This document shows, piece by piece, positions 1-64,000 of a stretch of 64,000 bases of DNA (position 1 is the first letter of the stretch; each line of letters opens with the position of its first letter). The translations under genes were made by a program, and so were the position numbers. The notes beneath the pieces are model-generated. The model was not told where the DNA came from. It ran no database searches and worked only from the letters and a program-made list of their open reading frames with translations. This DNA comes from an uncultured Planctomycetia bacterium (GTDB taxonomy: Bacteria > Omnitrophota > Gorgyraeia > CAYWPX01), in contig CAYWPX010000001.1 in NCBI GenBank assembly GCA_964460615.1, positions 49,826 to 113,825 on the forward strand. The letters are read 5' to 3'.

Positions 1-2
1 GA

Positions 3-620
3 TCCGGGGCAGATGTCCTAAAGGTAAGCGAAGGAATGGGATACGATAAGAGAATCGGCAAGCATTTTCTTAGTGCAGGGATCGGCTTCGGAGGATTTTG
101 CTTTCCTAAGGACCTGAGCGCATTTATAAGGATCTCGGAAAAACTCGGCTATAATTTCAATCTTTTAAGAGAAGTCGAGAAGATCAATAACGACCAGAAA
201 TTATTATTTATCAAAAATATTGAGTCGACCTTATGGAACCTCAAAGGCAAGACTGTCGGCGTACTGGGGCTTGCATTTAAACCGAATACGGATGATATCA
301 GATTTGCCCCTTCGATAGATGTTATTAACGCGCTCATGGCCGAAGGAGTTAAGATAAAGGTATTTGACCCTCAGGCTATGAATAAAGCCAAGAAGATTTT
401 TAAGGGTGTTACCTTTTGCAAAAATCCTTATGAAGCTGCCAGGGGAAGTGATTGTTTGGCGATAGTGACGGAATGGAATGAGTTTAAGGAGCTGGACCTC
501 TTAAAAATCAAAAAACTTATGAATCAGCCGGTTATCATGGACGGAAGGAATATTTATGACCCGGCTTATGTCAAAAAACTCGGTTTCAGATATATGGGGG
601 TTGGCAGGGGGAATTTATGA
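3..620 (+). CDS. ugd: UDP-glucose 6-dehydrogenase, C-terminal part (5' end truncated by the window edge)
   Basis: The reading frame is open from position 3, with no stop before the first Met at 36. It carries the GFGGFCFPKDL nucleotide-sugar dehydrogenase active-site motif and the LAFKPNTDDIR C-terminal UDP-binding signature. The stop overlaps the next start (ATGA). Confidence 0.8.
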   Translation, partial: SGADVLKVSEGMGYDKRIGKHFLSAGIGFGGFCFPKDLSAFIRISEKLGYNFNLLREVEKINNDQKLLFIKNIESTLWNLKGKTVGVLGLAFKPNTDDIRFAPSIDVINALMAEGVKIKVFDPQAMNKAKKIFKGVTFCKNPYEAARGSDCLAIVTEWNEFKELDLLKIKKLMNQPVIMDGRNIYDPAYVKKLGFRYMGVGRGNL

Positions 621-1063
621 TCGAAGGCGTAAAGGTAAAGGTACTAAAACCTATACCGGATGAAAGAGGCAGGCTTATGGAGATGCTCCGGTCAGATGAT
701 GATATTTTTATTAAATTTGGCCAGGTCTATATGACTACGGCATTTCCGGGAGTGGTAAAGGCATGGCATTATCATAAGAAGCAGACAGACAGTTTTATCT
801 GTGTATTCGGGAAGATGAGAGTAGGGCTTTATGATTCAAGGCCGAATTCAAAGACTTATAAAGAAGTGAACGAATTTATTCTAAGCCCCGAAGAGCCAAA
901 GCTTGTTCAGATACCTAATATGGTCTATCATGGTTTTAAATGCATAGATACCAAAGAGTCGATAATCATCAACATCCCAACGGAGCTTTATAACTATAAA
1001 GAGCCCGATGAATTCAGACTGGACGCTTATGAAAATGATATTCCTTTTGATTGGAGGAAATAA
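617..1063 (+). CDS. rmlC: dTDP-4-dehydrorhamnose 3,5-epimerase-like cupin (RmlC family, short form)
   Basis: 148 aa. It follows the RmlC pattern: DERG..ME..R, WHYHKKQTD, LYDSRPNSKTYKEV and IPNMVYHGF. It lies in an rml gene set. Confidence 0.65.
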   Translation: MIEGVKVKVLKPIPDERGRLMEMLRSDDDIFIKFGQVYMTTAFPGVVKAWHYHKKQTDSFICVFGKMRVGLYDSRPNSKTYKEVNEFILSPEEPKLVQIPNMVYHGFKCIDTKESIIINIPTELYNYKEPDEFRLDAYENDIPFDWRK

Positions 1064-1800
1064 TGGATAAGATCAAGGGTGTTATACTGGCAGGCGGACT
1101 TGGCAAAAGGCTCTATCCTCTCACTAAAATTACCAATAAGCATCTTCTGCCGATTTTTGAAAAACCCATGATCTATTATCCGATACAGACTTTGGTTGAT
1201 GCCGGCATTGAGGATATTTTGATAGTAACCGGCGGGAACCATGCCGGAGAATTTCTGAGGTTACTCGGGAACGGCAAAGACTTCGGTTTAAAGCACCTGA
1301 ATTATACATACCAGGAGGGCGAAGGCGGAATAGCTGATGCACTTTCTTTGGCTGAGCATTTTGCCGAAGATTCAAGGATAGTGGTGATACTGGGTGACAA
1401 TATAATAGAAAATAGCATTAAAAGCTACGTCGACAATTTTAGAAAACAACATAGCGGAGCCAGGATCATACTTAAAGAGGTCCCGGACCCTGAAAGATTC
1501 GGAGTGGCTGAATTCAAAAATAAAAAAGTTGTCGGCATCCAAGAGAAACCCAAAAAGCCAAAATCAAAATTTGCGGTTACCGGAATATATATGTATGACA
1601 ATCAGGTTTTTAAGATGGTAAAAAAACTCAAACCTTCAAGACGAGGTGAATTAGAGATAACGGATGTGAACAACATGTATCTTGAAAAAAAGGCCCTTAG
1701 TTACGATGTTCTTAAGGGCTGGTGGACCGATTCGGGTACATTTGATTCGCTTTTGAGGGCCAATAACCTTGTAGCAAACAAAATGAGGAAAATTAAATGA
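1051..1800 (+). CDS. rmlA: sugar-1-phosphate nucleotidyltransferase (glucose-1-phosphate thymidylyltransferase-like, short form)
   Basis: The N-terminus GVILAGGLGKRLYPLTKITNKHLLPI is the GGxGxRL nucleotidyltransferase signature. It sits between rmlC-like and rmlB. Confidence 0.75.
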   Translation: MEEIMDKIKGVILAGGLGKRLYPLTKITNKHLLPIFEKPMIYYPIQTLVDAGIEDILIVTGGNHAGEFLRLLGNGKDFGLKHLNYTYQEGEGGIADALSLAEHFAEDSRIVVILGDNIIENSIKSYVDNFRKQHSGARIILKEVPDPERFGVAEFKNKKVVGIQEKPKKPKSKFAVTGIYMYDNQVFKMVKKLKPSRRGELEITDVNNMYLEKKALSYDVLKGWWTDSGTFDSLLRANNLVANKMRKIK

Positions 1801-2780
1801 AAAGGCTTTTAGTAACAGGCGGGGCGGGGTTTATAGGTTCCAATTTCATAAGATTTTCTCTTGATAAATACCCTGATCTGGAAATAATAAATCTGGACAA
1901 GCTAACATACTGTGGTAATCCGAAGAACTTATCCAATTTATCGGATTGTCCTCGATATAAATTTATAAAAGGCGATATCTGCGATAAAGCCGTCGTAAGA
2001 GAAGTTATGAAGGATGCGGATGCAGTTATTAATTTTGCGGCAGAGAGCCATGTAGACAGGTCAATCAAGGACCCGGGGGCATTTCTGAACACCAATGTTT
2101 TCGGCACCCTTACATTGTTGGATGCCGCAAAGGAATTGCCTAATATAAAAAAATTTGTTCAGATATCAACGGATGAGGTCTATGGCTCCATAAAGAAAGG
2201 CTCTACAAAAGAGGACCATTCATTATTCCCGAATAGCCCTTATGCTGCAAGCAAAGCATCTGCGGACCTTTTGGCCAGGTCTTTTTTTGTAACATTCAAA
2301 TTACCGGTTACGATCGTCAGGAGCTCCAATAATTTTGGCCCATATCAATATCCGGAAAAGGTAATACCGCTTTTTGTTACGAACCTTATTGAAAATAAAT
2401 CAGTTCCTTTATACGGCACGGGAAAAAATGTGAGAGAATGGCTTTATGTTATGGATAATTGTGCCGGCATAGATTTGGCCTTAAGGCGGGGCAAATCCGG
2501 AGAGATATATAATATCGGTTCAGGTAACGAGAAGGATAATCTTACTTTGGCAAACCTGATCCTTAGATCATTCGGCAAGGATAGATCCTTTATTCAATTC
2601 GTAAATGACAGGCCCGGCCACGACTTGAGATATTCGCTTAACTCCAATAAATTGCGCAGACTTGGCTGGAAGCCCAAGATGAGCTTTAAGGAGGCCCTTA
2701 GAGAGACAATTGATTGGTATAAGAATAATCAATCCTGGTGGAAAGATATAAAAGAAAAAGCGGATATTGTTAAATGGTAG
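1797..2780 (+). CDS. rmlB: dTDP-glucose 4,6-dehydratase
   Basis: [13 protein letters not shown] Rossmann motif, YAASKASAD (YxxxK), and SDR-extended dehydratase architecture. 327 aa. Confidence 0.85.
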   Translation: MKRLLVTGGAGFIGSNFIRFSLDKYPDLEIINLDKLTYCGNPKNLSNLSDCPRYKFIKGDICDKAVVREVMKDADAVINFAAESHVDRSIKDPGAFLNTNVFGTLTLLDAAKELPNIKKFVQISTDEVYGSIKKGSTKEDHSLFPNSPYAASKASADLLARSFFVTFKLPVTIVRSSNNFGPYQYPEKVIPLFVTNLIENKSVPLYGTGKNVREWLYVMDNCAGIDLALRRGKSGEIYNIGSGNEKDNLTLANLILRSFGKDRSFIQFVNDRPGHDLRYSLNSNKLRRLGWKPKMSFKEALRETIDWYKNNQSWWKDIKEKADIVKW

Positions 2781-2882
2781 ACTGTAGTTTTTAGGTACAA
2801 ATTTATTTTAATAGAAGATAAGGGTAAAGCGGGGGTTCACCCCGTAAGACTAATTAAAAAAATTGAGCAGAATCTTTTAAAT

Positions 2883-2899
2883 ATTAAGTCGGACTTAAT
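2883..2899. promoter_or_regulatory. 17-bp perfect palindrome ATTAAGTCgGACTTAAT in the 166-bp rmlB-rmlD gap (candidate operator)
   Basis: The inverted repeat was read directly from the sequence and lies about 48 bp upstream of the rmlD GTG start. This is the only sizeable intergenic gap in the first 9.8 kb. Confidence 0.4.
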
Positions 2900-2946
2900 T
2901 TAGTTGTTAGCACCCTTATTAATTATTTTGATAGGAGTATTACGGG

Positions 2947-3846
2947 GTGAAAATACTTATTACGGGTTGTAACGGCATGCTTGGTTCAGACCTTTGTGAG
3001 CTGCTTACATGCAGTAACCATGAAGTCTTTGGACTAGACAATAATATCGCTAAAAATAAGTGCAACACCTGCCATAATTTTATCAAATGCGATATTACGA
3101 ATTCTAAAGATATTGATGCAGGCATGTTAAAGATCGGGCCCGATATCATTATTCATACTGCTGCTATGACAGATGTGGACGGTTGCGAGGCCGACCCAGT
3201 AAAAGCTCATCTTATTAATGTCACCGGAACAGAAAATATCGTATCAGTAGCTCAGAAAACTGGCTCACTTGTTATCTTGATAAGCACCGACTATGTTTTT
3301 GACGGAGACAAGAAATTACCTTATACAGAAGATGATGAAACAAACCCAATTAATGTGTACGGACATTCGAAACACGGAGCTGAAGAAGCTGTCAAGATGC
3401 TTAAGGATAATTATATTATTATCAGGACAAGCTGGCTTTACGGGAAATGCGGGAAAAATTTTGTAGATACAGTAAGAAAAAAAGCTCTTTATGACAGAAG
3501 TTTAAATGTTGTCGTAGATCAGTATGGTTCACCAACATATACGGTTGATCTTGCCAGGGCTATTGAAAAAATTATTGAAAAGATATCAAATAAAGAAAAA
3601 CTAAACGGGATATTCCATATAACGAACAGCGATAATTGCTCATGGTTTAAATTTGCAGAGATGATATTTAATTATTCTTTATATAAAGACATAAAGATAA
3701 ATCCGATAACTTCTCTTGAGCTCGACCGGGCGGCCAAGAGACCGAAGATGTCAATCTTAGAGAATAAAAGATTTAATGAAATTTTTTATAAGATGCGTCC
3801 ATGGCAGGATGCTTTGAGAGATTATATAACCTCAACTTCAAAATAA
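2947..3846 (+). CDS. rmlD: dTDP-4-dehydrorhamnose reductase (GTG start)
   Basis: ILITGCNGMLGSDL, YGHSKHGAEEAVK and IRTSWLYG motifs typical of RmlD/RfbD. 299 aa. Confidence 0.8.
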   Translation: MKILITGCNGMLGSDLCELLTCSNHEVFGLDNNIAKNKCNTCHNFIKCDITNSKDIDAGMLKIGPDIIIHTAAMTDVDGCEADPVKAHLINVTGTENIVSVAQKTGSLVILISTDYVFDGDKKLPYTEDDETNPINVYGHSKHGAEEAVKMLKDNYIIIRTSWLYGKCGKNFVDTVRKKALYDRSLNVVVDQYGSPTYTVDLARAIEKIIEKISNKEKLNGIFHITNSDNCSWFKFAEMIFNYSLYKDIKINPITSLELDRAAKRPKMSILENKRFNEIFYKMRPWQDALRDYITSTSK

Positions 3847-3868
3847 AGATTAAATTAAGGATTTTATT

Positions 3869-5173
3869 ATGGATAAAGTGATCAAAGAAAAAATAGATTC
3901 CAAAACCGCAAAAGTCGCGATAATCGGTATGGGTTATGTCGGGCTTCCGCTGGCCGTAGAATTTGCCAGAGCCGGGTTTTCGGTAACCGGCATAGACGTG
4001 GATAAAAAGAGGGTAAGCTCAATAAATAAAGGAGAATCCTACATACTTGATATCGAGTCTGACGAGATAAAGCTTTTAATAAAGAAGAAGAGCTTTCTTG
4101 CAACAGAGGATTTTAAGGTTCTTAAGAACCATGATGCAGTTATTGTATGCGTTCCGACACCTTTAAGAAAAACCAAAGAGCCTGACATATCTTATATTAT
4201 AAGCGCAGCGGAAAATATTTCTAAATATATGAAAAAAGGGCAGCTCATCATATTGGAGAGCACTACTTACCCTGGTACTACCGAAGAGGTATTGCAGCCG
4301 ATGTTCGAGAAAGCGGGTTTTAAGCTGGATAAGGATTTTTATCTTGCCTTTTCGCCTGAAAGAGTAGATCCTTCCAATAAAAGTTTTTCTACAAAAGATA
4401 TTACAAAGGTCGTAGGTGGAGTTACTAAAAAATCAACCGAATTAGCGGCGCTATTATACGGCAAGATCATTAAATCCGTTAAGCCGGTATCAAGCAGTAA
4501 GGTCGCTGAGATGGCAAAGCTTTTGGAGAATACTTTTAGGAGCGTAAATATCGGTTTAGTCAATGAACTGGCCATTATGTCAGAGAAACTGGGGATCGAT
4601 TTTTGGGAAGTCATAGAGGCGGCCAAAACAAAGCCGTTCGGATTCATGGCTTTTTACCCTGGGCCGGGGATAGGCGGGCATTGCATACCACTGGATCCTA
4701 TATATTTATCCTGGAAGGCCAAACATTATGGGTTTAATGCGAGATTTATCGAATTGGCGGACATGGTTAACTCTCATATGCCAGAATATGTCGTCGACAG
4801 AATTATCAAAATATTGGCCAAAAACGGAAAAGTTATCTGCTCTTCTAAGATATTGATTGTAGGAGTTGCCTATAAGAAAAATGTTAGCGATTTTAGGGAG
4901 TCGCCGGCTTTTGAGGTTGTCAAGATATTGCTAAAAGAAGGCGCCAAGGTGCAGTATTCAGATCCATATGTCCCGAATTTTCCGATCAACTCGCACTCAC
5001 TTAAATCTGTAAAGTTGACTTCAGAAGTTTTAAAAGATAGCGACTGTGTTGTTGTGCTTACCGATCATGATAATATAGATTATGATTTTATCGCAAAGCA
5101 TTCTAATGTAATTTTTGACACGAGGAATGCTACTAAAAACGTTAAAGACAAAAAAAGGATTATCAAGTTATGA
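3869..5173 (+). CDS. UDP-N-acetyl-D-glucosamine/mannosamine 6-dehydrogenase family (WbpA/WbpO/TviB/WecC-like)
   Basis: KVAIIGMGYVGLPLA NAD-binding motif and GGHCIPLDP catalytic cysteine motif. 434 aa, the length typical of UDP-HexNAc dehydrogenases. Confidence 0.8.
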   Translation: MDKVIKEKIDSKTAKVAIIGMGYVGLPLAVEFARAGFSVTGIDVDKKRVSSINKGESYILDIESDEIKLLIKKKSFLATEDFKVLKNHDAVIVCVPTPLRKTKEPDISYIISAAENISKYMKKGQLIILESTTYPGTTEEVLQPMFEKAGFKLDKDFYLAFSPERVDPSNKSFSTKDITKVVGGVTKKSTELAALLYGKIIKSVKPVSSSKVAEMAKLLENTFRSVNIGLVNELAIMSEKLGIDFWEVIEAAKTKPFGFMAFYPGPGIGGHCIPLDPIYLSWKAKHYGFNARFIELADMVNSHMPEYVVDRIIKILAKNGKVICSSKILIVGVAYKKNVSDFRESPAFEVVKILLKEGAKVQYSDPYVPNFPINSHSLKSVKLTSEVLKDSDCVVVLTDHDNIDYDFIAKHSNVIFDTRNATKNVKDKKRIIKL

Positions 5174-6102
5174 GTTTATATTTAGTTACGGGAGGTGCGG
5201 GGTTTATTGGTTCCAATATTGTTGAGGCTTTAGTCAAAAAGAATAAGAAAGTAAGAGTTCTTGACAGCCTTATAACGGGAAAGATAGACAACCTCAAACC
5301 TTTTATGGATAAGATAGAATTTGTGAAAGGCGATATAAGGGATAACGCGGTTTTAGACACATCCCTTAAAGGTGTTGACTATGTTCTGCATCAGGCGGCT
5401 TTGAGGAGCGTTGCCAAGTCGGTTGAGGACCCCGAGATAACAAACGATATAAATATTAATGGGACGTTGAAACTTTTTCTGGCAGCACATGATGCTAAGG
5501 TGAAAAGGGTTGTTTACGCTTCTAGTAGTTCTGTCTATGGAGAGACCAAAAAATTCCCTGAAAGAGAATCTGACGCTCCTTCACCTATTTCTCCTTATGC
5601 TGTTTCTAAGCTGGCGGGAGAGTACTATGGCAAGATGTTTACCACTACATATAAGCTTGAAACAGTCGGTTTAAGGTATTTTAACGTATTTGGCCCCAGG
5701 CAGAACCCTGAGTCAAGATATTCGGCGGTTATACCTGCATTTATTTCCAGGATGCTTAACGGTGAAAGCCCTATAGTTGACAGCGATGGAAAACAGGCAA
5801 GGGATTTTACATATGTTGAAAACGTGGTTGAAGCTAATCTCAAGGCAGCTACGGCTAAAAATATTGCTGGGATGGTTTTTAATGTGGGATGCGGGGAAAG
5901 CTACGACCTTCTTTATATAATAAAAGTGATAAATAATTATTTAGGTACTGATATAAAACCTGTTTTTGCACCCAAAAGGCCCGGAGACGTAAGAAAGACC
6001 ATAGCCGATATAAGACTTTTGAAGAAAAAATTAGGAACTACTCTTAAAGTGAGATTTGATGAAGGCCTTGAAAGGACTATTAAATGGTTCGAAACAAAGT
6101 AA
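5170..6102 (+). CDS. NAD-dependent nucleotide-sugar epimerase (WbpP/TviC-like UDP-HexNAc(A) 4-epimerase family)
   Basis: [21 protein letters not shown] (YxxxK), 310 aa. It is translationally coupled to the upstream dehydrogenase, as in the wbpO-wbpP and tviB-tviC pairs. Confidence 0.7.
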
Positions 6103-7079
6103 AGGTCGTCCTTATAACGGGTGGTGCGGGTTTTATCGGTTCGCATCTGAGCGATTATCTTCTTGAAAGGGGTTATAGAGTAATATGTATTGATAACTTT
6201 ATAACAGGCTCTATTAATAATATCAAACATCTATTCAAGAACAAAAATTATGTACTTATTAACCATAATATTACAAAGCATATAAATATTGGCGGCAAGA
6301 TAGATTATATTTTGCATTTTGCTTCACCCGCAAGCCCCGCAGATTACCTTAAATACCCGATCCAGACTCTTAAGGTAGGCGCTTTGGGTACCCATAATGC
6401 TTTGGGGCTTGCAAAAAGCAAGAAGGCTACTATTCTTATCGCTTCCACAAGCGAGGTTTATGGTGATCCGTTGGTTCACCCTCAGAAAGAATCTTATTGG
6501 GGAAATGTCAATCCTATAGGCCCTAGAGGAGTTTATGATGAAGCCAAGAGATTCGCTGAGGCGATCACTATGGCTTATCACAGGACTCACAAGGTAGATA
6601 CAAAGATAATAAGGATATTCAATACTTACGGCCCCCGAATGAGAAAAAATGACGGCAGGGCGGTGCCGAATTTTATCTCCCAGATCTTAGCTGGCAAACC
6701 CATAACTATTTTCGGAAAGGGCCAGCAATCAAGGAGTTTCTGTTATATCTCTGACATGGTGGATGGCATTTACAGGTTAATGCTTTCTGATATCAATCAG
6801 CCTGTTAATATCGGCAATCCTCACGAGATAACCATTATGCAGTTGGCAAAAGCTATTATTAAGCTTACCGGCATTAAAGCAAAAATTGTTTATGAAGATC
6901 TTCCTGTAGATGATCCAAAAAATAGACAGCCTTATATTAAACTGGCAAGGACACTTCTTGGATGGCAGCCTAAAGTCGGGCTTGAAGAAGGCTTGACCAG
7001 GACAATAGAATATTTTAGAAAAAAAGAGAAGAGCGATGATACGAATAGGCCAAATAGGCGCAGGAATCTGGGGAAGTAA
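6084..7079 (+). CDS. UDP-glucuronate decarboxylase (UDP-xylose synthase)
   Basis: [23 protein letters not shown], and IFNTYGPRM, which is characteristic of UXS/ArnA-type decarboxylases. Confidence 0.8.
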
Positions 7080-8055
7080 CCTTCTCAGGAATTTTGCAGC
7101 GTTAGATAATGCCCAAGTAGTGGTCTGCTGCGATAAAGATAAAGCCAAACTTGAAAAAGCAAGATTGATCCATCCCGGAGTTGAGACTACCCAAAAAGCC
7201 GAAGACCTTTATTTTAAATATGATCTGGATGCCGTAGTTATAGCAACGCCGCCTTCAACGCACGGTAAGCTTGCACTGGAGGCTCTCAAAAACGACAAGC
7301 ATGTCTTTGTGGAGAAGCCGATAGCGCTTAAGACTAAGGATGCTTTAAGACTTTGTAAGATAGCAAAAGAACGGCAAAGGAATCTGATGGTCGGGCACCT
7401 CCTTTTGTATCATCCGGCTGTAAGATTTTTGAAAAAATCAATAGACAACGGCGAGCTTGGAAAGATCTTTTATATATATTCCACCCGTGTAAATCTCGGA
7501 CAGGTCAGGTTGGAGGAAAATGCTCTTTGGAGCCTGGCGCCGCATGATGTCTCGGTTGCTATGCATCTAGTCGGAGATATGCCGATCGAGGTCACAGCCA
7601 GGGGGGAGTCATATTTGCAGAAGGATATCGAGGATGTTATTTTTATGACCCTCAAATTTAAGAATAATATTCTCTGTAATATTCATGTTAGCTGGCTGGA
7701 TCCGCACAAGATTAGGAAATTTACGATTGTCGGCTCGGAAAAAATGGCAGTTTTTGATGATATGGACCCTGCCAATAAGATTAAAATTTATAATAAAGGC
7801 ATAGACAAAAAAACGGACTATAATTATTCGACATTCTTCAGTATCCGCGAAGGGGATATCCATATTCCAAGGGTTGAACTGATGGAGCCTTTAAAGATAG
7901 AATGCAAACACTTTGTCGACTCTATAATAAATAAGACAACCCCGTTTACCGACGGAAGAAATGGCCTGGAGGTATTAAGTGTTCTTGAAGCTGCTCAGAA
8001 GTCGCTTGGCAATTTTGGCAGGCCGGTAAAGGTGAAGAGGGATTTTGATGAGTAA
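7036..8055 (+). CDS. Gfo/Idh/MocA-family oxidoreductase (WbpB/WlbA-like sugar 3-oxidase)
   Basis: N-terminal [14 protein letters not shown] Rossmann motif and a VEKP motif. It forms an oxidase, acetyltransferase and aminotransferase triad with the next two genes. Confidence 0.7.
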
Positions 8056-8635
8056 AAAACCGAAGGTTTTTATACACAAAAGTTCATTTGTAGATAAGGG
8101 AGCAATTATCGGAGATGGAAGTGCCGTATGGCACTTTTCGCACATATCCAAGGATTCAAAGCTCGGCAAAAACTGCAAGCTTGGCCAGAATGTGTTTGTT
8201 GCCTCCAATGTCTCTATTGGGGATAATGTAAAGATACAGAATAATGTATCTCTGTATGAAGGGGTTACGCTCGAGGATAATGTTTTCTGCGGCCCTTCAT
8301 CCGTATTTACTAATATATTTAATCCCAGGTGCCTTTATCCAAGGAATTCGGCCAAGTTCTACAAAAAAACGCTTGTTAAAAACGGCGCTTCTATCGGGGC
8401 GAATGCAACTATTGTCTGCGGGGTTACTATAGGTGAACATGCGTTTATTGGCGCGGGGTCGGTAGTTACGCGTGATGTTCCGGATTATGGGCTTGTTTAT
8501 GGAAACCCGGCAAGGCTTAAAGGGTGGATGTGCTTGTGCGGTGAAAAACTAAAAATTAATTCCAAAAAAAATACTCATTGCAAATTTTGTGCTAAAGAGT
8601 TTAAATTTGAGAAAGGATTTCTTAAAAAGATATGA
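8045..8635 (+). CDS. hexapeptide-repeat (LbH) sugar N-acetyltransferase (WbpD/WlbB-like) with a C-terminal Cys4 zinc-ribbon tail
   Basis: Repeated [LIV]G-x-x-x-x hexapeptide periodicity. C-terminus CLCGEKL...HCKFCAKEF. Confidence 0.7.
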
Positions 8636-9780
8636 ATACTTCCGATACCAAAAACAAATTAAACAAACATATACCGCTTCTTGATTTGAAGCTTCAGTAT
8701 AAATCAATTAAAAGCGAGATAGATTCGGCGATCCAGAAGGTCGTTGAAGACCAGAATTTTATTATGGGCGAGGATGTCAGGCTTCTCGAAAATGAGATCG
8801 CCTCCTATAGCGGTGTGAAATACGGTATTGGCGTATCAAGCGGGACGGATGCTTTGATACTGGCTCTTAGGGCAATAGGGATAAAAGAGGGCGATGAGGT
8901 TATAACCACGCCTTTTACGTTCATGGCGACTGCCGGGGCAATTTCAAATGTCGGGGCGACTCCTGTATTTGTTGATATTACGCCGGATACATATAATATT
9001 GACTTCAAAAAGATCGAAGCTAAGATCACTAAAAATACAAAAGCTATCATCCCTGTGCATTTGTATGGGCAGTGTGCCGACATGGATGAGATCCTTAAAA
9101 TTGCGAATAAACATAATCTCAGGGTAATAGAGGATTCCGCCCAGTCGATAGGCGCTACTTATAAAGGAAGGCCGTCCTCTTCGATGGGGGATATGGGTTG
9201 TATAAGCTTTTTCCCGAGTAAAAATCTGGGGGCTTTCGGGGATGGCGGCATGGTAGTTACTGATAATGCCGAGCTTGCCGATAAAGTAAAGGTTTTAAGG
9301 GTTCATGGCAGTAAGATCAGGTATATTCATTCCATTATAGGTACAAATGCAAGGCTTGATAATCTGCAGGCAGCAGTTCTAAGGGTAAAGCTAAGGCATC
9401 TCGACGCTTGGGCAAAGAAGAGAACGGAAAATGCCGGGATATATAACGAGCTTTTTAAAAACGTAAATGGCGTTAAGACACCTTATGTTCCCGGTTATAA
9501 CACACACGTTTATCATCAGTACGTGATAAGCGTAGACCCGAAAAAACGCGATATTATTCTTAAGAAATTGGAAGAGAATAATGTTGAAAGCAGGGTATAT
9601 TATCCCATTCCTCTCCATTTGCAGGAATGTTATAAATTTTTGGGGTACAAAGAAGGCGATTTTCCAAATTCTGAGTTTGCAAGCCGTTCGACGCTTGCTC
9701 TTCCGGTATATCCTGAGCTTACAAAAGAAGATATTTCCTTCATAACAGGATTAATAGCCGAATTCCTTTCCAGGTCATAA
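8632..9780 (+). CDS. DegT/DnrJ/EryC1/StrS-family PLP aminotransferase (WbpE/WlbC-like)
   Basis: 382 aa. LLDLK..Y....[26 protein letters not shown] and fold-type I sugar aminotransferase motifs. Confidence 0.8.
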
Positions 9781-9794
9781 TCTGAATGTTTTGC

Positions 9795-9823
9795 TTGACG
9801 GTATAGCTTTGTTTTGTTATTAT
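9795..9823 (+). promoter_or_regulatory. sigma70-like promoter (TTGACG, 17 nt spacer, TATTAT) upstream of the MarR-like gene
   Basis: Hexamers and spacing were read directly from the sequence. An AAGGA RBS lies 7 nt before the ATG at 9843. Confidence 0.45.
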
Positions 9824-9824
9824 A

Positions 9825-9841
9825 TGTTCAAAGGATGAACA
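9825..9841. promoter_or_regulatory. inverted repeat TGTTCA-aagga-TGAACA overlapping the RBS of the MarR-like gene (candidate autoregulatory operator)
   Basis: Perfect 6-bp arms with a 5-bp spacer, ending 1 nt before the start codon. Confidence 0.4.
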
Positions 9842-9842
9842 G

Positions 9843-10202
9843 ATGAACAATAAGACACATGATATTCTGGATTCCGAAAAGACTCTTCATATACTTAAGG
9901 AGATCGAACAGAATCCCCAGGTGACCCAAAGGTATCTTTCCGAGAAATTTGTCATAAGTCTCGGCAAGGTGAATTACCTCATTAATTCCCTCATAGGAAA
10001 AGGCCTTATTAAAGTTAAAAACTTCAAAAACTCCAAAAATAAGCTTGCCTACATGTATATTTTTACACCCGAAGGACTGAAGGCAAAAATCGAAATCACT
10101 AAAAAATTCTTAGAGTGGAAGACCATTGAATACGGAAGAATAAAAAAAGATATAGAAAACTACAAAAAAGAGATCACTGCTTATTCGTCAAAGCCCGAAT
10201 AA
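9843..10202 (+). CDS. MarR/winged-helix transcriptional regulator of the EPS/nonulosonate-associated type
   Basis: 119 aa. Helix-turn-helix region QRYLSEKFVISLGKVNYLINSLIGKGLI. This small regulator class typically heads nonulosonic-acid and EPS loci. Confidence 0.55.
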   Translation: MNNKTHDILDSEKTLHILKEIEQNPQVTQRYLSEKFVISLGKVNYLINSLIGKGLIKVKNFKNSKNKLAYMYIFTPEGLKAKIEITKKFLEWKTIEYGRIKKDIENYKKEITAYSSKPE

Positions 10203-10228
10203 GCCTCAAACCGAAGGAGGCGCATAGC

Positions 10229-11125
10229 ATGCCAAGAAAGACAGTAAAAATAGGAAATAAAACAATAGGGGATGGGTATCCTTGTTATGTTATAGCAGAG
10301 ATAGGCATAAATCATAACGGCTCTTTGGATATAGCAAAAAAACTTATTGATGTTGCCATTGAGTCCGGATGTGACGCTGTAAAATTCCAGAAAAGGACCG
10401 TAGAAATTGTCTATACAGCCGAAGAGCTTTTAAAACCCAGAGAGAACCCATTCGGCACAACCAATGGCGATCTTAAAAGAGGGCTGGAATTCGGGGTCAA
10501 TGAGTATAAAGAAATCGATAGTTATTGTAAATCCAAGGGTATCGATTGGTTTGTATCGTGCTGGGATGAAAAATCGGTTGATTTTATGAAGCAGTTTAAC
10601 CCTCCTTGTTATAAGATCGCCTCCGCGTCTTTGACCGATGAGAATCTTTTAAAACACCACCTTACCACAAAAAAACCTATAATTCTTTCTACCGGTATGA
10701 GCGATATTAAGATGATTGAAGATGCTGTCAAAATATTAGGGGAGGACAATCTTGTTATAATGCACTGCACAAGTACCTATCCGTCAAAGCCGGAAGAACT
10801 TAATCTGAAAGGGATAGAGACTTTGAGGAATAGATTTAATGTTCCGATAGGCTATTCCGGGCATGAGGTCGGGTTGTATACCACTTATGCCTCAGTAATA
10901 TTGGGCGCAAATTCTGTCGAGAGGCACATTACCTTAGACAGGTCAATGTGGGGAAGCGATCAGGCTGCTTCGGTAGAGCCTCAGGGTATGAAAAGGCTTG
11001 TAGCTGATATAAGGACGTGGGAAGCGGCGAAAGGTGACGGTGAAATAAAGATTTATGATAGCGAAATCCCTATAATCCAGAAACTTAGAAGAGTGAATTC
11101 AAAGTCGGGGGTTTTATCAAAATAG
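10229..11125 (+). CDS. NeuB-family nonulosonic-acid (sialic/pseudaminic/legionaminic-type) synthase, apparently lacking a full C-terminal SAF domain
   Basis: CYVIAEIGINHNGSLDIAKKLIDVA..GCDAVKFQKR is the canonical NeuB TIM-barrel N-terminus. It is 298 aa, against about 335-350 for NeuB, PseI and LegI. Confidence 0.8.
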   Translation: MPRKTVKIGNKTIGDGYPCYVIAEIGINHNGSLDIAKKLIDVAIESGCDAVKFQKRTVEIVYTAEELLKPRENPFGTTNGDLKRGLEFGVNEYKEIDSYCKSKGIDWFVSCWDEKSVDFMKQFNPPCYKIASASLTDENLLKHHLTTKKPIILSTGMSDIKMIEDAVKILGEDNLVIMHCTSTYPSKPEELNLKGIETLRNRFNVPIGYSGHEVGLYTTYASVILGANSVERHITLDRSMWGSDQAASVEPQGMKRLVADIRTWEAAKGDGEIKIYDSEIPIIQKLRRVNSKSGVLSK

Positions 11126-11129
11126 TAAG

Positions 11130-12326
11130 GTGAAAAAAATGATCGATGCAGATTTGAAAATAGATTTCCCCGGGGTTCAGACAAGGCTTCTCGCCGAAGA
11201 AGAAAAAAAGGTAATGGAATGCATCCATAACGCCAGGGTCTTAACGATGGGGCCATACCTCAAAGAGTTAGAGAATAATTTTGCAAAGTATTTAGGTGTG
11301 AAATACGCTCTGGGGGTCAATAACTGCACTTCCGCTTTGGAATTAGCGGCTATGATAATTAATCTAAAAGAGGATGACGAGGTTATTATACCGGCGCATA
11401 CTTTTACCTCGAGTGCCATCCCGTTTTTAAGGCTAAAATGTAAGATCGTATTCGTTGATATAGACCCTAAAACTTTCGTCATGTCTATGGATGATATTAA
11501 AAAGAAGGTGACGAATAAGACCAAGGTTATTATGGCTGTGCATCTATATGGGCTTATGGCTCCGATGAGAGAAATTTCAAAATTAGCCAAAGAAAGAAAT
11601 ATAATAATTATTGAGGATGTTGCCCAGGCACCCGGCGCCGAAATTGACGGCAAAAAATCCGGCGCTTGGGGGGATACGGCATGTTTTAGTTTCCATAGCC
11701 AGAAAAATATAACAGCTCTTGGCGAAGGAGGGATGATTACTACCAATGACGAGAGTTCTTATGAAAGTATTCTGGGCTTAAGAAAAATAGGAAGTAAACC
11801 CTATAATAACCAGGAGTTTTACTGGAAGCCGGCGATGACAAATATTATCGAGGCCCTTCCGGGAAGAGTGCCTTACAATTTTGCCTTGCCTGAACCTAAT
11901 GCCTGTGCCGCTAATTCAATACTTCTGAGGCTCGACAAGGTTAATAATACAAGATTTGAACAGGCGAGGCTTATAAAAGACTCTCTATCAGAATTCAAGG
12001 AACTGGAATTTCAGGAGATACCCCCTGGATACAAGCACGTGTATCATCTATTAGTGGCTCGCTATACCTCCGGGACCAGCCACAGGGACGATCTTATAGA
12101 GCTTTTATATACCAAATATGGCATCAAATGTGTTGTACAGTATAATCCTCTTTATAATTATGATCTCTTTATTAAAAACGGCTATACCAAAAAGACATGC
12201 CCGGAAGCGGACAGGTTTTTTGGCAATATGATATCGTTTCCATTCTGGTCGGATATGCCTAAAGAAGACATAGATTATATAATTAATTCCACCAGAGAAG
12301 CGATCTTAACTTTGAGGAAAAAGTAA
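11130..12326 (+). CDS. DegT/DnrJ/EryC1-family aminotransferase (PseC/LegC-like)
   Basis: 398 aa, PLP sugar aminotransferase motifs (NCTSALELAA, FSFHSQKNITALGEGG). Confidence 0.75.
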   Translation: MKKMIDADLKIDFPGVQTRLLAEEEKKVMECIHNARVLTMGPYLKELENNFAKYLGVKYALGVNNCTSALELAAMIINLKEDDEVIIPAHTFTSSAIPFLRLKCKIVFVDIDPKTFVMSMDDIKKKVTNKTKVIMAVHLYGLMAPMREISKLAKERNIIIIEDVAQAPGAEIDGKKSGAWGDTACFSFHSQKNITALGEGGMITTNDESSYESILGLRKIGSKPYNNQEFYWKPAMTNIIEALPGRVPYNFALPEPNACAANSILLRLDKVNNTRFEQARLIKDSLSEFKELEFQEIPPGYKHVYHLLVARYTSGTSHRDDLIELLYTKYGIKCVVQYNPLYNYDLFIKNGYTKKTCPEADRFFGNMISFPFWSDMPKEDIDYIINSTREAILTLRKK

Positions 12327-12327
12327 T

Positions 12328-13125
12328 ATGGCCTTAAATGGTTTAGCATGCGTAAATGTAGAACTCACATCAAGATGCAATAAAAAATGCTGGATGTGCG
12401 GCCGCAGGAAGGTTGATAATGACTATCCGGAGTTAGCGCTTAAATACGGCGATATGGATTTTGATCTGGTTAAAAAAATAGCTAGCTCACTTCCGCCGAA
12501 TATAGTTACGCAGTTCCATAAGGACGGCGAGGCGCTTTTGTATCCACGTTTCGGTGAAGCGGTAAAACTTTTTAAGAATCAAATCAAAAATATCGTTACT
12601 AACGGCAAACTTATAGTAGAAAAGGCCGATGAAATAATCGATAATCTTGATACGATATCGATTTCAGTTTTTGAGGGCGATGAGGAGGCTGACGAGCAGC
12701 TGGAGCTTGTCAAAAAATTTCTTAAGCTAAAAGGTGACAGAAAACCTTTTACGAGCCTCAGGCTTATAGGGGAAGTTGACCCGGCAAAGTATGAGAAATT
12801 AGGATGCCTTATAATTAAAAGAGTCCTTCACGCCCAGATGGGGAGCTATAACTATCGCAAAAAAAATCCTACAATACCCGAAATCGGTATCTGCTGGGAT
12901 TTTCTGCATCATATGTGCATCAATAGGGAAGGCAACGTATCTATTTGCGTGCGTTTTGATCCCAAAGGGCTTGGTATTATAGGAAACCTTGAGAATAATT
13001 CGATTGATGAGATTTGGAATAGCCCAAAACGTATGGAGTGGCTTGAGCATCATAAGCTCGGCAAAAGGTCGGAGATACCGTTATGTTCATATTGTGAATT
13101 TTGGGGAGTTCCGACTTCAACTTAA
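12328..13125 (+). CDS. small radical SAM enzyme with C-terminal SPASM/twitch-like cysteine cluster (BtrN-like size)
   Basis: CNKKCWMC is the CxxxCxxC motif near the N-terminus. Additional Cys cluster CWDFLHHMC...ICVRF...CSYCEFWG at the C-terminus. 265 aa. Confidence 0.6.
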   Translation: MALNGLACVNVELTSRCNKKCWMCGRRKVDNDYPELALKYGDMDFDLVKKIASSLPPNIVTQFHKDGEALLYPRFGEAVKLFKNQIKNIVTNGKLIVEKADEIIDNLDTISISVFEGDEEADEQLELVKKFLKLKGDRKPFTSLRLIGEVDPAKYEKLGCLIIKRVLHAQMGSYNYRKKNPTIPEIGICWDFLHHMCINREGNVSICVRFDPKGLGIIGNLENNSIDEIWNSPKRMEWLEHHKLGKRSEIPLCSYCEFWGVPTST

Positions 13126-13154
13126 AGTTTTATTAAAAATGGAGTCAGCCAATA

Positions 13155-13814
13155 ATGCCAAATTCTAAAAATAAAATAAATCATAGGCCCTATATCCTCG
13201 GTGTAATACCGGCAAGAGGCGGGAGCAAAGGGATAAAAAGAAAAAATATCAAACCTATTAACGGAAAGCCGCTTATATACTGGTCCATTAAGGCTGCCAA
13301 AGAGTCAAAGCTTTTGAGTAGTTTTATTGTATCTACTGAGGATAAAGAGATAAAGTCTGTTGCCCATAAATATGACGCTCTTGTTCTTGACAGGCCAAAG
13401 GAGCTTGCCAGGGATTTTTCTACAACTCTTTCGGTACTTCAGCATATTATAAAGGTTATGTCGTATGTTGATATTATTGTTCTCCTCCAGCCGACATCTC
13501 CCTTAAGAGACGGCAAGCTTATTGATATGGCAATAAAAAAGTTCATCGAAAATAAAGTCGATACCTTAGCGACCGGATATATGTCGTTTGAATATGAATG
13601 GGGCTCAACCCAGAATACGCCAAGACAGAAATTGACCGGATGGTTCTATGATGACGGCAATGTTTATGTACATAAAGCCTCAGCATTAGCTAAAGGTGAG
13701 TGGGTCGGAAAGAAGAAATACCCTCTTGTTATTGACAAAAAATATAATTATGAGATCGATGATGAGATGGATTTTTTGATAGTCGAAACTCTTATGAAAA
13801 GGTTTTCCCGATAA
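13155..13814 (+). CDS. CMP-nonulosonate synthetase (acylneuraminate cytidylyltransferase family, NeuA/PseF/LegF-like)
   Basis: ILGVIPARGGSKGIKRKNIKPINGKPLI, the canonical CMP-sugar cytidylyltransferase N-terminus. 219 aa. Confidence 0.8.
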   Translation: MPNSKNKINHRPYILGVIPARGGSKGIKRKNIKPINGKPLIYWSIKAAKESKLLSSFIVSTEDKEIKSVAHKYDALVLDRPKELARDFSTTLSVLQHIIKVMSYVDIIVLLQPTSPLRDGKLIDMAIKKFIENKVDTLATGYMSFEYEWGSTQNTPRQKLTGWFYDDGNVYVHKASALAKGEWVGKKKYPLVIDKKYNYEIDDEMDFLIVETLMKRFSR

Positions 13815-13816
13815 AT

Positions 13817-15223
13817 ATGAAAATACTTCTTATATATCCAAATTGCGAAGGTTATGGCAGGATACCTATAGGCCTCTCATTGATATCCGCAAGTCTAAAA
13901 AAGGCAGGGCATGAGGTCAGGCTTTTTGACCTGACGTTCAAGGTAAGCCGCAATATTGATAATGAAGAGCGTGAGGCGATCGGTACTGCCAAAAAAGTTG
14001 ATACGCTTTCTTATTGGGGAGAGGTTACAAATTCTGATATACATCAGGAATTAAAAGAGCTTATAGGTGAATATAACCCTCGCCTTGTGGGCATTACTCT
14101 TATTCAGAATAATTACTGGACAAGTGTAGACCTATTAAAAACTATCCGCAGCGTCAGTGACGCGCATATTGTAGCAGGCGGAGTATTTTCGACGGTTTCC
14201 CCCCAGATACTCCTAATGGATAACCTTGTTGATAGTGTTATTATGGGAGAGGGCGAGATAGCTTCTGTGGAGCTGGCCAAGAGGATCGAAGCGCATAAGG
14301 ATTATAGAGACGTCAGTAACCTTGCATACCTTAAGGACGGTAAAGTTATCCGCAATCCGATACTTGGCTATGTAAAGCTGGATGATATCCCGTTCCAGGA
14401 CCTCAGCATCTTTGACGAGAGACATTTTATGAAGCCTTTTGACGGCAGAATGGTGAGGGCGGGTTACGTTGAGCTTACAAGGGGATGCCCCTTTAGCTGC
14501 ACATACTGTGTAAATTATTTTCTTAATGAAGAACTTTATTCACACGAGACAAAGCATATAAGGTTCAGGGATCCTGAGAATTCAATCAATGAGATAAGGG
14601 AATTAAAAAGTAAGTATAATTTTAATTTCATATTTTTTACCGATGAAAATATTCTGGTGCTTCCCTATAAGGAACTCAAAAAATATGCCGAGCTTTGGAA
14701 TAAATATATCAAGCTTCCTTTCTATGTGACAACAAGGGTTGAAGTAGCTACTGAAGATAAAGTGAGCCTTTTAAGGGATATGGGCTGCGCGACAGTTGCT
14801 TTTGGGATAGAATGCGGAAATGAAAAATACCGAAGAGAGATGCTTACAAGGCTTACCACAAACGCCCAGATAATAAAGGCTTTTAAGCTATGCAAAAAAT
14901 ATGGCATTAGGACCACCGCAAATAATATGTTCGGCTTCCCTTATGAGACCGAAGATCTGATATTCGACACTATAAAATTAAATATAGACGCTGATCCCGA
15001 CAGTTATTCACTCAGCATATTCGCTCCTTATATAGGTACAAAGCTCCACGAGATCTGCCTTAAAGAGGGTTACATAGAGCCCGGGATACCGCGTAAGATC
15101 TCCATGATAGATGAAAGCATATTGACTATGCCTCAGCTTAGTAAGGATAGGATCCGCGAGCTTTACGCTAATTTTGTAAAATACGTTTCAAAAGAGATCG
15201 CTATTCCAAAAGAGTATCAGTAG
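13817..15223 (+). CDS. cobalamin(B12)-binding-domain radical SAM protein, class B, paralog 1
   Basis: N-terminal Rossmann-like B12-binding domain (KILLIYPN...IGLSLISASL), then GCPFSCTYC as CxxxCxxC. 468 aa. Confidence 0.8.
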   Translation: MKILLIYPNCEGYGRIPIGLSLISASLKKAGHEVRLFDLTFKVSRNIDNEEREAIGTAKKVDTLSYWGEVTNSDIHQELKELIGEYNPRLVGITLIQNNYWTSVDLLKTIRSVSDAHIVAGGVFSTVSPQILLMDNLVDSVIMGEGEIASVELAKRIEAHKDYRDVSNLAYLKDGKVIRNPILGYVKLDDIPFQDLSIFDERHFMKPFDGRMVRAGYVELTRGCPFSCTYCVNYFLNEELYSHETKHIRFRDPENSINEIRELKSKYNFNFIFFTDENILVLPYKELKKYAELWNKYIKLPFYVTTRVEVATEDKVSLLRDMGCATVAFGIECGNEKYRREMLTRLTTNAQIIKAFKLCKKYGIRTTANNMFGFPYETEDLIFDTIKLNIDADPDSYSLSIFAPYIGTKLHEICLKEGYIEPGIPRKISMIDESILTMPQLSKDRIRELYANFVKYVSKEIAIPKEYQ

Positions 15224-15259
15224 AAATAGATAATCATTAAAGAAGAGGGGAAGATAAAA

Positions 15260-16786
15260 GTGCAAAAAGTGAATAAAAATTCAAATAAAGATTTTAAAGT
15301 GTTGTTCATCTATTATAACCCGCGCAAAATGTCCTTGGTCCCGCCTTCTATCGCGCTTTTTTCAAGCTTATTAAAATCAATAGATGTAAAAGTGGATCTA
15401 TTTGATACAACACTTTACGAAAAACAGGATAATCTTGATTCTGACGCTATTGAAGAGAAAAATCTTACCGTAAAACCTTTTTCCGAGAGCCTAAATGTCA
15501 CTAAAAAGGTTAATTATCGAAGTGCCGATATAGCTGGCGACCTGGATAGCCTGATAAAAAGCTTTAAGCCGGATCTATTAGCGGTAACAGCAGTGGAAAG
15601 TACGTTTGAAGGGAGTATTGCGCTTTTAAAAAAGATCCGTCATCATAAGATCCCTACAATTATCGGAGGGGTTTTTGCAACATTTGCCCCGGAGATCGTA
15701 ATATCATATCCTGAAATCGATATGTTATGCATCGGAGAAGGTGAGAAGGCGATCATAGAGTTAGTTCTAAAGATGCGCGAAGGCAAGGATTATTCGGATG
15801 TAACCAATCTGTGGGTAAAAAAGCAAGACGGCTCAGTTATTAAAAATCCTATAGCGAGGTTAGTTAGTCTGGACGAAAACCCCCTCCCTGATATGTCGAT
15901 TTTTGAGGACTCAAGGTTTTATAGGGCGATGGGCGGCAAGATTTATAAGATGTTCGCTGTGGAGACGCATAGAGGATGCATATTTAGCTGCGGATTCTGC
16001 AATTCGCCTTTACAGAATAGGTTCTACAAGGAAAATACAAATCAGATATATTTTCGCCACAAATCCATCGAGAAGGTCAAAGAAGAGATCGACTATTATG
16101 TAAAATTAGGCGCCGAGTATATTTTTTTATGGGCGGACAATTTTTTTGCATATCCTGACAAGTTGATTGATGAATTCTGTGAAATGTATAAAGAGTATAA
16201 GCTGCCTTTTTATTGCCAGTCTCACCCTGAGAATCTTAAAAAAGAGAGGATCCTGAAGCTTAAGGAGATCGGGATGCAGCGTATCGGCATAGGTATTGAG
16301 CATGGCAATGAGGATTTCAGGAAAAGGGTAGTCAATAGAAACTACACCAATGCTATGCTTATAGAGCGTCTTAAGATGCTTACGGACCTTGGTGTTGAAT
16401 ATAGCGTAAATAATATAATAGGATTTCCTGAAGAGACGCCGGAACTTGTCATGGACACTATTGAGCTTAATCGCCAGCATACGGCAAGTGACATAAGCTG
16501 TTCGATATTTACCCCTTTTCACGGGACACCTTTAAGAAAACTGGCGCTTGAAAGAGGTTATTTGAAAGATCCGGAGCTCATTGCGCCGTCAAATGCCGAT
16601 TCGTCGGTTCTTGTAATGCCTGATTTCAGTCAGGATGAGATATTAGGTAAACAGCGTACATTTATTTTTTATATCAAATTTCCGAAGGATCGCTGGGGCG
16701 AGATCAGTAAAGCAGAAAAATTGACTCCCGAAGGTGACAGGATATGGGCGAGACTCAGAGAAGAGTTCGTAAAGACGTATCTATAA
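15260..16786 (+). CDS. cobalamin-binding radical SAM protein, class B, paralog 2 (GTG start)
   Basis: VLFIYYNPRK...SIALFSSLL B12-domain, then GCIFSCGFC. 508 aa. A GAGGGGA RBS precedes the GTG start. Confidence 0.8.
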   Translation: MQKVNKNSNKDFKVLFIYYNPRKMSLVPPSIALFSSLLKSIDVKVDLFDTTLYEKQDNLDSDAIEEKNLTVKPFSESLNVTKKVNYRSADIAGDLDSLIKSFKPDLLAVTAVESTFEGSIALLKKIRHHKIPTIIGGVFATFAPEIVISYPEIDMLCIGEGEKAIIELVLKMREGKDYSDVTNLWVKKQDGSVIKNPIARLVSLDENPLPDMSIFEDSRFYRAMGGKIYKMFAVETHRGCIFSCGFCNSPLQNRFYKENTNQIYFRHKSIEKVKEEIDYYVKLGAEYIFLWADNFFAYPDKLIDEFCEMYKEYKLPFYCQSHPENLKKERILKLKEIGMQRIGIGIEHGNEDFRKRVVNRNYTNAMLIERLKMLTDLGVEYSVNNIIGFPEETPELVMDTIELNRQHTASDISCSIFTPFHGTPLRKLALERGYLKDPELIAPSNADSSVLVMPDFSQDEILGKQRTFIFYIKFPKDRWGEISKAEKLTPEGDRIWARLREEFVKTYL

Positions 16787-16806
16787 TAGAAGAAATTAAC
16801 GGCTAA

Positions 16807-18618
16807 ATGAATCTAATTTTCCTTGAAGAGATTGAGCAGATCGATAGTGTAGCCGGATTACTTAAAGCTGGTTACAGGGCCGTTGCCTTTACGCCGAAAG
16901 TTGTGCATGAGCTGGAAAAAAAAGGGATCGCTTACCTTCGGCCGGAGGATTACTATGATAATGACGCTTTGCAAAGAGAATGGACAGGTTATTATGATCT
17001 ATCCTGGAAGATCATCCGTTCTTTAGACGACGAGCTATTAAGTAAAACTGATGATTTTGATCTGTCGAAACTGAAGATAAGGCCTTTGGAAGCAAATGCA
17101 CAGATGTTTTTTAATATGTTTCGCCAGATCGTTATCAATATCTATATCCTAGAAAAGATCTTTGAAAAGGAATCGCCAAAAAAAGTTATTTACCCGGAAG
17201 AGATCCCCGATAAGTTGACATACAGGCTATATTTTGAAGATGAGTCGGTGGTTTCTTATCTTGTTCCTATCTTTGCCAAGATAAAAGGTTTTGAGGAAGG
17301 ATCCTTCAGTTGGCAAAAAACAGTTGTTTTGCCGGGGATCAAAAGAAGCGAACTCCCGTCTATTAGAAAATTTATCAGGGAGTCTTTATTAAGAGTAGCG
17401 GGCCATTTTAAGCATAACCCTAATAAGAGATCCATATTGGTTTTTCATAATGGGTATGATTTGAATTATATAATACCGCTGCTTTTAAAAAAGGGCCATA
17501 AGGTCATTGATTTTGAGGCATTTTTAAAGAATACTAAGAAGGTATCTGAAAGAGCATATTATCATCTCGTCTTTTCCAAGGATAATAATTATGAAAGTCT
17601 TTTTGAATACAGATCGGTCAACTTTTTCCCACTTGTTAAAACAAGGCTTGCTTTTTATCTGGACAATGTTCTGCCGGGGTATATCTCTTTAAAGCATGAT
17701 CTGGAAAAATTATTAAAAAGATCAGATATTCTTATCGGAGGGCATAGCCCGTCAAGGGTATACGAGAATATCCTTTGCGCTTTGGCAAAAGACAGGGGTA
17801 TTAAGGTCGTTTCATTCCAGCACGGTGGGTACGGGGAGAGATTTAACCATATTCTTCATGTGAATGACTTTGATAATCCTTTGTGTGATTATTTTCTATC
17901 CTGGGGAGAAGGTGTAAAGAGGTATGCAGTAAAATACAACCTTAACCGGATAAAGATCATACCGGTCGGCTCCGCCTGGCTTGACAGCCTTGCGATAAAA
18001 AACCATCATGAGGGATCGGCTGATGATAGCATTAAAACTATTCTTTATATACCTACATCTTTGAGAGTAAAGCCGAGATCCAGGATGCTTCCCGGCGAGT
18101 ATTCGGATAATACCTATTATGATCTTCAGAAAAAAATTATTTCGTCGGTTGCTAAAGATCCTAATGTCAAATTGTTAGTTAAGCTTCACCCGGGGGATGA
18201 GGCGGTTAATCCAATAATAGATTTTATAAAAGAGGCAAATCTTAATAACTGTTCGATCGTGTATGGAGAGCTTTCGAGGTGGTTTGAGGGTTCGGACCTT
18301 GTTATTTCGGATTTTATGTCGACGACCCTATTAGTGGCTTTGAGCATGAAAAAGAACGTATTTTTTTATATAGATAGTACGGCAATGCTTCTTGAAAGAG
18401 ACGCCCGGGCGATGATCGACAAAGCTGCTTATACCTTTACAAGTATCAATGATTTTTTGGGATCGATATCCGATTATGTAGATTCACCCGGCAAATTTCC
18501 CAGAAAGACCGGTGATGAGTTCATAATTAATTACGGTACATATATGAATGACGGACAAAGCGGAAAAAGGGCGGTTGAGGCGATCGAAAAAATATTTCCG
18601 GGGGCCAGTTTAAACTGA
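16807..18618 (+). CDS. hypothetical protein, possibly a GT-B-like transferase (TagF or capsule-biosynthesis-like C-terminal half); candidate nonulosonate transferase
   Basis: 603 aa and soluble. Only weak resemblance in the C-terminal region (GGHSPSRVYENILCA...VSFQHGGYGE; DLVISDFMSTTL). The assignment comes mainly from position after the CMP-sugar genes. Confidence 0.3.
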   Translation: MNLIFLEEIEQIDSVAGLLKAGYRAVAFTPKVVHELEKKGIAYLRPEDYYDNDALQREWTGYYDLSWKIIRSLDDELLSKTDDFDLSKLKIRPLEANAQMFFNMFRQIVINIYILEKIFEKESPKKVIYPEEIPDKLTYRLYFEDESVVSYLVPIFAKIKGFEEGSFSWQKTVVLPGIKRSELPSIRKFIRESLLRVAGHFKHNPNKRSILVFHNGYDLNYIIPLLLKKGHKVIDFEAFLKNTKKVSERAYYHLVFSKDNNYESLFEYRSVNFFPLVKTRLAFYLDNVLPGYISLKHDLEKLLKRSDILIGGHSPSRVYENILCALAKDRGIKVVSFQHGGYGERFNHILHVNDFDNPLCDYFLSWGEGVKRYAVKYNLNRIKIIPVGSAWLDSLAIKNHHEGSADDSIKTILYIPTSLRVKPRSRMLPGEYSDNTYYDLQKKIISSVAKDPNVKLLVKLHPGDEAVNPIIDFIKEANLNNCSIVYGELSRWFEGSDLVISDFMSTTLLVALSMKKNVFFYIDSTAMLLERDARAMIDKAAYTFTSINDFLGSISDYVDSPGKFPRKTGDEFIINYGTYMNDGQSGKRAVEAIEKIFPGASLN

Positions 18619-20177
18619 TGCAACTAAAAAAGGTTGATTCTGTAAGAAAGAGGTACCTCGTCACGCTCTTTAGCAACGTAGTCTTATTCATGGCGAGCAT
18701 TGTAACTGCCGGTATTGTCCCTAGGGCGCTGGGGCCTAAAGAGCTAGGGGATTTCGGTTTTTTAAACCGCGTTTCCAGTTCATTCAGAAATATGCTTGAT
18801 ATGGGTACGTCAAGCGCTTTTTTTAACCTCAATTCCAAAGAGGAAAAGACAGGTTCTTTAGTAAAAGCTTACTCGCTCTGGTTTTTGTTCCAGTTAGTAT
18901 TGATAATAAGCCTTATTATCTTGGCATTCTTGATAGGGATAAAGGATCTTATCTGGCCGGGCCAGGAGCTAAAATACATAGTCTGGGTAGCCGTTTTTGA
19001 CTGGGTATTTTTCTCGGCAAGCTTATTAAGACAGCTCGGCGACAGCAAAGGCCATACGACAAATGCGCAGTTAATAAATCTGGTTATAAGTATCTTAAAT
19101 ATTGTTGTTTTAGTTTTTTTTGCGCTTAAAGGATTTTTAAATATAGGCTTTTACATAGCCATCCAGATATTCAGTTCTGCGCTTATTTCGTTATTTATCA
19201 TGTTATTTGTAATAGCCCCCCACAGGGATATTTACTGGGATGGTAAAATCACCGATCACTTAAAAGGGACGATCAAATACTTCAAAGAATTCTGTTCGCC
19301 GCTAGTTATGATAATGATCGTGAGTTTTATTTTTGAGTATTTTGACAGGATGTTCTTGCAGAGGTTCGGCGGGTCGGTAGAGCAGGGGTATTTTCATATT
19401 GCCTCGAGTTGGGCGACATTTTCAACGCTCTTCACAGCATCGTTCCTTTCGATATATAAAAGGGAGGTTGCTTATTCTTTAGGCGGTAATGATAAGCTAA
19501 GGGCATCCGAGATCTTTAGCAAGTACATTAAGATGCTTTACTTTATCACATTGACATTGGCGGTTTTATTGGCTTTTAACGCTAAAGAGTTATTGGAGCT
19601 TATTGCCGGGCCTAAATTCACTCCGGCTACTATGGTCTTATTTTTGATGGCTTTTTATCCTATTCACCAGGTCTATGGGCAGCTTGGCGGGGCGACATTC
19701 TATTCGACTGAAAGGACAAAGGCTCTTAGGAATATTCAGATTGTCGGGATGCTTCTTGGGATAGGGTTAACATATCTATTTTTAGCCCCCTCAACATTAT
19801 TAATACCGGGGCTTGGAATGGGTTCAGTGGGGTTGGCTTTTAAAACAGTTTTATTGAATATTATTATAGTTCAGGTGTATTTAGTTTCTAATTGCAGGTA
19901 TTTTAAAATAAGCCCTAAGCCATTTTGGGTCCATCAGATATATACGGTTTTGATTTTATTTGTTCTGATGGTGGTTTTAAAATGGGCGGTATTCTTTTTT
20001 ATCGGCGGAGTTTCACCTTTGGTTATTTTTGGAAAGCTTGCGCTTTTGGCATTTTTGTATTTTGTTCTTATATTTATTATGATCTATTTTTTCCCGCATA
20101 TTGCGGGTTTGAAAAAGGAAGAGATTGATTTCGTGCTTGATAAGATAAAGGCGGTCTTAAGGTTTAAAAAGGCCTAA
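18618..20177 (+). CDS. polysaccharide-biosynthesis/MOP-superfamily membrane protein (Wzx-like flippase)
   Basis: 519 aa, about 14 hydrophobic segments, with a charged N-terminus followed by repeated TM helices typical of Wzx/MATE-like exporters. Confidence 0.55.
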   Translation: MQLKKVDSVRKRYLVTLFSNVVLFMASIVTAGIVPRALGPKELGDFGFLNRVSSSFRNMLDMGTSSAFFNLNSKEEKTGSLVKAYSLWFLFQLVLIISLIILAFLIGIKDLIWPGQELKYIVWVAVFDWVFFSASLLRQLGDSKGHTTNAQLINLVISILNIVVLVFFALKGFLNIGFYIAIQIFSSALISLFIMLFVIAPHRDIYWDGKITDHLKGTIKYFKEFCSPLVMIMIVSFIFEYFDRMFLQRFGGSVEQGYFHIASSWATFSTLFTASFLSIYKREVAYSLGGNDKLRASEIFSKYIKMLYFITLTLAVLLAFNAKELLELIAGPKFTPATMVLFLMAFYPIHQVYGQLGGATFYSTERTKALRNIQIVGMLLGIGLTYLFLAPSTLLIPGLGMGSVGLAFKTVLLNIIIVQVYLVSNCRYFKISPKPFWVHQIYTVLILFVLMVVLKWAVFFFIGGVSPLVIFGKLALLAFLYFVLIFIMIYFFPHIAGLKKEEIDFVLDKIKAVLRFKKA

Positions 20178-20188
20178 AAGGAAAACAA

Positions 20189-21805
20189 ATGAATAAATCT
20201 GCTAAACTAAGGGAGTTATTTAGAAAAGGTAATATCGTAAAGGTCATGGGTTCGCACGATGCGCTTGGCGCAAAATTGGCGGAAAATAGCGGGTTTGACG
20301 CTGTATGGGCAAGCGGCCTTGAGATATCCACGAGCCACGGCGTTCCTGATGCCAATATCCTTACAATGACCGATTTTCTTGACGCGGCAATTTCGATGAA
20401 TGAGGCAGTATCCGTACCGGTGGTTGCCGATTGCGATACTGGTTTCGGAAATTCCAATAATGTAATACACATGGTAAAAAAATATGAAGCGGCGGGCATT
20501 GCGGCTGTCTGCATAGAAGATAAACATTTCCCTAAAGTAAATAGTTTTATTCCGGGCAGGCAGGAGCTTGCGCCTATATCGGAATTCGTAGGAAAGATCT
20601 TGGCCGCCAAGAATGCCCAGTCTACCAAGGATTTTATGGTAATAGCGCGGGTCGAAGCGCTTATAGCCGGCTGGGGAATGGAAGAAGCTCTTAAAAGAGC
20701 CAATGCCTATAGAGATGCCGGAGCCGATGCTATCCTTATACACAGTAAGGCAAAGGACCTTAAAGAGATAAAAGAATTTATTTCTAAATGGAAAAACCGG
20801 TTGCCTTTAGTTGTTGTCCCGACCACATATTATAAAGTCAGCGCTAAAGAGCTTGAATCGATCGGTATAAAGATGGTTATATATGCCAACCAGGGTATGC
20901 GTGCATCAATTAAGGCTATGAGCGATACATATTCCGAGATTATAAGATCCGGCTCGACTGCTTCTATTGAAGATAGTATTGCATCGATGAAAGAGGTTTT
21001 TGAACTCCAGGGAATGACCAAGATGAAGGAGAACGAACTTATTTATTCCGATACTGATACCGATAAAGTTACAGCAATAATTCCTTCCGCCGGAGACCAT
21101 CTTGAAGAATATTCTATGAAGGAGATCTCTAAGGATATACCTATTTCTATGATAGATATAAACGGTAAGCCGCTTCTCCAGAGGCAGCTTGAAGTATTGA
21201 ACCGCTCTAAGGTATATGATGTAAGGGTTGTTGCCGGATACAAGAAAGATAAGATCAACGTTGAGGGAGTAAAGATAGTTTCCAATGACCTCTACAAAAA
21301 AACAGGGATACTTTTTTCTATCATGAAGGCACTTGAAGAAGTGAATTCAAAGGTTTTTATCAGTTATGGCGATGTCATTTTTGACCACATTATTTTTAAC
21401 CGATTATCCGAAAGTCCCAAGGATATAACAATATTAGTAGATAAAACATATGAGGACAAAAATTACGGCCCGGAAAAAAAGATCGATTTTGCCAATGTAA
21501 AAGCCAACCATCCGGGCTCCCAGAGAGTTCTCAACTCTCATTCTATAAAGGTTGTTACAAAGATAAGCCGCAGCGGCGCTGCCTATGAATTCCCGGGTTT
21601 GACATTCCTTTCTTCCAAAGGAGTAAGCATAATAAAAGAGATTTATAAAAAGAATAAACATAGGCTTCTCAGTAGCGGGCTGGGGGATATACTAAATCTT
21701 GCCATAAAAAATGGTTATGAGGTCTCTGCGATAGAGGCTAATTCGGGTTGGATGGAGATACATTCTCTTGAAGATTATAAACTGGCGTGCAAATTAGTGA
21801 GATAA
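20189..21805 (+). CDS. pepM: phosphoenolpyruvate phosphomutase fused to a C-terminal nucleotidyltransferase (Fom1/PntC-like PepM-cytidylyltransferase)
   Basis: N-terminal VMGSHDALGAKLAE..GFDAVWASGLEISTSHGVPDAN and EDKHFPKVNSFIPGRQ match PEP mutase. The C-terminal about 250 aa (AIIPSAGDHLE...INGKPLLQRQLEVL) is a nucleotidyltransferase fold. Confidence 0.85.
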   Translation: MNKSAKLRELFRKGNIVKVMGSHDALGAKLAENSGFDAVWASGLEISTSHGVPDANILTMTDFLDAAISMNEAVSVPVVADCDTGFGNSNNVIHMVKKYEAAGIAAVCIEDKHFPKVNSFIPGRQELAPISEFVGKILAAKNAQSTKDFMVIARVEALIAGWGMEEALKRANAYRDAGADAILIHSKAKDLKEIKEFISKWKNRLPLVVVPTTYYKVSAKELESIGIKMVIYANQGMRASIKAMSDTYSEIIRSGSTASIEDSIASMKEVFELQGMTKMKENELIYSDTDTDKVTAIIPSAGDHLEEYSMKEISKDIPISMIDINGKPLLQRQLEVLNRSKVYDVRVVAGYKKDKINVEGVKIVSNDLYKKTGILFSIMKALEEVNSKVFISYGDVIFDHIIFNRLSESPKDITILVDKTYEDKNYGPEKKIDFANVKANHPGSQRVLNSHSIKVVTKISRSGAAYEFPGLTFLSSKGVSIIKEIYKKNKHRLLSSGLGDILNLAIKNGYEVSAIEANSGWMEIHSLEDYKLACKLVR

Positions 21806-22299
21806 ATATTATGATAGACACAAAATTATTTTTAAAAAAACTTAAAAAAACAGGTTATACTTTTTTTGCAGGCGTGCCCTGTTCCATATTAAAGAATCTC
21901 CTTAAAGAGATTGAGAATGATCCGGAAATTTCATATATCCCAGCTGTGCGCGAAAACGCAGCGCTTGGGGTAGCAAGCGGAGCATATCTAACCGGCAAGA
22001 AACCTTGCGTACTTATGCAGAATTCCGGCCTGGGTAATATTGTGAACGCTATAACATCTTTTAATCATATTTATAAGATCCCGTCGCTAGTGATTATGAC
22101 CTGGAGAGGGTTTGAGGGCAAGGATGCGCCGGAACATATTATCATGGGTAAAATCATGACTGAATTATTGGACGAACTTAAGATGCCTTATAAGGTAATA
22201 GGTGAAAACTTTGATATGGATATAGAGTGGGCGGATGGAATCATCAGTAAGACTTCATTGCCTGCAGTATTGATACTTAAGGATGGGCTATTAAAATGA
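21787..22299 (+). CDS. phosphonopyruvate decarboxylase, alpha (N-terminal TPP-enzyme) subunit
   Basis: 170 aa, FFAGVPCSILKNL. It lies immediately downstream of pepM and is coupled to the beta subunit (ATGA overlap). Confidence 0.75.
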   Translation: MQISEINIMIDTKLFLKKLKKTGYTFFAGVPCSILKNLLKEIENDPEISYIPAVRENAALGVASGAYLTGKKPCVLMQNSGLGNIVNAITSFNHIYKIPSLVIMTWRGFEGKDAPEHIIMGKIMTELLDELKMPYKVIGENFDMDIEWADGIISKTSLPAVLILKDGLLK

Positions 22300-22859
22300 A
22301 AACAAACGACGCCTTAAAAATATTTTTTGATAAATTAGAGGATAATGATGTAGCATTGTTCACGACGGGGTTTACTTCAAGGTTTGCTTTTAATGTCAAG
22401 GAGCGTCCGGCAAACTTTTATATGATAGGCTCGATGGGGCTATTATCTTCGGTCGGACTTGGGATAGCCTTAAATTCAAAAAAGAGGGTGTTTATCTTTG
22501 AAGGCGACGGAAGTCTTTTGATGGACATGGGTACAATGGCAATGATAGCAAAACATAAACCTCAAAATCTTTTTCATATAGTTTTGGATAATAAGTCCTA
22601 TGAATCTACCGGAGGTCAAAAGACCATAAGTAGCGATATCGATTTTTCCAAAGTTGCCGAAAATCTTGGATACAATGAAGTATATAAAATCTATAATTCA
22701 AAGGACCTGGAAAATGAGATCTCTGATATCGTCGATTCAACTGGGCCGGTATTTATTCATCTGGAGATAAAAAATGATCCGGATTCTCATGTGGGAAGAG
22801 TTTCGATAGACCCGGATAAGCTTACAGAAAGATTAAAAAAGGAATTGAAGGCAAAATAA
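22296..22859 (+). CDS. phosphonopyruvate decarboxylase, beta (TPP-binding) subunit
   Basis: GSMGLLSSVGLGIALNSKKRVFIFEGDGSLLMDMG is the GDG-x-N TPP-binding motif. 187 aa. Confidence 0.75.
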   Translation: MKTNDALKIFFDKLEDNDVALFTTGFTSRFAFNVKERPANFYMIGSMGLLSSVGLGIALNSKKRVFIFEGDGSLLMDMGTMAMIAKHKPQNLFHIVLDNKSYESTGGQKTISSDIDFSKVAENLGYNEVYKIYNSKDLENEISDIVDSTGPVFIHLEIKNDPDSHVGRVSIDPDKLTERLKKELKAK

Positions 22860-22860
22860 T

Positions 22861-24327
22861 ATGATAAGAAAAATTCTGCTTATTAATCCTCCGAATACAA
22901 TGCCCGCTGACAGTGTGAGGCGAATCGGAGAGCCGCTGGGGCTTTTGTACCTTGGAGCTGTACTAAAAAATAACTGTTTTGAAGTCGAAGTATTTGATAT
23001 GGCCTGTCTAGGCTATGATAATTGCGAAACTCTGGACGGTTATGTGACATACGGTTCAACTGACGATGAACTTAAGGAAAGGATAATGTCCTCAAAGCCG
23101 GATGTTATCGGGGTAAGCTGCATGTTTACCGCCAGAGAGAAAAATACCTTCAGGGTCTGTAGTGTCGTAAGAAGTGTCGATAAATCTATTCCGATCATTG
23201 TGGGCGGGTTGCATCCAAGCCTTTTTCCTGAAAGGTTCATTGACGGCGGATATGCGGATTTTGTCATAACAGGCGAAGGTGAGGAGCGAATAGTAAAACT
23301 TGTAAATTGCATAAAAGAAGGCAAGCTCCCTGATTTTGACGGGGTCGCTTTTAAAGATAAAGATATATTCAGGCTTAACCCGATGATTATGAGGATCGAG
23401 GATCTTGATTCTATTCCATATCCGGATAGAAGCCTGGTAGATATGGAACGCTATATTAAGATAGGAGCTCCATATGCCCCGTTTTCGTATTGCCAGAGAG
23501 TTGCCCAGATACTTGCAACACGCGGTTGTCCAAACAGGTGCAATTTTTGTTCTACAGTGAGCTACTGGGGCAGAAAGATAAGGGCCAGGTCTGTAGATAA
23601 TATTATCGGCGAAATGAGGATACTCAAAGACCAGTACAATATAGAAGAGGTCCAGTTCGTCGATGACAATATGACCTTTAATAGAAAATTTGCTGAAGAA
23701 CTTTTTTTGAAGATGAAACAGTTTGATTTTAAGTGGTGTACGCCCCATGGGCTTATGTTTAATACCCTGGATAAGAACCTTATAAAGATAATGGCCGAAA
23801 GCGGCGCTTACCAGCTTACATTTGCCATAGAGAGTGGCTCAGAGAGGGTGCTCAGGGATATTATCCATAAAAATGTAAACCTTAAGATGGTTCGTGATAT
23901 TGTCGCTGAGGCCCACAAATATGATATAAGCGTCCACGGAATGTTTGTAATGGGTTTCCCGGGAGAGAAAAAAGAAGAGATACAGAAATCTCTTGAGTTT
24001 CCGTTCTGGGCTGAGTTTGACAGTGTCTCTTTTTTTATAGTGAACCCGCTTCCAGGATCAGAGCTTTATGAAGTATGTAAAAATAAGAATTATATAATCG
24101 AAAACTACAGCGCTATGGATTTCAAATCGGTAAATATCAATATCCCGAAGGATTCTCTAGATTACAACATGGATCCCGACGAACTACTGAAGCTTGTTGA
24201 TGAAAAGACCCATGAATTTAACGAGTGGGCAAAGCAAAAATTTCCAGAGAGGTGGAAAAGAAAGTTCGACAGGTATCTGCAAAACCATCCTAAAGACAAT
24301 AAGATAATAATGGGGAGGGTTACTTAA
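22861..24327 (+). CDS. cobalamin-binding radical SAM protein, class B, paralog 3 (Fom3-like genomic context)
   Basis: B12-domain (KILLINPP...LGLLYLGAVL), then GCPNRCNFC. 488 aa. It sits between ppd and the AEP transaminase. Confidence 0.8.
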   Translation: MIRKILLINPPNTMPADSVRRIGEPLGLLYLGAVLKNNCFEVEVFDMACLGYDNCETLDGYVTYGSTDDELKERIMSSKPDVIGVSCMFTAREKNTFRVCSVVRSVDKSIPIIVGGLHPSLFPERFIDGGYADFVITGEGEERIVKLVNCIKEGKLPDFDGVAFKDKDIFRLNPMIMRIEDLDSIPYPDRSLVDMERYIKIGAPYAPFSYCQRVAQILATRGCPNRCNFCSTVSYWGRKIRARSVDNIIGEMRILKDQYNIEEVQFVDDNMTFNRKFAEELFLKMKQFDFKWCTPHGLMFNTLDKNLIKIMAESGAYQLTFAIESGSERVLRDIIHKNVNLKMVRDIVAEAHKYDISVHGMFVMGFPGEKKEEIQKSLEFPFWAEFDSVSFFIVNPLPGSELYEVCKNKNYIIENYSAMDFKSVNINIPKDSLDYNMDPDELLKLVDEKTHEFNEWAKQKFPERWKRKFDRYLQNHPKDNKIIMGRVT

Positions 24328-24328
24328 A

Positions 24329-25393
24329 ATGATTATTTTTTCTCCGGGTCCTGCGAATATATCAAGCCGCGTTCGAAGATCTCTTTTGAAGCCGGATATC
24401 TGCCACAGGGATACGGAGTTCACTGATATTTTTTCCAATACCAGATCCCTCATTAAAGAGATTTTTTGTCTCAAGGGTTCTTATGAAGTTGTTTTTTTCG
24501 GAGGGTCCGGGACTGCGGCGATAGACAGTGTGATAAGCTCATTCGGCGGATATAAAAAGAAACTACTTATAATCTCCAACGGTATCTACGGCGAGAGGGC
24601 TTCGAGCATCGCAAGGATTTATAATATTGATTTTGACGAGATAAATTTCGGATGGGGCAACCAAATAGATCTTATTCAGATAGAGGATGCTTTAAGGAGC
24701 AGGAAATTCGGGGCGCTGTATTTTGTGCATCATGAAACTACAACAGGAATTCTGAACCCGCTTAAGGAGATCAGTAAACTGGCCAAAAAATACGATAACC
24801 TGGTGCTGGTAGACGCTGTAAGCAGTTTAGCCGGCGAAGAGTTTGACATCGAAGAGCTGAAGCTTGATGCCGTAATAGCCTCAAGCAATAAATGCATAAG
24901 GGCGATCCCCGGCATATCTTTTGTTATAGCTAGTAACGAGTTTATTAATAATGCCGGTTTTTGTAAGAGCGGATCTTTTTATACATCTTTTAAAGGACAT
25001 TTTGATATGGAGCTAAAAGGCCAGACGCCTTTTACGCCACCCGTGCAGACGTTTTATGCCTTGGAAGAGGCCCTTAAGGAGTTGAAGCAAGAGACGCTTT
25101 CAAAAAGGATCAAAGGCTTTTCTGAAATTACAAATCTTTTAAGAAACGGCCTCGAGAAGCTTGGGATAGAGTATCTGATCCCGAGGGCTTTAATGTCAAA
25201 TACCATGACAGTGATAAAGACCCCGAAGGGGAAGACTTACGAAGATCTGCACAGAGAGTTCAAAAAACATGGTTTTGTAATTTATTCTTCGCAGGGAAAA
25301 CTCGCTGGTCATACTTTCAGGCTCGGGACCGTAGGATTGATTTCAAAGAAGGATATCAAAGGATTTTTATCGGTATTTAAGGGGTTATTATGA
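24329..25393 (+). CDS. phnW: 2-aminoethylphosphonate--pyruvate aminotransferase-like class V aminotransferase
   Basis: IIFSPGPANISSRVRRSLLKPDICHRDTEF is the typical PhnW/AGXT-family N-terminus. 354 aa. It lies in a pepM-ppd context. Confidence 0.7.
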   Translation: MIIFSPGPANISSRVRRSLLKPDICHRDTEFTDIFSNTRSLIKEIFCLKGSYEVVFFGGSGTAAIDSVISSFGGYKKKLLIISNGIYGERASSIARIYNIDFDEINFGWGNQIDLIQIEDALRSRKFGALYFVHHETTTGILNPLKEISKLAKKYDNLVLVDAVSSLAGEEFDIEELKLDAVIASSNKCIRAIPGISFVIASNEFINNAGFCKSGSFYTSFKGHFDMELKGQTPFTPPVQTFYALEEALKELKQETLSKRIKGFSEITNLLRNGLEKLGIEYLIPRALMSNTMTVIKTPKGKTYEDLHREFKKHGFVIYSSQGKLAGHTFRLGTVGLISKKDIKGFLSVFKGLL

Positions 25394-26097
25394 GGGCAAT
25401 AATACTTGCCGCTGGCGTAGGAAAACGCCTTTCAAAATTTACACATAAGCCAAAATCTCTTTTAAAGATAAATAACGAAACCCTGATAACAAGGATCATA
25501 AGGCTTCTGAATGAGCATGATATCAGGGATATTGTTGTAGTTACCGGGTTTAAACAGGGGCTATTAAAAAGCGAGATAAGTAAATGCGGAAGGAAAGTCA
25601 AATTTATTCATAATAGCCTTTTTAAAAAAGGGAGCATAATATCTCTTTGGAAGGCCGCCGGTTATTTTAATAAAGATATCCTGATAATGGATGCAGATCT
25701 ATTTTTTGAGAGAGCGCTCATTAAAAAAGTTGTAGATTCGGAAAAGAAAGATTTCTTTCTTATTGATTCATCGAATAAGGTGGATAATGAAGCTGTTATA
25801 GTAGGTTTTAAGAGATCAAGAGCGGTTAAGCTTGAAAGAGGCCTTAAGGGTAAATACTCTCCGATAGGCGAATGGGCTGGTTTTCTAAAATTAAGCAGAA
25901 ATAGCGCCAAATATTTAAAAAAAATATTGGGAGATCTTATTAATAACGGCGATGAAGATTCCGGGTATGAATTTATTATACCAAGGCTTTTTAATAAAGT
26001 TAATATTTCCTATGAATTGATAGACGGATTAAAGTGGGTAGAGATCGATTTTCCAAAAGATGTGGTAAAAGCAAAGGGTTTAAGGATTATTGAATAA
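25390..26097 (+). CDS. LicC-like nucleotidyltransferase (CTP:phospho-alcohol/phosphonate cytidylyltransferase)
   Basis: MRAIILAAGVGKRL...KPKSLLKINNETLI. 235 aa. It is adjacent to a CDP-alcohol phosphotransferase. Confidence 0.6.
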   Translation: MRAIILAAGVGKRLSKFTHKPKSLLKINNETLITRIIRLLNEHDIRDIVVVTGFKQGLLKSEISKCGRKVKFIHNSLFKKGSIISLWKAAGYFNKDILIMDADLFFERALIKKVVDSEKKDFFLIDSSNKVDNEAVIVGFKRSRAVKLERGLKGKYSPIGEWAGFLKLSRNSAKYLKKILGDLINNGDEDSGYEFIIPRLFNKVNISYELIDGLKWVEIDFPKDVVKAKGLRIIE

Positions 26098-26926
26098 AGG
26101 AGGCAAAGTGAGCTTTTCTGAAGTAAGAAATGAAGTTTATGGCTATCACAGAAAGTACTATTCCTATATATTCAACTGGCCATGGTATTCATACAGAAGG
26201 TACAAGGCCATTTTTTATCTCGAAGTTGCGAGTGTAATGGTTTTTTTCTCCCTAAAGACAAAAATCACTCCCAATCAGCTGACTTTGTCGTATGTGCTTT
26301 TGAGTTTTATTGCCGGGTTATTGTTATCAATACCATGCAGGATAGCGGTAATTCTGGCTGTAATATTATTTTTCGTAAAACCCGCTATTGACTGGGCTGA
26401 TGGCGCTCTTGCCAGGATCAAAAAAACAACATCTATTACGGGGGATATCCTTGACAATTATGCCGCGGCATTAAGCTGGGTAATATTATGGGTTTCGATA
26501 GGGTTTTATTTGGGGAATTCGTTTAACAATATCTTCTATGTAATAACTGTTTTTATACCGATGATCTTTGCTATTGATATATATCCAAATATGAGAGAAA
26601 GGTTCATATATAGCTACTTTAATAAAAAAGAATACAGGATCATAGATAATAAGTCTTTTTCCGAAGGCGGTCCTCTCGGTAGATCGCGTATAGAGATCAT
26701 TAAATCGTTTGTCGACGGTATCTTTGAGCATAACGCGAGAACCGTTGATCTTATTTTAGCGATGATCGTTTTAGAGCTATTTACTCCTGTAAAGATATTA
26801 TGGGTATACTACTTATCTTTTTTAGTTTGGCAGATAACGACATATATAATCAGGCTATATTTATTTTCATTCAGGAAAAAAGCCGAAGCGGAGTTTGAAA
26901 ATCTGAAAAGAAACCTTTATGAATAA
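26090..26926 (+). CDS. CDP-alcohol phosphatidyltransferase-family membrane protein (head-group transferase)
   Basis: DWADGALARIKKTTSITGDILD matches the D-x2-DG-x2-AR-x8-G-x3-D signature. Multiple TM segments. 278 aa. Confidence 0.55.
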   Translation: MNKGGKVSFSEVRNEVYGYHRKYYSYIFNWPWYSYRRYKAIFYLEVASVMVFFSLKTKITPNQLTLSYVLLSFIAGLLLSIPCRIAVILAVILFFVKPAIDWADGALARIKKTTSITGDILDNYAAALSWVILWVSIGFYLGNSFNNIFYVITVFIPMIFAIDIYPNMRERFIYSYFNKKEYRIIDNKSFSEGGPLGRSRIEIIKSFVDGIFEHNARTVDLILAMIVLELFTPVKILWVYYLSFLVWQITTYIIRLYLFSFRKKAEAEFENLKRNLYE

Positions 26927-28007
26927 AATACGAGAAAATACTTATTCATGCGTCTATTGTTATAATAAACTTCGATTTGATGGCAAAGTTTTTATCTGCA
27001 ATAATTGTTCCAAAAAGTTCGAATTAAGAAACGGTATTCCCATACTTACCAGAATGGAGCGCTATTGGTGCAATTTTTCAAAAGACCTTATGAAAAAACT
27101 AAATATTGACGCTCACTCAAATGGCTGGAAGGATGCGATCAAAAAAAATATCAGCGGTAATGTTCTGGATCATATCTCGGCAAGGAACAGGGTAGATTTC
27201 AGGTTTGTGCTCCCCGATCTTAAGGATAAGTTGGTTCTTGATGTCGGTTCCATGTGGGGAGGCATTTCGGTGCCTATCTCTGATTATGCAAAAGAGGTGT
27301 ACTCGGTCGATACGACTTTTGAGACTTTGGAATTATTAAAGATCAGGGCTGAACAGGAAAATGTCAATAACCTGAATATAGCGCTTTCCTCCGCCCGGAA
27401 TCTCCCGTTCAGCGATAACTATTTTGATGTGGTTCTTTTAATAGGAGTTCTTGAGTGGCTTGGAGCGGATTATGATTTTGTAGCAAGCGAGCATTACGGG
27501 AAGCGCTCTAAAGACAGGGCAGTTGCAATAAAAAAACCCACTGAGCTTCAGCTAGAAGCCTTAAGCGAGATACAGAGGGTGCTTAAACCGGGCGGCAAGG
27601 TGCTGATCGCCATAGAAAACAGATATTTTTACAAATATTTCTTCGGTTATCCGGATCCTCATACGGCTGTGCCTTTTTCGTCCATTCTTCCCAGATTTTT
27701 GGCAAATAAGTATATGAATTTATTCAAGAACAAGAACTATCAGGAATATACCTATTCAATTTTTGGTTATAAAAAGCTTTTGAAGAAATCGAATTTCAAA
27801 AAATTCGATTTTTATGCCTCATCGCCGTCTTACAGGGAGCCGGAAGTCATACTGCCTCTTAATAACCCAAGATATATCAGATATTTCTATGAAAATTTCG
27901 GGCTAAGGGACCTGAAAGGCATAAAAAAATTCATTCCTTGGATTTTAATTAAACTTAATCTGATGAAATATCTGGTTCACAGCTACTTAATTGTCGCGGA
28001 GAAGTAA
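26919..28007 (+). CDS. class I SAM-dependent methyltransferase with N-terminal Cys4 zinc-ribbon (Trm112-like)
   Basis: CVYCYNKL...CNNCSKKF, then LVLDVGSMWGG (motif I) and VVLLIGVLEWL (motif II/III region). 362 aa. Confidence 0.65.
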   Translation: MNKIRENTYSCVYCYNKLRFDGKVFICNNCSKKFELRNGIPILTRMERYWCNFSKDLMKKLNIDAHSNGWKDAIKKNISGNVLDHISARNRVDFRFVLPDLKDKLVLDVGSMWGGISVPISDYAKEVYSVDTTFETLELLKIRAEQENVNNLNIALSSARNLPFSDNYFDVVLLIGVLEWLGADYDFVASEHYGKRSKDRAVAIKKPTELQLEALSEIQRVLKPGGKVLIAIENRYFYKYFFGYPDPHTAVPFSSILPRFLANKYMNLFKNKNYQEYTYSIFGYKKLLKKSNFKKFDFYASSPSYREPEVILPLNNPRYIRYFYENFGLRDLKGIKKFIPWILIKLNLMKYLVHSYLIVAEK

Positions 28008-28998
28008 AATGATAAATCTATTGGAAGATTATATATTAAATAACTGGGAATGCTTTGAGAAAAATCAGAAAAAACCCGGCCTTGTGAGTTTTATTAAATT
28101 AAACGGCCAAAGATCCGATAATGCCGCTTTGAATTTTGCCTTGTTTGTGGATGATGATGATGCTCCGAAATATTTTATTAAGGTAAATAGGCTTACTAAT
28201 GACTTCAGGCAGATAAAAAATGAGTTTGATAATCTGATTAATGTTGAAAGGACCATACCCCCAAGGCTTAAGGATTCTTTTCCGAAGCCGATCTATTTCG
28301 GGGATATGGAAAAGTCGACAAAGGTCATGATCGAGAGTTTTGTCAGCGGTAAAAAAATATACTTAGGCGATATTGCAAAACTGGAGATATTGCTTAAAAA
28401 AAGCTTTGAATGGCTAAAAGAATTTTATTCTGCCACAAAGCGGGATAAAACTTTGACATTTGACCTATCGGGCATAAAGAAAAGATATTATGAATTAAGA
28501 TCCGGATCAGTTTCAAAAGAGCTTGATCCTAAATTTGAAAAAGTAATGAAGGAATTCAGCAACATTGATAAAAGATCAGTTAATATCTCTGCTTCGCAGG
28601 GTGATTTTGATTTTGATAATATTGTTTTTGATAACGGTTCTCCCAAAATCCTGGACTGGGAAGACTTTAAATCGGATAGCCATCCATTTCTGGATGCAGA
28701 ATTCATGATCTTTAATACTGCGCTATATTTCTACAGGAATGTAGAGCATATCGAAAGTTTTAAAAAATTCTTTTCGGTCAATTCAAACACCAGGGTTATT
28801 GCCGAGTCGTATTTGACGGATTATTGCAAATTTCTTGGTGTGAATATTGGGCTTTTCCTTGTTGCGGCTATAAACGATACGTTGGATTTCCTAGACAAAG
28901 GTTACGGAAATCATTTAAAGGTTCCGATGCAGTCCTGGGATTTTTTTGAGTGCCTGTTGGATCTTGCTTTAGAAATGAGGGCTGATGGTCCAAAATAA
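27991..28998 (+). CDS. protein-kinase-like fold phosphotransferase (APH/choline-kinase family-like), catalytic-loop His replaced by Gln
   Basis: QGDFDFDNIVF matches the xGDxxxxN Brenner-type motif, and ILDWEDF resembles the IDxE motif. Weak overall. 335 aa. Confidence 0.4.
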   Translation: MSRRSKMINLLEDYILNNWECFEKNQKKPGLVSFIKLNGQRSDNAALNFALFVDDDDAPKYFIKVNRLTNDFRQIKNEFDNLINVERTIPPRLKDSFPKPIYFGDMEKSTKVMIESFVSGKKIYLGDIAKLEILLKKSFEWLKEFYSATKRDKTLTFDLSGIKKRYYELRSGSVSKELDPKFEKVMKEFSNIDKRSVNISASQGDFDFDNIVFDNGSPKILDWEDFKSDSHPFLDAEFMIFNTALYFYRNVEHIESFKKFFSVNSNTRVIAESYLTDYCKFLGVNIGLFLVAAINDTLDFLDKGYGNHLKVPMQSWDFFECLLDLALEMRADGPK

Positions 28999-30481
28999 AA
29001 AAATTAAAAAGGTTCTACTTATTACTCCTCCGGCGTATACCTTCAAAGATATGCCGGATATTAATCCTTTGCCACCCATCGGCTTAGGGTATTTAGCGGC
29101 AATTTTGGAAAAAAAGGGAATAGAGGTCGAGATATTCGATTCTCTTATTGAGGGGATCGGTAAGGAAGAGCTTATTGAGGATAATATAATAAGGATCGGC
29201 TCGTCGTTTGGCGATATTGAAGCGAAGATAAGGTCGTTCTCTCCTGACATTGTGGGGGTGAGTAACCTTTTTTCAAGGCAGGCCAGAAATGCTCACGAGA
29301 TCTATAAGATTACTAAATCAATAGATCCTAAAATAATTGTAATTGCCGGAGGGGCGCACCCGACAGTAATGCCCGAGAGCGTAATTTTAGATCAGAATGT
29401 TGATTTCGTGATCTTAGGTGAAGGCGAAAGGACTTTGGAGGATCTGATAGGCCACCTCGAAGGGAAAATAGATTTAGGAAAGCTTAACGGTATCGCCTAC
29501 AGAACCGGTTCCAAGCCTACGATTGTGCCGAAGATTAATTTTATACTTGATATCGATAGCCTTCCTTTTCCGGCAAGGCATCTGATGAAACTGGATAAAT
29601 ACTTTGGCCTTAGCGAGTCTCACGGAAAGAGGCGATGCAAAAGATTTACTCCTATAGTTACCTCGAGAGGGTGCCCGGTTGGCTGTACCTTTTGTACGGC
29701 ACATCATGTTTGGGGCAGGAATTTCCGTAAACGGAGCCCGGAGAACGTCCTAGCGGAGATGAGGGAGTTAAAGGATAAATATAACATCGAAGAGCTGCTT
29801 TTTGAGGATGACAATGTAACATTGGATGTGAAACGTGCCGAGTCCATCTTTGATATGATGATCTCGGAAAAACTTAATTTTAAATGGGATACGCCGAATG
29901 GTGTTGCAGCCTTTGCTTTGGACGAGAGACTGATAAAAAAGATGCAGGATGCCGGCTGCTACCATCTTAATATCGCGGTGGAATCCGGAAGTCCCAGAGT
30001 TCTTAAAGAGGTCATCAAAAAGCCTCTGGATCTGGATAAAGTCGAAAGGCTTATCAAATTTACCAGAAAGATTAACCTGGAATCCTGTATATTTCTTATT
30101 ATTGGAATGCCCGGTGAGACGCTTAAAGATATGTGGGACAGTTATAAGTATGCCAAAAAAATAGGCGTTTACAAGCCGTTTGTCTCTGTGGCAACTCCGT
30201 ATCCCGGGTCGCTTCTTTATGATCTTTGTTTGGAAAAAAAATATATCAAAAAGGGATTTTCTTTGAATGATCTATATATAACAAGCTGCAGCATTCAAAC
30301 CCGGGAATGGAACAGCGAGGATGTTAGAAAGCTTTTCTCGAAGGGGTTCTTTTATCTGCAGATGGAGCATTATAAAAAGCACCCTATTGAATTTGCAAAA
30401 AAAGCAGCAGTAGCGATCCTGAAAAACCCTATAAGGACATTAAAGAAAGTAGGATTATTATGTCAAAATATGAAAAGTTAA
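28985..30481 (+). CDS. cobalamin-binding radical SAM protein, class B, paralog 4
   Basis: KVLLITPP...IGLGYLAAIL B12-domain, then GCPVGCTFC. 498 aa. Confidence 0.8.
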   Translation: MVQNKKIKKVLLITPPAYTFKDMPDINPLPPIGLGYLAAILEKKGIEVEIFDSLIEGIGKEELIEDNIIRIGSSFGDIEAKIRSFSPDIVGVSNLFSRQARNAHEIYKITKSIDPKIIVIAGGAHPTVMPESVILDQNVDFVILGEGERTLEDLIGHLEGKIDLGKLNGIAYRTGSKPTIVPKINFILDIDSLPFPARHLMKLDKYFGLSESHGKRRCKRFTPIVTSRGCPVGCTFCTAHHVWGRNFRKRSPENVLAEMRELKDKYNIEELLFEDDNVTLDVKRAESIFDMMISEKLNFKWDTPNGVAAFALDERLIKKMQDAGCYHLNIAVESGSPRVLKEVIKKPLDLDKVERLIKFTRKINLESCIFLIIGMPGETLKDMWDSYKYAKKIGVYKPFVSVATPYPGSLLYDLCLEKKYIKKGFSLNDLYITSCSIQTREWNSEDVRKLFSKGFFYLQMEHYKKHPIEFAKKAAVAILKNPIRTLKKVGLLCQNMKS

Positions 30482-31587
30482 TGCCTGTCTCAAGGCCATC
30501 GCTTGGGCAGGATGAGTTAGCTGAGGTAGGTAAAGTTTTTGAATCGCATTGGCTCGGGTTAGGCGCGTGGGTATTGAGATTTGAAAATAGGATCAAAAGC
30601 TTCCTTAGCGCAAAATCAGTTATAGCAGTAAATACCGGCACAAGCGCGCTTCATCTTGCGCTTGATGCCTTGAATTTAAAGGAGGGCGATGAGGTGATAG
30701 TGCCTTCGCTTACTTTTGCCGCAAGCATACAAGCGATTGCTGCTTGTAAAGCAAGCCCAAAATTTTGTGATATAGAAGAGGACACGCTCAACATCGACTC
30801 GGCCGAAATAAAAAAACTTATAACAGATAAGACAAAGGCGATCATGCCTGTGCACTATTGCGGGCTTCCTTGTGATATGGACGAGATCATTAAAATAGCA
30901 AAGGATAACGATCTAAGGGTTGTTGAGGACGCTGCTCATGCATTCGGGTCATATTATAAGAACAGATTGATAGGCTCGTTCGGGGATGTTACCTGTTTTA
31001 GCTTTGACCCTATAAAAAATATCACCTGCGGCGAGGGCGGATGCATAGTGACGGGCGATGAAGAGTTGACAAAAATAATCTATAAAAAAAGAATACTCGG
31101 CATAGACAAGGATACATGGTCACGATATGAGCATAAGAGGGACTGGTTCTATGAGGTAACCGACCTTGGCTTCAGGTACCATATGAGCAATATAAACGCC
31201 GCCATAGGGCTTGTCCAGATGGATAAACTGCCACAGTTCATAGCGAAGAAGAGAGAATTGGTAAAAAAATACGATGAAAACTTCAGAAACTTAAAGGAGA
31301 TCAAATTATTGGTAAGGGATGTGGATAATATAGCGCCTTTTAATTACATAATAAGGGTTCAGAAGAGAGATGAGCTGATGAATTTCCTAAAGGAGAACGG
31401 GATAGATAGCGGGGTGCATTATATTCCCAACCATATCCAGCCGTTTTTCAGCAAATTTGACACTACCGGGCTTAAGGTTACGGACATGGTATGGAAAGAG
31501 ATAATAACTTTACCTTTGTTTTTCGATATGCTTGATAGCGACCAGGACAGGGTAATAGAATGCATAAAGAGGTTCTATAAAAACTAA
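30460..31587 (+). CDS. DegT/DnrJ/EryC1-family aminotransferase (ArnB-like in context)
   Basis: 375 aa, with sugar aminotransferase motifs (GDEVIVPSLTFAASIQA, FSFDPIKNITCGEGG). Confidence 0.75.
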   Translation: MSKYEKLMPVSRPSLGQDELAEVGKVFESHWLGLGAWVLRFENRIKSFLSAKSVIAVNTGTSALHLALDALNLKEGDEVIVPSLTFAASIQAIAACKASPKFCDIEEDTLNIDSAEIKKLITDKTKAIMPVHYCGLPCDMDEIIKIAKDNDLRVVEDAAHAFGSYYKNRLIGSFGDVTCFSFDPIKNITCGEGGCIVTGDEELTKIIYKKRILGIDKDTWSRYEHKRDWFYEVTDLGFRYHMSNINAAIGLVQMDKLPQFIAKKRELVKKYDENFRNLKEIKLLVRDVDNIAPFNYIIRVQKRDELMNFLKENGIDSGVHYIPNHIQPFFSKFDTTGLKVTDMVWKEIITLPLFFDMLDSDQDRVIECIKRFYKN

Positions 31588-31588
31588 T

Positions 31589-32530
31589 ATGCCATTAGTC
31601 AGCGTCATTGTACCGTTATTTAACAGCGAGAGATACCTGCAGGAAACGATTGCCGGCGTATTGGCGCAGACTTTCAGGGATTTTGAGATCATACTGATGG
31701 ATGACGGGTCCAAAGACAGTACCGCTAAAATCGTCAGATCTTTCAATGACCCGAGGATCAGGTATTTTTATAAGGAGAATGAAGGGCTTTCTGAAACGCG
31801 TAATAAGGCCATACGCGAATCGAAAGGAGAGCTAATAGCATTTCTTGACCATGATGATGTTTGGCTTGAGGAAAAACTGGCTAAAGAGGTCGCCTTGTTG
31901 ACGGGTAATGATGCCTTGGGGCTCGTATATTCCGACGCTTATATATTATTTAACGATAAGACAAGCGGTGTTACTTATTTTAAACGCTCAAACCCTAAAA
32001 AAGGAATGATACTGAAGGACCTGCTTTTTGATTCCGTCAATTTTATTCCGCTTCCTACGGTGTTAATGAAAAGGAAGGTGTTTGATGAGGTTGGGGATTT
32101 TAATAAAGATTTCAAGATAGGCGAAGAGTATGAGCTTTTTTTAAGGGTTGCCGAGAAGTATGAATTTGACTATGTCGATGAGCCGCTGGCAAAATATAGG
32201 ATACATAATAACAGTTTTAGTAATAAAAAAGACCTCTTTGTTAAAGAACACTTTATGATACTCGATATCTGGAAGAATAAAAGGCCGGATCTCTTTATAA
32301 GCGACGAATCAAAAAACAGGGTCTTAAGAAAAGAAGCGGATCTTTATAATGAACTGGGGACTTTTTATGCGCTAAATCTGAACAAAGATAAAGCGCTCGA
32401 TAATCTTAAGCTCAGTCTAGAAAAAAAATTCAGGAAGAATACGGCGATAAAGAAGATTTTTGTTCAATACCTCGGCGTAAATATCTTCAAAATAATATTT
32501 AACCTTATCAGCGGGCCGAAACATGGATAA
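31589..32530 (+). CDS. family 2 glycosyltransferase
   Basis: VSVIVPLFNSERYL...IILMDDGSKD is the GT2 N-terminus including the DxD region. 313 aa. Confidence 0.75.
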   Translation: MPLVSVIVPLFNSERYLQETIAGVLAQTFRDFEIILMDDGSKDSTAKIVRSFNDPRIRYFYKENEGLSETRNKAIRESKGELIAFLDHDDVWLEEKLAKEVALLTGNDALGLVYSDAYILFNDKTSGVTYFKRSNPKKGMILKDLLFDSVNFIPLPTVLMKRKVFDEVGDFNKDFKIGEEYELFLRVAEKYEFDYVDEPLAKYRIHNNSFSNKKDLFVKEHFMILDIWKNKRPDLFISDESKNRVLRKEADLYNELGTFYALNLNKDKALDNLKLSLEKKFRKNTAIKKIFVQYLGVNIFKIIFNLISGPKHG

Positions 32531-34472
32531 TAAGTTGATCAAAGAAATTAATAGATACTTTCATGATGAGGAGTCTCGTTTTTTTGATGAGCGTCATGTG
32601 AATAGGATTGAAAGCGAAGCTCTATTTTATGAGGATTTTCTTAAAAATTCCATAAAAGTCCCCGGTCGAGCCGTTAAGGCTCTTGATATCGGTACGGGCA
32701 CCGGGCTTATACCGGGGGTATTCAGTAGAATGGGCGGAGATTATGAGCTTGTAACTTCCGATATATCACTTGAGATGCTAAAAAAGGCCAAGAATAAGTT
32801 CATCGATAAGAGCATTCGGTTTGTCAATTGTGATGCGGAGAATCTGCCTTTTAAGGATAAAGTTTTTAGTATCGTTACCTGCTCGGCAGCTATGCATCAT
32901 TTCCCGTCAATAGAAAAATTTGCCAAGGCCTCGTACAGTGTTTTAAAAGACGACGGGTTTTTGATAATCGGTTATGAACCTAACAGGTCGTTCTGGAGGT
33001 TTTTGCCGGCATCGATCTATTATAGGATGCTTGCTAAGTTTAAAAAGCCGGATCCCCATGATAGTATCGATTACGAAGCCGTTACTAAGAACGTGAATGA
33101 TCGCCTTATTAAAGATAAGATCATCGGAAGGCCCTTAAGCAGAAATGAGATGCTTAAATATGTTGATATACATTCGCCGAATTCGGGGGATAGGATAGAT
33201 TATTCTAAGGGTTTTGACATAAAGAGCCTCTTAAACGGGCCATTTAAGGATTTTGATGCCGAAGTTGTGCATCAATTTGATGACATCACTATAAAAAGCA
33301 AAGTTTTTAAGTTATTCTTCCCTAAGCTTACTCCGCAGTTCAGCCTTATACTTAAAAAGAAAAATATCAGAAAAAAAGTCCTATTTTTATTCGTTCATTT
33401 AAATTTCGGCGGAGCCGAGGTGGGCCTATTGACTACCTTAAAAAACATCGATACAAAAAGATTTGACTGCGAGGTTGTGTCTATAGAGAAGAAAGGCGCA
33501 ATAGGAGAGGAGATAGAAAAACTCGGGTTTAAGGTGACATACCTGGATGATGACGCGAGGCTATTCAATCTTTCTTTAATATTTAAGATCAAGGATATTT
33601 TAAAGAAAGTCAATCCTGACATTTTGCATACATCTTTATTTTATGCCAATTTTTTTGGCAGGGTTGCTGCGATCTTTCATAAGCCAAAAGCCGTTATTAC
33701 TGAAGAAAGAAGCATGTATACGGAAAAAAAGTTCTATCATGTACTTATTGATAGAGTCCTGGCCTTTTTTACCGATAAGATAATTGTATGTTCTGAGTCG
33801 GTTTTAAATTTTACCATAAAGCAGGAAAAGATTGGCCCGGGAAAGTTTTACCTTATTTATAATGCGGTAGATGCCGCAAGATTTGATATAAAAAAATCAA
33901 AAATCGATCTAAGAAAAGAGCTGGGGTTAAGCCAGGATGATCTTGTTCTCGGTTCCGTAGGGTCCGTTATTCCAAAGAAAAATCACAGATTTTTGATAGA
34001 GTCGTATGCAGCGATCAGCGATAAGCTCAAGAACTCAACTTTAATCTTTGTCGGCGAGGGGGAATCAAAGAAGGAATTAATGGAGCTAACTTATAAGCTT
34101 GGGATAAAGGATAAGGTAAGGTTTTTTGGCCAGCGAAATGACATACCTGAACTTATGAAAGCCATGGATGTATTTATATTGCCGTCTTTACAGGAGGGGT
34201 TTCCAAGGACGCTTATTGAAGCTATGTATACAGGAATTCCGTCTATTGCCACTAATATTAGCGGTATCCCCGAGATCCTTAAGGACGGTGAGAACGGTTT
34301 TTTGATCGAGCCGGGAGACACAGGGCTTCTTACAAAAAGAATTCTTGAGTTGTCGATGGATAGAAAGCTAAGAGAGAAAATCGGGGCTGAGGCAAAAAAG
34401 ACTATCGAATCGGGGTATCTGCCTGACGGATACGCAAAAAAACTTGAAGCACTTTACGGGGAGCTCGCCTAA
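32523..34472 (+). CDS. bifunctional protein: N-terminal class I SAM methyltransferase fused to C-terminal GT4 (GT-B) glycosyltransferase
   Basis: LDIGTGTGLIPG and CDAENLPFKDKVFSIV are methyltransferase motifs I and post-I. The C-terminal EGFPRTLIEAMYTGIPSIATNISGIPE is the GT4 E-x7-E region. 649 aa. Confidence 0.75.
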   Translation: MDNKLIKEINRYFHDEESRFFDERHVNRIESEALFYEDFLKNSIKVPGRAVKALDIGTGTGLIPGVFSRMGGDYELVTSDISLEMLKKAKNKFIDKSIRFVNCDAENLPFKDKVFSIVTCSAAMHHFPSIEKFAKASYSVLKDDGFLIIGYEPNRSFWRFLPASIYYRMLAKFKKPDPHDSIDYEAVTKNVNDRLIKDKIIGRPLSRNEMLKYVDIHSPNSGDRIDYSKGFDIKSLLNGPFKDFDAEVVHQFDDITIKSKVFKLFFPKLTPQFSLILKKKNIRKKVLFLFVHLNFGGAEVGLLTTLKNIDTKRFDCEVVSIEKKGAIGEEIEKLGFKVTYLDDDARLFNLSLIFKIKDILKKVNPDILHTSLFYANFFGRVAAIFHKPKAVITEERSMYTEKKFYHVLIDRVLAFFTDKIIVCSESVLNFTIKQEKIGPGKFYLIYNAVDAARFDIKKSKIDLRKELGLSQDDLVLGSVGSVIPKKNHRFLIESYAAISDKLKNSTLIFVGEGESKKELMELTYKLGIKDKVRFFGQRNDIPELMKAMDVFILPSLQEGFPRTLIEAMYTGIPSIATNISGIPEILKDGENGFLIEPGDTGLLTKRILELSMDRKLREKIGAEAKKTIESGYLPDGYAKKLEALYGELA

Positions 34473-34474
34473 TC

Positions 34475-35539
34475 ATGAAAAAAATCGTTACTATCGTCGG
34501 TGCCAGGCCGCAATTTGTGAAGATGGCGCTTATTTCAGAGGCTCTAAAAGAACTTAAGGTTAAGGAGATAATTGTTCACACCGGCCAGCATTATAATAAA
34601 AACCTATCGGACATTTTTTTTAAAGAGCTTAAAATACCAAGGCCGGATTATAACCTTAATGTTGGATCCGGGACCCATGCCGAGCAGGTAGCCAAGATGT
34701 TAACGGGAATAGAAAAAATACTTGTCAAAGAAAACCCTTCCATAGTACTGGTGTATGGCGATACAAATTCTACTTTGGCGGGAGCGCTGGCTGCGTCAAA
34801 ACTGGGCATTACTATTGCGCATGTGGAAGCGGGATTAAGAAGCCTGCGGAGCGATATGCCTGAAGAGATAAATAGAGTCGTAACGGATAGCATATCAAAC
34901 ATCTTCTTCTCTCCTACTAAGGAGGCCATCAGTAACCTTAAAAAGGAAGGAAAGTACGAAAACGTATTTTTGGTAGGTGATGTAATGTTTGATTCTATAA
35001 ATAGATTTGCAAAATACCTGAATTTTAAAGTATTTTACCTTGATAACTATATTCTTTGCACTATCCATCGCCAGGAAAATACCGACTCAAAGAAAAAGCT
35101 GAAGGAAATATTTAAGGGTCTCGGGATGATAAAAGAGGAGATAATCATGCCTATCCATCCAAGGACATTTAAATCGCTGGATAAGTTTAAGATCAGGGTC
35201 CCTGATAATGTAAAACTAATTGAGCCGGTAGGCTATTTTGATATGCTTAGATACGAAAAGAAGGCCGCAATGATCATTACTGATTCCGGAGGCGTACAGA
35301 AAGAGGCTATGATATTTGCCGTACCGTGTATAACCTTAAGAAATGAAACTGAATGGGTGGAGACGGTTAAATCAGGAATGAATATTTTAGCGGGTTCATC
35401 GGCAAAAAAAATAGTAATGGCTTTCAGAAAATTCAGGAAATTTTCACCCAAAAAGAACCTCGGTTTAAAATACTACGGGGACGGCACTAGCTACAAAAAA
35501 ATCGCAAAAATTCTTTATAACAAACTAAAGGCCTTATAA
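34475..35539 (+). CDS. UDP-N-acetylglucosamine 2-epimerase family (WecB/NeuC/WbpI-like)
   Basis: TIVGARPQFVKMA, VHTGQHY and GDTNSTLAGALAASKLGI..AHVEAGLRS, the canonical 2-epimerase motifs. 354 aa. Confidence 0.8.
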   Translation: MKKIVTIVGARPQFVKMALISEALKELKVKEIIVHTGQHYNKNLSDIFFKELKIPRPDYNLNVGSGTHAEQVAKMLTGIEKILVKENPSIVLVYGDTNSTLAGALAASKLGITIAHVEAGLRSLRSDMPEEINRVVTDSISNIFFSPTKEAISNLKKEGKYENVFLVGDVMFDSINRFAKYLNFKVFYLDNYILCTIHRQENTDSKKKLKEIFKGLGMIKEEIIMPIHPRTFKSLDKFKIRVPDNVKLIEPVGYFDMLRYEKKAAMIITDSGGVQKEAMIFAVPCITLRNETEWVETVKSGMNILAGSSAKKIVMAFRKFRKFSPKKNLGLKYYGDGTSYKKIAKILYNKLKAL

Positions 35540-35541
35540 AT

Positions 35542-36513
35542 ATGAAAACAGTCCTTATTACCGGTGTCGCGGGAATGATAGGTTCGCATCTGGCTGACGC
35601 ATTGATCGCCAAAGGGTATAGGGTTATCGGGGTTGATAATCTTAATGTAGGTAAAATTGACAATATTGCCCATACCTTGAAGAATAAGAATTTTAAATTT
35701 GTGAAAATGGATATACTTGATTTGTCTAAACTGAAAAAGGCGGCAAAGGAAGCTTCAATAATAGTCCATATGGCTGCTTCCAAAAAGATCGGTGAAAGCG
35801 GTAGTTCTTACGAAACTCTTATAGTTAACGGAGACGGCATAAAAAATGTTCTCGAGGCTGCCAAGGCGGTGAAAGCAAAAGTGGTATTTGCCTCAACGTC
35901 AGATGTATACGGCGTATCAGAAGACCTGCCATTTAAAGAAGACGGTAATCTTACTATAGGCCCCACCGGTGTAAAAAGATGGTCGTATGCCGTATCAAAG
36001 ATATACGGCGAACAGCTCTCCTTTGCTTATTACAAAGAGTTTAATGTCCCAGTAGTTATCTTAAGATATTTCGGAGGCTTTAGCTCCAGAGCCAGTTTCA
36101 CATGGTCTAGCGGGCACATCCCTTTATTCATAGATGCGGCCTTAAGCGGCAAAGATATCATTATTCACGGCGATGGCAAGCAGACGCGCTCTATGGCGTA
36201 TGTCGATGATCTTGTGAGGGGGACGATACTTGCTATGGAGAACCCTAAGGCTGTTGGAGAAATTTTTAACATAGGGAATGATAAAGAAAGAAGCATTCTG
36301 GACGATGCTAAGCTGATAATAAAACTCGCAAATAGGAAAAATATAAAAATAAGATTTGTTCCCCTTAAGAAGGTTTTTGGAAATTATAAAGAGATCAAAA
36401 GGCGTATTCCCGATCTTAGTAAGGCAAAAAGGATTTTAGGGTACATGCCTAAGATAACCTCTGCTGAAGGAATAAAAAGAACCATTGAAGAGCGACTGAG
36501 GAGAAGAGTGTAA
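35542..36513 (+). CDS. NAD-dependent epimerase/dehydratase (extended SDR)
   Basis: VLITGVAGMIGSHL and YAVSKIYGE (YxxxK). 323 aa. Confidence 0.7.
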   Translation: MKTVLITGVAGMIGSHLADALIAKGYRVIGVDNLNVGKIDNIAHTLKNKNFKFVKMDILDLSKLKKAAKEASIIVHMAASKKIGESGSSYETLIVNGDGIKNVLEAAKAVKAKVVFASTSDVYGVSEDLPFKEDGNLTIGPTGVKRWSYAVSKIYGEQLSFAYYKEFNVPVVILRYFGGFSSRASFTWSSGHIPLFIDAALSGKDIIIHGDGKQTRSMAYVDDLVRGTILAMENPKAVGEIFNIGNDKERSILDDAKLIIKLANRKNIKIRFVPLKKVFGNYKEIKRRIPDLSKAKRILGYMPKITSAEGIKRTIEERLRRRV

Positions 36514-37205
36514 TGGAGATCAAAGATTGCCATAAAAGGCTCAAGAGGTTTTACGGAGATGTGGCATTCTGCCAAAACCGGGATATTGTCGGTCTTGTTA
36601 CCGGTAAGAAGGTTCTTGATATCGGATGCGGATATGGAAGCCTTATTAGTCATATTAAAAATGAGAGGCCGGATCTGGATGTTGTGGGGATAGACCCGGA
36701 CCCCCAGTCACGCAAGATGGCAAAAGAGCTTTATGATATAGATGTGATAGATATGTCGGTTTATGACCTGAAATTCCCGGATAATTCCTTTACGACTGTT
36801 ATATTAAGGGATGCAGTACATCATTTTGAAACAAAAGATGAGCTAGTTAAGGCGCTAAAAGAGATCAGGAGAGTGTCCTCTAATGAGTTAATTATATTCG
36901 ACCCCAATCCTAACTGGATACTAAAAATATCAAGAAAATTTATAAATCACAAGGATCCCGAAGCTCCTTATGAATATGTAAGAGAAGAGCTTGAAAAGGC
37001 AGGGTTCAAGATCAAATCTACCAGTCTTAGGGATGTTATCGCATTTCCCTTAAGCGGCGGATTTGTCGGGATAGAGCTTATCCCAAATAATAAGGTCATA
37101 AAAAATTTTGTAATAGCGCTCGATAAGGCGCTTAATACGTTATTCAAGGTCTTGAAGCTTCAGAAATTCTTTTGCTGGCGTTACATTATCCATGCAGTTA
37201 AATAG
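36513..37205 (+). CDS. class I SAM-dependent methyltransferase
   Basis: VLDIGCGYGSL (motif I) and TVILRDAVHHF. 230 aa. Confidence 0.65.
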   Translation: MEIKDCHKRLKRFYGDVAFCQNRDIVGLVTGKKVLDIGCGYGSLISHIKNERPDLDVVGIDPDPQSRKMAKELYDIDVIDMSVYDLKFPDNSFTTVILRDAVHHFETKDELVKALKEIRRVSSNELIIFDPNPNWILKISRKFINHKDPEAPYEYVREELEKAGFKIKSTSLRDVIAFPLSGGFVGIELIPNNKVIKNFVIALDKALNTLFKVLKLQKFFCWRYIIHAVK

Positions 37206-37228
37206 ATCTTAAAGAATAGGAAAAAAAT

Positions 37229-38023
37229 ATGCTTTTTTTTATTATACCGGCTTATAATGAAGCCCTGAACCTGCCATATTTATTTGAATCTATAATGAAA
37301 AAATCCAAGGATCTCGGAGAGCCCTGTAAACTTATTGTTGTAAATGACGGAAGCACGGATAACACAAAAGAGATCCTGGGATCGCTTAAAAAGAAATATC
37401 CGATAGATGTGATAAACCATAGTACCAATATGAATGTTGGCCAGGTTTTCAGGAGCGGTTTTTCGTATGCGCTAAAAGAGGCCAAGGACTCGGACATAAT
37501 AATCACAAAGGAAGCGGATAATACCGGCGATCTTGGTATATTGGATAGGATGATTAGTGATATAAGGAGCGGGGCCGATATTGTGCTGGCTTCGTGCTAT
37601 GCAAAAGGAGGCAAGATCGTCGGCACAACTCCGGACAGGTTATTTTTAAGCTCGATAGCAAATTTTCTTCTTAAAGCCTTTTTTCCGATAGAAGGCATTA
37701 ATACCTACAGCTCATTTTATCGTGCGTACAGGCCGCTTGTTTTAAAAAGAGCGTTTTATGCATTTGAAGGAAAGCTTTTGGAAGAAAAGGGCTTTGCTTC
37801 AATGGTTGAGATGCTTATTAAACTTAGGGTGCTGCCGATAAAAATCTCCGAGATCCCAATGGTCTTAAGGTGCGACTTGAGAAAAGGCAACAGTAAAATG
37901 AATAAGACGGAAACCATTAAGGCCTATTTTAAGCTGATCGCCAGGTATTTTATCTCATCAAGAAAGTTTTCGGCTGATGCAAGAAAAAGGTTTGTCGATG
38001 TTTTATCATATAAGGGAATATAG
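37229..38023 (+). CDS. family 2 glycosyltransferase, polyprenol-phosphate sugar synthase type (DPM1/ArnC/GtrB-like)
   Basis: FFIIPAYNEALNL...LIVVNDGSTDNT. 264 aa. It sits upstream of a deformylase-like gene, a formyltransferase and an ArnT-like GT-C. Confidence 0.65.
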   Translation: MLFFIIPAYNEALNLPYLFESIMKKSKDLGEPCKLIVVNDGSTDNTKEILGSLKKKYPIDVINHSTNMNVGQVFRSGFSYALKEAKDSDIIITKEADNTGDLGILDRMISDIRSGADIVLASCYAKGGKIVGTTPDRLFLSSIANFLLKAFFPIEGINTYSSFYRAYRPLVLKRAFYAFEGKLLEEKGFASMVEMLIKLRVLPIKISEIPMVLRCDLRKGNSKMNKTETIKAYFKLIARYFISSRKFSADARKRFVDVLSYKGI

Positions 38024-38026
38024 TTA

Positions 38027-39469
38027 ATGAAGCCGTTGAAGATCTATATAGAAAGGCATGGCGGTTGCCGTGAAGATATAAGATACGTTTTTAGGACCAT
38101 AGCTTCAATAATAGGATTGCCTTATCATTTTGTGAAAATCCGTAATTCAGCCGATATTATCTATTCGCCGGATATGCGGCCTGATGATAGGTGTAAAGTT
38201 TTTATTAAAGCAGACCAAAGCAAAAACTTTGAAAGGCTCTCCGGATTATCTTTTATTGAATCCGGGGGGATGATCTTTCTCGAATCCGACAAGAATAAAG
38301 AGGGCATTGTCCTCTATAAAGACAGGACTCTAGTAATAGATAATGATATTATCCATGCCTCTTATATTTTTTTGACAGGCAAATACGAGTGTTTACTCGG
38401 CAAAGAAGCATCGGGATTCCTGAAAGTTAAGAATACTTTTTTGAGCAATCAGAATATTTCCCATAAACCCCTGATTAATTTATATGCGGAATTTTTAAAA
38501 AAGCACATCAATTCAGATTTTGAATTTGCGCCAATGTGGCCGGACAAAAAAAAGTACGCGGTCTGTCTTACCCACGATGTCGATTATCCGGAAATTATAA
38601 GGATTATAGAGGCCTTGAGATTTCCGATAAAATCACTCAAGGATTTTAAATCTATAATACATATACTTAAAGATCCTCAATTATTCTGGAGGTTCGAGGA
38701 TTGGATGGATTTTGAGAGCAAGAAGGGTTTTAAATCTTCTTTTTGTTTTTGCTGTGAGAAGGGCTCGCTTCCTGAATATATTTTCGGAAGGCCCGATCCT
38801 TTCTATGAAATTAAAAGCGATAAATTCAAAAAAGTAATAGATTCGATCATAAAAAACGGCTGCGATATCTTTCTTCATACAAGTTATAATGCTTATAAGT
38901 CCCTTGAAAAATTGTGTGAAGAAAAAAGAATTTTGGAATCAATAACCGGATCTAAGGTGCTGGGGAACAGGCATCATTATTTTCATTTAAATCCCAAAGA
39001 TCCTTTGGAGACGCTCTCTTTCCACGAGAAGGCAGGTTTTCTTTTTGATATGTCCATTTCTTTTGAGACCCTGACGGGCTTTAGAAGAGGCATTTCTACT
39101 CCGTTCTACCCTTACGATTATAACAGAAAAAAGGAAATTAAAACGCTCCAACTTCCTACGTCGCTTATGGATAGCCAGTTATACCAGTATTTGGATAATC
39201 ATAGATTTTGGGATAGGAATGAATGCATCCATTCATTACTGTACAATATCAAAAAGACAGGCGGTATCTTAGTTACTGATTATCATGAAAGAGCTTGCGA
39301 CCCTGTCATATTTAAGGATTGGTTCGATTCTTATATTAGGATCATCGAAGAGGTAAGGAGCGATAATTGTTATTTTACGGGTACGGCTTCAGAGATCTAT
39401 GCTTATTTTGATAAAAGGCAAAAAATGCTGGATGGGTATTCGATAGATGAAACTTCTGATCATAACTAA
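38027..39469 (+). CDS. hypothetical protein, possibly a divergent CE4/polysaccharide-deacetylase-like (ArnD-like deformylase) enzyme
   Basis: 480 aa. Only a CLTHDVDYPE segment resembles the NodB/CE4 D-x-D motif. The placement between the ArnC-like and formyltransferase genes is suggestive. Confidence 0.3.
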   Translation: MKPLKIYIERHGGCREDIRYVFRTIASIIGLPYHFVKIRNSADIIYSPDMRPDDRCKVFIKADQSKNFERLSGLSFIESGGMIFLESDKNKEGIVLYKDRTLVIDNDIIHASYIFLTGKYECLLGKEASGFLKVKNTFLSNQNISHKPLINLYAEFLKKHINSDFEFAPMWPDKKKYAVCLTHDVDYPEIIRIIEALRFPIKSLKDFKSIIHILKDPQLFWRFEDWMDFESKKGFKSSFCFCCEKGSLPEYIFGRPDPFYEIKSDKFKKVIDSIIKNGCDIFLHTSYNAYKSLEKLCEEKRILESITGSKVLGNRHHYFHLNPKDPLETLSFHEKAGFLFDMSISFETLTGFRRGISTPFYPYDYNRKKEIKTLQLPTSLMDSQLYQYLDNHRFWDRNECIHSLLYNIKKTGGILVTDYHERACDPVIFKDWFDSYIRIIEEVRSDNCYFTGTASEIYAYFDKRQKMLDGYSIDETSDHN

Positions 39470-40238
39470 AAAAAACAGTATTTTCGGTTTAAAGCTTTTG
39501 AATGCCTTTAAAAACTCCGGCATTGAGGTGTCGTCTGTTGTTGTCATTGAGCCCTCCATTAAGGAGGGTGTCAGGCTTTTTAATTCTGTCAGAAAAAGAA
39601 TAGGCTTTCTGGATACATTTATATATACGCTTCAGATCATTTTTACCGATCTATTAAAAGTTCTCAAACTATTTATCCTGAAAGATCTGGTTTTTGATTA
39701 CAAAAAACTGGCTTTAAATGTTATTTGCGTCAAAAACCTTCATTCAAGAGAATCTCTCGAAAGGATCCGGAATGCAGGGCCGGACATTATAATATTAGGG
39801 CAGAGCGGTATAGTAAAAAAGGAAATTTTAGATATAGCTAAAATCGGAGTATTGAATGCTCATCCGGGAATTGTGCCTCAATATAGAGGTATAGACTCTT
39901 TTCAGTGGGCCGCATATTATAATGACTTCGAAAGGATCGGGATAAGCGTTCATTGGGTTAATAAGGGCGTTGATAGCGGCAATGTTATAACCGTTATTAA
40001 GTATAAGTTCACGGGTAAAGAAAAATTCTCAAATTTTGAAGAGACGCTCTATAAAATATGTATTGATGAGTTAGTAGAAGTCACAAAAAGGCTCAGATTT
40101 AAAGTTGAACCTGGTAAAGAGCAGAATTTGTCCGAAGGCGCTCAGTATTATAAGATACCCCGCAAATCATTAAAGATCGCCAAGGCAAATTTTAAGAATT
40201 TTATCGGTGAGATGAAGCCGGATAAAGGACAAGATTAA
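39447..40238 (+). CDS. formyltransferase-domain protein (sugar N-formyltransferase, ArnA N-domain/Fmt-like)
   Basis: ILGQSGIVKKEIL...GVLNAHPGIVPQYRGIDSFQWAAY matches the formyl_trans_N catalytic motif (N..H...P..RG). 263 aa. Confidence 0.7.
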   Translation: MKLLIITKKNSIFGLKLLNAFKNSGIEVSSVVVIEPSIKEGVRLFNSVRKRIGFLDTFIYTLQIIFTDLLKVLKLFILKDLVFDYKKLALNVICVKNLHSRESLERIRNAGPDIIILGQSGIVKKEILDIAKIGVLNAHPGIVPQYRGIDSFQWAAYYNDFERIGISVHWVNKGVDSGNVITVIKYKFTGKEKFSNFEETLYKICIDELVEVTKRLRFKVEPGKEQNLSEGAQYYKIPRKSLKIAKANFKNFIGEMKPDKGQD

Positions 40239-40244
40239 TATTAT

Positions 40245-41774
40245 ATGGCGCCGAAAAATATATTATCTGAAAGGTTATTCACAAAAATTATGTTTCTGCT
40301 GCTTTTAGCGGCCGGATTCTTTTTTAGGGCACAAAATCTGGGAAGGGCGCTTACCGGCGATGAATCTTTGTTGTTTGAAATATCCAATCTCCCTTTAAAG
40401 GATATTGTGCCAATGCTTTTGCAGATCGAGGCCTATCCGCCATTAAGTTATTTTTTGCTGCATTTTTGGATGTTTTTCAGTAAGAGCCTGATATGGGGCA
40501 AATTGTATTTTGTTTTGTTTGGTATGGGCAACTGTATCCTGGTCTATCTTATCGTTAAGGAATATATTGATGAAAAAGCCGGGAGACTTGCTTTGATCCT
40601 GTCAATATTTTCGCCGCTTTTAGTTTTCAGCTCACAATTCTTCAGAAGTTATGCTGATTATACCTTCTGGATGCTGTTATCATGCCTTTTTTTACTGAAA
40701 ATCATTAAAGGAAAAGCGGGGTCAGTGATATATCTTGGTTATATTATCTCGGTTTTATTGGGGCTATATACATTTTACTGGACTGCCGGGCCCATTTTTC
40801 TAGCCCAAATTATCCTGTTAGTATTTTCAGGTGAAATAAAAAAGGATATCCGTAAATTTCTGGTTTCAATTTCTGCTGTAATAATCGGTTTTTTGCCGTG
40901 GTTATTGCTTATCCCCGAACAATTGGGGAATGCCTCGATGACATTTTTTGACTGGTCGGCAAAAGGATTTAATGTCGGCGGGCTGAAGATAGGGCTTTTT
41001 ACCAGGAATATTTTTTCTTTACTCGGTTTTGACCCATATTTTTTTGTTTATCAGGGGGGCGTAACCAGGTTTTTTAATAAATGGGTGCTTTTGTTTTTCA
41101 TAGCAGTTTTTGCGCTTCTTTTTATTTTTCTTATTTTAAAGGTTTACCATAATCTAAAAGGGATGTTCAAAAACAAAGCTTTAGTGTTTTTCCCGTTCGT
41201 TATTGTTTTTATTCCTCTACTTATCTTTTGGTCAGCTATCTACATTTTTAATACTTTACCTAACGCTAAGTATTTTTCATTTTTTCATGCGATGTTTTTA
41301 ATATTCTATGTCATTATCATTAACATGCTTTGGAGAAAAAACAGGGTAATTGGAATTATAACCACTTTTATTATTATAATAATTTTCACAGCAAGAATCC
41401 CTGTTGCCGTATCTTCAGAAATGGATTCAAAAGGCGCCTCAAAGTATCTTGCGGATAATATGAAAAAAGGCGAGGTCGTGATCTATTTTAAATCATTTGT
41501 GGATAATGAGGATGATTTTACTTTTATTTCTCTGAATGATTACATTGTTTTTGATAAGGTTAGATCAGAATATATCTTTAAGAACGAACAAAGCATTGAA
41601 GACCTGGGCGGATTATTTGCAGCTAATAATAGTATCTGGTTCTTTAAGGCTTTTGGGAACAATGATATTTTTAAAGCGAATGAGCGTATAGATGGTCTGC
41701 TTAAAAAGAGGGGCTTTAAAGTAAACGTTGTAAAAGCTTTTAGGAACATAGAAGTCATCAAATATGAAAAATAA
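40245..41774 (+). CDS. GT-C fold membrane glycosyltransferase (ArnT/PMT, GT39/GT83-like)
   Basis: 509 aa, at least 10 TM segments. A GDESLLFE acidic motif sits in the first extracytoplasmic loop. It follows the ArnC-like gene. Confidence 0.6.
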   Translation: MAPKNILSERLFTKIMFLLLLAAGFFFRAQNLGRALTGDESLLFEISNLPLKDIVPMLLQIEAYPPLSYFLLHFWMFFSKSLIWGKLYFVLFGMGNCILVYLIVKEYIDEKAGRLALILSIFSPLLVFSSQFFRSYADYTFWMLLSCLFLLKIIKGKAGSVIYLGYIISVLLGLYTFYWTAGPIFLAQIILLVFSGEIKKDIRKFLVSISAVIIGFLPWLLLIPEQLGNASMTFFDWSAKGFNVGGLKIGLFTRNIFSLLGFDPYFFVYQGGVTRFFNKWVLLFFIAVFALLFIFLILKVYHNLKGMFKNKALVFFPFVIVFIPLLIFWSAIYIFNTLPNAKYFSFFHAMFLIFYVIIINMLWRKNRVIGIITTFIIIIIFTARIPVAVSSEMDSKGASKYLADNMKKGEVVIYFKSFVDNEDDFTFISLNDYIVFDKVRSEYIFKNEQSIEDLGGLFAANNSIWFFKAFGNNDIFKANERIDGLLKKRGFKVNVVKAFRNIEVIKYEK

Positions 41775-43035
41775 GATCAGTATCAAACAAATTATAATTT
41801 TAACGGTCTTTTTAGTGTTCTCTGCCGTTATTTTGAGTGTCTTTGTTTATGAAAGGGCTTCATCTAAGAACCTTTTTGTAAATTATTCCAAAAGGATCGC
41901 TGCCGAATCGGGGGCTTTTTTATCCGGGATCATTTTTGATGACAGTGATTTCAATAATTTTAGTTTCGGCCCCGATAAAGGGCAAGACAGCGATTATGAA
42001 AAGTTGCCTTTAAAGGCTTATCTTGATAGAGTTTTTGAAAATAAGGTTTTTGAGTATTCTGAAAAGAATAATTTTTTGCTTTCAGATTATGCCGGAAAAT
42101 TCCAGTATGAAAATCCGGAAAACGTGAAACTTGTCGAGTTGAGAGATAATTTCAAGCTTAAGGAACTCGTTAGACACCAAAAAGACGGGTTTGGAAGCAT
42201 AATAAAACTCGCTTATTGGGTAAAGCAAGAGATTAAAAGAGGTACTCCTAAGGATGTGGATTTTAATTTCAATGCCCTGGATATACTCAGAAGGGCCAAA
42301 AACGGGGAGAAATTCTTTTGCAGCGAATATGCGACCGTTTTTTTACAGTGTGCTTTAAGCCTTGGCTATCAGGCAAGATATGTCGGGCTATTAAAGGGGC
42401 ATGTTGTGAACGAAGCCTGGAGCGATACGCATGCCAAGTGGTTTGTAGTTGATGTTGATAATGGTATTTATTATATGAAGGATGGTTTACCGTTGGATGC
42501 CCTCGAGCTTCACGAAGCTTTTGAGAGTAAAGATCTTGATGATATCGGAATTTACGTCACATCCGATGGTGCTAAAAAATTGCACATCGACCTTCTTGAT
42601 CTGCTGTCATATTATCATGAGTTCTATATCAGGATGAGAAATGACTGGTTTTCCAATAGGTTCCCGCACTGGCACCACAGGTCCAATTCAATAATGAATA
42701 GCCTAGAGTGGAAGGATAGGTATACCCGGGATAATATCCTTATATCGAAGAATACTTCAAATAAGGATGAGCTCTATTTTCCTATCAATGTAGTTAACCT
42801 CAATGCTGATATCAAGGGTTCTAATGGCAGCAATATCAGGCTTATTCTTGATACATTTACTCCCGGTTTTTCTTATTTTTCTTTATTGATAGATGGCAAA
42901 AAAACTGATATCATTAAAGATTCAGTTTATATGTTTAATGTGCATCCCGGAGAAAATTTGCTTGAGATCTCAAGCGTAAATGCCTTGGGAGTAATGGGCC
43001 CCAGGCTTAAAGTAAGATTTTCACTTGTGGAATAG
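41764..43035 (+). CDS. membrane-anchored transglutaminase-like (TGc) cysteine-protease-fold protein
   Basis: N-terminal TM. KFFCSEYATVFLQCALSLGYQARYVG ... HVVNEAWSDTHAKWFVVD matches the Cys-His-Asp TGc core pattern. 423 aa. Confidence 0.5.
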   Translation: MKNKISIKQIIILTVFLVFSAVILSVFVYERASSKNLFVNYSKRIAAESGAFLSGIIFDDSDFNNFSFGPDKGQDSDYEKLPLKAYLDRVFENKVFEYSEKNNFLLSDYAGKFQYENPENVKLVELRDNFKLKELVRHQKDGFGSIIKLAYWVKQEIKRGTPKDVDFNFNALDILRRAKNGEKFFCSEYATVFLQCALSLGYQARYVGLLKGHVVNEAWSDTHAKWFVVDVDNGIYYMKDGLPLDALELHEAFESKDLDDIGIYVTSDGAKKLHIDLLDLLSYYHEFYIRMRNDWFSNRFPHWHHRSNSIMNSLEWKDRYTRDNILISKNTSNKDELYFPINVVNLNADIKGSNGSNIRLILDTFTPGFSYFSLLIDGKKTDIIKDSVYMFNVHPGENLLEISSVNALGVMGPRLKVRFSLVE

Positions 43036-43038
43036 GAT

Positions 43039-43920
43039 ATGAAAAAGATAATAACAAGATTGCTTGTTTTAGCGCTCATACTTTTTTTTACCTGTGAGAT
43101 AGGGCTAAGGATAAGGCTCGCGTATCTATACAAAAACCCGGATTGGTTATTATATCATCAGTTTAAGCTGAGGACCGCCGAAGAGATAAATACCAGCGAC
43201 CTGCCTCACTATTACATAGGCAATATGTTTAAGCCGTTTAATCTGGTATTTAGAAGTGCGAGCCCAAAGAGCCCCAAAGAGATAATCACTATTGAGAGCT
43301 CTGCTCTCAGGTCAATAAGGCGTCAAATGCAGATCTTATTGGAAAATAATCCTGATCTTAAGTGGATAGATTATTCTCCGGATAAAGATAAGAATATCGA
43401 TTTTACCAATAACAACATAGTCCTGTACGAATTTCTGGTTTACCCTGACATCTATAACACCCTTAAGAGGGAGTCGAGGATCCTAAAAAAGATCTTTGGC
43501 GCCACAATGGATGATTTTTTATATCATAACTTTGCTTTCTATATGCATATAGACGAAAATATCAATTTTACATCTATGAATTCCGATAAAGTACTGGAGG
43601 ATTATCTGAAACTTCTGGTGTCCAGGGAAGAGCCCTTCTGTAAAAGCATAAATGAATTTGGATATAACAATGTTTTTTACGTCATTACCCCTAACGGTTT
43701 TGACCCGAATTCTCCGGGCGGAAAGATATACCTGAAATATATCAATAGCGCGTATAAAGAGATGCTTAAGCTTCTGGATAAATATAAAGTCCCATGCATT
43801 GATCTTATGAATGAAAAGGTTGAGAAGTCTGATTTTAACGATTTCTTTCATTTTTCTAAAGTTGGAGGAAGGAAGATGTCAGAGCTTATTATTGAGTATC
43901 TTTCTAAGAGAGGGTATTAA
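43039..43920 (+). CDS. hypothetical membrane-anchored protein, possibly the extracytoplasmic partner (AlgJ/AlgX/DltD-like) of the MBOAT acyltransferase
   Basis: N-terminal signal anchor, 293 aa, no motif recognised. The assignment is purely positional, since its stop overlaps the MBOAT start. Confidence 0.25.
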   Translation: MKKIITRLLVLALILFFTCEIGLRIRLAYLYKNPDWLLYHQFKLRTAEEINTSDLPHYYIGNMFKPFNLVFRSASPKSPKEIITIESSALRSIRRQMQILLENNPDLKWIDYSPDKDKNIDFTNNNIVLYEFLVYPDIYNTLKRESRILKKIFGATMDDFLYHNFAFYMHIDENINFTSMNSDKVLEDYLKLLVSREEPFCKSINEFGYNNVFYVITPNGFDPNSPGGKIYLKYINSAYKEMLKLLDKYKVPCIDLMNEKVEKSDFNDFFHFSKVGGRKMSELIIEYLSKRGY

Positions 43921-45314
43921 TGCTTTTTAATTCATTTGAGTTTGCTGTTTTTTTTATAATTGTGCTTGTAGGAGCATTTATACTACAGGAGATCAATCTC
44001 TACAGGAAGCTCTTCCTTATTGTGGCTAGCTTTATTTTTTATATGCATTGGAAAGTGGATTACGGTTGGCTATTGGCAGGGTCCATACTTTTTAATTTTT
44101 ATATTGCCAAGCTTATCGGAGAAGCTTCGGTCCAAAAAAGGAGGAAGATCCTGATAGTCTTTGCGGTTTTTGGCAATCTGCTTTTATTATCCGTATATAA
44201 GTACACGAATTTTTTTATCGGAAATATAAATTTCTTTTTTAATTTAGCGCACCTAAAAAATATTAAGGCGGTTGATATAGTCCTTCCGATAGGGATATCT
44301 TTTTTTACTTTTCAGGCCATATCTTACATAGTCGACGTATACAAAAATAAGATTAAGCCGGCCTCTTTGACCGATACGGCTCTTTATATATCTTTTTTCC
44401 CGCATCTTATCGCAGGTCCTATAATAAGGGCTATTCAGATAATACCGCAATTTGCCGAAACCAAGGCCATTAGGCATGATAACCTTATTACAGGGACCCA
44501 CAGGATCTTCTGGGGGCTTATAAAGAAGATGGTCATAGCCGATAATCTCGCAGTCTTTGTTAATCAGGCATTTGCAGGGCACAGTGAATATAACTGGCTT
44601 ACTCTTTTATTGGGGGTTTATGCGTTTGCTTTTCAGATCTACTGCGATTTCTCCGGATACAGCGATATAGCTATTGGGTGTTTCAGGATACTCGGTTACA
44701 ATATCCTGGAAAATTTTAATCTTCCATATATGGCTAAGGATTTTTCCGATTTCTGGAAAAGGTGGCATATATCATTATCCAGCTGGCTTAGGGATTATCT
44801 CTATATACCGCTTGGAGGGAATAGGCTTGGCAATAATAGGACGCTCATAAATCTTATGATAACAATGTTTTTGGGCGGTCTTTGGCATGGAGCCAGGTGG
44901 ACTTTTGTTATCTGGGGTCTTTTGCACGGTATCTATCTAGTAATCCAGAAACTTCTTGAGGGGAGAATAAAACTGCCCGATAACCCCTTAATGACTTCTA
45001 TAAGGATGTTCGTTACATTCCAGCTTGTATGTCTTGCCTGGATTTTCTTTAGGGCCGAGAGTTTCTCTTCTGCGATGTCAATACTTTCGTCAATACTTAC
45101 TCTTAAAGAAGGGGTACAATTTATCCCTGCCGATGCGCTAATTTTACTGGCGCTGTCATTCGGTTTTCATTTTGCAAAATACCGAATGCCTTTATATGAA
45201 AAGTTCCTTTCTATGCCGTACTATATAAGGTATTTTGCTTATTCAGTAGGTTTTTTTCTTTTATTTTTCAATAAAGCGAGCCTCTCAAGTCAGTTTATAT
45301 ATTTTCAATTTTAA
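43920..45314 (+). CDS. MBOAT-family membrane O-acyltransferase (AlgI/DltB-like)
   Basis: 464 aa. [25 protein letters not shown] and the conserved His in [10 protein letters not shown] are diagnostic MBOAT motifs. Confidence 0.85.
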   Translation: [464 protein letters not shown]

Positions 45315-45332
45315 AAAGGAGAACATTATTAG

Positions 45333-46739
45333 ATGCATATACTTTTAATTTCGCCTCCAAAGGATAATATCGTCACAACGACTCTCCCCGAAAAGATCAA
45401 TAAAGAGCGCGGGTATAATCCGCCGCTCGGGTTGTTGTATCTGGCTTCTTATATAAATAAAAATTCAAGTCACAAGGTGAGCGTTATAGATTCCGAGGTA
45501 GAAGAGCTCACTTATCCCATGCTTAAAGAGCGCATCGAGTCAGCTAAACCTGACCTGGTAGGGATCCAGGTCCTTACATTTACCCTTATAGACAGCCTTA
45601 AGGTAGCCGAATTAGTTAAGGAGATATCCAAAGATATCCCTGTAGTTTTCGGCGGCCCGCATGTAACGGTATTCCCGCGGGAAAGTATAAGTTATGATGA
45701 TGTTGACTATATTGTCAGAGGTGAGGGCGAATATTCTTTTAAAAGCCTGATCGATAATCTCAGTGATCCTAAAGCGCTTTTAAATATTAAAGGGATCGGT
45801 TTTAAAGAGAATGGAAATGTTACCATAACTGAGGAGCCTGATTTTATAGAGGATCTCAATAGCCTTCCGATCCCGGACAGGACCCTTACGCCTTATGGGA
45901 AATATTATTCGCTTATTTCCAAAAATTTCCCGATCACTACCATAATGACGAGCCGCGGATGCCCCTATAACTGTATTTTCTGCGAAAGGATGGGAAAGAA
46001 ATTCAGGGCCAAGTCCCCCGAGAAAGTGCTTGAGGAGATTGAGGATTGCCTGAGGCTTGGTATAAAAGAGATATTTTTTCATGACGATACATTTACGATA
46101 GACAAGAAGAGGGTTTACGCTATATGCGACCTTATTGAAAAGAGAAAACTTGAGTTTGAATGGGACGCCAGAGCAAGGGTTGATACTATTGATTATGATC
46201 TTTTGGCAAGAATGAGGAAGGCGGGCCTCAAAAGGATCAGTTTCGGCGTTGAATCCGGCAACCCCAGGATCCTTAAAAACTTAAGAAAAGGCATTACTAT
46301 CGAGCAGGTTGAGAAGGCATTCAGTTATGCCAGAAGTCTTAAGATAGTGACCCTTGCTGATTTTATGATAGGGTCACCCGGAGAGACAAGAGAGGATATA
46401 AATGAGACGATCAGTTTTGCAAAAAAGATCAAAGCCGATTATGTTCAGTTTTCGGTGACAACGCCGTATCCCGGGACAGATCTATATAAGGAGGCTTTAG
46501 TAAGAGGGATAATAAGCAATGATGTTTGGAAAGAATTTGCCGAGCAGCCCAAAGCTGATTTTAAACCGCCCTTATGGACTGAAAATTTTAAAAGAGAGGA
46601 GCTTATTGAGCTTCTTAACTTTTGTTATAAAAAATTCTATATATCATGGGACTTTTTACTTAAGGAAATGTTTAGTATCAGGTCTTTCAGAGAACTGGGG
46701 AATAAATTTAAGGCAGGATTGAAATTAATGAAAAGATAA
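45333..46739 (+). CDS. cobalamin-binding radical SAM protein, class B, paralog 5
   Basis: HILLISPP...PPLGLLYLASYI B12-domain, then GCPYNCIFC. 468 aa. Confidence 0.8.
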   Translation: MHILLISPPKDNIVTTTLPEKINKERGYNPPLGLLYLASYINKNSSHKVSVIDSEVEELTYPMLKERIESAKPDLVGIQVLTFTLIDSLKVAELVKEISKDIPVVFGGPHVTVFPRESISYDDVDYIVRGEGEYSFKSLIDNLSDPKALLNIKGIGFKENGNVTITEEPDFIEDLNSLPIPDRTLTPYGKYYSLISKNFPITTIMTSRGCPYNCIFCERMGKKFRAKSPEKVLEEIEDCLRLGIKEIFFHDDTFTIDKKRVYAICDLIEKRKLEFEWDARARVDTIDYDLLARMRKAGLKRISFGVESGNPRILKNLRKGITIEQVEKAFSYARSLKIVTLADFMIGSPGETREDINETISFAKKIKADYVQFSVTTPYPGTDLYKEALVRGIISNDVWKEFAEQPKADFKPPLWTENFKREELIELLNFCYKKFYISWDFLLKEMFSIRSFRELGNKFKAGLKLMKR

Positions 46740-46744
46740 TGAAT

Positions 46745-46814
46745 TAATCTGGACTAAGACCAATCAAAAGATAGGGGATTAATCTGGACTAGGACCATTC
46801 AAAAGATAGGGGAT
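46745..46814. repeat. 35-bp tandem direct repeat, 2 copies with 2 mismatches, each copy ending in an AGGGGAT Shine-Dalgarno-like element
   Basis: taatctggactaagaccaatcaaaagataggggat followed by taatctggactaggaccattcaaaagataggggat, read directly. It ends 5 nt before the ATG at 46820. Confidence 0.75.
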
Positions 46815-46819
46815 TAAAC

Positions 46820-47725
46820 ATGGAAAATGATGTAGATGTAAGCGTAGTACTTGCCGTATATAACGAAGAGGACTCTGTCGCGAAAGAGATATCTATAATT
46901 AAAGATGCGCTTTCAAGATCCAGGTATAAATATGAGATTATCGTTATTGATGACGCATCCACTGATAATACGCCAAAAATTATTAGTTCCATAGATGGCA
47001 TCAGGATTATTACACACCGAAGAAATTTGGGCTCAGGAGGTTCAAGAAAATCAGGGACATTGGCGGCAAGGGGCGAAGTGGTAGTATGGACCGATGCCGA
47101 CCTTACCTATCCGAATGAACTTATACCGGCCCTTGTCGATCAGCTAAAAAAGGGAAATTACTCCCAGATTGTTGGCGCAAGGCTTCAGGAAGCTGGTACG
47201 GTCAAGCTTTTGAGGGCGCCGGCAAAATTCATATTAAGGAAACTTGCCTCATTTTTGGCAAAGACCGACATACCCGACCTTAATTCAGGGCTCAGGGCAT
47301 TCTATAAAAAAGATGCTATGAACTTTATCTATCTTGTGCCGAATGGTTTTTCATGCGTATCTACAATGACGCTGGCATTTTTATGCAACGGCCTTGAGGT
47401 TGGATATATGGATATCGAGTACAAAGAGCGCGTAGGTAAATCAAAGTTCCATCCTATTAAGGATACTTATAATTATTTTCTTCAGATAATAAGGATGATA
47501 ACATATTTTGAGCCTATAAGGATATTCGTTCCTCTGTCTATGTTTGTTTTCGGCGTGACATTCATTAAGAATATAATAGACCTGATACTCACAAAAAACA
47601 CCCAGGAGTCTGATATAGTCGGCTATTTCATTGCTTTTATAATTTTTGCCATAGGGCTTTTGGCGGATCTTATAGTTGTATCCAATAAGAGGTTCTATTC
47701 AAACCGGAAGGGGCAGGGGGAATAA
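46820..47725 (+). CDS. family 2 glycosyltransferase, polyprenol-phosphate sugar synthase type (GtrB/DPM1-like) with C-terminal TM helices
   Basis: VSVVLAVYNEEDSV...IIVIDDASTDNT is the GT2 N-terminus. The C-terminal 80 aa are hydrophobic, as in GtrB/ArnC. 301 aa. Confidence 0.7.
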   Translation: MENDVDVSVVLAVYNEEDSVAKEISIIKDALSRSRYKYEIIVIDDASTDNTPKIISSIDGIRIITHRRNLGSGGSRKSGTLAARGEVVVWTDADLTYPNELIPALVDQLKKGNYSQIVGARLQEAGTVKLLRAPAKFILRKLASFLAKTDIPDLNSGLRAFYKKDAMNFIYLVPNGFSCVSTMTLAFLCNGLEVGYMDIEYKERVGKSKFHPIKDTYNYFLQIIRMITYFEPIRIFVPLSMFVFGVTFIKNIIDLILTKNTQESDIVGYFIAFIIFAIGLLADLIVVSNKRFYSNRKGQGE

Positions 47726-48627
47726 TGGGTACAAGTCCTTCCAAAAAGTGCAATATCTGCGGCACTAGCGACCATTGCAAAACCGAATTTAGGTACAACA
47801 GCGTAGTTGTCGACAAATGCACCTTGTGTAATTTGTATTTTGTGACGACTACTCCGGATAAGGCCGCAATGGAAAAATCATACAAGGAAGACATGTATGA
47901 TAATTATTGGAAATATGACGGAGGATTTTACAAAAAACACTGGGAAGAGATGGAGAGCTACGAATCAAAATTTATTGAAGACCTTGAGCTTGAAGGCGAA
48001 AATATCAATAGCTTGCTGCCAAAAAGAGGTCGTTTGCTTGATTTTGGCTGCTTTAAGGGGAACTTCTGTAATTTTATGAAGCAAAAAGGCTGGGAAGTGA
48101 CCGGAGTGGATATATCAAAAGAGGCGATCGATTATGGGAAAAATAAGCTAGGCCTTGATCTATATTGCGGAGAACTTGAAAAAGTAAATTTTTCTAAAAA
48201 TAGTTTTGATCTCATTACTATGTGGGGTGTAATAGAGCATCTGCCGGATCCAAGGCGGATCATAGGCGAACTTAAAGCGTTATTGAAGCATCAGGGGTTA
48301 ATGGTCATCAAGACTCAAAGCCAGAATAGCCTTTTAACCTTGATTGGAGCGCTTATTTATAAGCTAAGTTTTGGTAGGATATATTCTCATCTTGAGTTTT
48401 TTTACAGTTTTGAGCATTTATACAGATTCAGCCCGGTGACTCTGGAAAAGCTTCTGGCGTCGGAAGGGTTTAAGGTGATCAAGATAAACTATAGCTCTGC
48501 TTACATTGCTCAATTTGCCTCTGATAAAGCAAAATGGTATATAAAACTACCGCTTGGTATAATTCAGAAACTTTCCCGGCTTTTGAATAAACAGGACAAA
48601 ATGACAGTTTTTGCATTAAAAGAATGA
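47725..48627 (+). CDS. class I SAM-dependent methyltransferase with N-terminal Cys4 zinc ribbon
   Basis: CNICGTSDHC...CTLCNLYF, then LLDFGCFKGNF (motif I) and LITMWGVIEHL. 300 aa. Confidence 0.65.
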   Translation: MGTSPSKKCNICGTSDHCKTEFRYNSVVVDKCTLCNLYFVTTTPDKAAMEKSYKEDMYDNYWKYDGGFYKKHWEEMESYESKFIEDLELEGENINSLLPKRGRLLDFGCFKGNFCNFMKQKGWEVTGVDISKEAIDYGKNKLGLDLYCGELEKVNFSKNSFDLITMWGVIEHLPDPRRIIGELKALLKHQGLMVIKTQSQNSLLTLIGALIYKLSFGRIYSHLEFFYSFEHLYRFSPVTLEKLLASEGFKVIKINYSSAYIAQFASDKAKWYIKLPLGIIQKLSRLLNKQDKMTVFALKE

Positions 48628-48676
48628 TTTCTTTTTTGAGTTGATCGTTGTTTGGGGTATCCGGAAACTAAATTCT

Positions 48677-50335
48677 ATGAAAAAAATATTATATTTTTCA
48701 TTATTTGTTACTTTTGTGCTTTCGATCTATGGACTTGATTGGGGCCTTCCTTCAAGGTGGTGTATAGACGAACCAGTTGCAAGGGCGGTAGGGATGATGG
48801 CGTCCAAAAGCTTAATTCCTGAGGGCGATCTATTGCATCCGACCTTTCATTATTTTATCCTCATTCTTTTTATTGCCCCGTTTTTATTGTTTTTGAAGCT
48901 CACTGCTTACCCGCTTGCGCTTGTTAAAAGCGCGGCATCAGTTTCCTGGATCCATCTTGCTACAGTTGACCCCAATTTCCCCCAGATGCTTTATCTGGTG
49001 GCAAGATTTTCATCGGTTGTATTTGCGCTTTTAATAATTCTATTAACTTACAAGTTAGCAAGTTCATGCTATTCCAAAAAAGCGGGGTTTTTTGGCGCGT
49101 TATATTTAAGTGTAACGATGGGGTTTATCTCCGAGGCGCATAAGTCGACCAGTTCAATATTTCTGGTTTTCATGCTGATGTTGACTATCTTTTCATGTAT
49201 TTACTATGTGAACAAAAAAAGCTTTTATAGATTTATAGTTCCCTTTTTTCTTGGCGGATTAACAGTGGCTACGAAGTTTAACGGCGGGATCGTCATCTTG
49301 CCATTGGCATTCTATCTATTTACAATTCTTAAAGAGCCTGATGGCGGAAATACAAGGAACTTATTTTTCGTTAAGGGTTTGTTTTTATCGGGGTTGATGT
49401 TTTTGGCGGGGTTTTTTGCCGGTTTTCCGGGGTTGCTGGTTAATTTACCGGACTATATATCTGCTATGGATTATTATAAGACTAGATATGTCCCTGCGGA
49501 GACAGGGAATGCAGTGCAGTTATTTATTTCAGGGATTCTGGGTTATCTCGTAACTTTAAAAGATTTTTATGGGATCTTATTATTTTTCTTAGTTATAGCT
49601 GGGTTTATTTTGGCGATCTTCAGGCTGAGGAATAACTTTGCTTTAAAATTGATATTTATTACCGTAATTCCTTACTATTTGGCATTTTCTTTTATTCCAA
49701 AGCCATTTGAAGCTAAATATATAATATTGATCACGCCTTTAATCCTAGTCATTAGCTCTTCATTGATAGAGTATACGGGAGGCTTAAACAAAATACTTAA
49801 AAGATCCGTAAACGTTTTTTTTGTCTTAATCTGGATCGTATCATTTTATTATACTTTATGCTGTGACAGGATCTATACTACCTACGACCTTAGATATGAA
49901 TGTACCAAATGGATCGAAGACAATATTCCTAAGGACAAAAAGATCATTATAGCCGGACATCCGGAGTGGGTGATACATACCAGGTTATTTAAGGACCGTG
50001 AAATACTGCTTTTAAATACTAAAGAAGATAATTTTAATCAGGCGTATAACAGGCTTTATAAAGAAGGATCGGTCTACCAGGTTAGCTTAAATGATGCCCT
50101 CAAGGTGAAGAAGGAGTTGAGCGGCTCGCATGACAATATAATTATTTACCCGGTTTTTATTTATTCAGACAGGCTTAAGATCTTCCAAAAAGTAGAAACC
50201 AAAGACGACGTTGGCATTGACTTTAGCAAGCAAAAAGTAGTCAAGGAGTTCAAAAAAAGCTATAATTTCTTCTGGAACCCCAATCTGGGGGGTTACGAAC
50301 CGCAGAAGATAGTTATTCTTACAGGGGACAAATGA
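48677..50335 (+). CDS. GT-C fold membrane glycosyltransferase (PMT/ArnT-like, GT39/GT83 family); likely start at ATG 48677 (MKKIL) rather than the track start 48641
   Basis: About 12 TM segments, then an about 180 aa C-terminal soluble domain. N-terminal loop DWGLPSRWCIDEP. It is paired with the upstream GtrB-like GT2. Confidence 0.5.
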   Translation: MKKILYFSLFVTFVLSIYGLDWGLPSRWCIDEPVARAVGMMASKSLIPEGDLLHPTFHYFILILFIAPFLLFLKLTAYPLALVKSAASVSWIHLATVDPNFPQMLYLVARFSSVVFALLIILLTYKLASSCYSKKAGFFGALYLSVTMGFISEAHKSTSSIFLVFMLMLTIFSCIYYVNKKSFYRFIVPFFLGGLTVATKFNGGIVILPLAFYLFTILKEPDGGNTRNLFFVKGLFLSGLMFLAGFFAGFPGLLVNLPDYISAMDYYKTRYVPAETGNAVQLFISGILGYLVTLKDFYGILLFFLVIAGFILAIFRLRNNFALKLIFITVIPYYLAFSFIPKPFEAKYIILITPLILVISSSLIEYTGGLNKILKRSVNVFFVLIWIVSFYYTLCCDRIYTTYDLRYECTKWIEDNIPKDKKIIIAGHPEWVIHTRLFKDREILLLNTKEDNFNQAYNRLYKEGSVYQVSLNDALKVKKELSGSHDNIIIYPVFIYSDRLKIFQKVETKDDVGIDFSKQKVVKEFKKSYNFFWNPNLGGYEPQKIVILTGDK

Positions 50336-51756
50336 AATCATTATTAAAAACTTCAGTTGCCGGGATCGCGCTTGGCTTATTTTTAACCTTTTTCCCTTTG
50401 GGTTTTGTAGTGGCTCTTGCTTTTTTCCTATGCATATACATTATCAGGGTCAAATCAGCGCCATTATCGAAGGGTTTTTTGCTTAAACTTTTCATTGCCG
50501 CATTTATTATAAGGGCGGCGCTTGCGGTCCTGAACTATAATTTTGGTTTAATCGGGGTATATAAGGGGGCGGATACGCAGCCTGACGCGGTGATCTATAA
50601 TAGCAACGCTTTTTTTATTGCTCATGTCCTCAAAGGGGAGGTGTATGAGCCGGGTGAGGATTTCAAGGAACCGTTTATAACCGACAGTATGTTTGAAAAT
50701 TATGAGATCTACAAAGGTTTTCTTCCGCAATTCGGCATATATCAGTATAACCTTTTTGTGTATTTGATAGGATTTATTTATTACCTATTCGGCTATTCTC
50801 CGGTGGCGGTGAAGCTTTTAAATTGCCTTATAGGGAGCCTTATACCCGTACTGACATTTGTTATCGCAAAGTACGTCTTTAGATCCGATGCTACCGCAAG
50901 GTGGTCGGCGATAATCACGATGCTCTTTCCTTCGATTGTATTTTGGTCAGTTACCCTTTTGAAAGACACACTTGTGGAGTTCCTTTTTATACTGGCTATA
51001 TTTTCAGCACTTAAGTTCTTTAAGGAGGACAATAAAGCTTATTTTCTGGCATATCTGGTCATTATCTTAATCTTAGGGTTTTTAAAAGAGCACATAAGGC
51101 CTATTCTTATTGGGGTGATCTTATTGATGGTTTTGATCAAAGCAGTCCAGAAGGTGTGGCAAAAAACAATTCTTACCAGGATCGTTTCTATTGTAATTGC
51201 ATCAATGCTTTTGGTATCGGTTATCGCCTTAAAGCATTCAGCAATAAAGGGCACCATCGAAAATGGGCTTTTTTCGCTTTTCAATTATCAAAAAACCTCC
51301 GTAGTGTGTTATCCAACGGCCGCATCATTTAAATTATACAAGGATTATGTCTATCAGACAGATAGAGGGATCGAGATCAGCGATTTTCTGGACATATCGA
51401 TAGTTTTCAGTATGGTGAAGGGGCTTTTTTATTATTTCTTTTCACCATTCCCATGGTTTGTGCCGTACAATCATTTTGGATTGCTTTTTTTCTATCCTCA
51501 GTCGATCTTCATGCTCTTATCTATTCCTTTTATGCTCATCGGAATAGTCGGTGGGTTAAGGACTAATACTTCAGTAGCTGCGTTATTAATAATAATTTTG
51601 GCATTTTTGGCGGTCCCTCAGGCAATGGCAGAAGGCGTAATAGGCAATGTTGTCAGGCATAGGGATATTTTCACTCCTTTTTTGATTATTTTTATCGTTC
51701 AAGGTTTGAGAATGGTATTTTTTTCAAAGGAAAGGGCTAATAAATACAGTGCCTAA
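50332..51756 (+). CDS. polytopic integral membrane protein (candidate glycan polymerase/ligase or further GT-C enzyme)
   Basis: 474 aa, at least 10 hydrophobic segments. No diagnostic motif recognised. Confidence 0.3.
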   Translation: MKSLLKTSVAGIALGLFLTFFPLGFVVALAFFLCIYIIRVKSAPLSKGFLLKLFIAAFIIRAALAVLNYNFGLIGVYKGADTQPDAVIYNSNAFFIAHVLKGEVYEPGEDFKEPFITDSMFENYEIYKGFLPQFGIYQYNLFVYLIGFIYYLFGYSPVAVKLLNCLIGSLIPVLTFVIAKYVFRSDATARWSAIITMLFPSIVFWSVTLLKDTLVEFLFILAIFSALKFFKEDNKAYFLAYLVIILILGFLKEHIRPILIGVILLMVLIKAVQKVWQKTILTRIVSIVIASMLLVSVIALKHSAIKGTIENGLFSLFNYQKTSVVCYPTAASFKLYKDYVYQTDRGIEISDFLDISIVFSMVKGLFYYFFSPFPWFVPYNHFGLLFFYPQSIFMLLSIPFMLIGIVGGLRTNTSVAALLIIILAFLAVPQAMAEGVIGNVVRHRDIFTPFLIIFIVQGLRMVFFSKERANKYSA

Positions 51757-52969
51757 AAGTAGGATCTTTTATATAACCTATGACGGTTTGCTGGATAACG
51801 TTTCCCGGTCTCAGGTAGTTCCTTATCTGACGGATCTCGGCAGAAAAGGTTATGATATTACGATTTTAAGTTTTGAAAAAATAGATAAATTAAAGCTGTC
51901 CAGTAAACTGGATCTCATTAAAGAGGATTTTAAAAATAATAACATCAGCTGGATTTATAAGAAATACCACAGATCTCCAACTGTACCTGCAACAATATAT
52001 GACATAGTAATAGGTGTTCTTACCGGCTTATCTATTAATAGAAAGCAAAAAATTGGGATCATTCATTGTCGTGGCTATATACCCGAATTAATGGGAGCAA
52101 TTTTAAAATTTTTCATTAGATCAAAGCTTATTTTTGATATGCGCGGGTTCTGGCCGGAAGAAAAAGTGGATGGCGGCGTATGGAAAAAAGATGGAATGAT
52201 CTATTCGGTATTTAAATTTTTTGAAAAGAGATTCTTTATTTATTCGGACCGGATCATTGTGCTTACTGAGGCAGCTAAAAAGACGATTCAGGAAAAATTT
52301 GCATTATTAACCGATATCACGGTTATTCCATGCTGCGTTGATACCGTAAAGTTCTCAGATCCAGGTCCAAGTTATTCCCCAAGCGCTGACCTGCCGGACT
52401 TAAAAAAGAGGTTTGTAGTGTTATATGCCGGAAGCCTGGGGACATTTTATAATCTTAAGGAGCTCTTAAGTTTTTTTACCGTTATTAAAAAGATCGACCC
52501 GTCATCATATTTATTGATCGCCTCTGATTACCCATCGGAGTCCGTTCTAAAAGAGGCCCAAAAGTTTAATATTTCGCCAGATGATCTTATGGTAAAAAAC
52601 CTGGATTATTGCGAAATGCCTATGGTGTATTCTCTTAGCAGTGTTTCGCTGATATTCTACACAAGGCGCTTATCCCTCTCAGGGTGTTGTCCCATCAAAC
52701 TTGGCGAAAGTCTGGCCTCCGGTGTGCCGGTAATAGCCAATACCGGGATAGGCGACTGCGATAGGATTATTACCGATGAAAAAGTCGGGGTTATCCTGAA
52801 TGATTTCAGTGTGGATGAATATAGAAAAGCATTTATGGGCTTAAAAGAGCTGATGATAGATAGAGATGGCCTTAAGGCCAGATGCCGGGCCTTTGCCTTC
52901 AGGTATTTATCGCTCGGTGGCGGGGTAGATAAGTACCTGGAAGTTTATAACAATCTGCTTAAAAAGTGA
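51749..52969 (+). CDS. family 4 (GT-B) glycosyltransferase
   Basis: 406 aa. The C-terminal LGESLASGVPVIANTGIGDCDRII fits the GT4 E-x7-E-type donor-binding motif. Confidence 0.6.
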   Translation: MPKSRIFYITYDGLLDNVSRSQVVPYLTDLGRKGYDITILSFEKIDKLKLSSKLDLIKEDFKNNNISWIYKKYHRSPTVPATIYDIVIGVLTGLSINRKQKIGIIHCRGYIPELMGAILKFFIRSKLIFDMRGFWPEEKVDGGVWKKDGMIYSVFKFFEKRFFIYSDRIIVLTEAAKKTIQEKFALLTDITVIPCCVDTVKFSDPGPSYSPSADLPDLKKRFVVLYAGSLGTFYNLKELLSFFTVIKKIDPSSYLLIASDYPSESVLKEAQKFNISPDDLMVKNLDYCEMPMVYSLSSVSLIFYTRRLSLSGCCPIKLGESLASGVPVIANTGIGDCDRIITDEKVGVILNDFSVDEYRKAFMGLKELMIDRDGLKARCRAFAFRYLSLGGGVDKYLEVYNNLLKK

Positions 52970-54021
52970 AAATGAAAATTCTGTTTATTGTACCATATCC
53001 GACCGAAGGGCCAAGCAACAGGTTTAGGATCGAGCAGTATCTTCCGCTTCTGAAAAAAGAGGGAGTATGCTATAAGCTCAGGCCTTTTTATAATAGAGAG
53101 CTCTATTTTATATTAAGAAAAAAAGGTAATTTTTTAAAAAAGTTTTTTTATCTTGCCTTCGCATCGTTAAAAAGACTCTTAGATGTCCTCTTAAGTTTTA
53201 GATATGATATTGTTTTTATTCACAGGGAAGCTTTCCCTACAAAGGACTGTGTTTTTGAATGGCTTTTCAGGAAATTATCTAAGAAAATAATTTTTGATTT
53301 TGATGATGCGGTGTATTTAAAAAAACCTGTTAAAACGGATTATATTGTCAGGGTCTCAGATCATGTTATTGCAGGAAACGGATTTTTAAAGAATTACGTT
53401 TCCGGCCTCAATAAGCATTCGGTTGTTATCCCGACAAGTATAGATACTGATAAGTACAAAGCGCTTAATGCCTACAGGCAAAAAATTGCCGGCAATAAAG
53501 TTATAATGGGTTGGATGGGCAGTTTTTCAACGGCTGAGTACCTTAAGGACCTTGAAGATGTTTTTAGAATGCTTCTGACCAAATACGACAATCTTGAGAT
53601 CCGAATAATCGGCGGTAGGTTCGATAATATAAGGCACGAGAGGCTACTTAATAAAGAGTGGTCTTTGGATAACGAGATCTCGGACCTTCAGCAGTTTGAT
53701 ATAGGGATCATGCCTATGCCTGATGATGAATGGGCAAAAGGCAAATGCGCTTTTAAGGTCATACAATATATGGCAACCGGCGTTCCGGCTGTAGCCTCAA
53801 ATGTAGGTATGAATAAAGAGGTTATTGATGACGGAGTTAACGGTTTTTTAGCGATAAACAAAACGGATTGGGTCAATAAACTTTCTCTTTTGATAGAATC
53901 AAAGGAATTAAGGTTAAAATTAGGCAGGGCCGGAAGGTCAAAAATCGAGAAATTATACTCAATAAACATTAATTTCCCAAAACTTATCACGTTGCTGAAA
54001 GAATGTTCCAAGGAAGGATAA
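52966..54021 (+). CDS. family 4 (GT-B) glycosyltransferase
   Basis: KVIQYMATGVPAVASNVGMNKEVIDDGVNGFL. 351 aa. Confidence 0.65.
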   Translation: MKMKILFIVPYPTEGPSNRFRIEQYLPLLKKEGVCYKLRPFYNRELYFILRKKGNFLKKFFYLAFASLKRLLDVLLSFRYDIVFIHREAFPTKDCVFEWLFRKLSKKIIFDFDDAVYLKKPVKTDYIVRVSDHVIAGNGFLKNYVSGLNKHSVVIPTSIDTDKYKALNAYRQKIAGNKVIMGWMGSFSTAEYLKDLEDVFRMLLTKYDNLEIRIIGGRFDNIRHERLLNKEWSLDNEISDLQQFDIGIMPMPDDEWAKGKCAFKVIQYMATGVPAVASNVGMNKEVIDDGVNGFLAINKTDWVNKLSLLIESKELRLKLGRAGRSKIEKLYSININFPKLITLLKECSKEG

Positions 54022-54022
54022 G

Positions 54023-55924
54023 ATGTGCGGTATTTGCGGTGTGGTGGATTCAGGCGCTAAGGGTTTTGTTACCAAAGAGCGCATAGATCTAATGGCCTCT
54101 AAGCTTATTCATAGGGGGCCTGATGATTTCGGATCTAGGGTCACTCCCGAGGTTGGACTGGGGCATAGGAGGCTCAGCATAATAGATCTGAGCTCACATG
54201 GTCACCAGCCCATGGCAAATGAAGACGGGTCTATCTGGATCGTATTTAACGGTGAAATATATAATTTTAAGAAACTAAGAGACGATTTAAAGAAAAAAGG
54301 GCATAGTTTTATTTCGGATACCGATAGTGAAGCTATAATTCATCTTTATGAAGAGGAAGGAGAAGAGTGCCTAAAAAAATTAAGAGGTATGTTTGCCTTC
54401 GCCATATGGGATGAAAAAAAGCGTACTCTTTTTGCCGCAAGGGACCGAGCAGGAAAAAAACCCTTTTTGTATTGCCAGGATGGCGAGAGATTTGCGTTTG
54501 CTTCAGAATTTGGTTCCATTATTGAAAGCGGAGTCGCCAAAAAAGAGATAAATCTTAAAGCGCTCGACAGCTTCCTTACTTTTGGCTATATCACAGCGCC
54601 TGCGACTATATATAAAAATGTGTTTAAGCTTCCTCCGGCGCATTTTTTAATATTTAAAAATAATACAATTTCAATTAAAAGATACTGGGAGCTTGATTTT
54701 TCGAATAAGCTTAATATTAGCGAAGAAGAAGCGGCAAGCGAGTTGATGAGGATACTCAAAGAGTCGGTTAATATCAGGCTTTATAGTGATGTGCCTTTGG
54801 GAGCTTTCTTAAGCGGCGGGATCGATTCAAGCGCGATAGTCGGCATTATGAGCGGGCTTTCTTCTAAGCCTGTGAAGACATTTTCTATAGGTTTTAAGGA
54901 GAAAAGTTATAATGAGCTCGGGTATGCCGAAGAAATCGCCCGGAGATTCAATACCGAACACCATGAATTAATAGTAAAACCTGACGCGCTTAGTATTTTA
55001 CCGATGCTGGTAGAAAGGTACGGAGAGCCATATGCGGATTCATCATGCATCCCCACTTATTATGTATGCCATGAAACCAGGAAATTTGTCACTGTGGCCT
55101 TAAATGGTGACGGCGGGGATGAATTATTTGCCGGATATGAACGCTACGGAGCAATGGTGGCATCTCAGGTTTATCAGAGGCTTCCAGGTATTTTTAGAAC
55201 AATCATTAGCAGTTCTGCTAAGACAATGATCCCTGATTCAATAGATTCAAAAAATATTTTTAGAAGGTTCAGAAGATTTTTTGACGGCATAGAACTTGAA
55301 AAAACCGCACGTTATATGAGATGGATAAGTATTTGTGATAATGGTTTAAAAAATAAATTATACAGAAATAACTTAAAAGAACATCTTTTGAACGATGACC
55401 CTTCCGGCCATATCGAGCCATTTTTATCTGACCAGAATGTAAAAAGTTTATTGGACAGGCTTTTATTGGCGGATACAAATGTCTATCTGCCGAATGATCT
55501 TCTTGTTAAAGTTGATATTGCAAGCATGGCTAACTCTTTGGAAGCGCGTTCGCCGTTTTTGGACCACAAGCTGATGGAATTTGCCGCGTCACTTCCCGCT
55601 GGATATAAACTGCGGGGCCTTACTAAAAAATACATTCTTAAAAAGGCTTTAAAGGGCTTATTGCCTGAGGGAAACATTAAAAGGCAAAAAATGGGTTTTG
55701 GTATACCCGTTGGCGCGTGGTTCAGGGGTGACCTGAAAAATTTTCTGATCGATACGGTCTTATCGAAAAGTGCTATTGGGAGGGGATATTTCGATGAAGC
55801 GTTTTTAAAGGAGATGGTGGACCAGCATATCGGCAAAAAGAAGGATTTTACTTTTCAGCTCTGGGCGCTTTTAATGCTGGAGCTTTGGCATAAAAAATTC
55901 TTTGACAATAAAACAATCATTTAA
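54023..55924 (+). CDS. asnB: asparagine synthase (glutamine-hydrolysing)-family amidotransferase (WbpS-like)
   Basis: MCGICGV N-terminal nucleophile Cys2. SGGIDSS PP-loop ATP pyrophosphatase motif. 633 aa. Confidence 0.85.
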   Translation: MCGICGVVDSGAKGFVTKERIDLMASKLIHRGPDDFGSRVTPEVGLGHRRLSIIDLSSHGHQPMANEDGSIWIVFNGEIYNFKKLRDDLKKKGHSFISDTDSEAIIHLYEEEGEECLKKLRGMFAFAIWDEKKRTLFAARDRAGKKPFLYCQDGERFAFASEFGSIIESGVAKKEINLKALDSFLTFGYITAPATIYKNVFKLPPAHFLIFKNNTISIKRYWELDFSNKLNISEEEAASELMRILKESVNIRLYSDVPLGAFLSGGIDSSAIVGIMSGLSSKPVKTFSIGFKEKSYNELGYAEEIARRFNTEHHELIVKPDALSILPMLVERYGEPYADSSCIPTYYVCHETRKFVTVALNGDGGDELFAGYERYGAMVASQVYQRLPGIFRTIISSSAKTMIPDSIDSKNIFRRFRRFFDGIELEKTARYMRWISICDNGLKNKLYRNNLKEHLLNDDPSGHIEPFLSDQNVKSLLDRLLLADTNVYLPNDLLVKVDIASMANSLEARSPFLDHKLMEFAASLPAGYKLRGLTKKYILKKALKGLLPEGNIKRQKMGFGIPVGAWFRGDLKNFLIDTVLSKSAIGRGYFDEAFLKEMVDQHIGKKKDFTFQLWALLMLELWHKKFFDNKTII

Positions 55925-55928
55925 TCAT

Positions 55929-56630
55929 ATGAATAGAAAATTAATTATTATATTCATTTCGGTTGCGGCGATGCTTGGAGTTTTTTTTCTTTTCAATATC
56001 GACGTGACCTACGAGAAGGGCGTTAACTATAAATGGGCTTCAGTCAAGATCCCTTTGTACCTGAAGATACTTGATTTTTTTGACAGGCATTACCATTATA
56101 AGCATCTTAGCGGGCAGATCGTTTCCGGGGGCATGAGCGACGAGGAAAAGGCCCTGGCTCTTTTAAGATGGACTCATGAAAATATTAAAAAGGTCCCACA
56201 GGGGATGCCTGTCATAGATGACCATACCTGGTACATTATAGTCAGGGGGTACGGTGCAAGGGACCAGGTCTCGGATGTCTTTTCAACTTTATCTAACTAT
56301 GCGGGCCTTTCGTCGGTCTATCTTAAGGTCTACTCCGCCGATAAAAGCTCGGCAATTCCGCTTTCGTTTGTCAGGATTAACGGTTATTGGACTTTCCTTG
56401 ACCCGTATGAAGGGGTATATTTTGCCGGTTTTGACGGTAAGATCGCGCCTATAGAAAAAATAAAGGATAAGGACCGGGTAAAGGAGATATCAATAGGCGG
56501 GATTTCCAAGACGGATTACGGACAATATCTGGATAATATCCCGGTTACGATCAACCCGGGATTTAAAAAATCTGCTATTCAGTCGCCTTTTAATAGGCTC
56601 TTCTATGAAATAAAAGAAAGGTTGAAATAA
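55929..56630 (+). CDS. hypothetical membrane-anchored protein (probable start MNRKLIII at 55929; track ORF starts 55902)
   Basis: Single N-terminal TM helix. No recognisable motif. Confidence 0.3.
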   Translation: MNRKLIIIFISVAAMLGVFFLFNIDVTYEKGVNYKWASVKIPLYLKILDFFDRHYHYKHLSGQIVSGGMSDEEKALALLRWTHENIKKVPQGMPVIDDHTWYIIVRGYGARDQVSDVFSTLSNYAGLSSVYLKVYSADKSSAIPLSFVRINGYWTFLDPYEGVYFAGFDGKIAPIEKIKDKDRVKEISIGGISKTDYGQYLDNIPVTINPGFKKSAIQSPFNRLFYEIKERLK

Positions 56631-56636
56631 ATAATT

Positions 56637-57941
56637 ATGCAGGAATCGGTTAATAGGATATTCAAGAATTTTACAAGCCTGATTATCTCCCAGGTAATTT
56701 TCAAAGTGCTAACTTTCGTAGTTATGATCATAATAGCCAGATTCCTGGGGGCAGAGGGTTTCGGCAAGCTCTCATATGGTTTGTCATTTGTCTGGGTATT
56801 TTTGTTTTTAGCCGATTTCGGACTTACGGATATTTATGTCCGTGATGTTGCGCATAATAGAGGGCTTTTAGACAAGTACATAAGCAATATACTTAGTTTA
56901 AAAATGATCCTCGGCGCAGTCAACCTTATAATAATTTTTGTTTTGGCCGGGATCTCATCGTTAGATCCTGACAAATTTTTCATAGTTCTTATTCTGGGCG
57001 CATCCATAATTATGGATTCTTTTATGTATTTTTTCAGGTTTATTTTCAGGGTCAAAGAGGATATGCTGCCCGAAGGATTTCTCATAATATTGGAGTCCAT
57101 ACTAAAACTTTTTGTGGTATTTTTAATGATCTCTTCAGGGTTCAGGCTTGCTGGACCCATATTGGTTGCATTGGCATTATTCATAGTCAGTTTTTTGAAT
57201 ATGACGATAAGTTTTTTTGTATTTTTAAAACAGACGAGATGTATTAAGCTCTCTTTTGATCTAAATTTCTGGGTTTATCTTATCAAGCACTCGTCCCCGC
57301 TTATTTTAATATACATAATGAGCCTTTTAAATTTCAGGGTGGATGTCATACTGCTGGCGATATTAAAGGGGGATATCTACGCTGGGTTATTCAATGCGGA
57401 TTTTAAGCTATTGGAGCAATTTTTGCTTATACCCATTACACTTGCATCTGTTTTTTTCCCGGTTTTTTCCAGATATTCGGGTTCTTTTGATAAGCTCGGA
57501 AAAATAATTAATAGATCGACCCTGTGGCTTTTTTTACTCAGCATTATTATAGTAGCGGTAATCTATATAAAGGGTGCATGGTTCGTAAGGATTTTTTATG
57601 GAAGTAAATTTGAGCTGGCGGGTGATCATATTTTTATCATGTCGTTATTTCTGATCCCGTTTTTCATCAAACCTGTTTTTGAGAGATTCTTTTATGTTGT
57701 GAAAGAGCAGTGGTTTGTCTGTAAAGTTTATGTGTTTAGTCTTGTCTTTAATTTGGTTTTAAATTATCTCTTTATACCGCGATGGGGAATAAACGGTTCG
57801 TCTGTTGCCACATTTATCTCGGAATTTTTTGTGGCGGTTTTATTTTTTATATTCTATAAGAAACTTAGATTTGCCAATATCGTTTCCGAAAAAGAGGATC
57901 TCGCTTATCCCGGTGACCAGATAGAAAAAGAGCTCTATTAA
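56637..57941 (+). CDS. wzx: Wzx-like MOP-superfamily oligosaccharide flippase
   Basis: 434 aa. SLIISQVIFKVLTFVVMIIIARFLGAEGFGKLSYG is the typical Wzx/polysaccharide-biosynthesis-protein N-terminus. About 12 TM segments. Confidence 0.65.
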   Translation: MQESVNRIFKNFTSLIISQVIFKVLTFVVMIIIARFLGAEGFGKLSYGLSFVWVFLFLADFGLTDIYVRDVAHNRGLLDKYISNILSLKMILGAVNLIIIFVLAGISSLDPDKFFIVLILGASIIMDSFMYFFRFIFRVKEDMLPEGFLIILESILKLFVVFLMISSGFRLAGPILVALALFIVSFLNMTISFFVFLKQTRCIKLSFDLNFWVYLIKHSSPLILIYIMSLLNFRVDVILLAILKGDIYAGLFNADFKLLEQFLLIPITLASVFFPVFSRYSGSFDKLGKIINRSTLWLFLLSIIIVAVIYIKGAWFVRIFYGSKFELAGDHIFIMSLFLIPFFIKPVFERFFYVVKEQWFVCKVYVFSLVFNLVLNYLFIPRWGINGSSVATFISEFFVAVLFFIFYKKLRFANIVSEKEDLAYPGDQIEKELY

Positions 57942-57942
57942 T

Positions 57943-58737
57943 ATGAATATATCAAAAAAATTGGAAAATGATATACTGTTCGCCCGGCAAAGAGGGGATA
58001 TTGACGGTTATTGCCGGGCAAAAAAAACAAGAGCAGAAGTAAGCCCTTTTGATAAATATAGGTATAAATTATTCATTGATCTTATAAATAATCATGATAC
58101 TCTGGGAAATGTGATTGATATCGGCTGCGACATCGGAGTGCTGGAGCCCTATTATGAAAAAAAATCCAAGAGTTTAGTTTTATTTGACCTGGACCTTTTT
58201 TCTTTAAGATGCGCAAGGTCTTTTAATAAAAGTATTGTTAATAAAACAAGTTTCTTATCGGGGGACATATCGAAACTTCCGTTTAAAACCGGGAGTTTTG
58301 ATACTGTTATAGCGCTTGAGGTTATTGAACACCTCCCCAAAGAAACCCATAGAGCTATTCTAGACGGGATTATCAGGATCCTAAAAAAAGGCGCAACTAT
58401 CTATATATCTACGCCGAACAGTTTCTCCCTGGCCGGCCTTGAAGGCAAGGTCATTGAGCTATTATCCCATAAATATAAATGGAACGCATGGGACCCTACG
58501 CATGAATATATCTATAATGCTTTTGAATTTATAGATTTCTTAAAAAGCTTCGGCGGTTTAAAGATCAAAAAAGTCACCGGTTCTTATTTTTTGCCCGGGA
58601 GCCTTGTGGTAAGGCTTCCGTTATCCCTCCAGAATATGCTGGGTGCTTTTTCATATCTTATTTCAAGATTCGTAGGTTTTTTGCCACCTTTTAAATGGCT
58701 GGGTTTTACTACATTTATAGAAGCGGAGAAAGAGTAG
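57943..58737 (+). CDS. class I SAM-dependent methyltransferase
   Basis: VIDIGCDIGVL (motif I), DTVIALEVIEHL. 264 aa. Confidence 0.6.
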   Translation: MNISKKLENDILFARQRGDIDGYCRAKKTRAEVSPFDKYRYKLFIDLINNHDTLGNVIDIGCDIGVLEPYYEKKSKSLVLFDLDLFSLRCARSFNKSIVNKTSFLSGDISKLPFKTGSFDTVIALEVIEHLPKETHRAILDGIIRILKKGATIYISTPNSFSLAGLEGKVIELLSHKYKWNAWDPTHEYIYNAFEFIDFLKSFGGLKIKKVTGSYFLPGSLVVRLPLSLQNMLGAFSYLISRFVGFLPPFKWLGFTTFIEAEKE

Positions 58738-58768
58738 TTAAACTATTAATTTAATTGTAGAGGATAAA

Positions 58769-60637
58769 ATGCTAAAAAATCAGGATATTATCTGTATTTC
58801 GAGTATTGATTGGGATTTTATTTGGCAACAGCATCAAGAGATCATGTCAACCTTTGCTAAAAACGGCAATAGAGTGCTTTTCATTGAAAACACGGGTGTT
58901 AGGCCGCCGGTTATTTCCGATACCTCGAGAATATTCAAAAGGATTTCTAATTGGAGAAAAAGCGTTAAGGGTTTCCGCCAGGAGATGGAAAATCTTTATA
59001 TTTTTTCGCCAATTGTATTGCCGTTTCCTTATTCTAGATTGGCCAGGGTCATTAATAAATTCCTTCTCACAAGGTCGATTGAACGGTGGAGCAGGGTGAT
59101 GGGATTTCAAAATCCCATAATCTGGACTTTTCTTCCGACCCCTTTAGTGCTGGATATCATTGATAAGATCCCGCACAGGGCGCTTATTTATTATTGTACC
59201 GATAATTTTTCCGCCACTTCCAAAGCTGCAAAAAAAATAGTTAAGTATGAACAAAAGGTTTTTAAAAAAGCCGATGCGGTGTTTGTGATGGCAAGAAATA
59301 TGGTTAATTATTGCAAAGAGTTCAATAAGAATGTTACCTGCGTTCCTATGGGAGTAAGCCCCGCAATTTTTGAAAAATCGGCAGCAACTCTTCCTAAGCC
59401 CCCGGAACTTCAGAATGCTAAATCCAAGGTAATAGGTTTTATCGGAGGCCTGAGGCAATCCATCGATCAGGAAATGGTTGCTTACTTAACCGAGACCTTT
59501 TGTGATTACACTTTTATTTTTGTCGGGCCTATACAGACGGATATATCGGGTTTTAAGGATATCAAAAATGTCATCATAGCCGGTAAAAAAAGACATGACG
59601 AACTCGGTGCATATTTGAGATATTTTGATGTGGCCATTATCCCCTATAAAAAAGACGATTACACAGATAATATCTCTGCTGCTAAGCTAAATGAGTATCT
59701 TGTGTTGGGGAAACCGGTCGTTACCACCAACCTGAAAGAGACAGAGCTTTTTAATAAGGAGAACGGCGATATCCTTTATATTGCGAAGAATAAGGAAGAA
59801 TTTGCGGAAAATATCAAAAAGGCTCTGAAGGAGGATTGCGAAGCCCTAAGAAAGAAAAGGATAGAGGTTGCTTATTCGAACAGCTGGGACCGCAAGATCC
59901 AGCAGATGTCGGCAATCGTCGAAGATCTTATAAAAGCCGCCGGAGAAAAGAAGGTTAACTGGCAGGTTGCGCTTCTTTCCGTGTACAGGAATTTTAGGAG
60001 AAAAGTTATTTATATTATGGCATCGCTGATACTTTTGTGGCTGGCGGTTTTTTATACTCCGTTAATGTGGATTATTGCCAAACCCTTATTGATCTTTGAT
60101 AAGCCGGCTACATCTGAAGCGATAGTAGTGTTTGCCGGAGGCGCCGGGGAGTCTGGTGAGGCAGGCCAGGGGTATGAAGAGAGGGTGACATACGCAGTTG
60201 ACCTGTATAAAGAAGGGTATGCGAAAAATTTAATATTTTCTTCAGGTTATACCTATGTATTCAAAGAACCCGAGATGATGAAGGTACTGGCAGTGTCATT
60301 GGGGGTGCCCGAGAGCTCAATATATCTGGATGATAAAGCCAGAAATACTTATGAAAACGTTGTTAATACTAAATCGATCCTTACAAAGAAACATTGGGAC
60401 AAGATCATACTAGTAAGTTCTCCTTATCATATGAGGAGAGTTGAGCTGGTTTTTAAAAAAAATGCAGATGAGGTGGAAGTTACTTATTTACCCATAAAGG
60501 ACAGCCTCTTTTACAGCCATCCGATAAAAGATTCAAAAGGGAGGAGCTCTCTTAAGCAGATCAACCTGAGCCAGATCAAGGGCATACTGCACGAATATCT
60601 TGGTATAGTGTATTACTGGTTCAAAGGGTATATCTAA
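58769..60637 (+). CDS. fusion protein: N-terminal GT-B glycosyltransferase (TuaH-like) + TM helix + C-terminal DUF218 (SanA/ElyC/YdcF-like) domain
   Basis: IICISSIDWDFIWQQHQEIM is the TuaH-type N-terminus. The C-terminal half carries DLYKEGYAKNLIFSSG...ILVSSPYHMRRV, which is DUF218-like. 622 aa. Confidence 0.55.
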   Translation: MLKNQDIICISSIDWDFIWQQHQEIMSTFAKNGNRVLFIENTGVRPPVISDTSRIFKRISNWRKSVKGFRQEMENLYIFSPIVLPFPYSRLARVINKFLLTRSIERWSRVMGFQNPIIWTFLPTPLVLDIIDKIPHRALIYYCTDNFSATSKAAKKIVKYEQKVFKKADAVFVMARNMVNYCKEFNKNVTCVPMGVSPAIFEKSAATLPKPPELQNAKSKVIGFIGGLRQSIDQEMVAYLTETFCDYTFIFVGPIQTDISGFKDIKNVIIAGKKRHDELGAYLRYFDVAIIPYKKDDYTDNISAAKLNEYLVLGKPVVTTNLKETELFNKENGDILYIAKNKEEFAENIKKALKEDCEALRKKRIEVAYSNSWDRKIQQMSAIVEDLIKAAGEKKVNWQVALLSVYRNFRRKVIYIMASLILLWLAVFYTPLMWIIAKPLLIFDKPATSEAIVVFAGGAGESGEAGQGYEERVTYAVDLYKEGYAKNLIFSSGYTYVFKEPEMMKVLAVSLGVPESSIYLDDKARNTYENVVNTKSILTKKHWDKIILVSSPYHMRRVELVFKKNADEVEVTYLPIKDSLFYSHPIKDSKGRSSLKQINLSQIKGILHEYLGIVYYWFKGYI

Positions 60638-60682
60638 AACTCCGATTCTATAAAATTCTGATAGCTTTTCTCCCGGTTATTA

Positions 60683-60690
60683 TGTATAAT
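60683..60690 (+). promoter_or_regulatory. extended -10 element TGTATAAT in the 138-bp gap upstream of the 60776 operon
   Basis: Perfect TGnTATAAT. The -35 is weak. An AAGGAG RBS lies at 60762-60767, 8 nt before the ATG at 60776. Confidence 0.4.
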
Positions 60691-60714
60691 ATCATAATTA
60701 AATAATAAGTATAA

Positions 60715-60724
60715 GGGGGGGGGG
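60715..60724. repeat. G10 homopolymeric tract in the leader/promoter-proximal region
   Basis: Ten consecutive G read directly from the sequence, in a window that is otherwise about 35 % GC. It lies 25 nt downstream of the candidate -10 and 52 nt upstream of the start codon. Confidence 0.9.
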
Positions 60725-60775
60725 CTTATTTACCTAAGCCACCTAAGGTATTATTATCTCTAAGGAGATTGATCG

Positions 60776-61303
60776 ATGAAGATAATAGATAATAAGGGCA
60801 GGATTTTTGGAAAAATCAATATCATTGATTTTTTGTTTATTTTATTTGTTATTGGTATGGTTTTCGTGCTTTTTTTGGGTTACAAAATACTTTCTTCCAT
60901 GGCGCCTCGTGATATTTATGCCTCGATGGAGATACGGCTAAAGGCTTCAAATGTCGATCCGTCAGTTACTCAGGTTATGAAAATGAATGATGTAGAGACA
61001 AGTGTAGGCGGTAGGGTAGTGGGAAGGATCGTGGAGATCCAGAGCACAAAAGACTCGGAGATAATAAATATCTCCAATAACAAGATCGAAATAATCAAAA
61101 ATCCCTTTAAGAATGATATAGTGCTTTTAATTGATGCTAAATGCAAAAGAACACCCGATGGTTTGGTGTATAAAAATAGTCCCGCTAAGATAGGTGCTTC
61201 TATTGTATTTTCTACGGATCTGTATACTTTGACCGGTTTAATTGTTGACATGAAACCATTAGGTACTCCGGCCCCTAAGGATCGCATTAAAGAGTTTGAA
61301 TAA
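60776..61303 (+). CDS. hypothetical protein with N-terminal TM helix
   Basis: ORF with a strong RBS. MKIIDNKGRIFGKINIIDFLFILFVIGMVFVLFLGY. No motif recognised. Confidence 0.3.
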   Translation: MKIIDNKGRIFGKINIIDFLFILFVIGMVFVLFLGYKILSSMAPRDIYASMEIRLKASNVDPSVTQVMKMNDVETSVGGRVVGRIVEIQSTKDSEIINISNNKIEIIKNPFKNDIVLLIDAKCKRTPDGLVYKNSPAKIGASIVFSTDLYTLTGLIVDMKPLGTPAPKDRIKEFE

Positions 61304-61305
61304 TA

Positions 61306-61860
61306 ATGAATAAGGTATATGCGAATAGCGTAATTTATGCCGGTTTTTTAAAGTTCAAAAGCTCATATAGGCGCTTTGAGCGTGTTGTAGAATTTCGTTT
61401 TCGTAGTTATAATGTTCTCAAGAAGAAGGTTTTAGACAGGGTTTTTGATGGAGATCTGGTAAGTTCAAGCGCTTTTGTAAAATACTATAATTTTTATAAA
61501 AACGCCAGAAATGATTATTTTAGCACTAGCAGGGTATTGAGTTTTTTTGCTGAGGCGTCGCTTGCTGGAAGGAATGCGGTTACTCTTGATATAAGAGGAA
61601 GCAGGTTCCTTAATTTTATTGAGAAGTTTGCGTATTTTAAACTGGAAAAGAATTTTCTGGTAGTATGTTTGATAGCTCTCTTTATCAATATTTTATTAAG
61701 CGTTTTATTTTATGGCGGTATAAGCTCTATAGGTTTTATCACTAGGTCATATATATTGATCTTTTTAGGGATCTTGATGCTAAACAGATCAAGTCTTAGA
61801 AATTTGCTGAATAGCAGTTTTTTGGTCTCCAAATTAAAAAGTCTGATGGATAAAAAATAA
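61306..61860 (+). CDS. hypothetical protein (C-terminal hydrophobic segment)
   Basis: ORF closely following the previous gene. No motif recognised. Confidence 0.25.
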   Translation: MNKVYANSVIYAGFLKFKSSYRRFERVVEFRFRSYNVLKKKVLDRVFDGDLVSSSAFVKYYNFYKNARNDYFSTSRVLSFFAEASLAGRNAVTLDIRGSRFLNFIEKFAYFKLEKNFLVVCLIALFINILLSVLFYGGISSIGFITRSYILIFLGILMLNRSSLRNLLNSSFLVSKLKSLMDKK

Positions 61861-61872
61861 AAAGGTGGGCAT

Positions 61873-62841
61873 ATGAAGGCACTGATTACCGGCGGTGCGG
61901 GGTTTATCGGTTCGCATCTTGCGGAGGAACTTCTGGAGAATGGAAAGAGCGTTATTGCTATTGATAATCTTTCTACCGGAAGCATGGATAATATCAAACA
62001 TCTGAAATCCAATCCGAAATTTGAATTTGTCCTGGATACGATCATGGACCGCAATATAATGAAAAAACTTATTTCTAAAGTGGATGTGGTTTATCATCTT
62101 GCTGCGGCGGTCGGCGTAAAATATATTATAGACAATCCTTTGCTCTCTTTAGAGACCAACATAAAAGGGACTGAGATCATTTTGGAACTTTCGAATGAGC
62201 TTGGGAAGAAGAAGGTGATCCTGGCCTCAACATCAGAGATCTACGGTAAAGACCGGTCCGGGAAAAGCTCTTTTAAGGAAAATGATGACAGGTTATTAGG
62301 CCCAACTACCATATCCAGATGGAGTTATTCGTGCGCAAAGGCTGTGGACGAGTTCTTGGCATTGGCATACTTCAGAGAAAAAAAATTACCTATAGTTATT
62401 GTAAGGTTTTTTAACATCTGCGGTCCCCGTCAATCCGGCAGATACGGAATGGTTATGCCTCGTTTTATAAAACAGTCTCTTATGAATCAGCCGATCACGA
62501 TCTTTGGCGGCGGTGATCAGACCAGGAGCTTTACTTATGTAAAAGATGCCGTAGATGGCCTTGTAAAGTTAGCTACCAACCCGAAGGCAGTCGGCGAGGT
62601 CTTTAATATAGGTAACCCAAGATCTATTTCTATTAAAGAGCTTGCTGAGAAGATAAAAAAGTTCACTAATTCAAGATCGGAGCTTTCGTTCATCCCATAT
62701 GAGAAAGCTTACGAGAAGGGCTTTGAGGATATGAAACACAGGACCCCTGATATCACTAAAATAAAGAAATTAATAGACTTCAATCCCAAGGTTGATATTG
62801 ACGAAATGATAAAGCTTATTATAGATGATTTTAAAAAATAG
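61873..62841 (+). CDS. NAD-dependent nucleotide-sugar epimerase/dehydratase (GalE/WbpP-like)
   Basis: [13 protein letters not shown] and YSCAKAVDE (YxxxK). 322 aa. Confidence 0.75.
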   Translation: MKALITGGAGFIGSHLAEELLENGKSVIAIDNLSTGSMDNIKHLKSNPKFEFVLDTIMDRNIMKKLISKVDVVYHLAAAVGVKYIIDNPLLSLETNIKGTEIILELSNELGKKKVILASTSEIYGKDRSGKSSFKENDDRLLGPTTISRWSYSCAKAVDEFLALAYFREKKLPIVIVRFFNICGPRQSGRYGMVMPRFIKQSLMNQPITIFGGGDQTRSFTYVKDAVDGLVKLATNPKAVGEVFNIGNPRSISIKELAEKIKKFTNSRSELSFIPYEKAYEKGFEDMKHRTPDITKIKKLIDFNPKVDIDEMIKLIIDDFKK

Positions 62842-62853
62842 GATAAGATTTCT

Positions 62854-63894
62854 ATGAAAGACCCGCAGTTTTATTCTTCTATGGATCTCGTTGCATCCTT
62901 CTCGATCTCAGTCATAGTCAGTTTATTAGTAACTCCTTTTGTGAAGATTCTTGCCAAAAAGCTTAATTATCTTGATCATCCCGAGGCAAAGAAGATCCAT
63001 GTGAAAGCGACTCCGCTTTTGGGTGGGGTATCTATATTCATAGCGTTCATAGTTGCGGTCATATTTACGCTTCCTCTGGAAAAAGAGATCCTGGCAATAA
63101 TAATAGGAGGATTATTTCTTATATTGATAGGACTTGTGGATGATAGGTTTGGAATGATGCCCACAACTAAACTGTTCGGCCAGCTTATAGCAGCGCTTAC
63201 TGTTGTAAAATTCGGAGGAGTGAGGGCGGAGTTCATCGGAAATTATTATATAAGCGTAATTTTTACCTGTTTTTGGATAATCGGCATAACTAATGCTATT
63301 AACCTTCTTGATAACATGAATGGGCTTTCATCAGGTCTTGTGGCGATAGCATCCGTATTTTTTGCTTTTATTGCTTTCCAGGACAATAATATTATGGCAG
63401 CTTCTTTGGCTTTGGCGCTTTGCGGAGGGTGCATAGGTTTTTTAAGATATAATTTTCCGAATGCGACGATCTTCATGGGAGATACCGGAAGCCTTTTTAT
63501 AGGGTTTTGTATCTCTACGCTCGCAGTTTTGGTCGGTTGGCATACGCCTGAATTTAATATAAGTTCGATCATTGTGCCTATTATGATTTTAGGGTACCCT
63601 ATTTTTGATACAACTTTTGTTACGATATTGAGGATAAGAGAAGGAAGGTCGGTTTTTCAGGGCGGTAAGGACCATTCTTCCCATAGGCTCTCTGTAATGG
63701 GATTAAAAAGAAAGAATGCCGTTATAATAATTTTTATGATTGCTTTTTTTATCGGTATGGCAACTTTGTTTATTAAAGAGTTATCAATGGGGCTTAATCT
63801 GATATTTGCTGCTATTATTCTGATATCAATGATAATTTTTGGAATAATTTTAAGCAGGGTAAATGTAAGATACGCAAAAGATGCCAGAAAATGA
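62854..63894 (+). CDS. polyprenyl-phosphate N-acetylhexosamine-1-phosphate transferase (WecA/MraY/TagO family), initiating transferase
   Basis: GLVDDRFGMMPTTKLFGQ, NAINLLDNMNGLSSG, FMGDTGSLFIGF. 346 aa, about 10 TM segments. Confidence 0.8.
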   Translation: MKDPQFYSSMDLVASFSISVIVSLLVTPFVKILAKKLNYLDHPEAKKIHVKATPLLGGVSIFIAFIVAVIFTLPLEKEILAIIIGGLFLILIGLVDDRFGMMPTTKLFGQLIAALTVVKFGGVRAEFIGNYYISVIFTCFWIIGITNAINLLDNMNGLSSGLVAIASVFFAFIAFQDNNIMAASLALALCGGCIGFLRYNFPNATIFMGDTGSLFIGFCISTLAVLVGWHTPEFNISSIIVPIMILGYPIFDTTFVTILRIREGRSVFQGGKDHSSHRLSVMGLKRKNAVIIIFMIAFFIGMATLFIKELSMGLNLIFAAIILISMIIFGIILSRVNVRYAKDARK

Positions 63895-64000
63895 CTCTAT
63901 TAAAGGTTAGCAAAATAAGAAATTTCGTTGATACGATTTTTGAATATTCATTCTATCTGACGGTTTTTTTCCTACCTGTAGCCATTAGTCTGCTTGAAGT

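Follow-up and report, generated by a model that had tools for sequence, protein, structure and literature searches.

Which sugar is made by a gene block that joins a NeuB-family synthase to three radical SAM enzymes, and do these enzymes belong to the core of the pathway or only decorate its product? The block lies at 9795-20177 of the 64,000-nucleotide stretch of DNA analysed here (the window). It is a regulator-led gene block predicted to make, tailor, transfer and export a sialic-acid-like sugar.

Layout, promoter and operator of the block

The following features were located in the block:

9795-9823, + strand: sigma-70-type promoter (TTGACG, 17-nt spacer, TATTAT, TG extension)
9824-9841, no strand assigned: candidate palindromic operator ATGTTCA-N5-TGAACA, an inverted repeat located 3′ of the -10 hexamer and 5′ of the MarR start codon (9843)
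9843-10202, + strand: MarR family EPS-associated transcriptional regulator, 119 aa (MarR_EPS; TIGR04176, 123.7 bits vs. a cut-off of 88)
10229-11125, + strand: NeuB-family ulosonate synthase, 298 aa (PF03102, 262 bits)
11130-12326, + strand: DegT/DnrJ/EryC1 aminotransferase, 398 aa (PF01041, 313 bits; under all equivalog cut-offs)
12328-13125, + strand: twitch-type radical SAM enzyme, 265 aa (Radical_SAM plus SPASM)
13155-13814, + strand: CMP-ulosonate synthetase, 219 aa (CTP_transf_3, 85 bits)
13817-15223, + strand: B12-binding radical SAM enzyme B12a, 468 aa (B12-binding plus Radical_SAM, CX3CX2C)
15260-16786, + strand: B12-binding radical SAM enzyme B12b, 508 aa (B12-binding plus Radical_SAM, CX3CX2C)
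16807-18618, + strand: LIC12162-family GT-B-fold protein, 603 aa (PF27859, LIC12162; precomputed match)
18618-20177, + strand: Wzx-like flippase, 519 aa (Polysacc_synt, 47.5 bits vs. a cut-off of 28.2)

All nine reading frames named in the original prediction were thus recovered on the + strand with matching domains, and the promoter and operator that it had claimed are both present. The promoter sits in the gap 9781-9842, with TTGACG at 9795-9800 and TATTAT at 9818-9823. Promoter-like matches over 9-24.5 kb occur at chance level (47 found vs. 43.5 +/- 8.2 expected); taken alone, the site is notable only for its position in this gap. The two elements are supported because their architecture is conserved in six loci including the window: in L085, L101, L164 and L165/L166, the same -35/-10 pair is directly followed by ATGTTCA-N5-TGAACA 5′ of the MarR gene. 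Across these five other loci, where the MarR proteins show 42-72% identity, the half-sites are unchanged and only the spacers differ. MarR homologues lead the same module in L084-L086, L101, L107, L164 and L165. The MarR protein, the presumed repressor of the block, would bind the operator.

The synteny of the whole block is retained in L165 and L166 (48-80% identity). At its 3′ end we found neither a terminator nor a gap, terminator-like matches being at chance level; a PEP-mutase gene starts only 11 bp further on, and in L165 to L167 the synteny continues past the block into phosphonate genes. The description of the module as self-contained therefore holds for the 5′ end only, while its reading as a module for an ulosonic acid (NulO type), complete with a regulator, promoter and operator of its own, is supported. 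The phosphonate cluster directly 3′ of the block carries its own B12 radical SAM gene, and the window as a whole is rich in such genes, with five in 64 kb.

The synthase, the small radical SAM enzyme and their genomic linkage

Judged by its sequence, the NeuB homologue is a true PEP-condensing synthase of the NeuB family: the catalytic, metal-binding and PEP-binding residues are all conserved when compared to N. meningitidis NeuB. The idea that it could instead be a KDO-8-P synthase failed on these residues and on the PF03102 match. Profile classification, proposed in advance as a way of assigning it to a clade, placed it in the NeuB family, but it scores under both the NeuB and the PseI equivalog cut-offs. 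A domain search found no SAF domain in it. Compared with the human NANS sequence, it showed 36% identity and a NANS-like loop, a likeness that serves as a lead only.

The genomic context of the family suggests that the substrate is probably a sugar phosphate and the product of the Kdn-9-P type. Among 80 NeuB-anchored genome loci, a phosphatase gene lies directly 3′ of the synthase gene in 53, and a radical SAM gene is present in only two. The phosphatase reaches 121 bits on the KdsC-phosphatase subfamily model (cut-off 107) and does just as well on the model for KDN-9-P phosphatase. The radical SAM-linked NeuB homologues nest among the phosphatase-linked ones and keep the basic loop R56, R71, K83 invariant; in the phosphatase-linked proteins the loop is invariant or carries one or two substitutions. 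A point against the Kdn-9-P scheme is that neither the window nor any of 80 radical SAM-anchored loci yielded a KdsC-like phosphatase for the presumed 9-phosphate.

The small radical SAM enzyme bears the CX3CX2C motif at C17/C21/C24 and exactly four more invariant cysteines (189/207/253/256, spacing 18/46/3), three of which align to C187, C232 and C235 of BtrN. BtrN is the best PDB sequence match of its profile (E = 3.5e-11) and the top match in a fold search (TM 0.63/0.68), followed by SpeY; the structure model used is of moderate confidence (pLDDT 76.6), with residues 167-188, beside the first auxiliary cysteine, disordered. BtrN carries out a two-electron carbinol oxidation and has a four-Cys auxiliary cluster (PMC9012708). 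The small enzyme is probably a carbinol-to-carbonyl oxidase acting on the ulosonate and standing in for an ordinary alcohol dehydrogenase. The hints on the oxidised carbon conflict: class III omega-aminotransferases and Fe-ADH point to a terminal position, and BtrN, SpeY and SDR-type loci to a secondary carbinol.

To describe the linkage, we used a radical SAM-anchored set of 80 metagenomic loci from uncultured anaerobes, including 19 whose flanks reach 5 kb or more in both directions. NeuB accompanies the small radical SAM gene in 58/80 loci (19/19 of those with sufficient flanks) and a CMP-synthetase in 53/80 (18/19), counts to be read with the fact that such loci are not phylogenetically independent. 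The three genes occur in five of six possible orders. The radical SAM gene is thus obligately linked to NeuB and CMP-synthetase in genomes. Since the NeuB homologue is not of the KDO-8-P type and neuB and the radical SAM genes are conserved together, as the original prediction expected, its nonulosonate reading withstood both of the observations by which it could have fallen. Most radical SAM loci also hold an aminotransferase (class III, class IV or DegT; 13 of the 19 well-flanked loci) or an SDR in the cluster, often adjoining the CMP-synthetase. We propose that in the block this partner of the radical SAM oxidase is the DegT aminotransferase, whose orthologues show 66-72% identity in L085, L090 and L165 and 48% in L164. 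The CMP-synthetase matches PseF best among NCBIfam models (127 bits vs. a cut-off of 206), with KdsB-like scores of at most 59 bits; CTP_transf_3 was also found fused to radical SAM/SPASM (P0380) and to an LIC12162 domain (P0249).

A natural cassette swap was observed in L164, a close relative. Its flanks are orthologous (MarR 72%, B12a 76%, B12b 72%, transferase 45% identity), and the cassette between them encodes CTP_transf_3 fused to a KdsC/KDN-9-P-phosphatase-like domain (best score on the KDN-9-P phosphatase model), a mannose-6-P-isomerase cupin fused to NeuB, DegT, and an Fe-ADH in the place of the radical SAM gene. Because the Fe-ADH beside DegT replaces it there, the small radical SAM enzyme is marked as core and not decorating. 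About 9 kb downstream, L164 has another, only distantly related radical SAM/SPASM gene (26% identity), so the swap cannot be read as a clean loss of radical SAM enzymes. The 22 kb covered in L164 contain no phosphonate cluster. GFO_IDH_MocA and acetyltransferase genes accompany the module in both L164 and L165. An Fe-ADH plus aminotransferase logic is that of Kdo8N synthesis by KdnB and KdnA (PMC5125639). The comparative data indicate that the small radical SAM enzyme is a core pathway enzyme and not a late tailoring one, since the amine would be introduced once the aldol condensation is complete: the radical SAM enzyme would oxidise the product, which would then be transaminated.

The B12 pair matched no characterised family. 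B12a reached no NCBIfam equivalog and matched AprD4 best in the PDB (52.6 bits); AprD4 is a dehydratase, not a methylase. B12b likewise reached none, with TokK as its best PDB match (45 bits). Co-conservation, expected in advance, was borne out for both, whose orthologues occupy the same positions in L164 and L165 (69-76% identity). B12a is 76% identical to its orthologue in L164, 69% in L165 and 62% in L085, where the position is again unchanged; B12b shows 72% in L164, 69% in L165 and 47-53% in L089, L091, L158 and L162. In L093, L107 and L158, B12 radical SAM genes lie interspersed among the core genes. The pair may be tailoring enzymes, most likely for C-methylation, though other chemistry is possible. 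The 603-aa protein gave no match in a local Pfam profile search, PF27859 coming from precomputed annotation. Its C-terminal part shows weak matches to TIGR04331 (LIC12162) and the BFO_1060 transferase family, far under the NCBIfam cut-offs, and it has a KLHP motif; by fold, 2-epimerases matched as well as transferases. Its family suggests a probable CMP-sugar-dependent transferase. The flippase orthologue in L165 is 58% identical.

Proposed pathway and its alternatives

From the domains, the conserved promoter and operator, the radical SAM linkage, the BtrN-like sequence, cysteines and fold, and the Fe-ADH swap, all observed directly, we consider it on balance likely that the block encodes a non-canonical route to a CMP-activated amino-deoxy ulosonic acid, the amine being added after condensation by the radical SAM and DegT enzymes. 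The SAF-less, NANS-like NeuB homologue would join PEP to a hexose-6-phosphate (most likely mannose-6-P), giving a 3-deoxy-nonulosonate of the Kdn-9-P type. The 265-aa twitch enzyme would then take a hydrogen from a hydroxyl-bearing carbon of the sugar or its CMP form to give a carbonyl, in the manner of BtrN and SpeY with their cyclitol substrates, and the adjoining DegT aminotransferase would convert this carbonyl into an amine. The cytidylyltransferase would form the CMP-sugar before or after these two steps, and the two B12-binding enzymes would modify the sugar further, most likely by C-methylation. Finally, the GT-B LIC12162-family protein would join the sugar to an acceptor, and the Wzx-like protein would flip the lipid-linked unit. 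Every chemical step, the identity of the aldose, the oxidised carbon and the way in which the 9-phosphate is removed are inferred.

A canonical 5,7-diamino NulO (Pse/Leg type) or Neu5Ac, with the missing steps encoded by other genes of the locus and the role of the three radical SAM enzymes confined to decoration of the completed sugar, appears improbable. The best NCBIfam matches are indeed NeuB/PseI for the synthase, PseC for DegT and PseF for CTP_transf_3, yet all are well under the equivalog cut-offs. Close by are several SDR epimerase/dehydratase genes and a hexapeptide acetyltransferase that matches the NeuD family (102 bits), and the GFO_IDH_MocA and acetyltransferase genes move with the module in L164 and L165. 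However, no gene of NeuC, PseG or LegG type was found anywhere in the 64 kb, and the original suggestion that the dehydratase, N-acetyltransferase and hydrolysing 2-epimerase are supplied from elsewhere in the locus is accordingly not supported. The frame at 34475-35539 was rejected as a hydrolysing NeuC (75 bits vs. a cut-off of 236); it is a non-hydrolysing WecB-type epimerase (322 bits vs. 210) and the only Epimerase_2 gene. The genes at 7036-9780 resemble those for WbpB/WbpD/WbpE, the enzymes that produce a 2,3-diacetamido sugar. The core of the 80 radical SAM loci recurs without a recurrent acetyltransferase (one hexapeptide match, no GFO match), and only 6 of the 19 well-flanked loci contain NAD-dependent epimerase/dehydratase-family genes. 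The radical SAM gene is, moreover, as obligate there as the CMP-synthetase, and in L164 it gives way to an Fe-ADH beside DegT. A synthase forming an octulosonic or ten-carbon ulosonic acid (PEP plus pentose-5-P or heptose-7-P), then aminated, is quite improbable. GmhA-like SIS isomerases (gmhA, 169 bits) in 12 radical SAM loci, SIS-phosphatase fusions in six phosphatase-type loci, and the failure of the synthase at both NulO cut-offs would suit it, but the window has no SIS gene, the CMP-synthetase scores as PseF/NulO-type above the KdsB models, and L164 fuses NeuB to a mannose-6-P isomerase domain and has a phosphatase scoring best on the KDN-9-P model.

In a variant of the same pathway, unlikely but to be taken seriously, the twitch enzyme would not be a plain dehydrogenase but an eliminase or deoxygenase acting on the 9-phosphate ester or a vicinal diol. 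Radical beta-elimination or oxidative dephosphorylation would do the work of the KdsC-type phosphatase as well as that of the dehydrogenase, and the resulting keto-deoxy sugar or aldehyde would be transaminated or SDR-reduced. The mutual exclusion of phosphatase and radical SAM genes in the loci counted above speaks for it, as do the nesting of the radical SAM-linked synthases with their basic loop kept, the presence in L164 of a phosphatase plus Fe-ADH where the window has the radical SAM gene only, and the SDR-type loci, which fit elimination followed by reduction as in AprD4 and AprD3. Nevertheless, BtrN and SpeY, the nearest relatives that have been characterised, are plain dehydrogenases, a housekeeping phosphatase may be encoded elsewhere in the genome, and the 72-76% identity of the B12a/B12b orthologues between L164 and the window suggests the same product from both cassettes; plain oxidation is therefore favoured. 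That the radical SAM genes are mere bystanders of the adjacent phosphonate pathway or of an unrelated process, in the glycan locus by chance, is very improbable indeed. The adjoining phosphonate cluster, which includes a B12 radical SAM gene, and the five such genes in 64 kb would allow it, but for the small enzyme it is largely refuted by the presence of NeuB in 19/19 loci, in five gene orders and mostly without phosphonate genes. B12a and B12b orthologues are likewise kept in L164 with no phosphonate cluster in the 22 kb covered, and the interleaving in L093, L107 and L158 also speaks against it.

Comparison with known systems

With the canonical PseBCHGIF, LegBCHGIF and NeuCBA pathways, the preferred route of post-condensation amination shares the family types of synthase, aminotransferase and cytidylyltransferase and a CMP-activated acidic sugar for surface glycans. 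It differs in that the block has no NDP-sugar 4,6-dehydratase, hydrolysing epimerase or hydrolase, every equivalog cut-off failed, and the amine is proposed to be added after condensation and not before it. The Kdn/animal 9-phosphate pathway (NANS plus NANP; Bacteroides KDN-9-P synthase and phosphatase) resembles the block in the KdsC/KDN-9-P-type phosphatases and PMI domain of relatives; the block itself lacks a SAF domain and a phosphatase, and oxidation, transamination and B12 radical SAM reactions are proposed for it in addition.

GenK, Fom3 and TokK are cobalamin-dependent radical SAM enzymes acting on sugars or phosphonates. These class B enzymes and the AprD4 dehydratase have in common with B12a and B12b an N-terminal B12-binding-type domain and a radical SAM core, but the PDB matches (AprD4, TokK) are weak and no equivalog was reached. 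The 603-aa protein resembles Tannerella Tanf_01245/BFO_1060, Leptospira LIC12162 and GT-B proteins of the TagF/TarL type by its BFO_1060/LIC12162 model matches, PF27859 and KLHP, although it scores far under the NCBIfam cut-offs and the 2-epimerase fold match is equally good. The Tannerella proteins are genetically required for Pse or Leg addition (PMC5420450).

In Shewanella Kdo8N synthesis, the KdnB Fe-ADH oxidises a completed 3-deoxy-ulosonic acid and the KdnA aminotransferase then puts an amine onto it. L164 has the same pair of enzyme types, Fe-ADH plus DegT, the likeness to KdnB being at the family level; the window differs by having a radical SAM enzyme and no Fe-ADH, a NeuB-family synthase in place of KdsA, and a backbone of probably nine carbons. 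Closest to the pair in the block are BtrN-BtrS (butirosin) and SpeY (spectinomycin), where a twitch radical SAM dehydrogenase is likewise paired with a DegT-family aminotransferase. The likeness comprises a length of about 250-300 aa, CX3CX2C plus one four-Cys auxiliary cluster of equal spacing, and an adjoining DegT gene, and the conversion of alcohol to ketone to amine without NAD may be shared by analogy. The differences are the identity of only about 19%, an aminocyclitol there vs. a predicted acidic ulosonic sugar or CMP ester here, and an antibiotic cluster there vs. a cell-surface glycan locus with NeuB and CMP-synthetase here. The radical SAM route looks like an unreported version of a known kind of pathway.

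The gene block and its flanks

The window is a single long co-directional glycan locus of about 39% G+C; the closest named homologues come from Candidatus Omnitrophota, and an Rfam scan of the window gave no match. The nine open reading frames described in the original prediction as a nonulosonic acid module were all found at 9843-20177, with domains matching the description.

Genes of the block (window coordinates)
9843-10202, + strand, MarR_EPS regulator (TIGR04176, 123.7 bits vs. a cut-off of 88)
10229-11125, + strand, NeuB-family protein, 298 aa, without a SAF domain (PF03102, 262.2 bits vs. a gathering cut-off of 22.1)
11130-12326, + strand, DegT aminotransferase
12328-13125, + strand, Radical_SAM + SPASM protein, 265 aa
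13155-13814, + strand, CTP_transf_3 cytidylyltransferase (PseF-like matches outscore KdsB-like ones)
13817-15223, + strand, B12-binding radical SAM protein B12a, with a CX3CX2C motif
15260-16786, + strand, B12-binding radical SAM protein B12b, with a CX3CX2C motif
16807-18618, + strand, 603-aa protein (unmatched in the local Pfam copy; PF27859, LIC12162, by precomputed match)
18618-20177, + strand, Polysacc_synt flippase

The 62-bp gap 5′ of the MarR gene bears TTGACG, a 17-nt spacer and TATTAT, with a TG extension. Since promoter-like matches across the region do not outnumber those in shuffled sequence, the consensus match by itself proves little. The −35/−10 pair, followed directly by ATGTTCA-N5-TGAACA right before the MarR start codon, recurs in the relatives' loci L085, L101, L164 and L165/L166, where MarR identity is only 42-72%; among these loci the half-sites are invariant and the 5-nt spacer varies. 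It is this conservation that allows us to accept the claimed promoter and operator as real, and the MarR protein presumably binds at the candidate palindromic operator. A MarR_EPS gene heads the glycan module in several loci. The view of the module as self-contained holds at the 5′ end, with its own regulator, promoter and operator, and fails at the 3′ end, which is undelimited: the flippase and PEP-mutase genes are 11 bp apart, with no convincing terminator between them.

A phosphonate cluster (20189-28007) lies directly 3′ of the flippase gene.

Phosphonate genes within 20189-28007
Fusion of PEP mutase with an NTP-transferase domain (TIGR02320, 338 bits, above the cut-off)
Split phosphonopyruvate decarboxylase
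B12 radical SAM protein of the Sden_1168 P-methyltransferase type (352 bits, below the cut-off)
AEP transaminase
Second nucleotidyltransferase
CDP-alcohol phosphatidyltransferase
Methyltransferase

The same gene order stands 3′ of the LIC12162 and flippase genes in three relatives (L165, L166 and L167), which suggests that the same glycan may carry a methylated aminoalkylphosphonate decoration. The rest of the window encodes glycosyltransferases, methyltransferases, further B12 radical SAM proteins, MBOAT and asparagine synthase proteins and a second flippase. Given two Polysacc_synt flippase genes (18618-20177 and 56637-57941) and an initiating Glycos_transf_4 gene (62854-63894), the locus may build two different lipid-linked units.

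A SAF-less NeuB family and its radical SAM partner

In a profile alignment with 2wqp/1xuu, the NeuB homologue was identical at E25, K53, Q55, K129, S132, S154, Y186, S213, H215, E234, H236 and D247 (N. meningitidis numbering), i.e., at the catalytic Glu, the metal-binding His and the PEP-binding Lys and Ser residues, which are invariant or nearly so in 141 family members. With its catalytic, metal and PEP residues all kept, it belongs to the true NeuB family and is not a KDO-8-P synthase. Like PseI, it carries S for N. meningitidis N184. The protein scored below the cut-offs of both the N-acetylneuraminate synthase equivalog TIGR03569 (255.5 vs. 399.65) and the pseudaminic acid synthase equivalog TIGR03586 (210.1 vs. 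340.25). Moreover, no match to the C-terminal SAF (antifreeze-like) domain was obtained, and the 298-aa protein stops just past the barrel, whereas in the typical NeuB family this domain supplies Arg314 to the sugar site. SAF-less “environmental” NeuB proteins have been recorded in a published survey with no function assigned (PMC8208679). This family (~290 aa) is very widespread and strongly conserved (59-82% identity among the matches listed), with members in Omnitrophota, Nitrospirota, Chloroflexota, Acidobacteriota, Melainabacteria, Saccharibacteria and others. Neu5Ac synthesis is probably not the function of the SAF-less proteins annotated as “N-acetylneuraminate synthase family proteins”.

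Three features bear on the substrate. A conserved basic loop, PRENPFGxTNGDLKRGLEF, follows β2 in the SAF-less NeuB family, where R56, R71 and K83 are invariant or nearly so. Across a gap of two residues it presumably aligns with the human NANS loop; the overall identity of 36% is a lead only. The human loop has been tied to phosphosugar use in a published paper. Furthermore, a gene for a ~160-aa protein lies directly 3′ of NeuB in 53 of the 80 NeuB-anchored genome loci listed, and its product passes the cut-off of the KdsC-phosphatase subfamily, with an equal score on the KDN-9-P phosphatase model. Taken together, the basic loop, the adjoining phosphatases and the NANS-like alignment suggest that the NeuB homologue would condense PEP with a sugar phosphate. 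Among the NeuB-anchored genome loci (L004-L083), those of the phosphatase type include six with a KdsC-like phosphatase::GmhA-like SIS isomerase fusion. Many loci also encode an acetolactate-synthase-like TPP enzyme, an RfbH-like DegT, a glucose-1-P cytidylyltransferase and a xylose-isomerase-like TIM-barrel protein, signs of additional, uncharacterised sugar chemistry in the surroundings of SAF-less NeuB.

The family of the 265-aa radical SAM enzyme comprises 1,727 sequences at E ≤ 1e-5 (90% identity level) and forms a compact group at the 50% clustering level; among the matches listed, identity is 66-83%, and the few source-named homologues are from Omnitrophota, Parcubacteria and Nanoarchaeota. 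When genome loci were anchored on NeuB, the radical SAM gene appeared in only 2 of the 80 listed (relatives 59-71% identical), and the apparent refutation of the linkage was overturned by the reverse scan from the radical SAM gene. This profile scan of metagenomes gave 80 loci, with NeuB in 58 and CTP_transf_3 in 53, the misses being mostly on short contigs. Where at least 5 kb was available on each side (n = 19), every locus had NeuB, 18 had the CMP-synthetase, 14 a B12 radical SAM gene and 13 an aminotransferase gene. The co-conservation that the original prediction had set as a check is thus borne out, and the linkage is one-directional: the radical SAM gene is always near NeuB, while NeuB often stands with a phosphatase instead. 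The three core genes (NeuB, radical SAM and CMP-synthetase) were seen in five of their six possible orders, so that the linkage exceeds frozen synteny. This recurring core is usually clustered with an aminotransferase (class III, class IV or DegT) or an SDR and is often accompanied by a class I methyltransferase; one protein, P0380, is a CTP_transf_3::radical SAM::SPASM fusion. In a neighbour-joining tree, the radical SAM-linked NeuB homologues fall into at least two groups, one nested among the phosphatase-linked ones.

A clean KdsC phosphatase profile found no match in the window or in any of the 80 radical SAM loci and gave 149 bits for the positive control, L164. The matches first obtained in radical SAM loci were an artefact of six phosphatase::SIS fusions in the profile and were gone after cleaning. 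A recurrent set in Saccharibacteria and Omnitrophota (L011, L002/L091, L089) comprises NeuB, the radical SAM enzyme, the CMP-synthetase, a class III aminotransferase, a glyoxalase/VOC protein, possibly an epimerase, and one to three methyltransferases. In L001 (1617-2803), from a second assembly of the same sequence at low coverage, DegT is called as 278- and 95-aa pieces, probably through a frameshift introduced in assembly rather than as a true pseudogene.

The family alignment shows an invariant CX3CX2C triad (C17, C21, C24) and exactly four more invariant cysteines (189, 207, 253, 256), which indicates a single putative auxiliary [4Fe-4S] site with four Cys ligands, of the twitch type rather than a full SPASM domain (seven or eight Cys). 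The best solved relative of the family profile is BtrN (E = 3.5e-11), whose product is transaminated by the DegT-family BtrS. Cys 207, 253 and 256 align to BtrN C187, C232 and C235, and the 18-residue spacing of the first auxiliary Cys pair is identical in the two proteins. BtrN was also the top fold match (4m7t, E = 9.7e-10, TM 0.63/0.68) of the AlphaFold model (pLDDT 76.6); the twitch radical SAM dehydrogenase SpeY ranked fourth, and the epimerase EpeE was also near the top. BtrN, which has an auxiliary cluster with four Cys, oxidises an aminocyclitol carbinol by two electrons (PMC9012708). The aminotransferase or SDR usually encoded in the cluster and the iron-type alcohol dehydrogenase (Fe-ADH) substituting in the relative L164 lend indirect support to a predicted role of the radical SAM enzyme as a carbinol-to-carbonyl oxidase. 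NCBIfam has no model covering this family, a compact new twitch family of ~265 aa whose genomic context sharply narrows the candidate substrate. More generally, the small “MoaA/SPASM” proteins adjoining SAF-less NeuB are probably neither cofactor nor peptide maturases.

Cassette exchange and the origin of the sugar

The informative relatives were reached through homologues of the 603-aa protein. L165, L166 and L167 are syntenic with the window (identity 48-80%) and share the order MarR, NeuB, DegT, radical SAM, CMP-synthetase, B12, B12, LIC12162 and flippase, followed by the phosphonate genes. In L164 the flanks are orthologous (acetyltransferase 74%, upstream DegT 68%, MarR 72%, B12a 76%, B12b 72%, 603-aa protein 45%) and the cassette is different: it encodes two fusion proteins, one of a CMP-synthetase with a KdsC/KDN-9-P-phosphatase-like domain and one of a mannose-6-phosphate-isomerase cupin with a NANS-like NeuB (34% identical to that of the window), a DegT (48% identity to the window DegT) and, exactly in the place of the radical SAM gene, an Fe-ADH. 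Because both cassettes feed the same conserved downstream enzymes, the simplest reading is that they make the same or a very similar CMP-sugar. The hexose would then be mannose-6-P and the backbone Kdn-type, the phosphatase step would be present in the non-radical version, and the radical SAM enzyme and the Fe-ADH would be equivalents making the carbonyl for DegT. The exchange supports both the mannose-6-P substrate with a Kdn-type backbone and the functional equivalence of the two putative oxidases. Since the natural Fe-ADH counterpart predicts the reaction, the function of the radical SAM enzyme is directly testable in vitro.

The swap carries a caveat. Downstream in L164 (15218-20637) lies a second gene set with CTP_transf_3, a 327-aa radical SAM/SPASM protein, a HisC-like aminotransferase, a methyltransferase, a 2-hydroxyacid dehydrogenase and an epimerase. 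Its radical SAM/SPASM member is a distant homologue, sharing 26% identity with the small radical SAM enzyme of the window, and scores 63 bits on spiro-SPASM TIGR04321. The theme of a cytidylyltransferase, a SPASM radical SAM protein and an aminotransferase seems broader than the small radical SAM family.

The proposal that the canonical Pse, Leg or Neu upstream steps are supplied elsewhere in the window did not stand. Neither a PseB/LegB 4,6-dehydratase nor a PseG/LegG/NeuC hydrolysing epimerase or hydrolase was found in 9795-20177, the SDR genes elsewhere in the window scored below the PseB and LegB cut-offs, its sole Epimerase_2 gene is WecB-type and not NeuC, and 7036-9780 resembles WbpB/WbpD/WbpE. 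Family scores, together with absence from the 80 related loci, led us to reject both 8045-8635 as the nonulosonate N-acetyltransferase and 34475-35539 as the hydrolysing epimerase. A GFO_IDH_MocA oxidoreductase gene and a hexapeptide acetyltransferase gene (WbpB/WbpD-like; window 3869-9780, L164 1-1720, L165 1898-3485) accompany the MarR/NeuB module among the three closest relatives and are missing from the 80 radical SAM loci further away; in L165 the MarR-led unit includes both, with no WbpE-like aminotransferase to go with them. In the sublineage of the window they may be part of the ulosonate pathway.

Proposed tailoring and transfer, and comparison with known systems

B12a and B12b matched PF02310 (50.5 and 41.1 bits) and PF04055 (85 and 93 bits), with CX3CX2C at residues 224 and 240, respectively. 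All of their NCBIfam matches were far below the cut-offs and assigned neither to a characterised subfamily; PDB matches were weak (≤53 bits), the best being AprD4 for B12a and TokK for B12b. In both L164 and L165 their orthologues remain a pair, flanked by the sugar cassette and the 603-aa gene, and other B12 radical SAM orthogroups recur within radical SAM/NeuB loci. The claim that the radical SAM genes form part of the block is therefore upheld, for the small gene by its constant place beside NeuB in the well-flanked loci and for the B12 pair by this conservation. We read B12a and B12b as putative tailoring enzymes; C-methylation would be a guess. Five B12-binding radical SAM genes occur in the 64-kb locus (starting at 13817, 15260, 22861, 28985 and 45333), the last of which (45333-46739) is HpnJ/BchE-like (237 bits, below the cut-off).

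The 603-aa protein, which contains a KLHP motif and folds as GT-B (model pLDDT 82.5), was considered as a NeuC-like epimerase, in line with fold searches that placed 2-epimerases on top. However, it matches PF27859 and, weakly, the BFO_1060 family, scores equally well against TarL and TagF, is fused in one homologue (P0249, from a radical SAM/NeuB locus) to a CMP-synthetase (CTP_transf_3), and is encoded ahead of the flippase, so that a predicted transferase is preferred. On the family model TIGR04331 it reached 50.4 bits vs. a cut-off of 225. Members of the BFO_1060 family in Tannerella are genetically required for Pse or Leg addition (PMC5420450).

The best-supported pathway would start with a Kdn-type backbone made from a hexose-6-phosphate, which the radical SAM enzyme would oxidise and DegT would then transaminate; CMP activation, tailoring by the B12 radical SAM enzymes, transfer and flipping would complete it. 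A bolder version, which we consider unlikely, is a widespread anaerobe-specific pathway where the twitch enzyme acts on the 9-phosphate ester of a Kdn-type sugar, replacing phosphatase and dehydrogenase by oxidative or eliminative dephosphorylation, and the cobalamin radical SAM enzymes C-methylate or extend the skeleton. If true, it would yield amino, branched or more than nine-carbon acidic sugars without a known counterpart across Omnitrophota, the candidate phyla radiation (Saccharibacteria, Parcubacteria) and Nanoarchaeota.

Major surface determinants include the sialic-acid-like sugars, for which textbooks describe three canonical bacterial pathways. To these the cassette would add a fourth logic, backbone first and amination later by radical chemistry, spread in Omnitrophota, CPR bacteria and DPANN archaea, i.e., in lineages with almost unknown cell surfaces. 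The searchable literature (radical SAM with nonulosonic acid, NeuB or neuraminate synthase; BtrN with sialic acid; CPR/Omnitrophota) and NCBIfam yielded no account of the association. In Kdo8N synthesis, an Fe-ADH oxidase (KdnB) followed by an aminotransferase is established logic (PMC5125639), and a Kdo8N-like pair of Fe-ADH and DegT sits in the swapped cassette of L164. The window system would work alike, by amination of a finished ulosonate as with KdnB/KdnA, but it has no Fe-ADH and is thus not a member of the Kdo8N type.

Follow-up and report, generated by a model that had tools for sequence, protein, structure and literature searches.

A predicted twitch-domain radical SAM enzyme in a conserved ulosonic-acid gene cassette

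Nonulosonic acids (sialic, pseudaminic and legionaminic acids) shape the recognition of microbes by hosts, phages and immune systems. To our knowledge, all described routes to these sugars rely on NAD(P)-dependent reactions of nucleotide sugars, and we know of no radical SAM enzyme in any of them. The question is what a small radical SAM protein might do in a sugar-acid operon such as the one found in the window (the whole 64,000-nucleotide stretch of DNA analysed here). We examined its sequence, its predicted structure and the neighbourhoods of its relatives, and our results point to an oxidation of the sugar acid or of its precursor.

Operon around the radical SAM gene

The gene of interest is separated by 1 nt from a DegT aminotransferase gene and by 29 nt from a CTP_transf_3 cytidylyltransferase gene, in an operon of the following features:

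9843..10202, + strand: first gene of the operon, an EPS-associated regulator of the MarR family (TIGR04176, 123.7 bits against a cut-off of 88)
10229..11125, + strand: short NeuB-family PEP-dependent ulosonic acid synthase, 298 aa (Pfam NeuB, 5.4e-78)
11130..12326, + strand: DegT/DnrJ/EryC1-family PLP aminotransferase (Pfam, 3.1e-93)
12328-13125, + strand: predicted twitch-domain radical SAM gene, a 265-aa ATG-to-stop ORF
12376..12399, + strand: codons of C17-X3-C21-X2-C24, the radical SAM [4Fe-4S] motif (sequence read directly)
12892..13095, + strand: predicted twitch domain, C189-X12-G202-X4-C207...C253-X2-C256 (invariant cysteines, BtrN alignment)
13155..13814, + strand: CMP-ulosonic acid synthetase, CTP_transf_3 (Pfam, 7.8e-24)
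13817..15223, + strand: B12-binding radical SAM protein, probable methyltransferase (Pfam B12-binding and Radical_SAM)
15260..16786, + strand: second B12-binding radical SAM enzyme (Pfam B12-binding and Radical_SAM)
16807..18618, + strand: LIC12162 / BFO_1060-like transferase (TIGR04331, 1.5e-13, and NF046086, 3.2e-12, both below cut-off)
18618..20177, + strand: Wzx-type polysaccharide flippase (Pfam Polysacc_synt, 2.1e-12)

The radical SAM gene is a true ORF and not a chance one, since its product has 1727 homologues and seven cysteines that are 100% conserved in 52 genomes. MarR-like genes also lie upstream of the short NeuB gene in several relatives. The LIC12162 / BFO_1060-like protein, whose homologues are found downstream of the radical SAM gene in loci L030, L052, L064, L073 and L074, may be the glycosyltransferase that uses the CMP-activated sugar acid.

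The operon resembles the canonical Neu5Ac, pseudaminic and legionaminic acid routes in its NeuB-family synthase and its CTP_transf_3 enzyme, a combination whose products are surface glycans. The canonical routes differ by an early amination on the nucleotide hexose, carried out by NAD(P)-dependent dehydratases and PseC/LegC, and by a NeuB with a C-terminal SAF domain, which helps to bind ManNAc. The synthase of the window consists of the TIM barrel only, without this SAF/antifreeze-like domain. Its 'GYSGH' and 'ERHITLD' motifs align to the matching motifs of SpsE and PseI, and it aligns to positions 1-277 of the 329 positions of TIGR03569 (NeuB_NnaB). All the Pse/Leg/Neu equivalog cut-offs were missed, namely those of NeuB_NnaB (255.5 bits against 399.65), PseI (210.1 against 340.25), PseC (224 against 423.5), LegC-family (176.2 against 420) and PseF (126.9 against 205.7, for the CMP-transferase). 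The initial annotation had implied a pathway of the Pse/Leg/Neu type; we abandon this label, as no such cut-off was reached by the synthase, the aminotransferase or the cytidylyltransferase, and no PseB/LegB-type partner recurs among 61 complete loci of the cassette described below. Likewise, the gene does lie between an aminotransferase and a CMP-transferase as first described, but the name of nonulosonate aminotransferase for the former is not borne out: the DegT protein reached no NCBIfam equivalog cut-off (PseC being the best model), and its best match in the PDB is a glutamine-scyllo-inositol transaminase (7b0d, 1.5e-51), with further matches to BtrR (1.7e-34) and KdnA (5K8B, 8.4e-31). 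BtrR and KdnA, as homologues of this DegT protein, both aminate carbonyls that arise from alcohol oxidation.

Cluster ligands and structural relatives

The protein contains 'TSRCNKKCWMCGRRK', the CX3CX2C motif at C17/C21/C24, and Pfam Radical_SAM (PF04055) matches its residues 11-133 (35.6 bits against a cut-off of 29.5); the invariance of the motif and this match to the core-domain model place it in the radical SAM superfamily. Five cysteines follow in the C-terminal part (C189, C197, C207, C253 and C256), and Pfam SPASM matches residues 189-257 (43.6 bits against 21.5), so that the ORF of 265 residues with an N-terminal motif and a C-terminal group of cysteines, as initially annotated, was confirmed by sequence and by Pfam. 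Among 35 homologues, seven cysteines and no others are invariant, and the same was found at 100% in 52 genomes from different phyla: C17, C21 and C24 of the radical SAM motif, and C189, C207, C253 and C256 of the C-terminal part. The non-ligand positions C8, C160 and C197 are occupied by Cys in 15-21% of the sequences from these genomes (15% only for C197), and no fifth conserved C-terminal cysteine, beyond the seven predicted ligands, was seen across the 52 genomes. Many Arg and Lys residues are also invariant in this set, which would suit an acidic substrate.

Strict SPASM domains hold two auxiliary clusters and follow a seven-Cys motif, CX9-15GX4C-gap-CX2CX5CX3C-gap-C; a twitch domain is a shortened form of SPASM with one auxiliary cluster, in which one Cys precedes a beta-hairpin, one follows it and two come after helix alpha2' (PMC6231123). 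Only C189-X12-G-X4-C207 and C253-X2-C256 are present here, and a strict two-cluster SPASM domain was rejected. The chain ends 9 residues past C256, which leaves no room for a second auxiliary cluster, and the C-terminal extensions of relatives hold no conserved cysteine; the match to the Pfam SPASM model is explained by the part common to SPASM and twitch domains, which this model covers. In the AF2 model (pLDDT 82.6), a beta-hairpin (195-198/203-205) lies between C189 and C207, and C253 and C256 come after a helix (233-243). HMMER aligned C207, C253 and C256 to positions 187, 232 and 235 of the BtrN chain, the radical SAM motif to its 'CNRTCWYC', and the 'DGE' motif to its 'YGE', which is the SAM-binding 'GE'. 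C189 stands before the predicted hairpin, in the place of the first twitch ligand, an assignment by spacing and predicted topology only, as a search with the C-terminal 108 residues again aligned to BtrN from G202 onward only and did not reach its first auxiliary ligand. Taken together, sequence and model fit a twitch domain with a single predicted Cys4 auxiliary cluster on C189, C207, C253 and C256. Auxiliary clusters have four cysteine ligands in the BtrN type and three, with an open iron site, in the MoaA type (PMC9012708); with its four invariant C-terminal cysteines, the predicted domain is of the BtrN and not of the MoaA type.

BtrN is the closest solved relative by sequence (E=1.7e-5 when searched with one sequence and 1.5e-11 with a profile of the family, both halves being aligned) as well as by fold (Foldseek E=1e-9, TM 0.62/0.67, 19% identity). 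Its crystallised chains (4M7T/4M7S) have 269-270 residues against 265 here, its CX3CX2C motif starts at about residue 16-17, and its single twitch domain has four Cys ligands at nearly equal spacing. Together with the one-cluster pattern of cysteines, these matches uphold the BtrN-like minimal twitch architecture that had been proposed at first, and the expected correspondence of the C-terminal cysteines with auxiliary-cluster ligands is borne out by alignment for C207, C253 and C256 and by topology for C189, all four being invariant. An orthologue of BtrN (a DOIA dehydrogenase) was rejected, given the 19% identity and the lack of DOI synthase or aminoglycoside genes. The second fold match is SpeY (7X0B/7WZV, E=4e-7, 15-16% identity, TM 0.43-0.49), described by the depositors of its structure as a twitch radical SAM dehydrogenase; it differs in belonging to the spectinomycin pathway, which makes a cyclitol antibiotic and not a sugar acid. 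anSME was not among the Foldseek matches at E<=1e-3.

Conserved cassette in bacteria and archaea

The radical SAM family has 1727 members, the best 120 of which share 66-100% identity, and its identity stays at about 63% across many phyla and between bacteria and archaea. It has no curated family model, plasmid and phage collections contained no homologue at E<=1e-10, and the literature yielded no paper tying radical SAM to nonulosonic acid, NeuB, sialic acid synthase or SPASM. The carriers include Omnitrophota, Patescibacteria, DPANN archaea, sulfate reducers and Methanoperedens; those of the cassette are mostly anaerobic bacteria and archaea, with Desulfobacter curvatus DSM 3379 (WP_020589348.1) and Desulfovibrio spp. 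as cultured examples. Two unusual proteins were uninformative as guides to partners, namely P0134, a fusion of a GIY-YIG endonuclease with the radical SAM protein, and P0160, a truncated CMP-transferase/SPASM chimera that is probably an assembly or frameshift artefact.

The neighbourhoods were read from 80 loci, which are the best matches to this one radical SAM protein and thus carry a selection bias, with 53 well-flanked and 61 complete loci as subsets. The short NeuB gene and the CMP-transferase gene each occur within 4 kb of the radical SAM gene in 48 of the 53 well-flanked loci, and the short NeuB gene directly adjoins it, often with a 4-nt overlap, in 19 of them. DegT was rejected as a conserved partner (within 4 kb in 6/53 loci, within 300 bp in none). 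Exactly one of a class-III aminotransferase (26 loci), an SDR (14) or a class-IV aminotransferase (13) is present in 53 of the 61 complete loci, never two together; the remaining 8 have neither aminotransferase nor SDR, and in 4 of these the trio stands at an end of the set of genes recovered. The core cassette is made of the short NeuB, the twitch radical SAM protein and the CMP-transferase, and DegT fills the variable carbonyl-processing slot in this window. A B12-binding radical SAM class accompanies 21 of the 61 complete loci, and the Desulfovibrio variants of the cassette carry a YerE-like TPP enzyme. Recurrent neighbours without a label are regulators, extra methyltransferases and transporters, which give no clue to the substrate.

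Sequence identity within and between partner types was then compared for the three core proteins. It is nearly the same for the radical SAM protein (0.635 within vs 0.636 between), although its identities are narrow (0.635 +/- 0.048) and this independence of type may partly reflect saturation; it is 0.627 vs 0.615 for the short NeuB. For the CMP-transferase it falls from 0.478 to 0.363, so that this enzyme co-varies with the type of tailoring. This pattern would place the radical SAM protein and the short NeuB at shared early steps, and the CMP-transferase after type-specific tailoring. Mirror-tree comparisons among the three proteins gave no support (Spearman 0.06, -0.02 and 0.08; Mantel p=0.15, 0.63 and 0.054), the distances of the radical SAM protein and the short NeuB being uncorrelated (0.06, p=0.15); they show that radical SAM distances are star-like or saturated.

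Proposed oxidation and its alternatives

We propose, with a probability of about one half, that the twitch radical SAM protein would carry out an early, oxygen-independent oxidation of an alcohol to a carbonyl on the ulosonic acid or on its precursor; amination or reduction would come next, and then CMP activation. The earlier idea of a carbohydrate dehydrogenase or epimerase in a ulosonic-acid pathway agrees with the comparative genomics. The radical SAM protein is the only invariant redox enzyme of the cassette, and the class-III and class-IV aminotransferases, the SDR and the YerE-like TPP enzyme all act on carbonyls. Since the C2 keto group has to be kept for CMP activation, another carbonyl must be made; the aminotransferase or the SDR could also use one that is not made by the radical SAM protein. 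What the data show is the architecture, the pattern of cysteines, the resemblance to BtrN and SpeY and the statistics of the neighbourhoods; we infer the oxidation chemistry, the oxidised position, the sequence of the reactions, and which substrate is used and how many carbons it has. Points that weigh against this reading are the low identity to BtrN (19%), the 8 complete loci without aminotransferase or SDR, the uncorrelated distances of the radical SAM protein and the short NeuB, and the caution from a study of SkfB that similarity does not predict function within the SPASM/twitch group (PMC6231123).

In the proposed sequence of events, the short NeuB would condense PEP with an aldose into a 3-deoxy-2-ulosonic acid. 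The radical SAM protein would hold a SAM-cleaving [4Fe-4S] cluster on C17/C21/C24 and an auxiliary [4Fe-4S] cluster on C189/C207/C253/C256; in the manner of BtrN and SpeY, the 5'-deoxyadenosyl radical would take a hydrogen from a carbinol carbon, either in the free sugar acid or in its immediate precursor, and the auxiliary cluster would accept the second electron, which would give a ketone or an aldehyde. This carbonyl might be aminated, here by the adjoining DegT protein and in other loci by an aminotransferase of class III or class IV, or alternatively be reduced by the SDR with a net epimerisation. Optional epimerisation and methylation might come next, and the product would finally be activated with CMP and transferred to a surface glycan.

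Parts of this scheme have parallels in known systems. BtrN, the 2-deoxy-scyllo-inosamine dehydrogenase of the butirosin pathway, also acts on a small polyhydroxylated molecule, and its product then goes to a DegT-family aminotransferase (BtrR/BtrS); it differs by its aminocyclitol substrate and its place in a Bacillus antibiotic pathway, as opposed to a NeuB/CMP-transferase surface-glycan cassette found in many phyla. In Shewanella, Kdo8N (8-amino-3,8-dideoxy-octulosonic acid) is formed when KdnB oxidises, and the DegT-type KdnA then transaminates. There too a finished ulosonic acid is oxidised at a hydroxyl before a DegT-type transamination, by an enzyme homologous to the DegT protein of the window; however, KdnB is a metal-dependent alcohol-oxidising enzyme and not a radical SAM enzyme, and the Kdo of this route comes from KdsA and not from a NeuB-family synthase. 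In BtrN, the Cys4 auxiliary cluster is proposed to accept an electron in the two-electron oxidation of an alcohol, while the three-Cys cluster of MoaA binds the substrate with no net oxidation (PMC9012708, PMC10337720, PMC6231123). anSME, the anaerobic sulfatase-maturing enzyme, is likewise a radical SAM enzyme that dehydrogenates an alcohol or thiol and whose auxiliary clusters are fully ligated; it needs no oxygen, unlike the oxygen-dependent enzyme of which it is the counterpart (PMC6231123).

The alternative that survives best, although we consider it unlikely, is a radical dehydratase of the AprD4 or DesII kind, which would eliminate a vicinal hydroxyl or amine and leave a deoxy-ketone for the aminotransferase or the SDR. 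As it also makes a carbonyl, it accounts equally well for the mutual exclusion of these partners, and it could install a terminal deoxy group of the Pse/Leg type without a nucleotide-sugar 4,6-dehydratase; the cassette has no regular 4,6-dehydratase, a gene of the NAD-epimerase/dehydratase family being present in only 7 of the 61 complete loci. AprD4 and AprD3 form a pair of a radical SAM enzyme and a reductase, the logic of which recurs in the pairing seen here, and DesII is among the fold matches (E=2.6e-6). This match is nevertheless partial (TM 0.53/0.34) and weaker than those of BtrN and SpeY, and the AprD4 family model NF033070 did not match the radical SAM protein at E<=0.01 (the neighbouring B12-type enzymes score 55.6 and 44.5 bits with it, against a cut-off of 500). 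Moreover, DesII and AprD4 are not known to use an auxiliary cluster of the Cys4 twitch type. Those Cys4 twitch/SPASM enzymes that are known to act on alcohols oxidise them (PMC9012708).

A role upstream of NeuB, in which the radical SAM protein would oxidise a common polyol or sugar into an aldehyde or keto-aldose, for the short NeuB to join to PEP, comes second and is rather improbable. It would suit the adjoining and often overlapping short NeuB and radical SAM genes of 19/53 loci, the type-independence of both proteins, as for early steps, and the lack of a SAF domain, which implies an unusual acceptor; in addition, the cassette occurs in Patescibacteria and DPANN archaea with no visible precursor pathway. 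However, the aldehyde used by NeuB becomes a hydroxyl, so that no carbonyl would be left for the aminotransferase or the SDR unless another position were oxidised.

Some other radical chemistry on the sugar acid or on a nucleotide (for instance, the forming or rearranging of C-C bonds as by MoaA, or a viperin-like reaction on CTP) appears quite improbable to us. The protein does match viperin, NifB and metallo-cofactor maturase models weakly, its gene adjoins that of a CTP-using enzyme, and functions within the SPASM/twitch group are hard to predict, as the study of SkfB warned (PMC6231123). But these matches cover the generic N-terminal core only and are far below the cut-offs (viperin 24 bits vs 180), viperin has no auxiliary cluster, and the three-Cys, open-site cluster of MoaA contrasts with the four invariant cysteines found here (PMC9012708). 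Viperin-like and NifB/MoaA-like roles were rejected on these grounds.

A radical epimerase of the HygY/NeoN type, which would remove a hydrogen at a stereocentre and return it from the opposite face, is very unlikely. Epimeric diversity is common among nonulosonic acids, which would speak for it. HygY and NeoN are radical SAM enzymes that act on carbohydrate stereocentres, HygY with a twitch domain; they use a cysteine as hydrogen donor, Cys249 in NeoN (PMC10991966), and HygY depends on a single cysteine. The present family differs in having no conserved cysteine besides its seven ligands across the 52 genomes (C8, C160 and C197 being occasional, as noted above), and the type was rejected on this basis. 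A dehydrogenase is therefore favoured over an epimerase, since a conserved fifth cysteine is lacking, and epimerisation would also leave the obligatory, mutually exclusive aminotransferase or SDR unexplained. Finally, a peptide-modifying SPASM maturase (of RiPPs or proteins) that lies in a glycan locus by chance is extremely improbable: the Pfam SPASM match, the weak NCBIfam matches (15-48 bits against cut-offs of 250-850), with AlbA, ScmE and WgkB at 15-18 bits against 400-850, and the CteB, EpeE and SuiB fold matches, which rank behind BtrN and SpeY, both dehydrogenases of small molecules, and so do not give the grouping with peptide maturases raised as a possibility at first, stand against an absent N-terminal recognition domain (the motif begins at residue 17), room for only one auxiliary cluster, gaps of 1-29 nt with no space for a precursor-peptide gene, and a sugar-enzyme neighbourhood in 48/53 loci.

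Returning to the early oxidation of an alcohol on the sugar acid or its precursor, a wider and more tentative proposal is that the cassette may represent an undescribed family of oxygen-independent ulosonic-acid pathways, horizontally shared by anaerobic bacteria and archaea, Patescibacteria and DPANN included. The free sugar acid would be functionalised late, by radical SAM oxidation and then by interchangeable amination (with three aminotransferase folds), reduction or carboligation, in contrast to the early installation on a nucleotide hexose in the known routes. The surfaces of largely uncultured microbes might then carry amino-, epi- or branched nonulosonic or octulosonic acids that are new.

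If true, a radical SAM step tied to a NeuB-type synthase would be a new enzymatic logic for nonulosonic acids, and the set of carbohydrate twitch radical SAM enzymes (BtrN, SpeY and HygY) would grow from antibiotic pathways into primary cell-surface biosynthesis. The idea is directly testable because cultured carriers exist, D. curvatus DSM 3379 and Desulfovibrio spp. Since this large and unusually conserved family lacks an annotation, well over a thousand genes would gain one from a single biochemical study, which would also predict new sugars on the surfaces of Omnitrophota, Patescibacteria, DPANN archaea, sulfate reducers and Methanoperedens.

A twitch-domain radical SAM enzyme and its operon

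The radical SAM gene of the window (rSAM) lies within a tight operon, all genes of which are on the same strand:

10229-11125, +, short NeuB-family synthase (NeuBs), 5' of the DegT gene
11130-12326, +, DegT aminotransferase, just before rSAM
12328-13125, +, rSAM, 265 aa from ATG to stop
13155-13814, +, CTP_transf_3 cytidylyltransferase (CMPt), just after rSAM
from 13817, +, B12-radical SAM gene, after the cytidylyltransferase

Its CX3CX2C motif is formed by C17, C21 and C24 ('TSRCNKKCWMCGRRK'), other cysteines are found at 160, 189, 197, 207, 253 and 256, and the curated Pfam cut-offs are passed for both Radical_SAM (35.6 bits, cut-off 29.5) and SPASM (43.6 bits, cut-off 21.5). Open reading frame, residues and Pfam matches show that the initial annotation was correct in its description of the gene, its cysteine motifs and its place between an aminotransferase and a cytidylyltransferase. 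The aminotransferase is indeed present, but the label "nonulosonate" given to it is unconfirmed, no equivalog cut-off being reached (PseC, 224 vs 423.5 bits). A Pse, Leg or Neu pathway for the genes around rSAM was rejected by curated equivalog models, and no canonical precursor route was found elsewhere in the 64-kb window.

In two alignments, one of 35 homologues and a separate one of 52 proteins from genomes of different phyla, exactly seven cysteines were invariant (C17, C21, C24, C189, C207, C253 and C256), while positions C8, C160 and C197 are cysteine in merely 15-21% of the aligned sequences. The C-terminal pattern C189-X12-G202-X4-C207 ... C253-X2-C256 corresponds to the opening half of the motif that defines SPASM, CX9-15GX4C-gap-CX2C (PMC6231123). 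Since the chain ends 9 residues past C256 and no conserved cysteine occurs in the short C-terminal tails of relatives in the 35-homologue alignment, a second auxiliary cluster is impossible, and a strict SPASM protein was rejected. The C-terminal region is a predicted twitch domain with four cysteine ligands. In an AlphaFold2 model built from the alignment (mean pLDDT 82.6, pTM 0.82), C189 comes just ahead of a beta-hairpin (195-198/203-205), C207 just behind it, and a long helix (233-243) precedes C253/C256; this order of Cys, hairpin, Cys, helix and two Cys is the ligand topology described for the BtrN auxiliary cluster (PMC6231123).

BtrN is also the best PDB sequence match (E=1.7e-5 for the protein alone, 1.5e-11 for the family profile). 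The alignment spans both halves ('CNKKCWMC' with 'CNRTCWYC'; 'DGEALL' with 'YGEPLL') and sets BtrN chain position 187 opposite C207 and positions 232/235 opposite C253/C256; C189 was assigned as a ligand from spacing and predicted topology rather than by residue-to-residue alignment with BtrN. Foldseek ranked BtrN first (E=1e-9, TM 0.62/0.67) and the twitch dehydrogenase SpeY next (4e-7), followed by CteB, EpeE, DesII, AbmM and SuiB. The proposed auxiliary-cluster role of the C-terminal cysteines was thus upheld, three by alignment and C189 by position, and the protein does not group with the peptide maturases CteB, EpeE and SuiB, which BtrN and SpeY outrank by fold. rSAM is a radical SAM superfamily member of the twitch structural class, with a BtrN-type Cys4. 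BtrN orthology (19% identity, different pathway), AprD4-family membership and RiPP maturase identity were all rejected.

Family spread and conserved neighbourhood

At E<=1e-3, 1727 rSAM homologues were found in a 90%-clustered collection, the best 120 being 66-100% identical and 244-293 aa long. Only 60 representatives of a 50%-clustered library, many of them fragments, fall under 1e-30, and beyond them come generic SPASM enzymes, so that the family is compact, with sharp limits. Scanning a single genome for each species gave 119 loci. The best 80, which were examined, have 60-80% identity to the window rSAM and belong, for the most part, to anaerobes: Omnitrophota, Patescibacteria, Woesearchaeota and other archaea, Methanoperedens, Dehalococcoidales, Desulfovibrio, Desulfobacter curvatus DSM 3379, Lentisphaerae, Elusimicrobia, Planctomycetes, Clostridia, Nitrospirae, Leptospirales and others. 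The closest relatives are from Omnitrophota MAGs, and no homologue turned up at E<=1e-10 in plasmid and phage collections. As a clue, apparent gene fusions of rSAM were uninformative; some Patescibacteria-type loci have a GIY-YIG endonuclease domain either fused to the gene or next to it (metagenomic representative P0134; locus L003:5291-5548), which may point to mobile elements active near the cassette. In some genomes the standard cassette is accompanied by another, different one (L064:~4100-8000, and the same arrangement in L073), with a full-length NeuB (343 aa), a longer rSAM paralogue (403-409 aa), a second cytidylyltransferase, a GNAT acetyltransferase and a WbqC-like protein. Two rSAM copies each are present in L046 and L048.

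Among 53 loci in which rSAM is flanked by 4 kb or more on each side, a NeuBs orthologue (277-356 aa, 47-80% identical to the window's) lay within 4 kb in 48 and a CTP_transf_3 cytidylyltransferase likewise in 48; a DegT aminotransferase did so in only 6/53, and in 0/53 within 300 bp. Clustering of all neighbouring ORFs revealed as accessory genes class-I methyltransferases (MT, 48 loci), a glyoxalase/VOC protein (33), B12-radical SAM (32), class-III aminotransferase (AT3, 27), SDR (19), class-IV aminotransferase (AT4, 17), SIS protein (16) and TPP enzyme (7). Gene orders are stereotyped:

NeuBs-(rSAM)-CMPt-AT3-VOC-MT(-MT)
NeuBs-CMPt-AT4-(MT)-rSAM
NeuBs-CMPt-SDR-(VOC-MT)-rSAM
NeuBs-MT-TPP-SDR-SIS-rSAM (Desulfovibrio)

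In the 61 loci with NeuBs, rSAM and CMPt all present, AT3 (26/61), SDR (14/61) and AT4 (13/61) never occur together; eight have none of them, and in four of these (L008, L011, L018, L027) the trio sits at the edge of the recovered genes. The window order, NeuBs-DegT-rSAM-CMPt, is absent from all 80 species representatives, and its DegT is a fourth solution for this slot. In Desulfovibrio and relatives (L026, L028, L034, L036), an FkbM-type methyltransferase, an acetolactate-synthase/YerE-like TPP enzyme, an SDR and a SIS protein lie between NeuBs and rSAM, with no cytidylyltransferase within 6 kb; this variant hints at a branched-chain sugar acid. PDB 6NCS, a 290-aa "N-acetylneuraminic acid synthetase" likewise devoid of a SAF domain, matches the window NeuBs at 1.5e-38 and is a possible template for modelling the acceptor pocket.

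When loci were sorted by partner type (AT3, AT4, SDR), mean pairwise identity within vs between types was 0.635 vs 0.636 for rSAM, 0.627 vs 0.615 for NeuBs and 0.478 vs 0.363 for CMPt (AT3-AT3 0.499; AT3-AT4 0.327). Thus, the cytidylyltransferase tracks tailoring type, as would be expected of an enzyme handling the finished, type-specific sugar, and the type-independence of rSAM and NeuBs points to shared, early steps. That of rSAM may be partly saturation, because its identities are narrowly spread (SD 0.048) and a mirror-tree test found no correlation for any pair among rSAM, NeuBs and CMPt (Spearman 0.06, -0.02, 0.08); moreover, the loci compared were picked as top matches to a single query. 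From one bacterial or archaeal phylum to another (L005-L084), rSAM and NeuBs keep ~62-64% mean pairwise identity and the cytidylyltransferase falls to 36-48%, extreme conservation of the former two being combined with star-like, uncorrelated distances.

A proposed oxidation step and its alternatives

NeuB-family enzymes convert PEP and an aldose to a 3-deoxy-2-ulosonic acid, and CTP_transf_3 enzymes perform CMP activation at the C2 hemiketal, so that the C2 keto group has to last to the pathway end. Nearly every cassette has exactly one carbonyl-consuming enzyme: an aminotransferase, with one of three folds, or an SDR, or else a TPP-dependent carboligase like YerE, which acts on keto-sugars. 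Often a protein of the VOC fold, which serves in enolisation beside carbonyls, is present as well. With C2 preserved and one carbonyl consumed per cassette, a second carbonyl must be made; the twitch enzyme is the only invariant redox enzyme there. BtrN and SpeY, which resemble it most closely in structure, are alcohol dehydrogenases. The fully cysteine-ligated auxiliary cluster of BtrN is the proposed second-electron acceptor (PMC9012708, PMC10337720), and such a cluster is predicted in rSAM. The epimerase NeoN needs an extra cysteine, Cys249 (PMC10991966), as does HygY according to a title cited in the same paper, and no such additional cysteine is conserved in the 52-genome alignment of rSAM.

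Given these partners, this kinship, the Cys4 cluster and the missing extra cysteine, we propose that rSAM would oxidise a single hydroxyl group, on either the sugar acid or its immediate precursor, to a ketone or aldehyde in an oxygen-independent reaction. The new carbonyl would then be aminated (in the window by DegT) or reduced with stereo-inversion, before optional methylation, CMP activation and, lastly, transfer by the downstream-encoded LIC12162/BFO_1060-like transferase. Precedents are BtrN followed by the DegT-type BtrR/BtrS, and KdnB followed by KdnA in Kdo8N formation; in the PDB, the window DegT is clearly homologous to BtrR (1.7e-34) and KdnA (8.4e-31), its top match being a glutamine-scyllo-inositol transaminase (1.5e-51). 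We estimate at about 0.85 the probability that rSAM belongs to the twitch radical SAM enzymes and is dedicated to a sugar-acid pathway of the NeuB type; for the specific role of alcohol dehydrogenase feeding the aminotransferase/SDR step, the odds appear even.

A radical dehydratase yielding a deoxy-ketone would account equally well for the partner enzymes but is less favoured by the fold ranking and the Cys4 cluster, and is unlikely. Less probable again is that rSAM acts before NeuB and supplies its aldehyde acceptor, even with the frequent adjacency of NeuBs and rSAM and a synthase without SAF domain in its favour. Behind it, some other radical chemistry is doubtful, in a SPASM/twitch group where function is hard to predict (PMC6231123), and an epimerase is more improbable still, having neither the donor cysteine nor an explanation for the obligatory partner enzyme. 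A peptide maturase is essentially excluded, the radical SAM motif starting at residue 17 and thus leaving no N-terminal peptide-recognition domain.

Glycan context and place of the family

RmlA-, RmlB- and RmlD-like genes occupy 1051-3846, with no RmlC-sized ORF among those of at least 150 aa. A WbpA/WbpB/WbpD/WbpE-like set follows at 3869-9780 (UDP-sugar 6-dehydrogenase, GFO/IDH/MocA oxidoreductase, hexapeptide acetyltransferase, DegT aminotransferase), and 25 kb from it lies the gene that naturally belongs with it:

34475-35539, +, UDP-GlcNAc 2-epimerase

Together they would fit a pathway to a 2,3-diacetamido-uronic acid, distinct from the NeuB cassette. Straight after the flippase, a phosphonate-biosynthesis module (20189-28007) suggests a methylated aminoalkylphosphonate decoration of the same glycan:

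20189-21805, +, PEP mutase fused to a nucleotidyltransferase domain
21787-22299 and 22296-22859, +, split TPP enzyme, phosphonopyruvate decarboxylase-like
22861-24327, +, B12-radical SAM enzyme
24329-25393, +, class-V aminotransferase
25390-26097, +, NTP_transf_3 enzyme
26090-26926, +, CDP-alcohol phosphatidyltransferase-family protein
26919-28007, +, methyltransferase

Besides the twitch enzyme, five B12-binding radical SAM genes are present (13817-15223, 15260-16786, 22861-24327, 28985-30481, 45333-46739), an unusually heavy investment in radical chemistry, probably C-methylation, for a surface polysaccharide within 64 kb. In window 1-64000, each of the 55 non-shadow ORFs with 150 aa or more is on the + strand; these ORFs overlap or are tightly packed, and all 2 kb bins show a positive GC skew. 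Contents include GT2 and GT4 glycosyltransferases, MBOAT, PMT_2, a formyltransferase, an AsnB-like amidotransferase and a 649-aa protein (32523-34472) with an N-terminal class-I methyltransferase domain fused to a GT4 glycosyltransferase. Taken as a whole, the window forms a single giant array of glycan-biosynthesis genes.

With rSAM, every NCBIfam model stays far below its cut-off (top score 47.7 bits vs 380), and RefSeq names orthologues in cultured strains just "radical SAM/SPASM domain-containing protein" (WP_020589348.1, WP_333536804.1). Literature on radical SAM with nonulosonic acid, NeuB, sialic acid synthase or SPASM yielded nothing relevant. The family is large, unannotated and without a description found in the literature. 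The enzyme class is known; what appears new is its recruitment as a fixed component of ulosonic-acid biosynthesis.

Follow-up and report, generated by a model that had tools for sequence, protein, structure and literature searches.

Why should a single locus for a cell-surface glycan carry five genes for B12-binding radical SAM enzymes? The window analysed here, a stretch of 64 kb, holds about 57 genes on a single strand (+). The five radical SAM genes stand among genes for glycosyltransferases and for enzymes of nucleotide-sugar metabolism, together with two flippases resembling Wzx, an initiating transferase resembling WecA and a phosphonate module with PEP mutase. Five such genes among about 57 is a density far above any plausible genome-wide value, and the same clustering recurs in unrelated genomes; both observations point to more than chance. 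Spacing to pathway genes ranges from gaps of 1 nt to overlaps of 22 nt, which supports operonic coupling of each radical SAM gene to a sugar or phosphonate pathway. The explanation that we favour, and think probable, is that the five are different class B enzymes that diverged long ago, each of which came in with a separate cassette making one activated building block; their roles and chemistry we infer.

Five divergent class B enzymes

The five reading frames singled out in the original prediction are present exactly as given there, all on the plus strand, amid the glycan genes and phosphonate pathway that it described. We refer to them as rSAM1 (13817-15223, 468 aa), rSAM2 (15260-16786, 508 aa), rSAM3 (22861-24327, 488 aa), rSAM4 (28985-30481, 498 aa) and rSAM5 (45333-46739, 468 aa). 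From rSAM1 to rSAM5 they score 50.5, 41.1, 66.9, 80.4 and 77.4 bits against the B12-binding domain PF02310 (gathering score 32.1), and 85.4, 92.8, 84.2, 89.5 and 101.9 bits against the Radical_SAM domain PF04055 (gathering score 29.5). Alignment of all five shows the RGC-x3-C-x2-C motif unchanged throughout, and likewise the GEGE motif of the N-terminal domain. The class B architecture read earlier in this glycan and phosphonate locus, with PF02310 and CxxxCxxC as its proposed checks, is thus borne out for all five proteins.

Pairwise identity among the five is 26-34% (34% between rSAM1 and rSAM2), compared with 55-73% to orthologues in other organisms, so that they are old subfamilies, each conserved separately, rather than a local paralogue expansion or recent duplicates. 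The term paralogous, used for them originally, is apt only in a distant sense. A neighbour-joining tree groups rSAM1 with rSAM2, and places the rSAM3 clade as sister to the rSAM4 clade.

None of the five reaches a curated NCBIfam cutoff, and no function can therefore be transferred by orthology. BchE or HpnJ is the top or second curated match for rSAM1, rSAM3, rSAM4 and rSAM5, at 132-237 bits against cutoffs of 481-578. BchE is best for rSAM1 (132 bits, cutoff 481) and HpnJ for rSAM5 (237 bits, cutoff 578; BchE 203 bits). Both families are non-methylases, and clustering with such enzymes had been named as a test of the methylation hypothesis; the best matches do fall there, but at scores far below cutoff. 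The precursors of glycan and phosphonate might then undergo other oxygen-independent radical chemistry, namely hydroxylation, ring contraction, epimerisation or dehydration, with rSAM3 giving 1-hydroxy-AEP (AEP, 2-aminoethylphosphonate) and rSAM5 an HpnJ-like contraction of a sugar ring. A review describes ring contraction of glucosamine by HpnJ and oxygen insertion by BchE. Non-methylases share one large sequence group with methylases, and, according to reviews, neither sequence nor structure can tell them from alkylating or methylating class B enzymes. Against such chemistry stand the low scores and the abstract of PMC11659888, which names methylation as the most frequent reaction of class B enzymes. 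We regard it as unlikely, though worth keeping in view, and C-methylation as the likeliest chemistry, one that sequence cannot establish. By the default mechanism, a [4Fe-4S] cluster would cleave SAM to a 5'-deoxyadenosyl radical, which would take a hydrogen off an unactivated carbon; the CH3 group would come from methylcobalamin.

AprD4, a diol dehydratase with a sugar substrate, has the class B fold and is not known to use cobalamin. Its structure (6fd2) is the best PDB sequence match for four of the five proteins and the second for rSAM2. It is also the top structural match of the AlphaFold (AF2) model of rSAM3 (pLDDT 92.3, pTM 0.91), which aligns over its full length, at TM 0.6-0.7, with MgmA, TsrM, CysS, TokK and OxsB as well. 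Some or all of the five could thus have kept a Rossmann-like N-terminal domain while leaving cobalamin unused, and carry out SAM-only sugar reactions such as dehydration to deoxy sugars; the substrate of AprD4 is an aminoglycoside sugar, and the NCBIfam AprD4 model gives 94-136 bits for rSAM3, rSAM4 and rSAM5. These scores, however, are far under the 500-bit cutoff and lower than those of cobalamin-dependent families, the PF02310 threshold is passed by all five, and the cobalamin binders MgmA, TsrM, CysS and TokK fit the rSAM3 model almost as well as AprD4. We consider loss of cobalamin use very improbable; the predicted fold of rSAM3 is class B, and all five enzymes would depend on cobalamin. 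Within the 64-kb window there are no genes for making or importing it.

Ulosonic-acid and amino-sugar cassettes

On the evidence of gene neighbourhoods, each enzyme belongs to a building-block cassette that is conserved elsewhere, the context of rSAM2 being variable. The rSAM1 gene starts 2 nt past the stop codon of a putative CMP-ulosonic acid cytidylyltransferase of PseF/KdsB type (13155-13814; PF02348 85 bits; PseF 127 bits, below cutoff). Upstream lie a short NeuB-family PEP-condensing synthase lacking the SAF domain (10229-11125; PF03102 262 bits; NeuB 255 and PseI 210, both below cutoff) and a DegT/PseC-like sugar aminotransferase (11130-12326; PF01041 313 bits; PseC 224 bits, below cutoff). 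Downstream, directly after rSAM2, comes a LIC12162/BFO_1060-like candidate ulosonic-acid transferase (16807-18618; TIGR04331 50 bits and NF046086 BFO_1060 46 bits, both below cutoff), followed by the first Wzx-like flippase (18618-20177; PF01943 47.5 bits). BFO_1060 is homologous to genetically proven Pse/Leg transferases of Tannerella (PMC5420450).

The region also holds a sixth radical SAM gene, of SPASM type (12328-13125; PF04055 35.6 bits, PF13186 SPASM 43.6 bits), which was absent from the original list.

Orthologues of rSAM1 (58% identity in locus L086, 43% in L087 and L088) lie in cassettes with a short NeuB, CTP_transf_3, an aminotransferase, a HAD phosphatase and a SPASM radical SAM protein; in L087 and L088 the last is encoded between the B12-binding enzyme and NeuB, and L086 adds a LIC12162-family transferase. 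We propose that rSAM1 tailors a CMP-activated amino-ulosonic (nonulosonate-like) acid, probably in partnership with rSAM2 and the SPASM enzyme, and that the LIC12162/BFO_1060-like transferase then puts this acid on the glycan. This assignment to ulosonate over phosphonate is not secure for either rSAM1 or rSAM2, since genes of both types also lie directly beside PepM-Ppd (L092, L006). The rSAM2 relative in L092 follows PepM-Ppd immediately, hence the variable context noted above, and the best orthologue of rSAM2 (433 bits, L030) adjoins a large putative glycosyltransferase and an rSAM4 orthologue.

The rSAM4 gene overlaps its neighbours on both sides. It is followed by a DegT aminotransferase resembling PseC and ArnB (30460-31587; PF01041 377 bits; PseC 324 and ArnB 310, both below cutoff) and a GT2 glycosyltransferase (31589-32530; PF00535 117 bits). 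Locus L030 carries an rSAM4 orthologue (639 bits), then DegT, an NDP-sugar pyrophosphorylase, a 4,6-dehydratase and a GT2. L001, L003 and L005 also have relatives of rSAM4 downstream of their rSAM3 orthologues, and L004 has there an rSAM4-like gene that falls outside the clade. From this partnership, rSAM4 may tailor an NDP-amino(deoxy)sugar made together with its DegT aminotransferase.

The phosphonate module

The rSAM3 gene begins 1 nt after that for the beta subunit of phosphonopyruvate decarboxylase (Ppd) and ends 1 nt before that for a 2-aminoethylphosphonate aminotransferase (AEPT; 24329-25393; TIGR03301 PhnW-AepZ 330.7 bits, slightly below the 360.8 cutoff). The module opens with a PntC-type fusion of PEP mutase and nucleotidyltransferase (20189-21805; TIGR02320 338 bits, cutoff 319.55; PF12804 38 bits) and a split Ppd (21787-22859; alpha 21787-22299, beta 22296-22859), whose two reading frames match TIGR03297 at model positions 2-153 (128 bits) and 173-357 (174 bits). 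After the aminotransferase come a second nucleotidyltransferase (25390-26097; PF12804), a CDP-alcohol phosphotransferase (26090-26926; PF01066), a Zn-ribbon class I methyltransferase (26919-28007; PF08241) and an APH/choline-kinase-like protein (27991-28998). The second nucleotidyltransferase resembles the cytidylyltransferase half of bifunctional inositol-1-phosphate cytidylyltransferase/CDP-inositol transferase (72 bits), with a weak match to the Sden_1164 family (42 bits). In L001 the methyltransferase and the kinase-like protein are fused into one protein of 721 aa, whose methyltransferase half is 43% identical and whose kinase-like half gives a colinear match at E = 1e-5.

Of the 12 loci with a member of the rSAM3 clade, 9 link it to PepM/Ppd/AEPT, compared with 1 of 157 other loci (Fisher p = 9e-12), and the order PepM-NT, Ppd, rSAM, AEPT, NT, CDP-OH transferase is kept in L001 and L003. 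Proteins of the rSAM3 type are found fused to a nucleotidyltransferase (P0090, P0118) and to a class V aminotransferase (P0116), as Rosetta-stone fusions. The best family for rSAM3 is NF038361 Sden_1168 (352 bits, cutoff 575), and its clade includes true members of that family from Streptomyces (1086 bits), encoded after PepM, Ppd and AEPT.

The module corresponds to the seven-gene core described for Burkholderiales (Ppm-PntC fusion, Ppd, AEPT, 2OG oxygenase, second PntC and CDP-OH genes; PMC8942020), except that a B12-binding radical SAM enzyme occupies the oxygenase slot. Non-methylating chemistry gains from this, as rSAM3 could be an anaerobic stand-in for the Fe/2-oxoglutarate oxygenase, a replacement that would parallel BchE in place of the aerobic cyclase. 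The argument is weakened by the presence of the same clade in aerobic Streptomyces, and SD1168, of the family nearest to rSAM3, is proposed in a review as a C- or P-methylase whose physiological substrate is not known. The methylation that we favour has its likeness in Fom3, which works on CMP-2-hydroxyethylphosphonate (cytidylyl-HEP in the review); rSAM3 would act on nucleotide-activated AEP, most likely giving C-methylated AEP, of which we found no natural example in the literature. The CDP-alcohol phosphotransferase would pass this product onward, and the phosphonate could thereby end on a lipid and not on the glycan.

The rSAM5 cassette and recurrence in other genomes

Upstream of rSAM5 is an MBOAT (DltB-like) membrane O-acyltransferase gene (43920-45314; PF03062 101 bits; DltB 187 bits, below cutoff). 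Downstream are a GT2 of polyprenyl-phosphate-sugar synthase type (46820-47725; best matches AglJ, PgfS, Dol-P-hexose transferase and ArnC, all below cutoff), a Zn-ribbon methyltransferase (47725-48627; PF13489) and two GT-C/PMT_2 transferases (48641-50335 and 50332-51756; PF13231). The trio of GT2, rSAM5 and methyltransferase is kept in L089 (71% identity) and in the Patescibacteria locus L090 (50%); L089 also has the adjoining MBOAT and the order GT2, methyltransferase, GT-C. Homologues of rSAM5 number more than 5000, with at least 50% identity across CPR, DPANN, Chloroflexota and Desulfobacterales. Together with the class I methyltransferase, rSAM5 may modify a polyprenyl-phosphate-linked sugar that the GT-C enzymes would attach outside the membrane. 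Five class I SAM methyltransferases, where five or six had been predicted, start at 26919, 32523 (fused to GT4), 36513, 47725 and 57943, and the two expected Zn ribbons are N-terminal 2xCxxC motifs at 26919 (CVYC..CNNC) and 47725 (CNIC..CTLC).

Do all five enzymes serve the glycan? At least some might modify lipids, whether the head group of a phosphonolipid, the polyprenyl carrier or membrane lipids, or might act on unrelated substrates, and be present because glycan islands collect mobile cassettes. CDP-alcohol phosphotransferases beside AEP genes have been interpreted before as serving phosphonolipids, lipids are the substrates of many class B enzymes that have been characterised (HpnP/HpnR and ladderane candidates, in the review), and hypervariable loci of Omnitrophota typically carry glycan genes as cargo, according to the literature. 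In L056 and L064 the genes around the rSAM5 relatives are not glycan genes and give no obvious glycan context, and in L090 an LPG_synthase_TM gene adjoins the rSAM5 homologue. This is nevertheless improbable given the tight translational coupling to sugar-pathway genes, the same pairs of radical SAM and sugar genes kept across phyla, and the phosphonate module's place, flanked on the same strand by a flippase gene on one side and glycosyltransferase genes on the other.

Among 90 fetched related loci, each at most 21.5 kb, 20 carry at least three B12-binding radical SAM genes, most with glycosyltransferase or sugar genes, which is the co-occurrence that the original prediction proposed to search for; one or two loci (L082, L164) carry five. 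Multi-copy glycan loci are found in Omnitrophota, Elusimicrobiota, Planctomycetota, Patescibacteria, DPANN archaea and Bathyarchaeia. We take these lineages to be mostly anaerobes, which would suit oxygen-independent, non-methylating chemistry. The claim that the arrangement is undescribed stands in that we found no paper on B12-radical SAM genes as parts of polysaccharide, nonulosonate or AEP cassettes, nor, as far as our literature search showed, any study of an enzyme from such a cluster; it is not singular, however, since multi-copy loci recur in other lineages. We conclude that the locus brings together five different class B enzymes, each probably working on its own building-block pathway, an organisation that is, as far as we found, new to the literature.

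Five divergent class B radical SAM enzymes

The 64-kb window carries about 57 ORFs in an unbroken run on the forward strand, at about 39% G+C. ORF calls find five class B radical SAM genes where the original prediction had placed them, namely rSAM1 (13817-15223), rSAM2 (15260-16786), rSAM3 (22861-24327), rSAM4 (28985-30481) and rSAM5 (45333-46739), all on the forward strand. Every one of the five products has a B12-binding domain (PF02310, 41.1-80.4 bits; gathering score 32.1) and a radical SAM core (PF04055, 84-102 bits; gathering score 29.5). In a five-way alignment the RGC-x3-C-x2-C motif is invariant, with C224, C228 and C231 (rSAM1 numbering) conserved in all five, as is a GEGE motif in the N-terminal domain. 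The fold was modelled for one of them, rSAM3, with AlphaFold2 and 20 homologues as input (pLDDT 92.3). Foldseek gave full-length matches of this model to MgmA, TsrM, CysS, TokK and OxsB (E 1e-15 to 1e-22) and also to AprD4, which has the same fold and is the closest solved structure; PDB sequence searches with all five enzymes returned remote relatives only. AprD4 is not known to use cobalamin. Domain content and the rSAM3 model point to a class B architecture for all five enzymes, for which cobalamin dependence is a prediction only.

Pfam and NCBIfam scans of the neighbouring genes bear out the predicted setting of glycan, nucleotide-sugar and phosphonate genes. These comprise rmlA, rmlB and rmlD; a WbpA/WbpB/WbpD/WbpE-like diacetamido-uronic acid set; NeuB; three DegT aminotransferases; a WecB-type 2-epimerase; GT2, GT4 and GT-C transferases; an MBOAT protein; an asparagine-synthase-like amidotransferase; two Wzx-like flippases; a WecA-like initiating transferase; and a PEP mutase module. 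Five or six class I SAM methyltransferases had been noted; five are found, two of them with 2xCxxC ribbons. There is, in addition, a sixth radical SAM gene that had escaped the prediction, of the SPASM type (12328-13125, forward strand, 265 aa).

The description of the five enzymes as paralogous holds only in a distant sense. They belong to a common superfamily, but their pairwise identity is only 26-34%, and in a neighbour-joining tree of 143 B12-binding radical SAM (B12-rSAM) sequences, taken from the window and from loci fetched for comparison, they occupy four separate regions, with only rSAM1 and rSAM2 grouping together. The closest relatives of each enzyme lie in other organisms rather than in its own locus, with top homologues 73% identical for rSAM3 and rSAM1 and 71% for rSAM5; the closest named relative of rSAM1 is from a Candidatus Omnitrophota MAG (69% identity), and the best hit in a GTDB scan with rSAM3 has 55% identity. 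The rSAM1, rSAM2 and rSAM5 sequences are also found in Logan assemblies of SRR12487046. The rSAM5 family is large, with more than 5000 members detected, and relatives at least 50% identical are spread across Woesearchaeota, Patescibacteria, Omnitrophica, Chloroflexota and Desulfobacterales. Recent tandem duplication and pseudogene formation can both be set aside, since all five genes are full length, have diverged to this extent and have closer orthologues elsewhere.

All five fall short of every curated NCBIfam cutoff. The best curated family for both rSAM3 and rSAM4 is the B12-binding radical SAM methyltransferase family Sden_1168, or SD1168 (NF038361, cutoff 575), at 352.5 and 296.9 bits, respectively. 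For rSAM5 the best matches are HpnJ (TIGR03471, 237 bits, cutoff 577.6) and BchE (203 bits), and for rSAM1 the best is BchE (132 bits), while rSAM2 has no clear family affinity (best about 93 bits). Across the five, scores are 82-203 bits for BchE (TIGR02026, cutoff 481.35), 77-159 bits for the PhpK P-methyltransferase (TIGR04479, cutoff 600) and 38-92 bits for B12_rSAM_oligo (TIGR04295, cutoff 400). Membership of the BchE, HpnJ, PhpK, HpnR, BzaD, TsrM, Mmp10-type or KedN5 families is rejected, every score being far under its cutoff. Taken as proxies for a phylogeny against Fom3, GenK, CysS and HpnP, the NCBIfam scores and the tree place the five in different, old subfamilies. They are new members of a known superfamily, and it is their apparent use in surface-glycan and 2-aminoethylphosphonate (AEP) tailoring that is new.

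rSAM3 and the phosphonate module

The rSAM3 gene begins 1 nt past the stop codon of the gene for the phosphonopyruvate decarboxylase (Ppd) beta chain and ends 1 nt ahead of the AEP transaminase (AEPT) gene. The module encodes, in order, a fusion of PEP mutase (PepM) with a nucleotidyltransferase, a split Ppd, rSAM3, AEPT, a second nucleotidyltransferase, a CDP-alcohol phosphotransferase, a Zn-ribbon methyltransferase and an APH/choline-kinase-like protein. PepM scores above its equivalog cutoff (TIGR02320, 338.3 bits vs 319.55); the Ppd halves score 128 and 174 bits and jointly span model positions 2-357 (single-chain cutoff 312.5), and AEPT reaches 330.7 bits (cutoff 360.8). The two Ppd genes overlap (21787-22859, forward strand), in the manner of ComD/ComE. 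Ppd is likewise split in the comparison locus L003, and is a single chain in locus L001 and in Streptomyces.

Nearly the same gene set and order recur on contigs of other samples (L001, L002 and L003), and among rSAM3 homologues there are fusions of a nucleotidyltransferase with a B12-rSAM (P0090, P0118) and of a B12-rSAM with a class V aminotransferase (P0116). In the tree clade that contains rSAM3, PepM, Ppd or AEPT lies within 10 kb in nine of 12 independent loci, compared with one of 157 others (Fisher p = 9e-12). Genuine Streptomyces members of the Sden_1168 family (1086 bits) fall in this clade; their genes lie downstream of PepM, Ppd and AEPT and upstream of a nucleotidyltransferase-like Sden_1164 protein. 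rSAM3 and rSAM4 resemble this family in being best matched by it and, for rSAM3, in sharing both clade and AEP-gene context with its Streptomyces members; they differ in being about 34% identical to members and in their far lower scores. rSAM3 itself stands beside PepM, Ppd and AEPT; for rSAM4 the phosphonate module is 2-9 kb upstream, and its closest orthologue, in the Dehalococcoidales MAG locus L030, has no such module within 10 kb. A further homologue of rSAM3, P0083 (797 aa), contains intein-splicing (PF14890) and HNH (PF13392) domains, a sign that an intein has been inserted into a B12-radical SAM enzyme.

What might rSAM3 do in this setting? In gene content the module is like that for fosfomycin in Streptomyces (Fom3/Fom1/Fom2), which likewise groups genes for a PepM-nucleotidyltransferase fusion, Ppd and a class B radical SAM enzyme. 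Fom1 is a cytidylyltransferase-PepM fusion. Fom3 methylates cytidylyl-2-hydroxyethylphosphonate at C2 (PMC9204698), and the simplest reading, by analogy, is that rSAM3 would carry out a Fom3-like C-methylation of cytidylylated AEP. In sequence the tie to Fom3 is an indirect one: Fom3, HpnJ and SD1168 share the main network cluster (PMC9204698). In contrast with the fosfomycin pathway, AEPT takes the place of the aldehyde reductase that makes 2-hydroxyethylphosphonate, and neither an Fe-ADH (PnAA reductase) nor a cupin epoxidase (HppE) is found among the window ORFs. The window also adds the second nucleotidyltransferase and the CDP-alcohol transferase, implying that the product decorates the surface or a lipid rather than serving as an antibiotic. 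P-methylation by rSAM3 is improbable, given that the module's product is AEP, a phosphonate, and not a P-H phosphinate.

A second comparison allows a different chemistry. Clusters for AEP phosphonyl tailoring (Rice 2019; Li and Horsman 2022; PMC8942020) likewise combine genes for a Ppm-PntC fusion, Ppd, AEPT, a second PntC and a CDP-alcohol phosphotransferase-type gene, and the module equals their seven-gene Burkholderiales core except that the B12-rSAM holds the place of an Fe/2-oxoglutarate oxygenase; the window further differs in its Zn-ribbon methyltransferase and kinase-like protein. B12-rSAM enzymes in AEP cores are not described in PMC8942020, and the term "radical SAM" appears nowhere in the PntC paper. 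From its position in the oxygenase's place, rSAM3 could be a BchE-like hydroxylase that works without oxygen. Fom3-like methylation remains the simpler reading, and SD1168, of the family nearest to rSAM3 and rSAM4, is itself reported as a methylase, with its physiological substrate unknown (PMC9204698).

The methyltransferase and the 335-aa kinase-like protein at the end of the module (26919-28998, forward strand) correspond in L001 to one 721-aa fusion of a methyltransferase with an APH/EcKL-kinase-like domain (10951-13116). The 335-aa protein keeps GDFDFDN and LDWED motifs and has Q at the position of the kinase catalytic-loop His.

Sugar cassettes around the other four enzymes

rSAM1 and rSAM2 are part of a cassette that encodes, in order, a short NeuB-family synthase lacking the SAF domain, a PseC-like aminotransferase, the SPASM radical SAM enzyme, a PseF/KdsB-like cytidylyltransferase, rSAM1, rSAM2, a transferase like LIC12162/BFO_1060, and Wzx. 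BFO_1060 is a homologue of genetically proven pseudaminic/legionaminic acid transferases of Tannerella forsythia (PMC5420450). The cassette thus has the NeuB-family, PseC-like, PseF-like and BFO_1060/LIC12162-like proteins of pseudaminic (Pse) and legionaminic (Leg) acid systems with Tannerella-type transferases (BFO_1060/Tanf_01245), and departs from them in its SAF-less synthase and in the three radical SAM genes embedded in it, one of the SPASM type and two of the B12 type. We know of no described Pse, Leg or Neu pathway with embedded radical SAM genes. All components fall short of the Pse/Leg/Neu equivalog cutoffs (NeuB 255 bits, cutoff 400; PseI 210, cutoff 340; PseC 224, cutoff 423; PseF 127, cutoff 206), which points to a related, undescribed pathway in which radical SAM enzymes would tailor a CMP-ulosonic acid.

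Cassettes of this type also surround rSAM1 orthologues, and usually include an HAD phosphatase. One that is 58% identical lies in a locus with four B12-rSAMs in 20 kb (L086), and in two further loci (L087 and L088, rSAM1 orthologue 43%) the order is HAD, cytidylyltransferase, DegT, B12-rSAM, SPASM radical SAM and NeuB. The SPASM gene, which in the window lies between the aminotransferase and cytidylyltransferase genes, directly adjoins B12-rSAM and NeuB in these two loci; its product could be a sugar epimerase or dehydrogenase-type enzyme. The locus has a single sizeable intergenic gap, just upstream of NeuB, and in it lies a 119-aa ORF (9843-10202, forward strand) that by eye has the look of a winged-helix (MarR-type) regulator, and a MarR gene is present in L087 too.

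The neighbours of rSAM2 relatives are more varied, so that its substrate is the least certain of the five. Its best orthologue, in L030, adjoins an rSAM4 orthologue. Elsewhere, B12-rSAMs of the rSAM2 and rSAM1 types stand directly beside PepM-Ppd (L092, 1616-5562; L006, 9968-16602), implying that phosphonate pathways have drawn on at least two class B subfamilies.

The rSAM4 gene overlaps the kinase-like gene on one side and a gene for a PseC/ArnB-like DegT aminotransferase on the other, after which comes a GT2 gene. In L030 the genes that come after the rSAM4 orthologue (639 bits) encode DegT, an NDP-sugar pyrophosphorylase, a 4,6-dehydratase and a GT2. DegT, pyrophosphorylase and 4,6-dehydratase together form the classic route to NDP-4-amino-4,6-dideoxyhexoses. 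In three other loci (L001, L003 and L005) an rSAM4 relative is found downstream of an rSAM3 orthologue, a few genes away, and an rSAM4-like gene from outside the rSAM4 clade is similarly placed in L004. Class B-fold enzymes that act on unactivated amino-sugar carbons are represented by GenK, GenD1 and Fms7, which C-methylate aminoglycoside sugars, and by AprD4 (PMC9204698). Those enzymes work on free pseudo-oligosaccharide antibiotics in the secondary metabolism of actinomycetes, whereas the window is a Wzx/WecA-type surface-glycan locus with nucleotide- and lipid-linked donors, and the sequence kinship is remote.

rSAM5 follows an MBOAT gene (43920-45314) and is succeeded by a GT2, a Zn-ribbon methyltransferase and two GT-C (PMT_2) genes. 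The adjacent GT2 is best matched by AglJ, PgfS, Dol-P-hexose transferase and ArnC, which are polyprenyl-phosphate sugar synthases, and the block resembles a side-branch system of the Gtr/Arn type. HpnJ and BchE give rSAM5 its best curated scores, as BchE does for rSAM1, but these scores are low, and no hopanoid or bacteriochlorophyll genes lie nearby; the MBOAT, GT2, methyltransferase and GT-C genes do not make a hopanoid neighbourhood. The block at 37229-55924 is syntenic with L089 (1-21404), a locus from another sample (Logan ERR7850083) whose rSAM5 orthologue is 71% identical. The shared order is GT2, PMT_2, transglutaminase-like protein, MBOAT, rSAM5, GT2, GT-C, two GT4s and an AsnB-like gene, and L089 has an extra B12-rSAM and a nitroreductase inserted in it. 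The GT2-rSAM-methyltransferase trio also occurs in a Patescibacteria genome (L090, 50% identity); some more distant rSAM5 relatives have no obvious glycan context.

Other sugar genes complete the locus. At 37229-41774 (forward strand) an Arn-like set of an ArnC-like GT2, a DUF7033 protein, a formyltransferase and a GT-C (PMT_2) suggests a side branch of lipid-linked N-formyl amino sugar, which the ArnB-like DegT at 30460 may feed. The WbpA/WbpB/WbpD/WbpE-like set (3869-9780 and 54023-55924, forward strand) comprises a UDP-sugar dehydrogenase, a GFO oxidoreductase, a hexapeptide acetyltransferase and a DegT, together with the asparagine-synthase-like amidotransferase, a combination typical of 2,3-diacetamido-uronic acids and their amides. 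At 1051-3846 (forward strand) rmlA, rmlB and an rmlD-like reductase gene are present and no rmlC-sized ORF is seen among ORFs of at least 150 aa, so that the dTDP-6-deoxyhexose may not be L-rhamnose. The two Wzx-like flippases (18618-20177 and 56637-57941, both forward strand) imply either that two lipid-linked units are exported or that two glycans are encoded; no Wzy, Wzz or ABC-transporter domains appear in Pfam scans of the locus.

Likely chemistry and wider occurrence

Do these enzymes methylate their substrates, as the predicted C-methylated glycan would require? Methyl transfer to unactivated carbon is named, in passages of PMC11659888 and PMC9204698, as the commonest class B reaction, and every functionally characterised class B sequence group includes C-methyltransferases (recent review). 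Because of this, and because the family nearest to rSAM3 and rSAM4 is reported as one of methylases, methylation is rated the likeliest result for most of these enzymes. It is not established, since HpnJ and BchE, which are among the best curated matches, are, like OxsB, non-methylases, HpnJ acting on a glucosamine moiety (PMC9204698). Non-methylases are, moreover, indistinguishable from alkylating enzymes by sequence or structure (reviews), and the closest solved structure is that of a sugar diol dehydratase, AprD4.

How unusual is the arrangement? In our main sample of 90 loci, of at most 21.5 kb each, at least two full-length B12-rSAM genes are present in 42, at least three in 20, at least four in 10, and five in one (L082, Elusimicrobiaceae), these being conditional frequencies rather than genome-wide rates because every locus was fetched around one B12-rSAM. 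In the window, a 21.4-kb stretch holds four and a 33-kb stretch all five. A second sample came from a metagenome scan with an rSAM1 profile, in which unspecific patterns returned relatives of no more than 35% identity and not an orthologue set; on its shorter contigs 16 of 87 loci have at least two B12-rSAMs, and L164 has five. Both five-copy loci, L082 (Elusimicrobiaceae MAG, 21 kb) and L164 (JGI metagenome, 13.8 kb), are denser than the window. Most multi-copy loci also contain glycosyltransferases, sugar-nucleotide genes, methyltransferases or flippases. The loci come mainly from uncultured hosts (Omnitrophota, Planctomycetota, Elusimicrobiota, Patescibacteria, Nanoarchaeota, Woesearchaeota and Bathyarchaeia).

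The original prediction held that five such genes in a polysaccharide locus were undescribed. That part appears to stand: full-text literature searches found no B12-rSAM genes as parts of polysaccharide, O-antigen, nonulosonate or AEP cassettes, no match for "Sden_1168", none for B12-rSAM with AEP terms, and no natural C-methyl-AEP. The arrangement itself is nevertheless less unusual than was supposed, as the multi-copy loci show. The genes are thus confirmed and their interpretation supported in part. The window fits best as a rich case of a design that recurs but is uncharacterised, in which class B enzymes are set within cassettes that supply activated building blocks for glycans and phosphonates.

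The class B radical SAM enzymes known so far come almost wholly from pathways for antibiotics, cofactors, lipids and peptides. The class holds more than 80,000 sequences in over 100 groups, and the biggest of these are unexplored (recent reviews). This locus and its relatives put several uncharacterised groups in readable contexts, with candidate substrates for individual enzymes (CMP-AEP, a CMP-ulosonic acid, an NDP-amino sugar and a polyprenyl-phosphate sugar) that make at least four concrete hypotheses open to enzymology from one locus. For phosphonate biology, a new AEP-derived head group is predicted, and the orphan SD1168 family gains a physiological context. We tentatively propose, while thinking it somewhat improbable in this full form, that B12-rSAM tailoring of CMP-ulosonic acids, CMP-AEP, NDP-amino sugars and polyprenyl-phosphate sugars is a widespread, unrecognised layer of surface-glycan chemistry in uncultured, mostly anaerobic bacteria and archaea, including CPR and DPANN lineages with their small genomes, which would yield never-described residues such as C-methylated AEP and C-alkylated nonulosonates; the window, with at least four new substrate classes, would be among its richest examples. 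The locus suggests that surface glycans of uncultured lineages bear radical-installed, cobalamin-dependent modifications, and such modifications would tie B12 availability to cell-surface phenotype.
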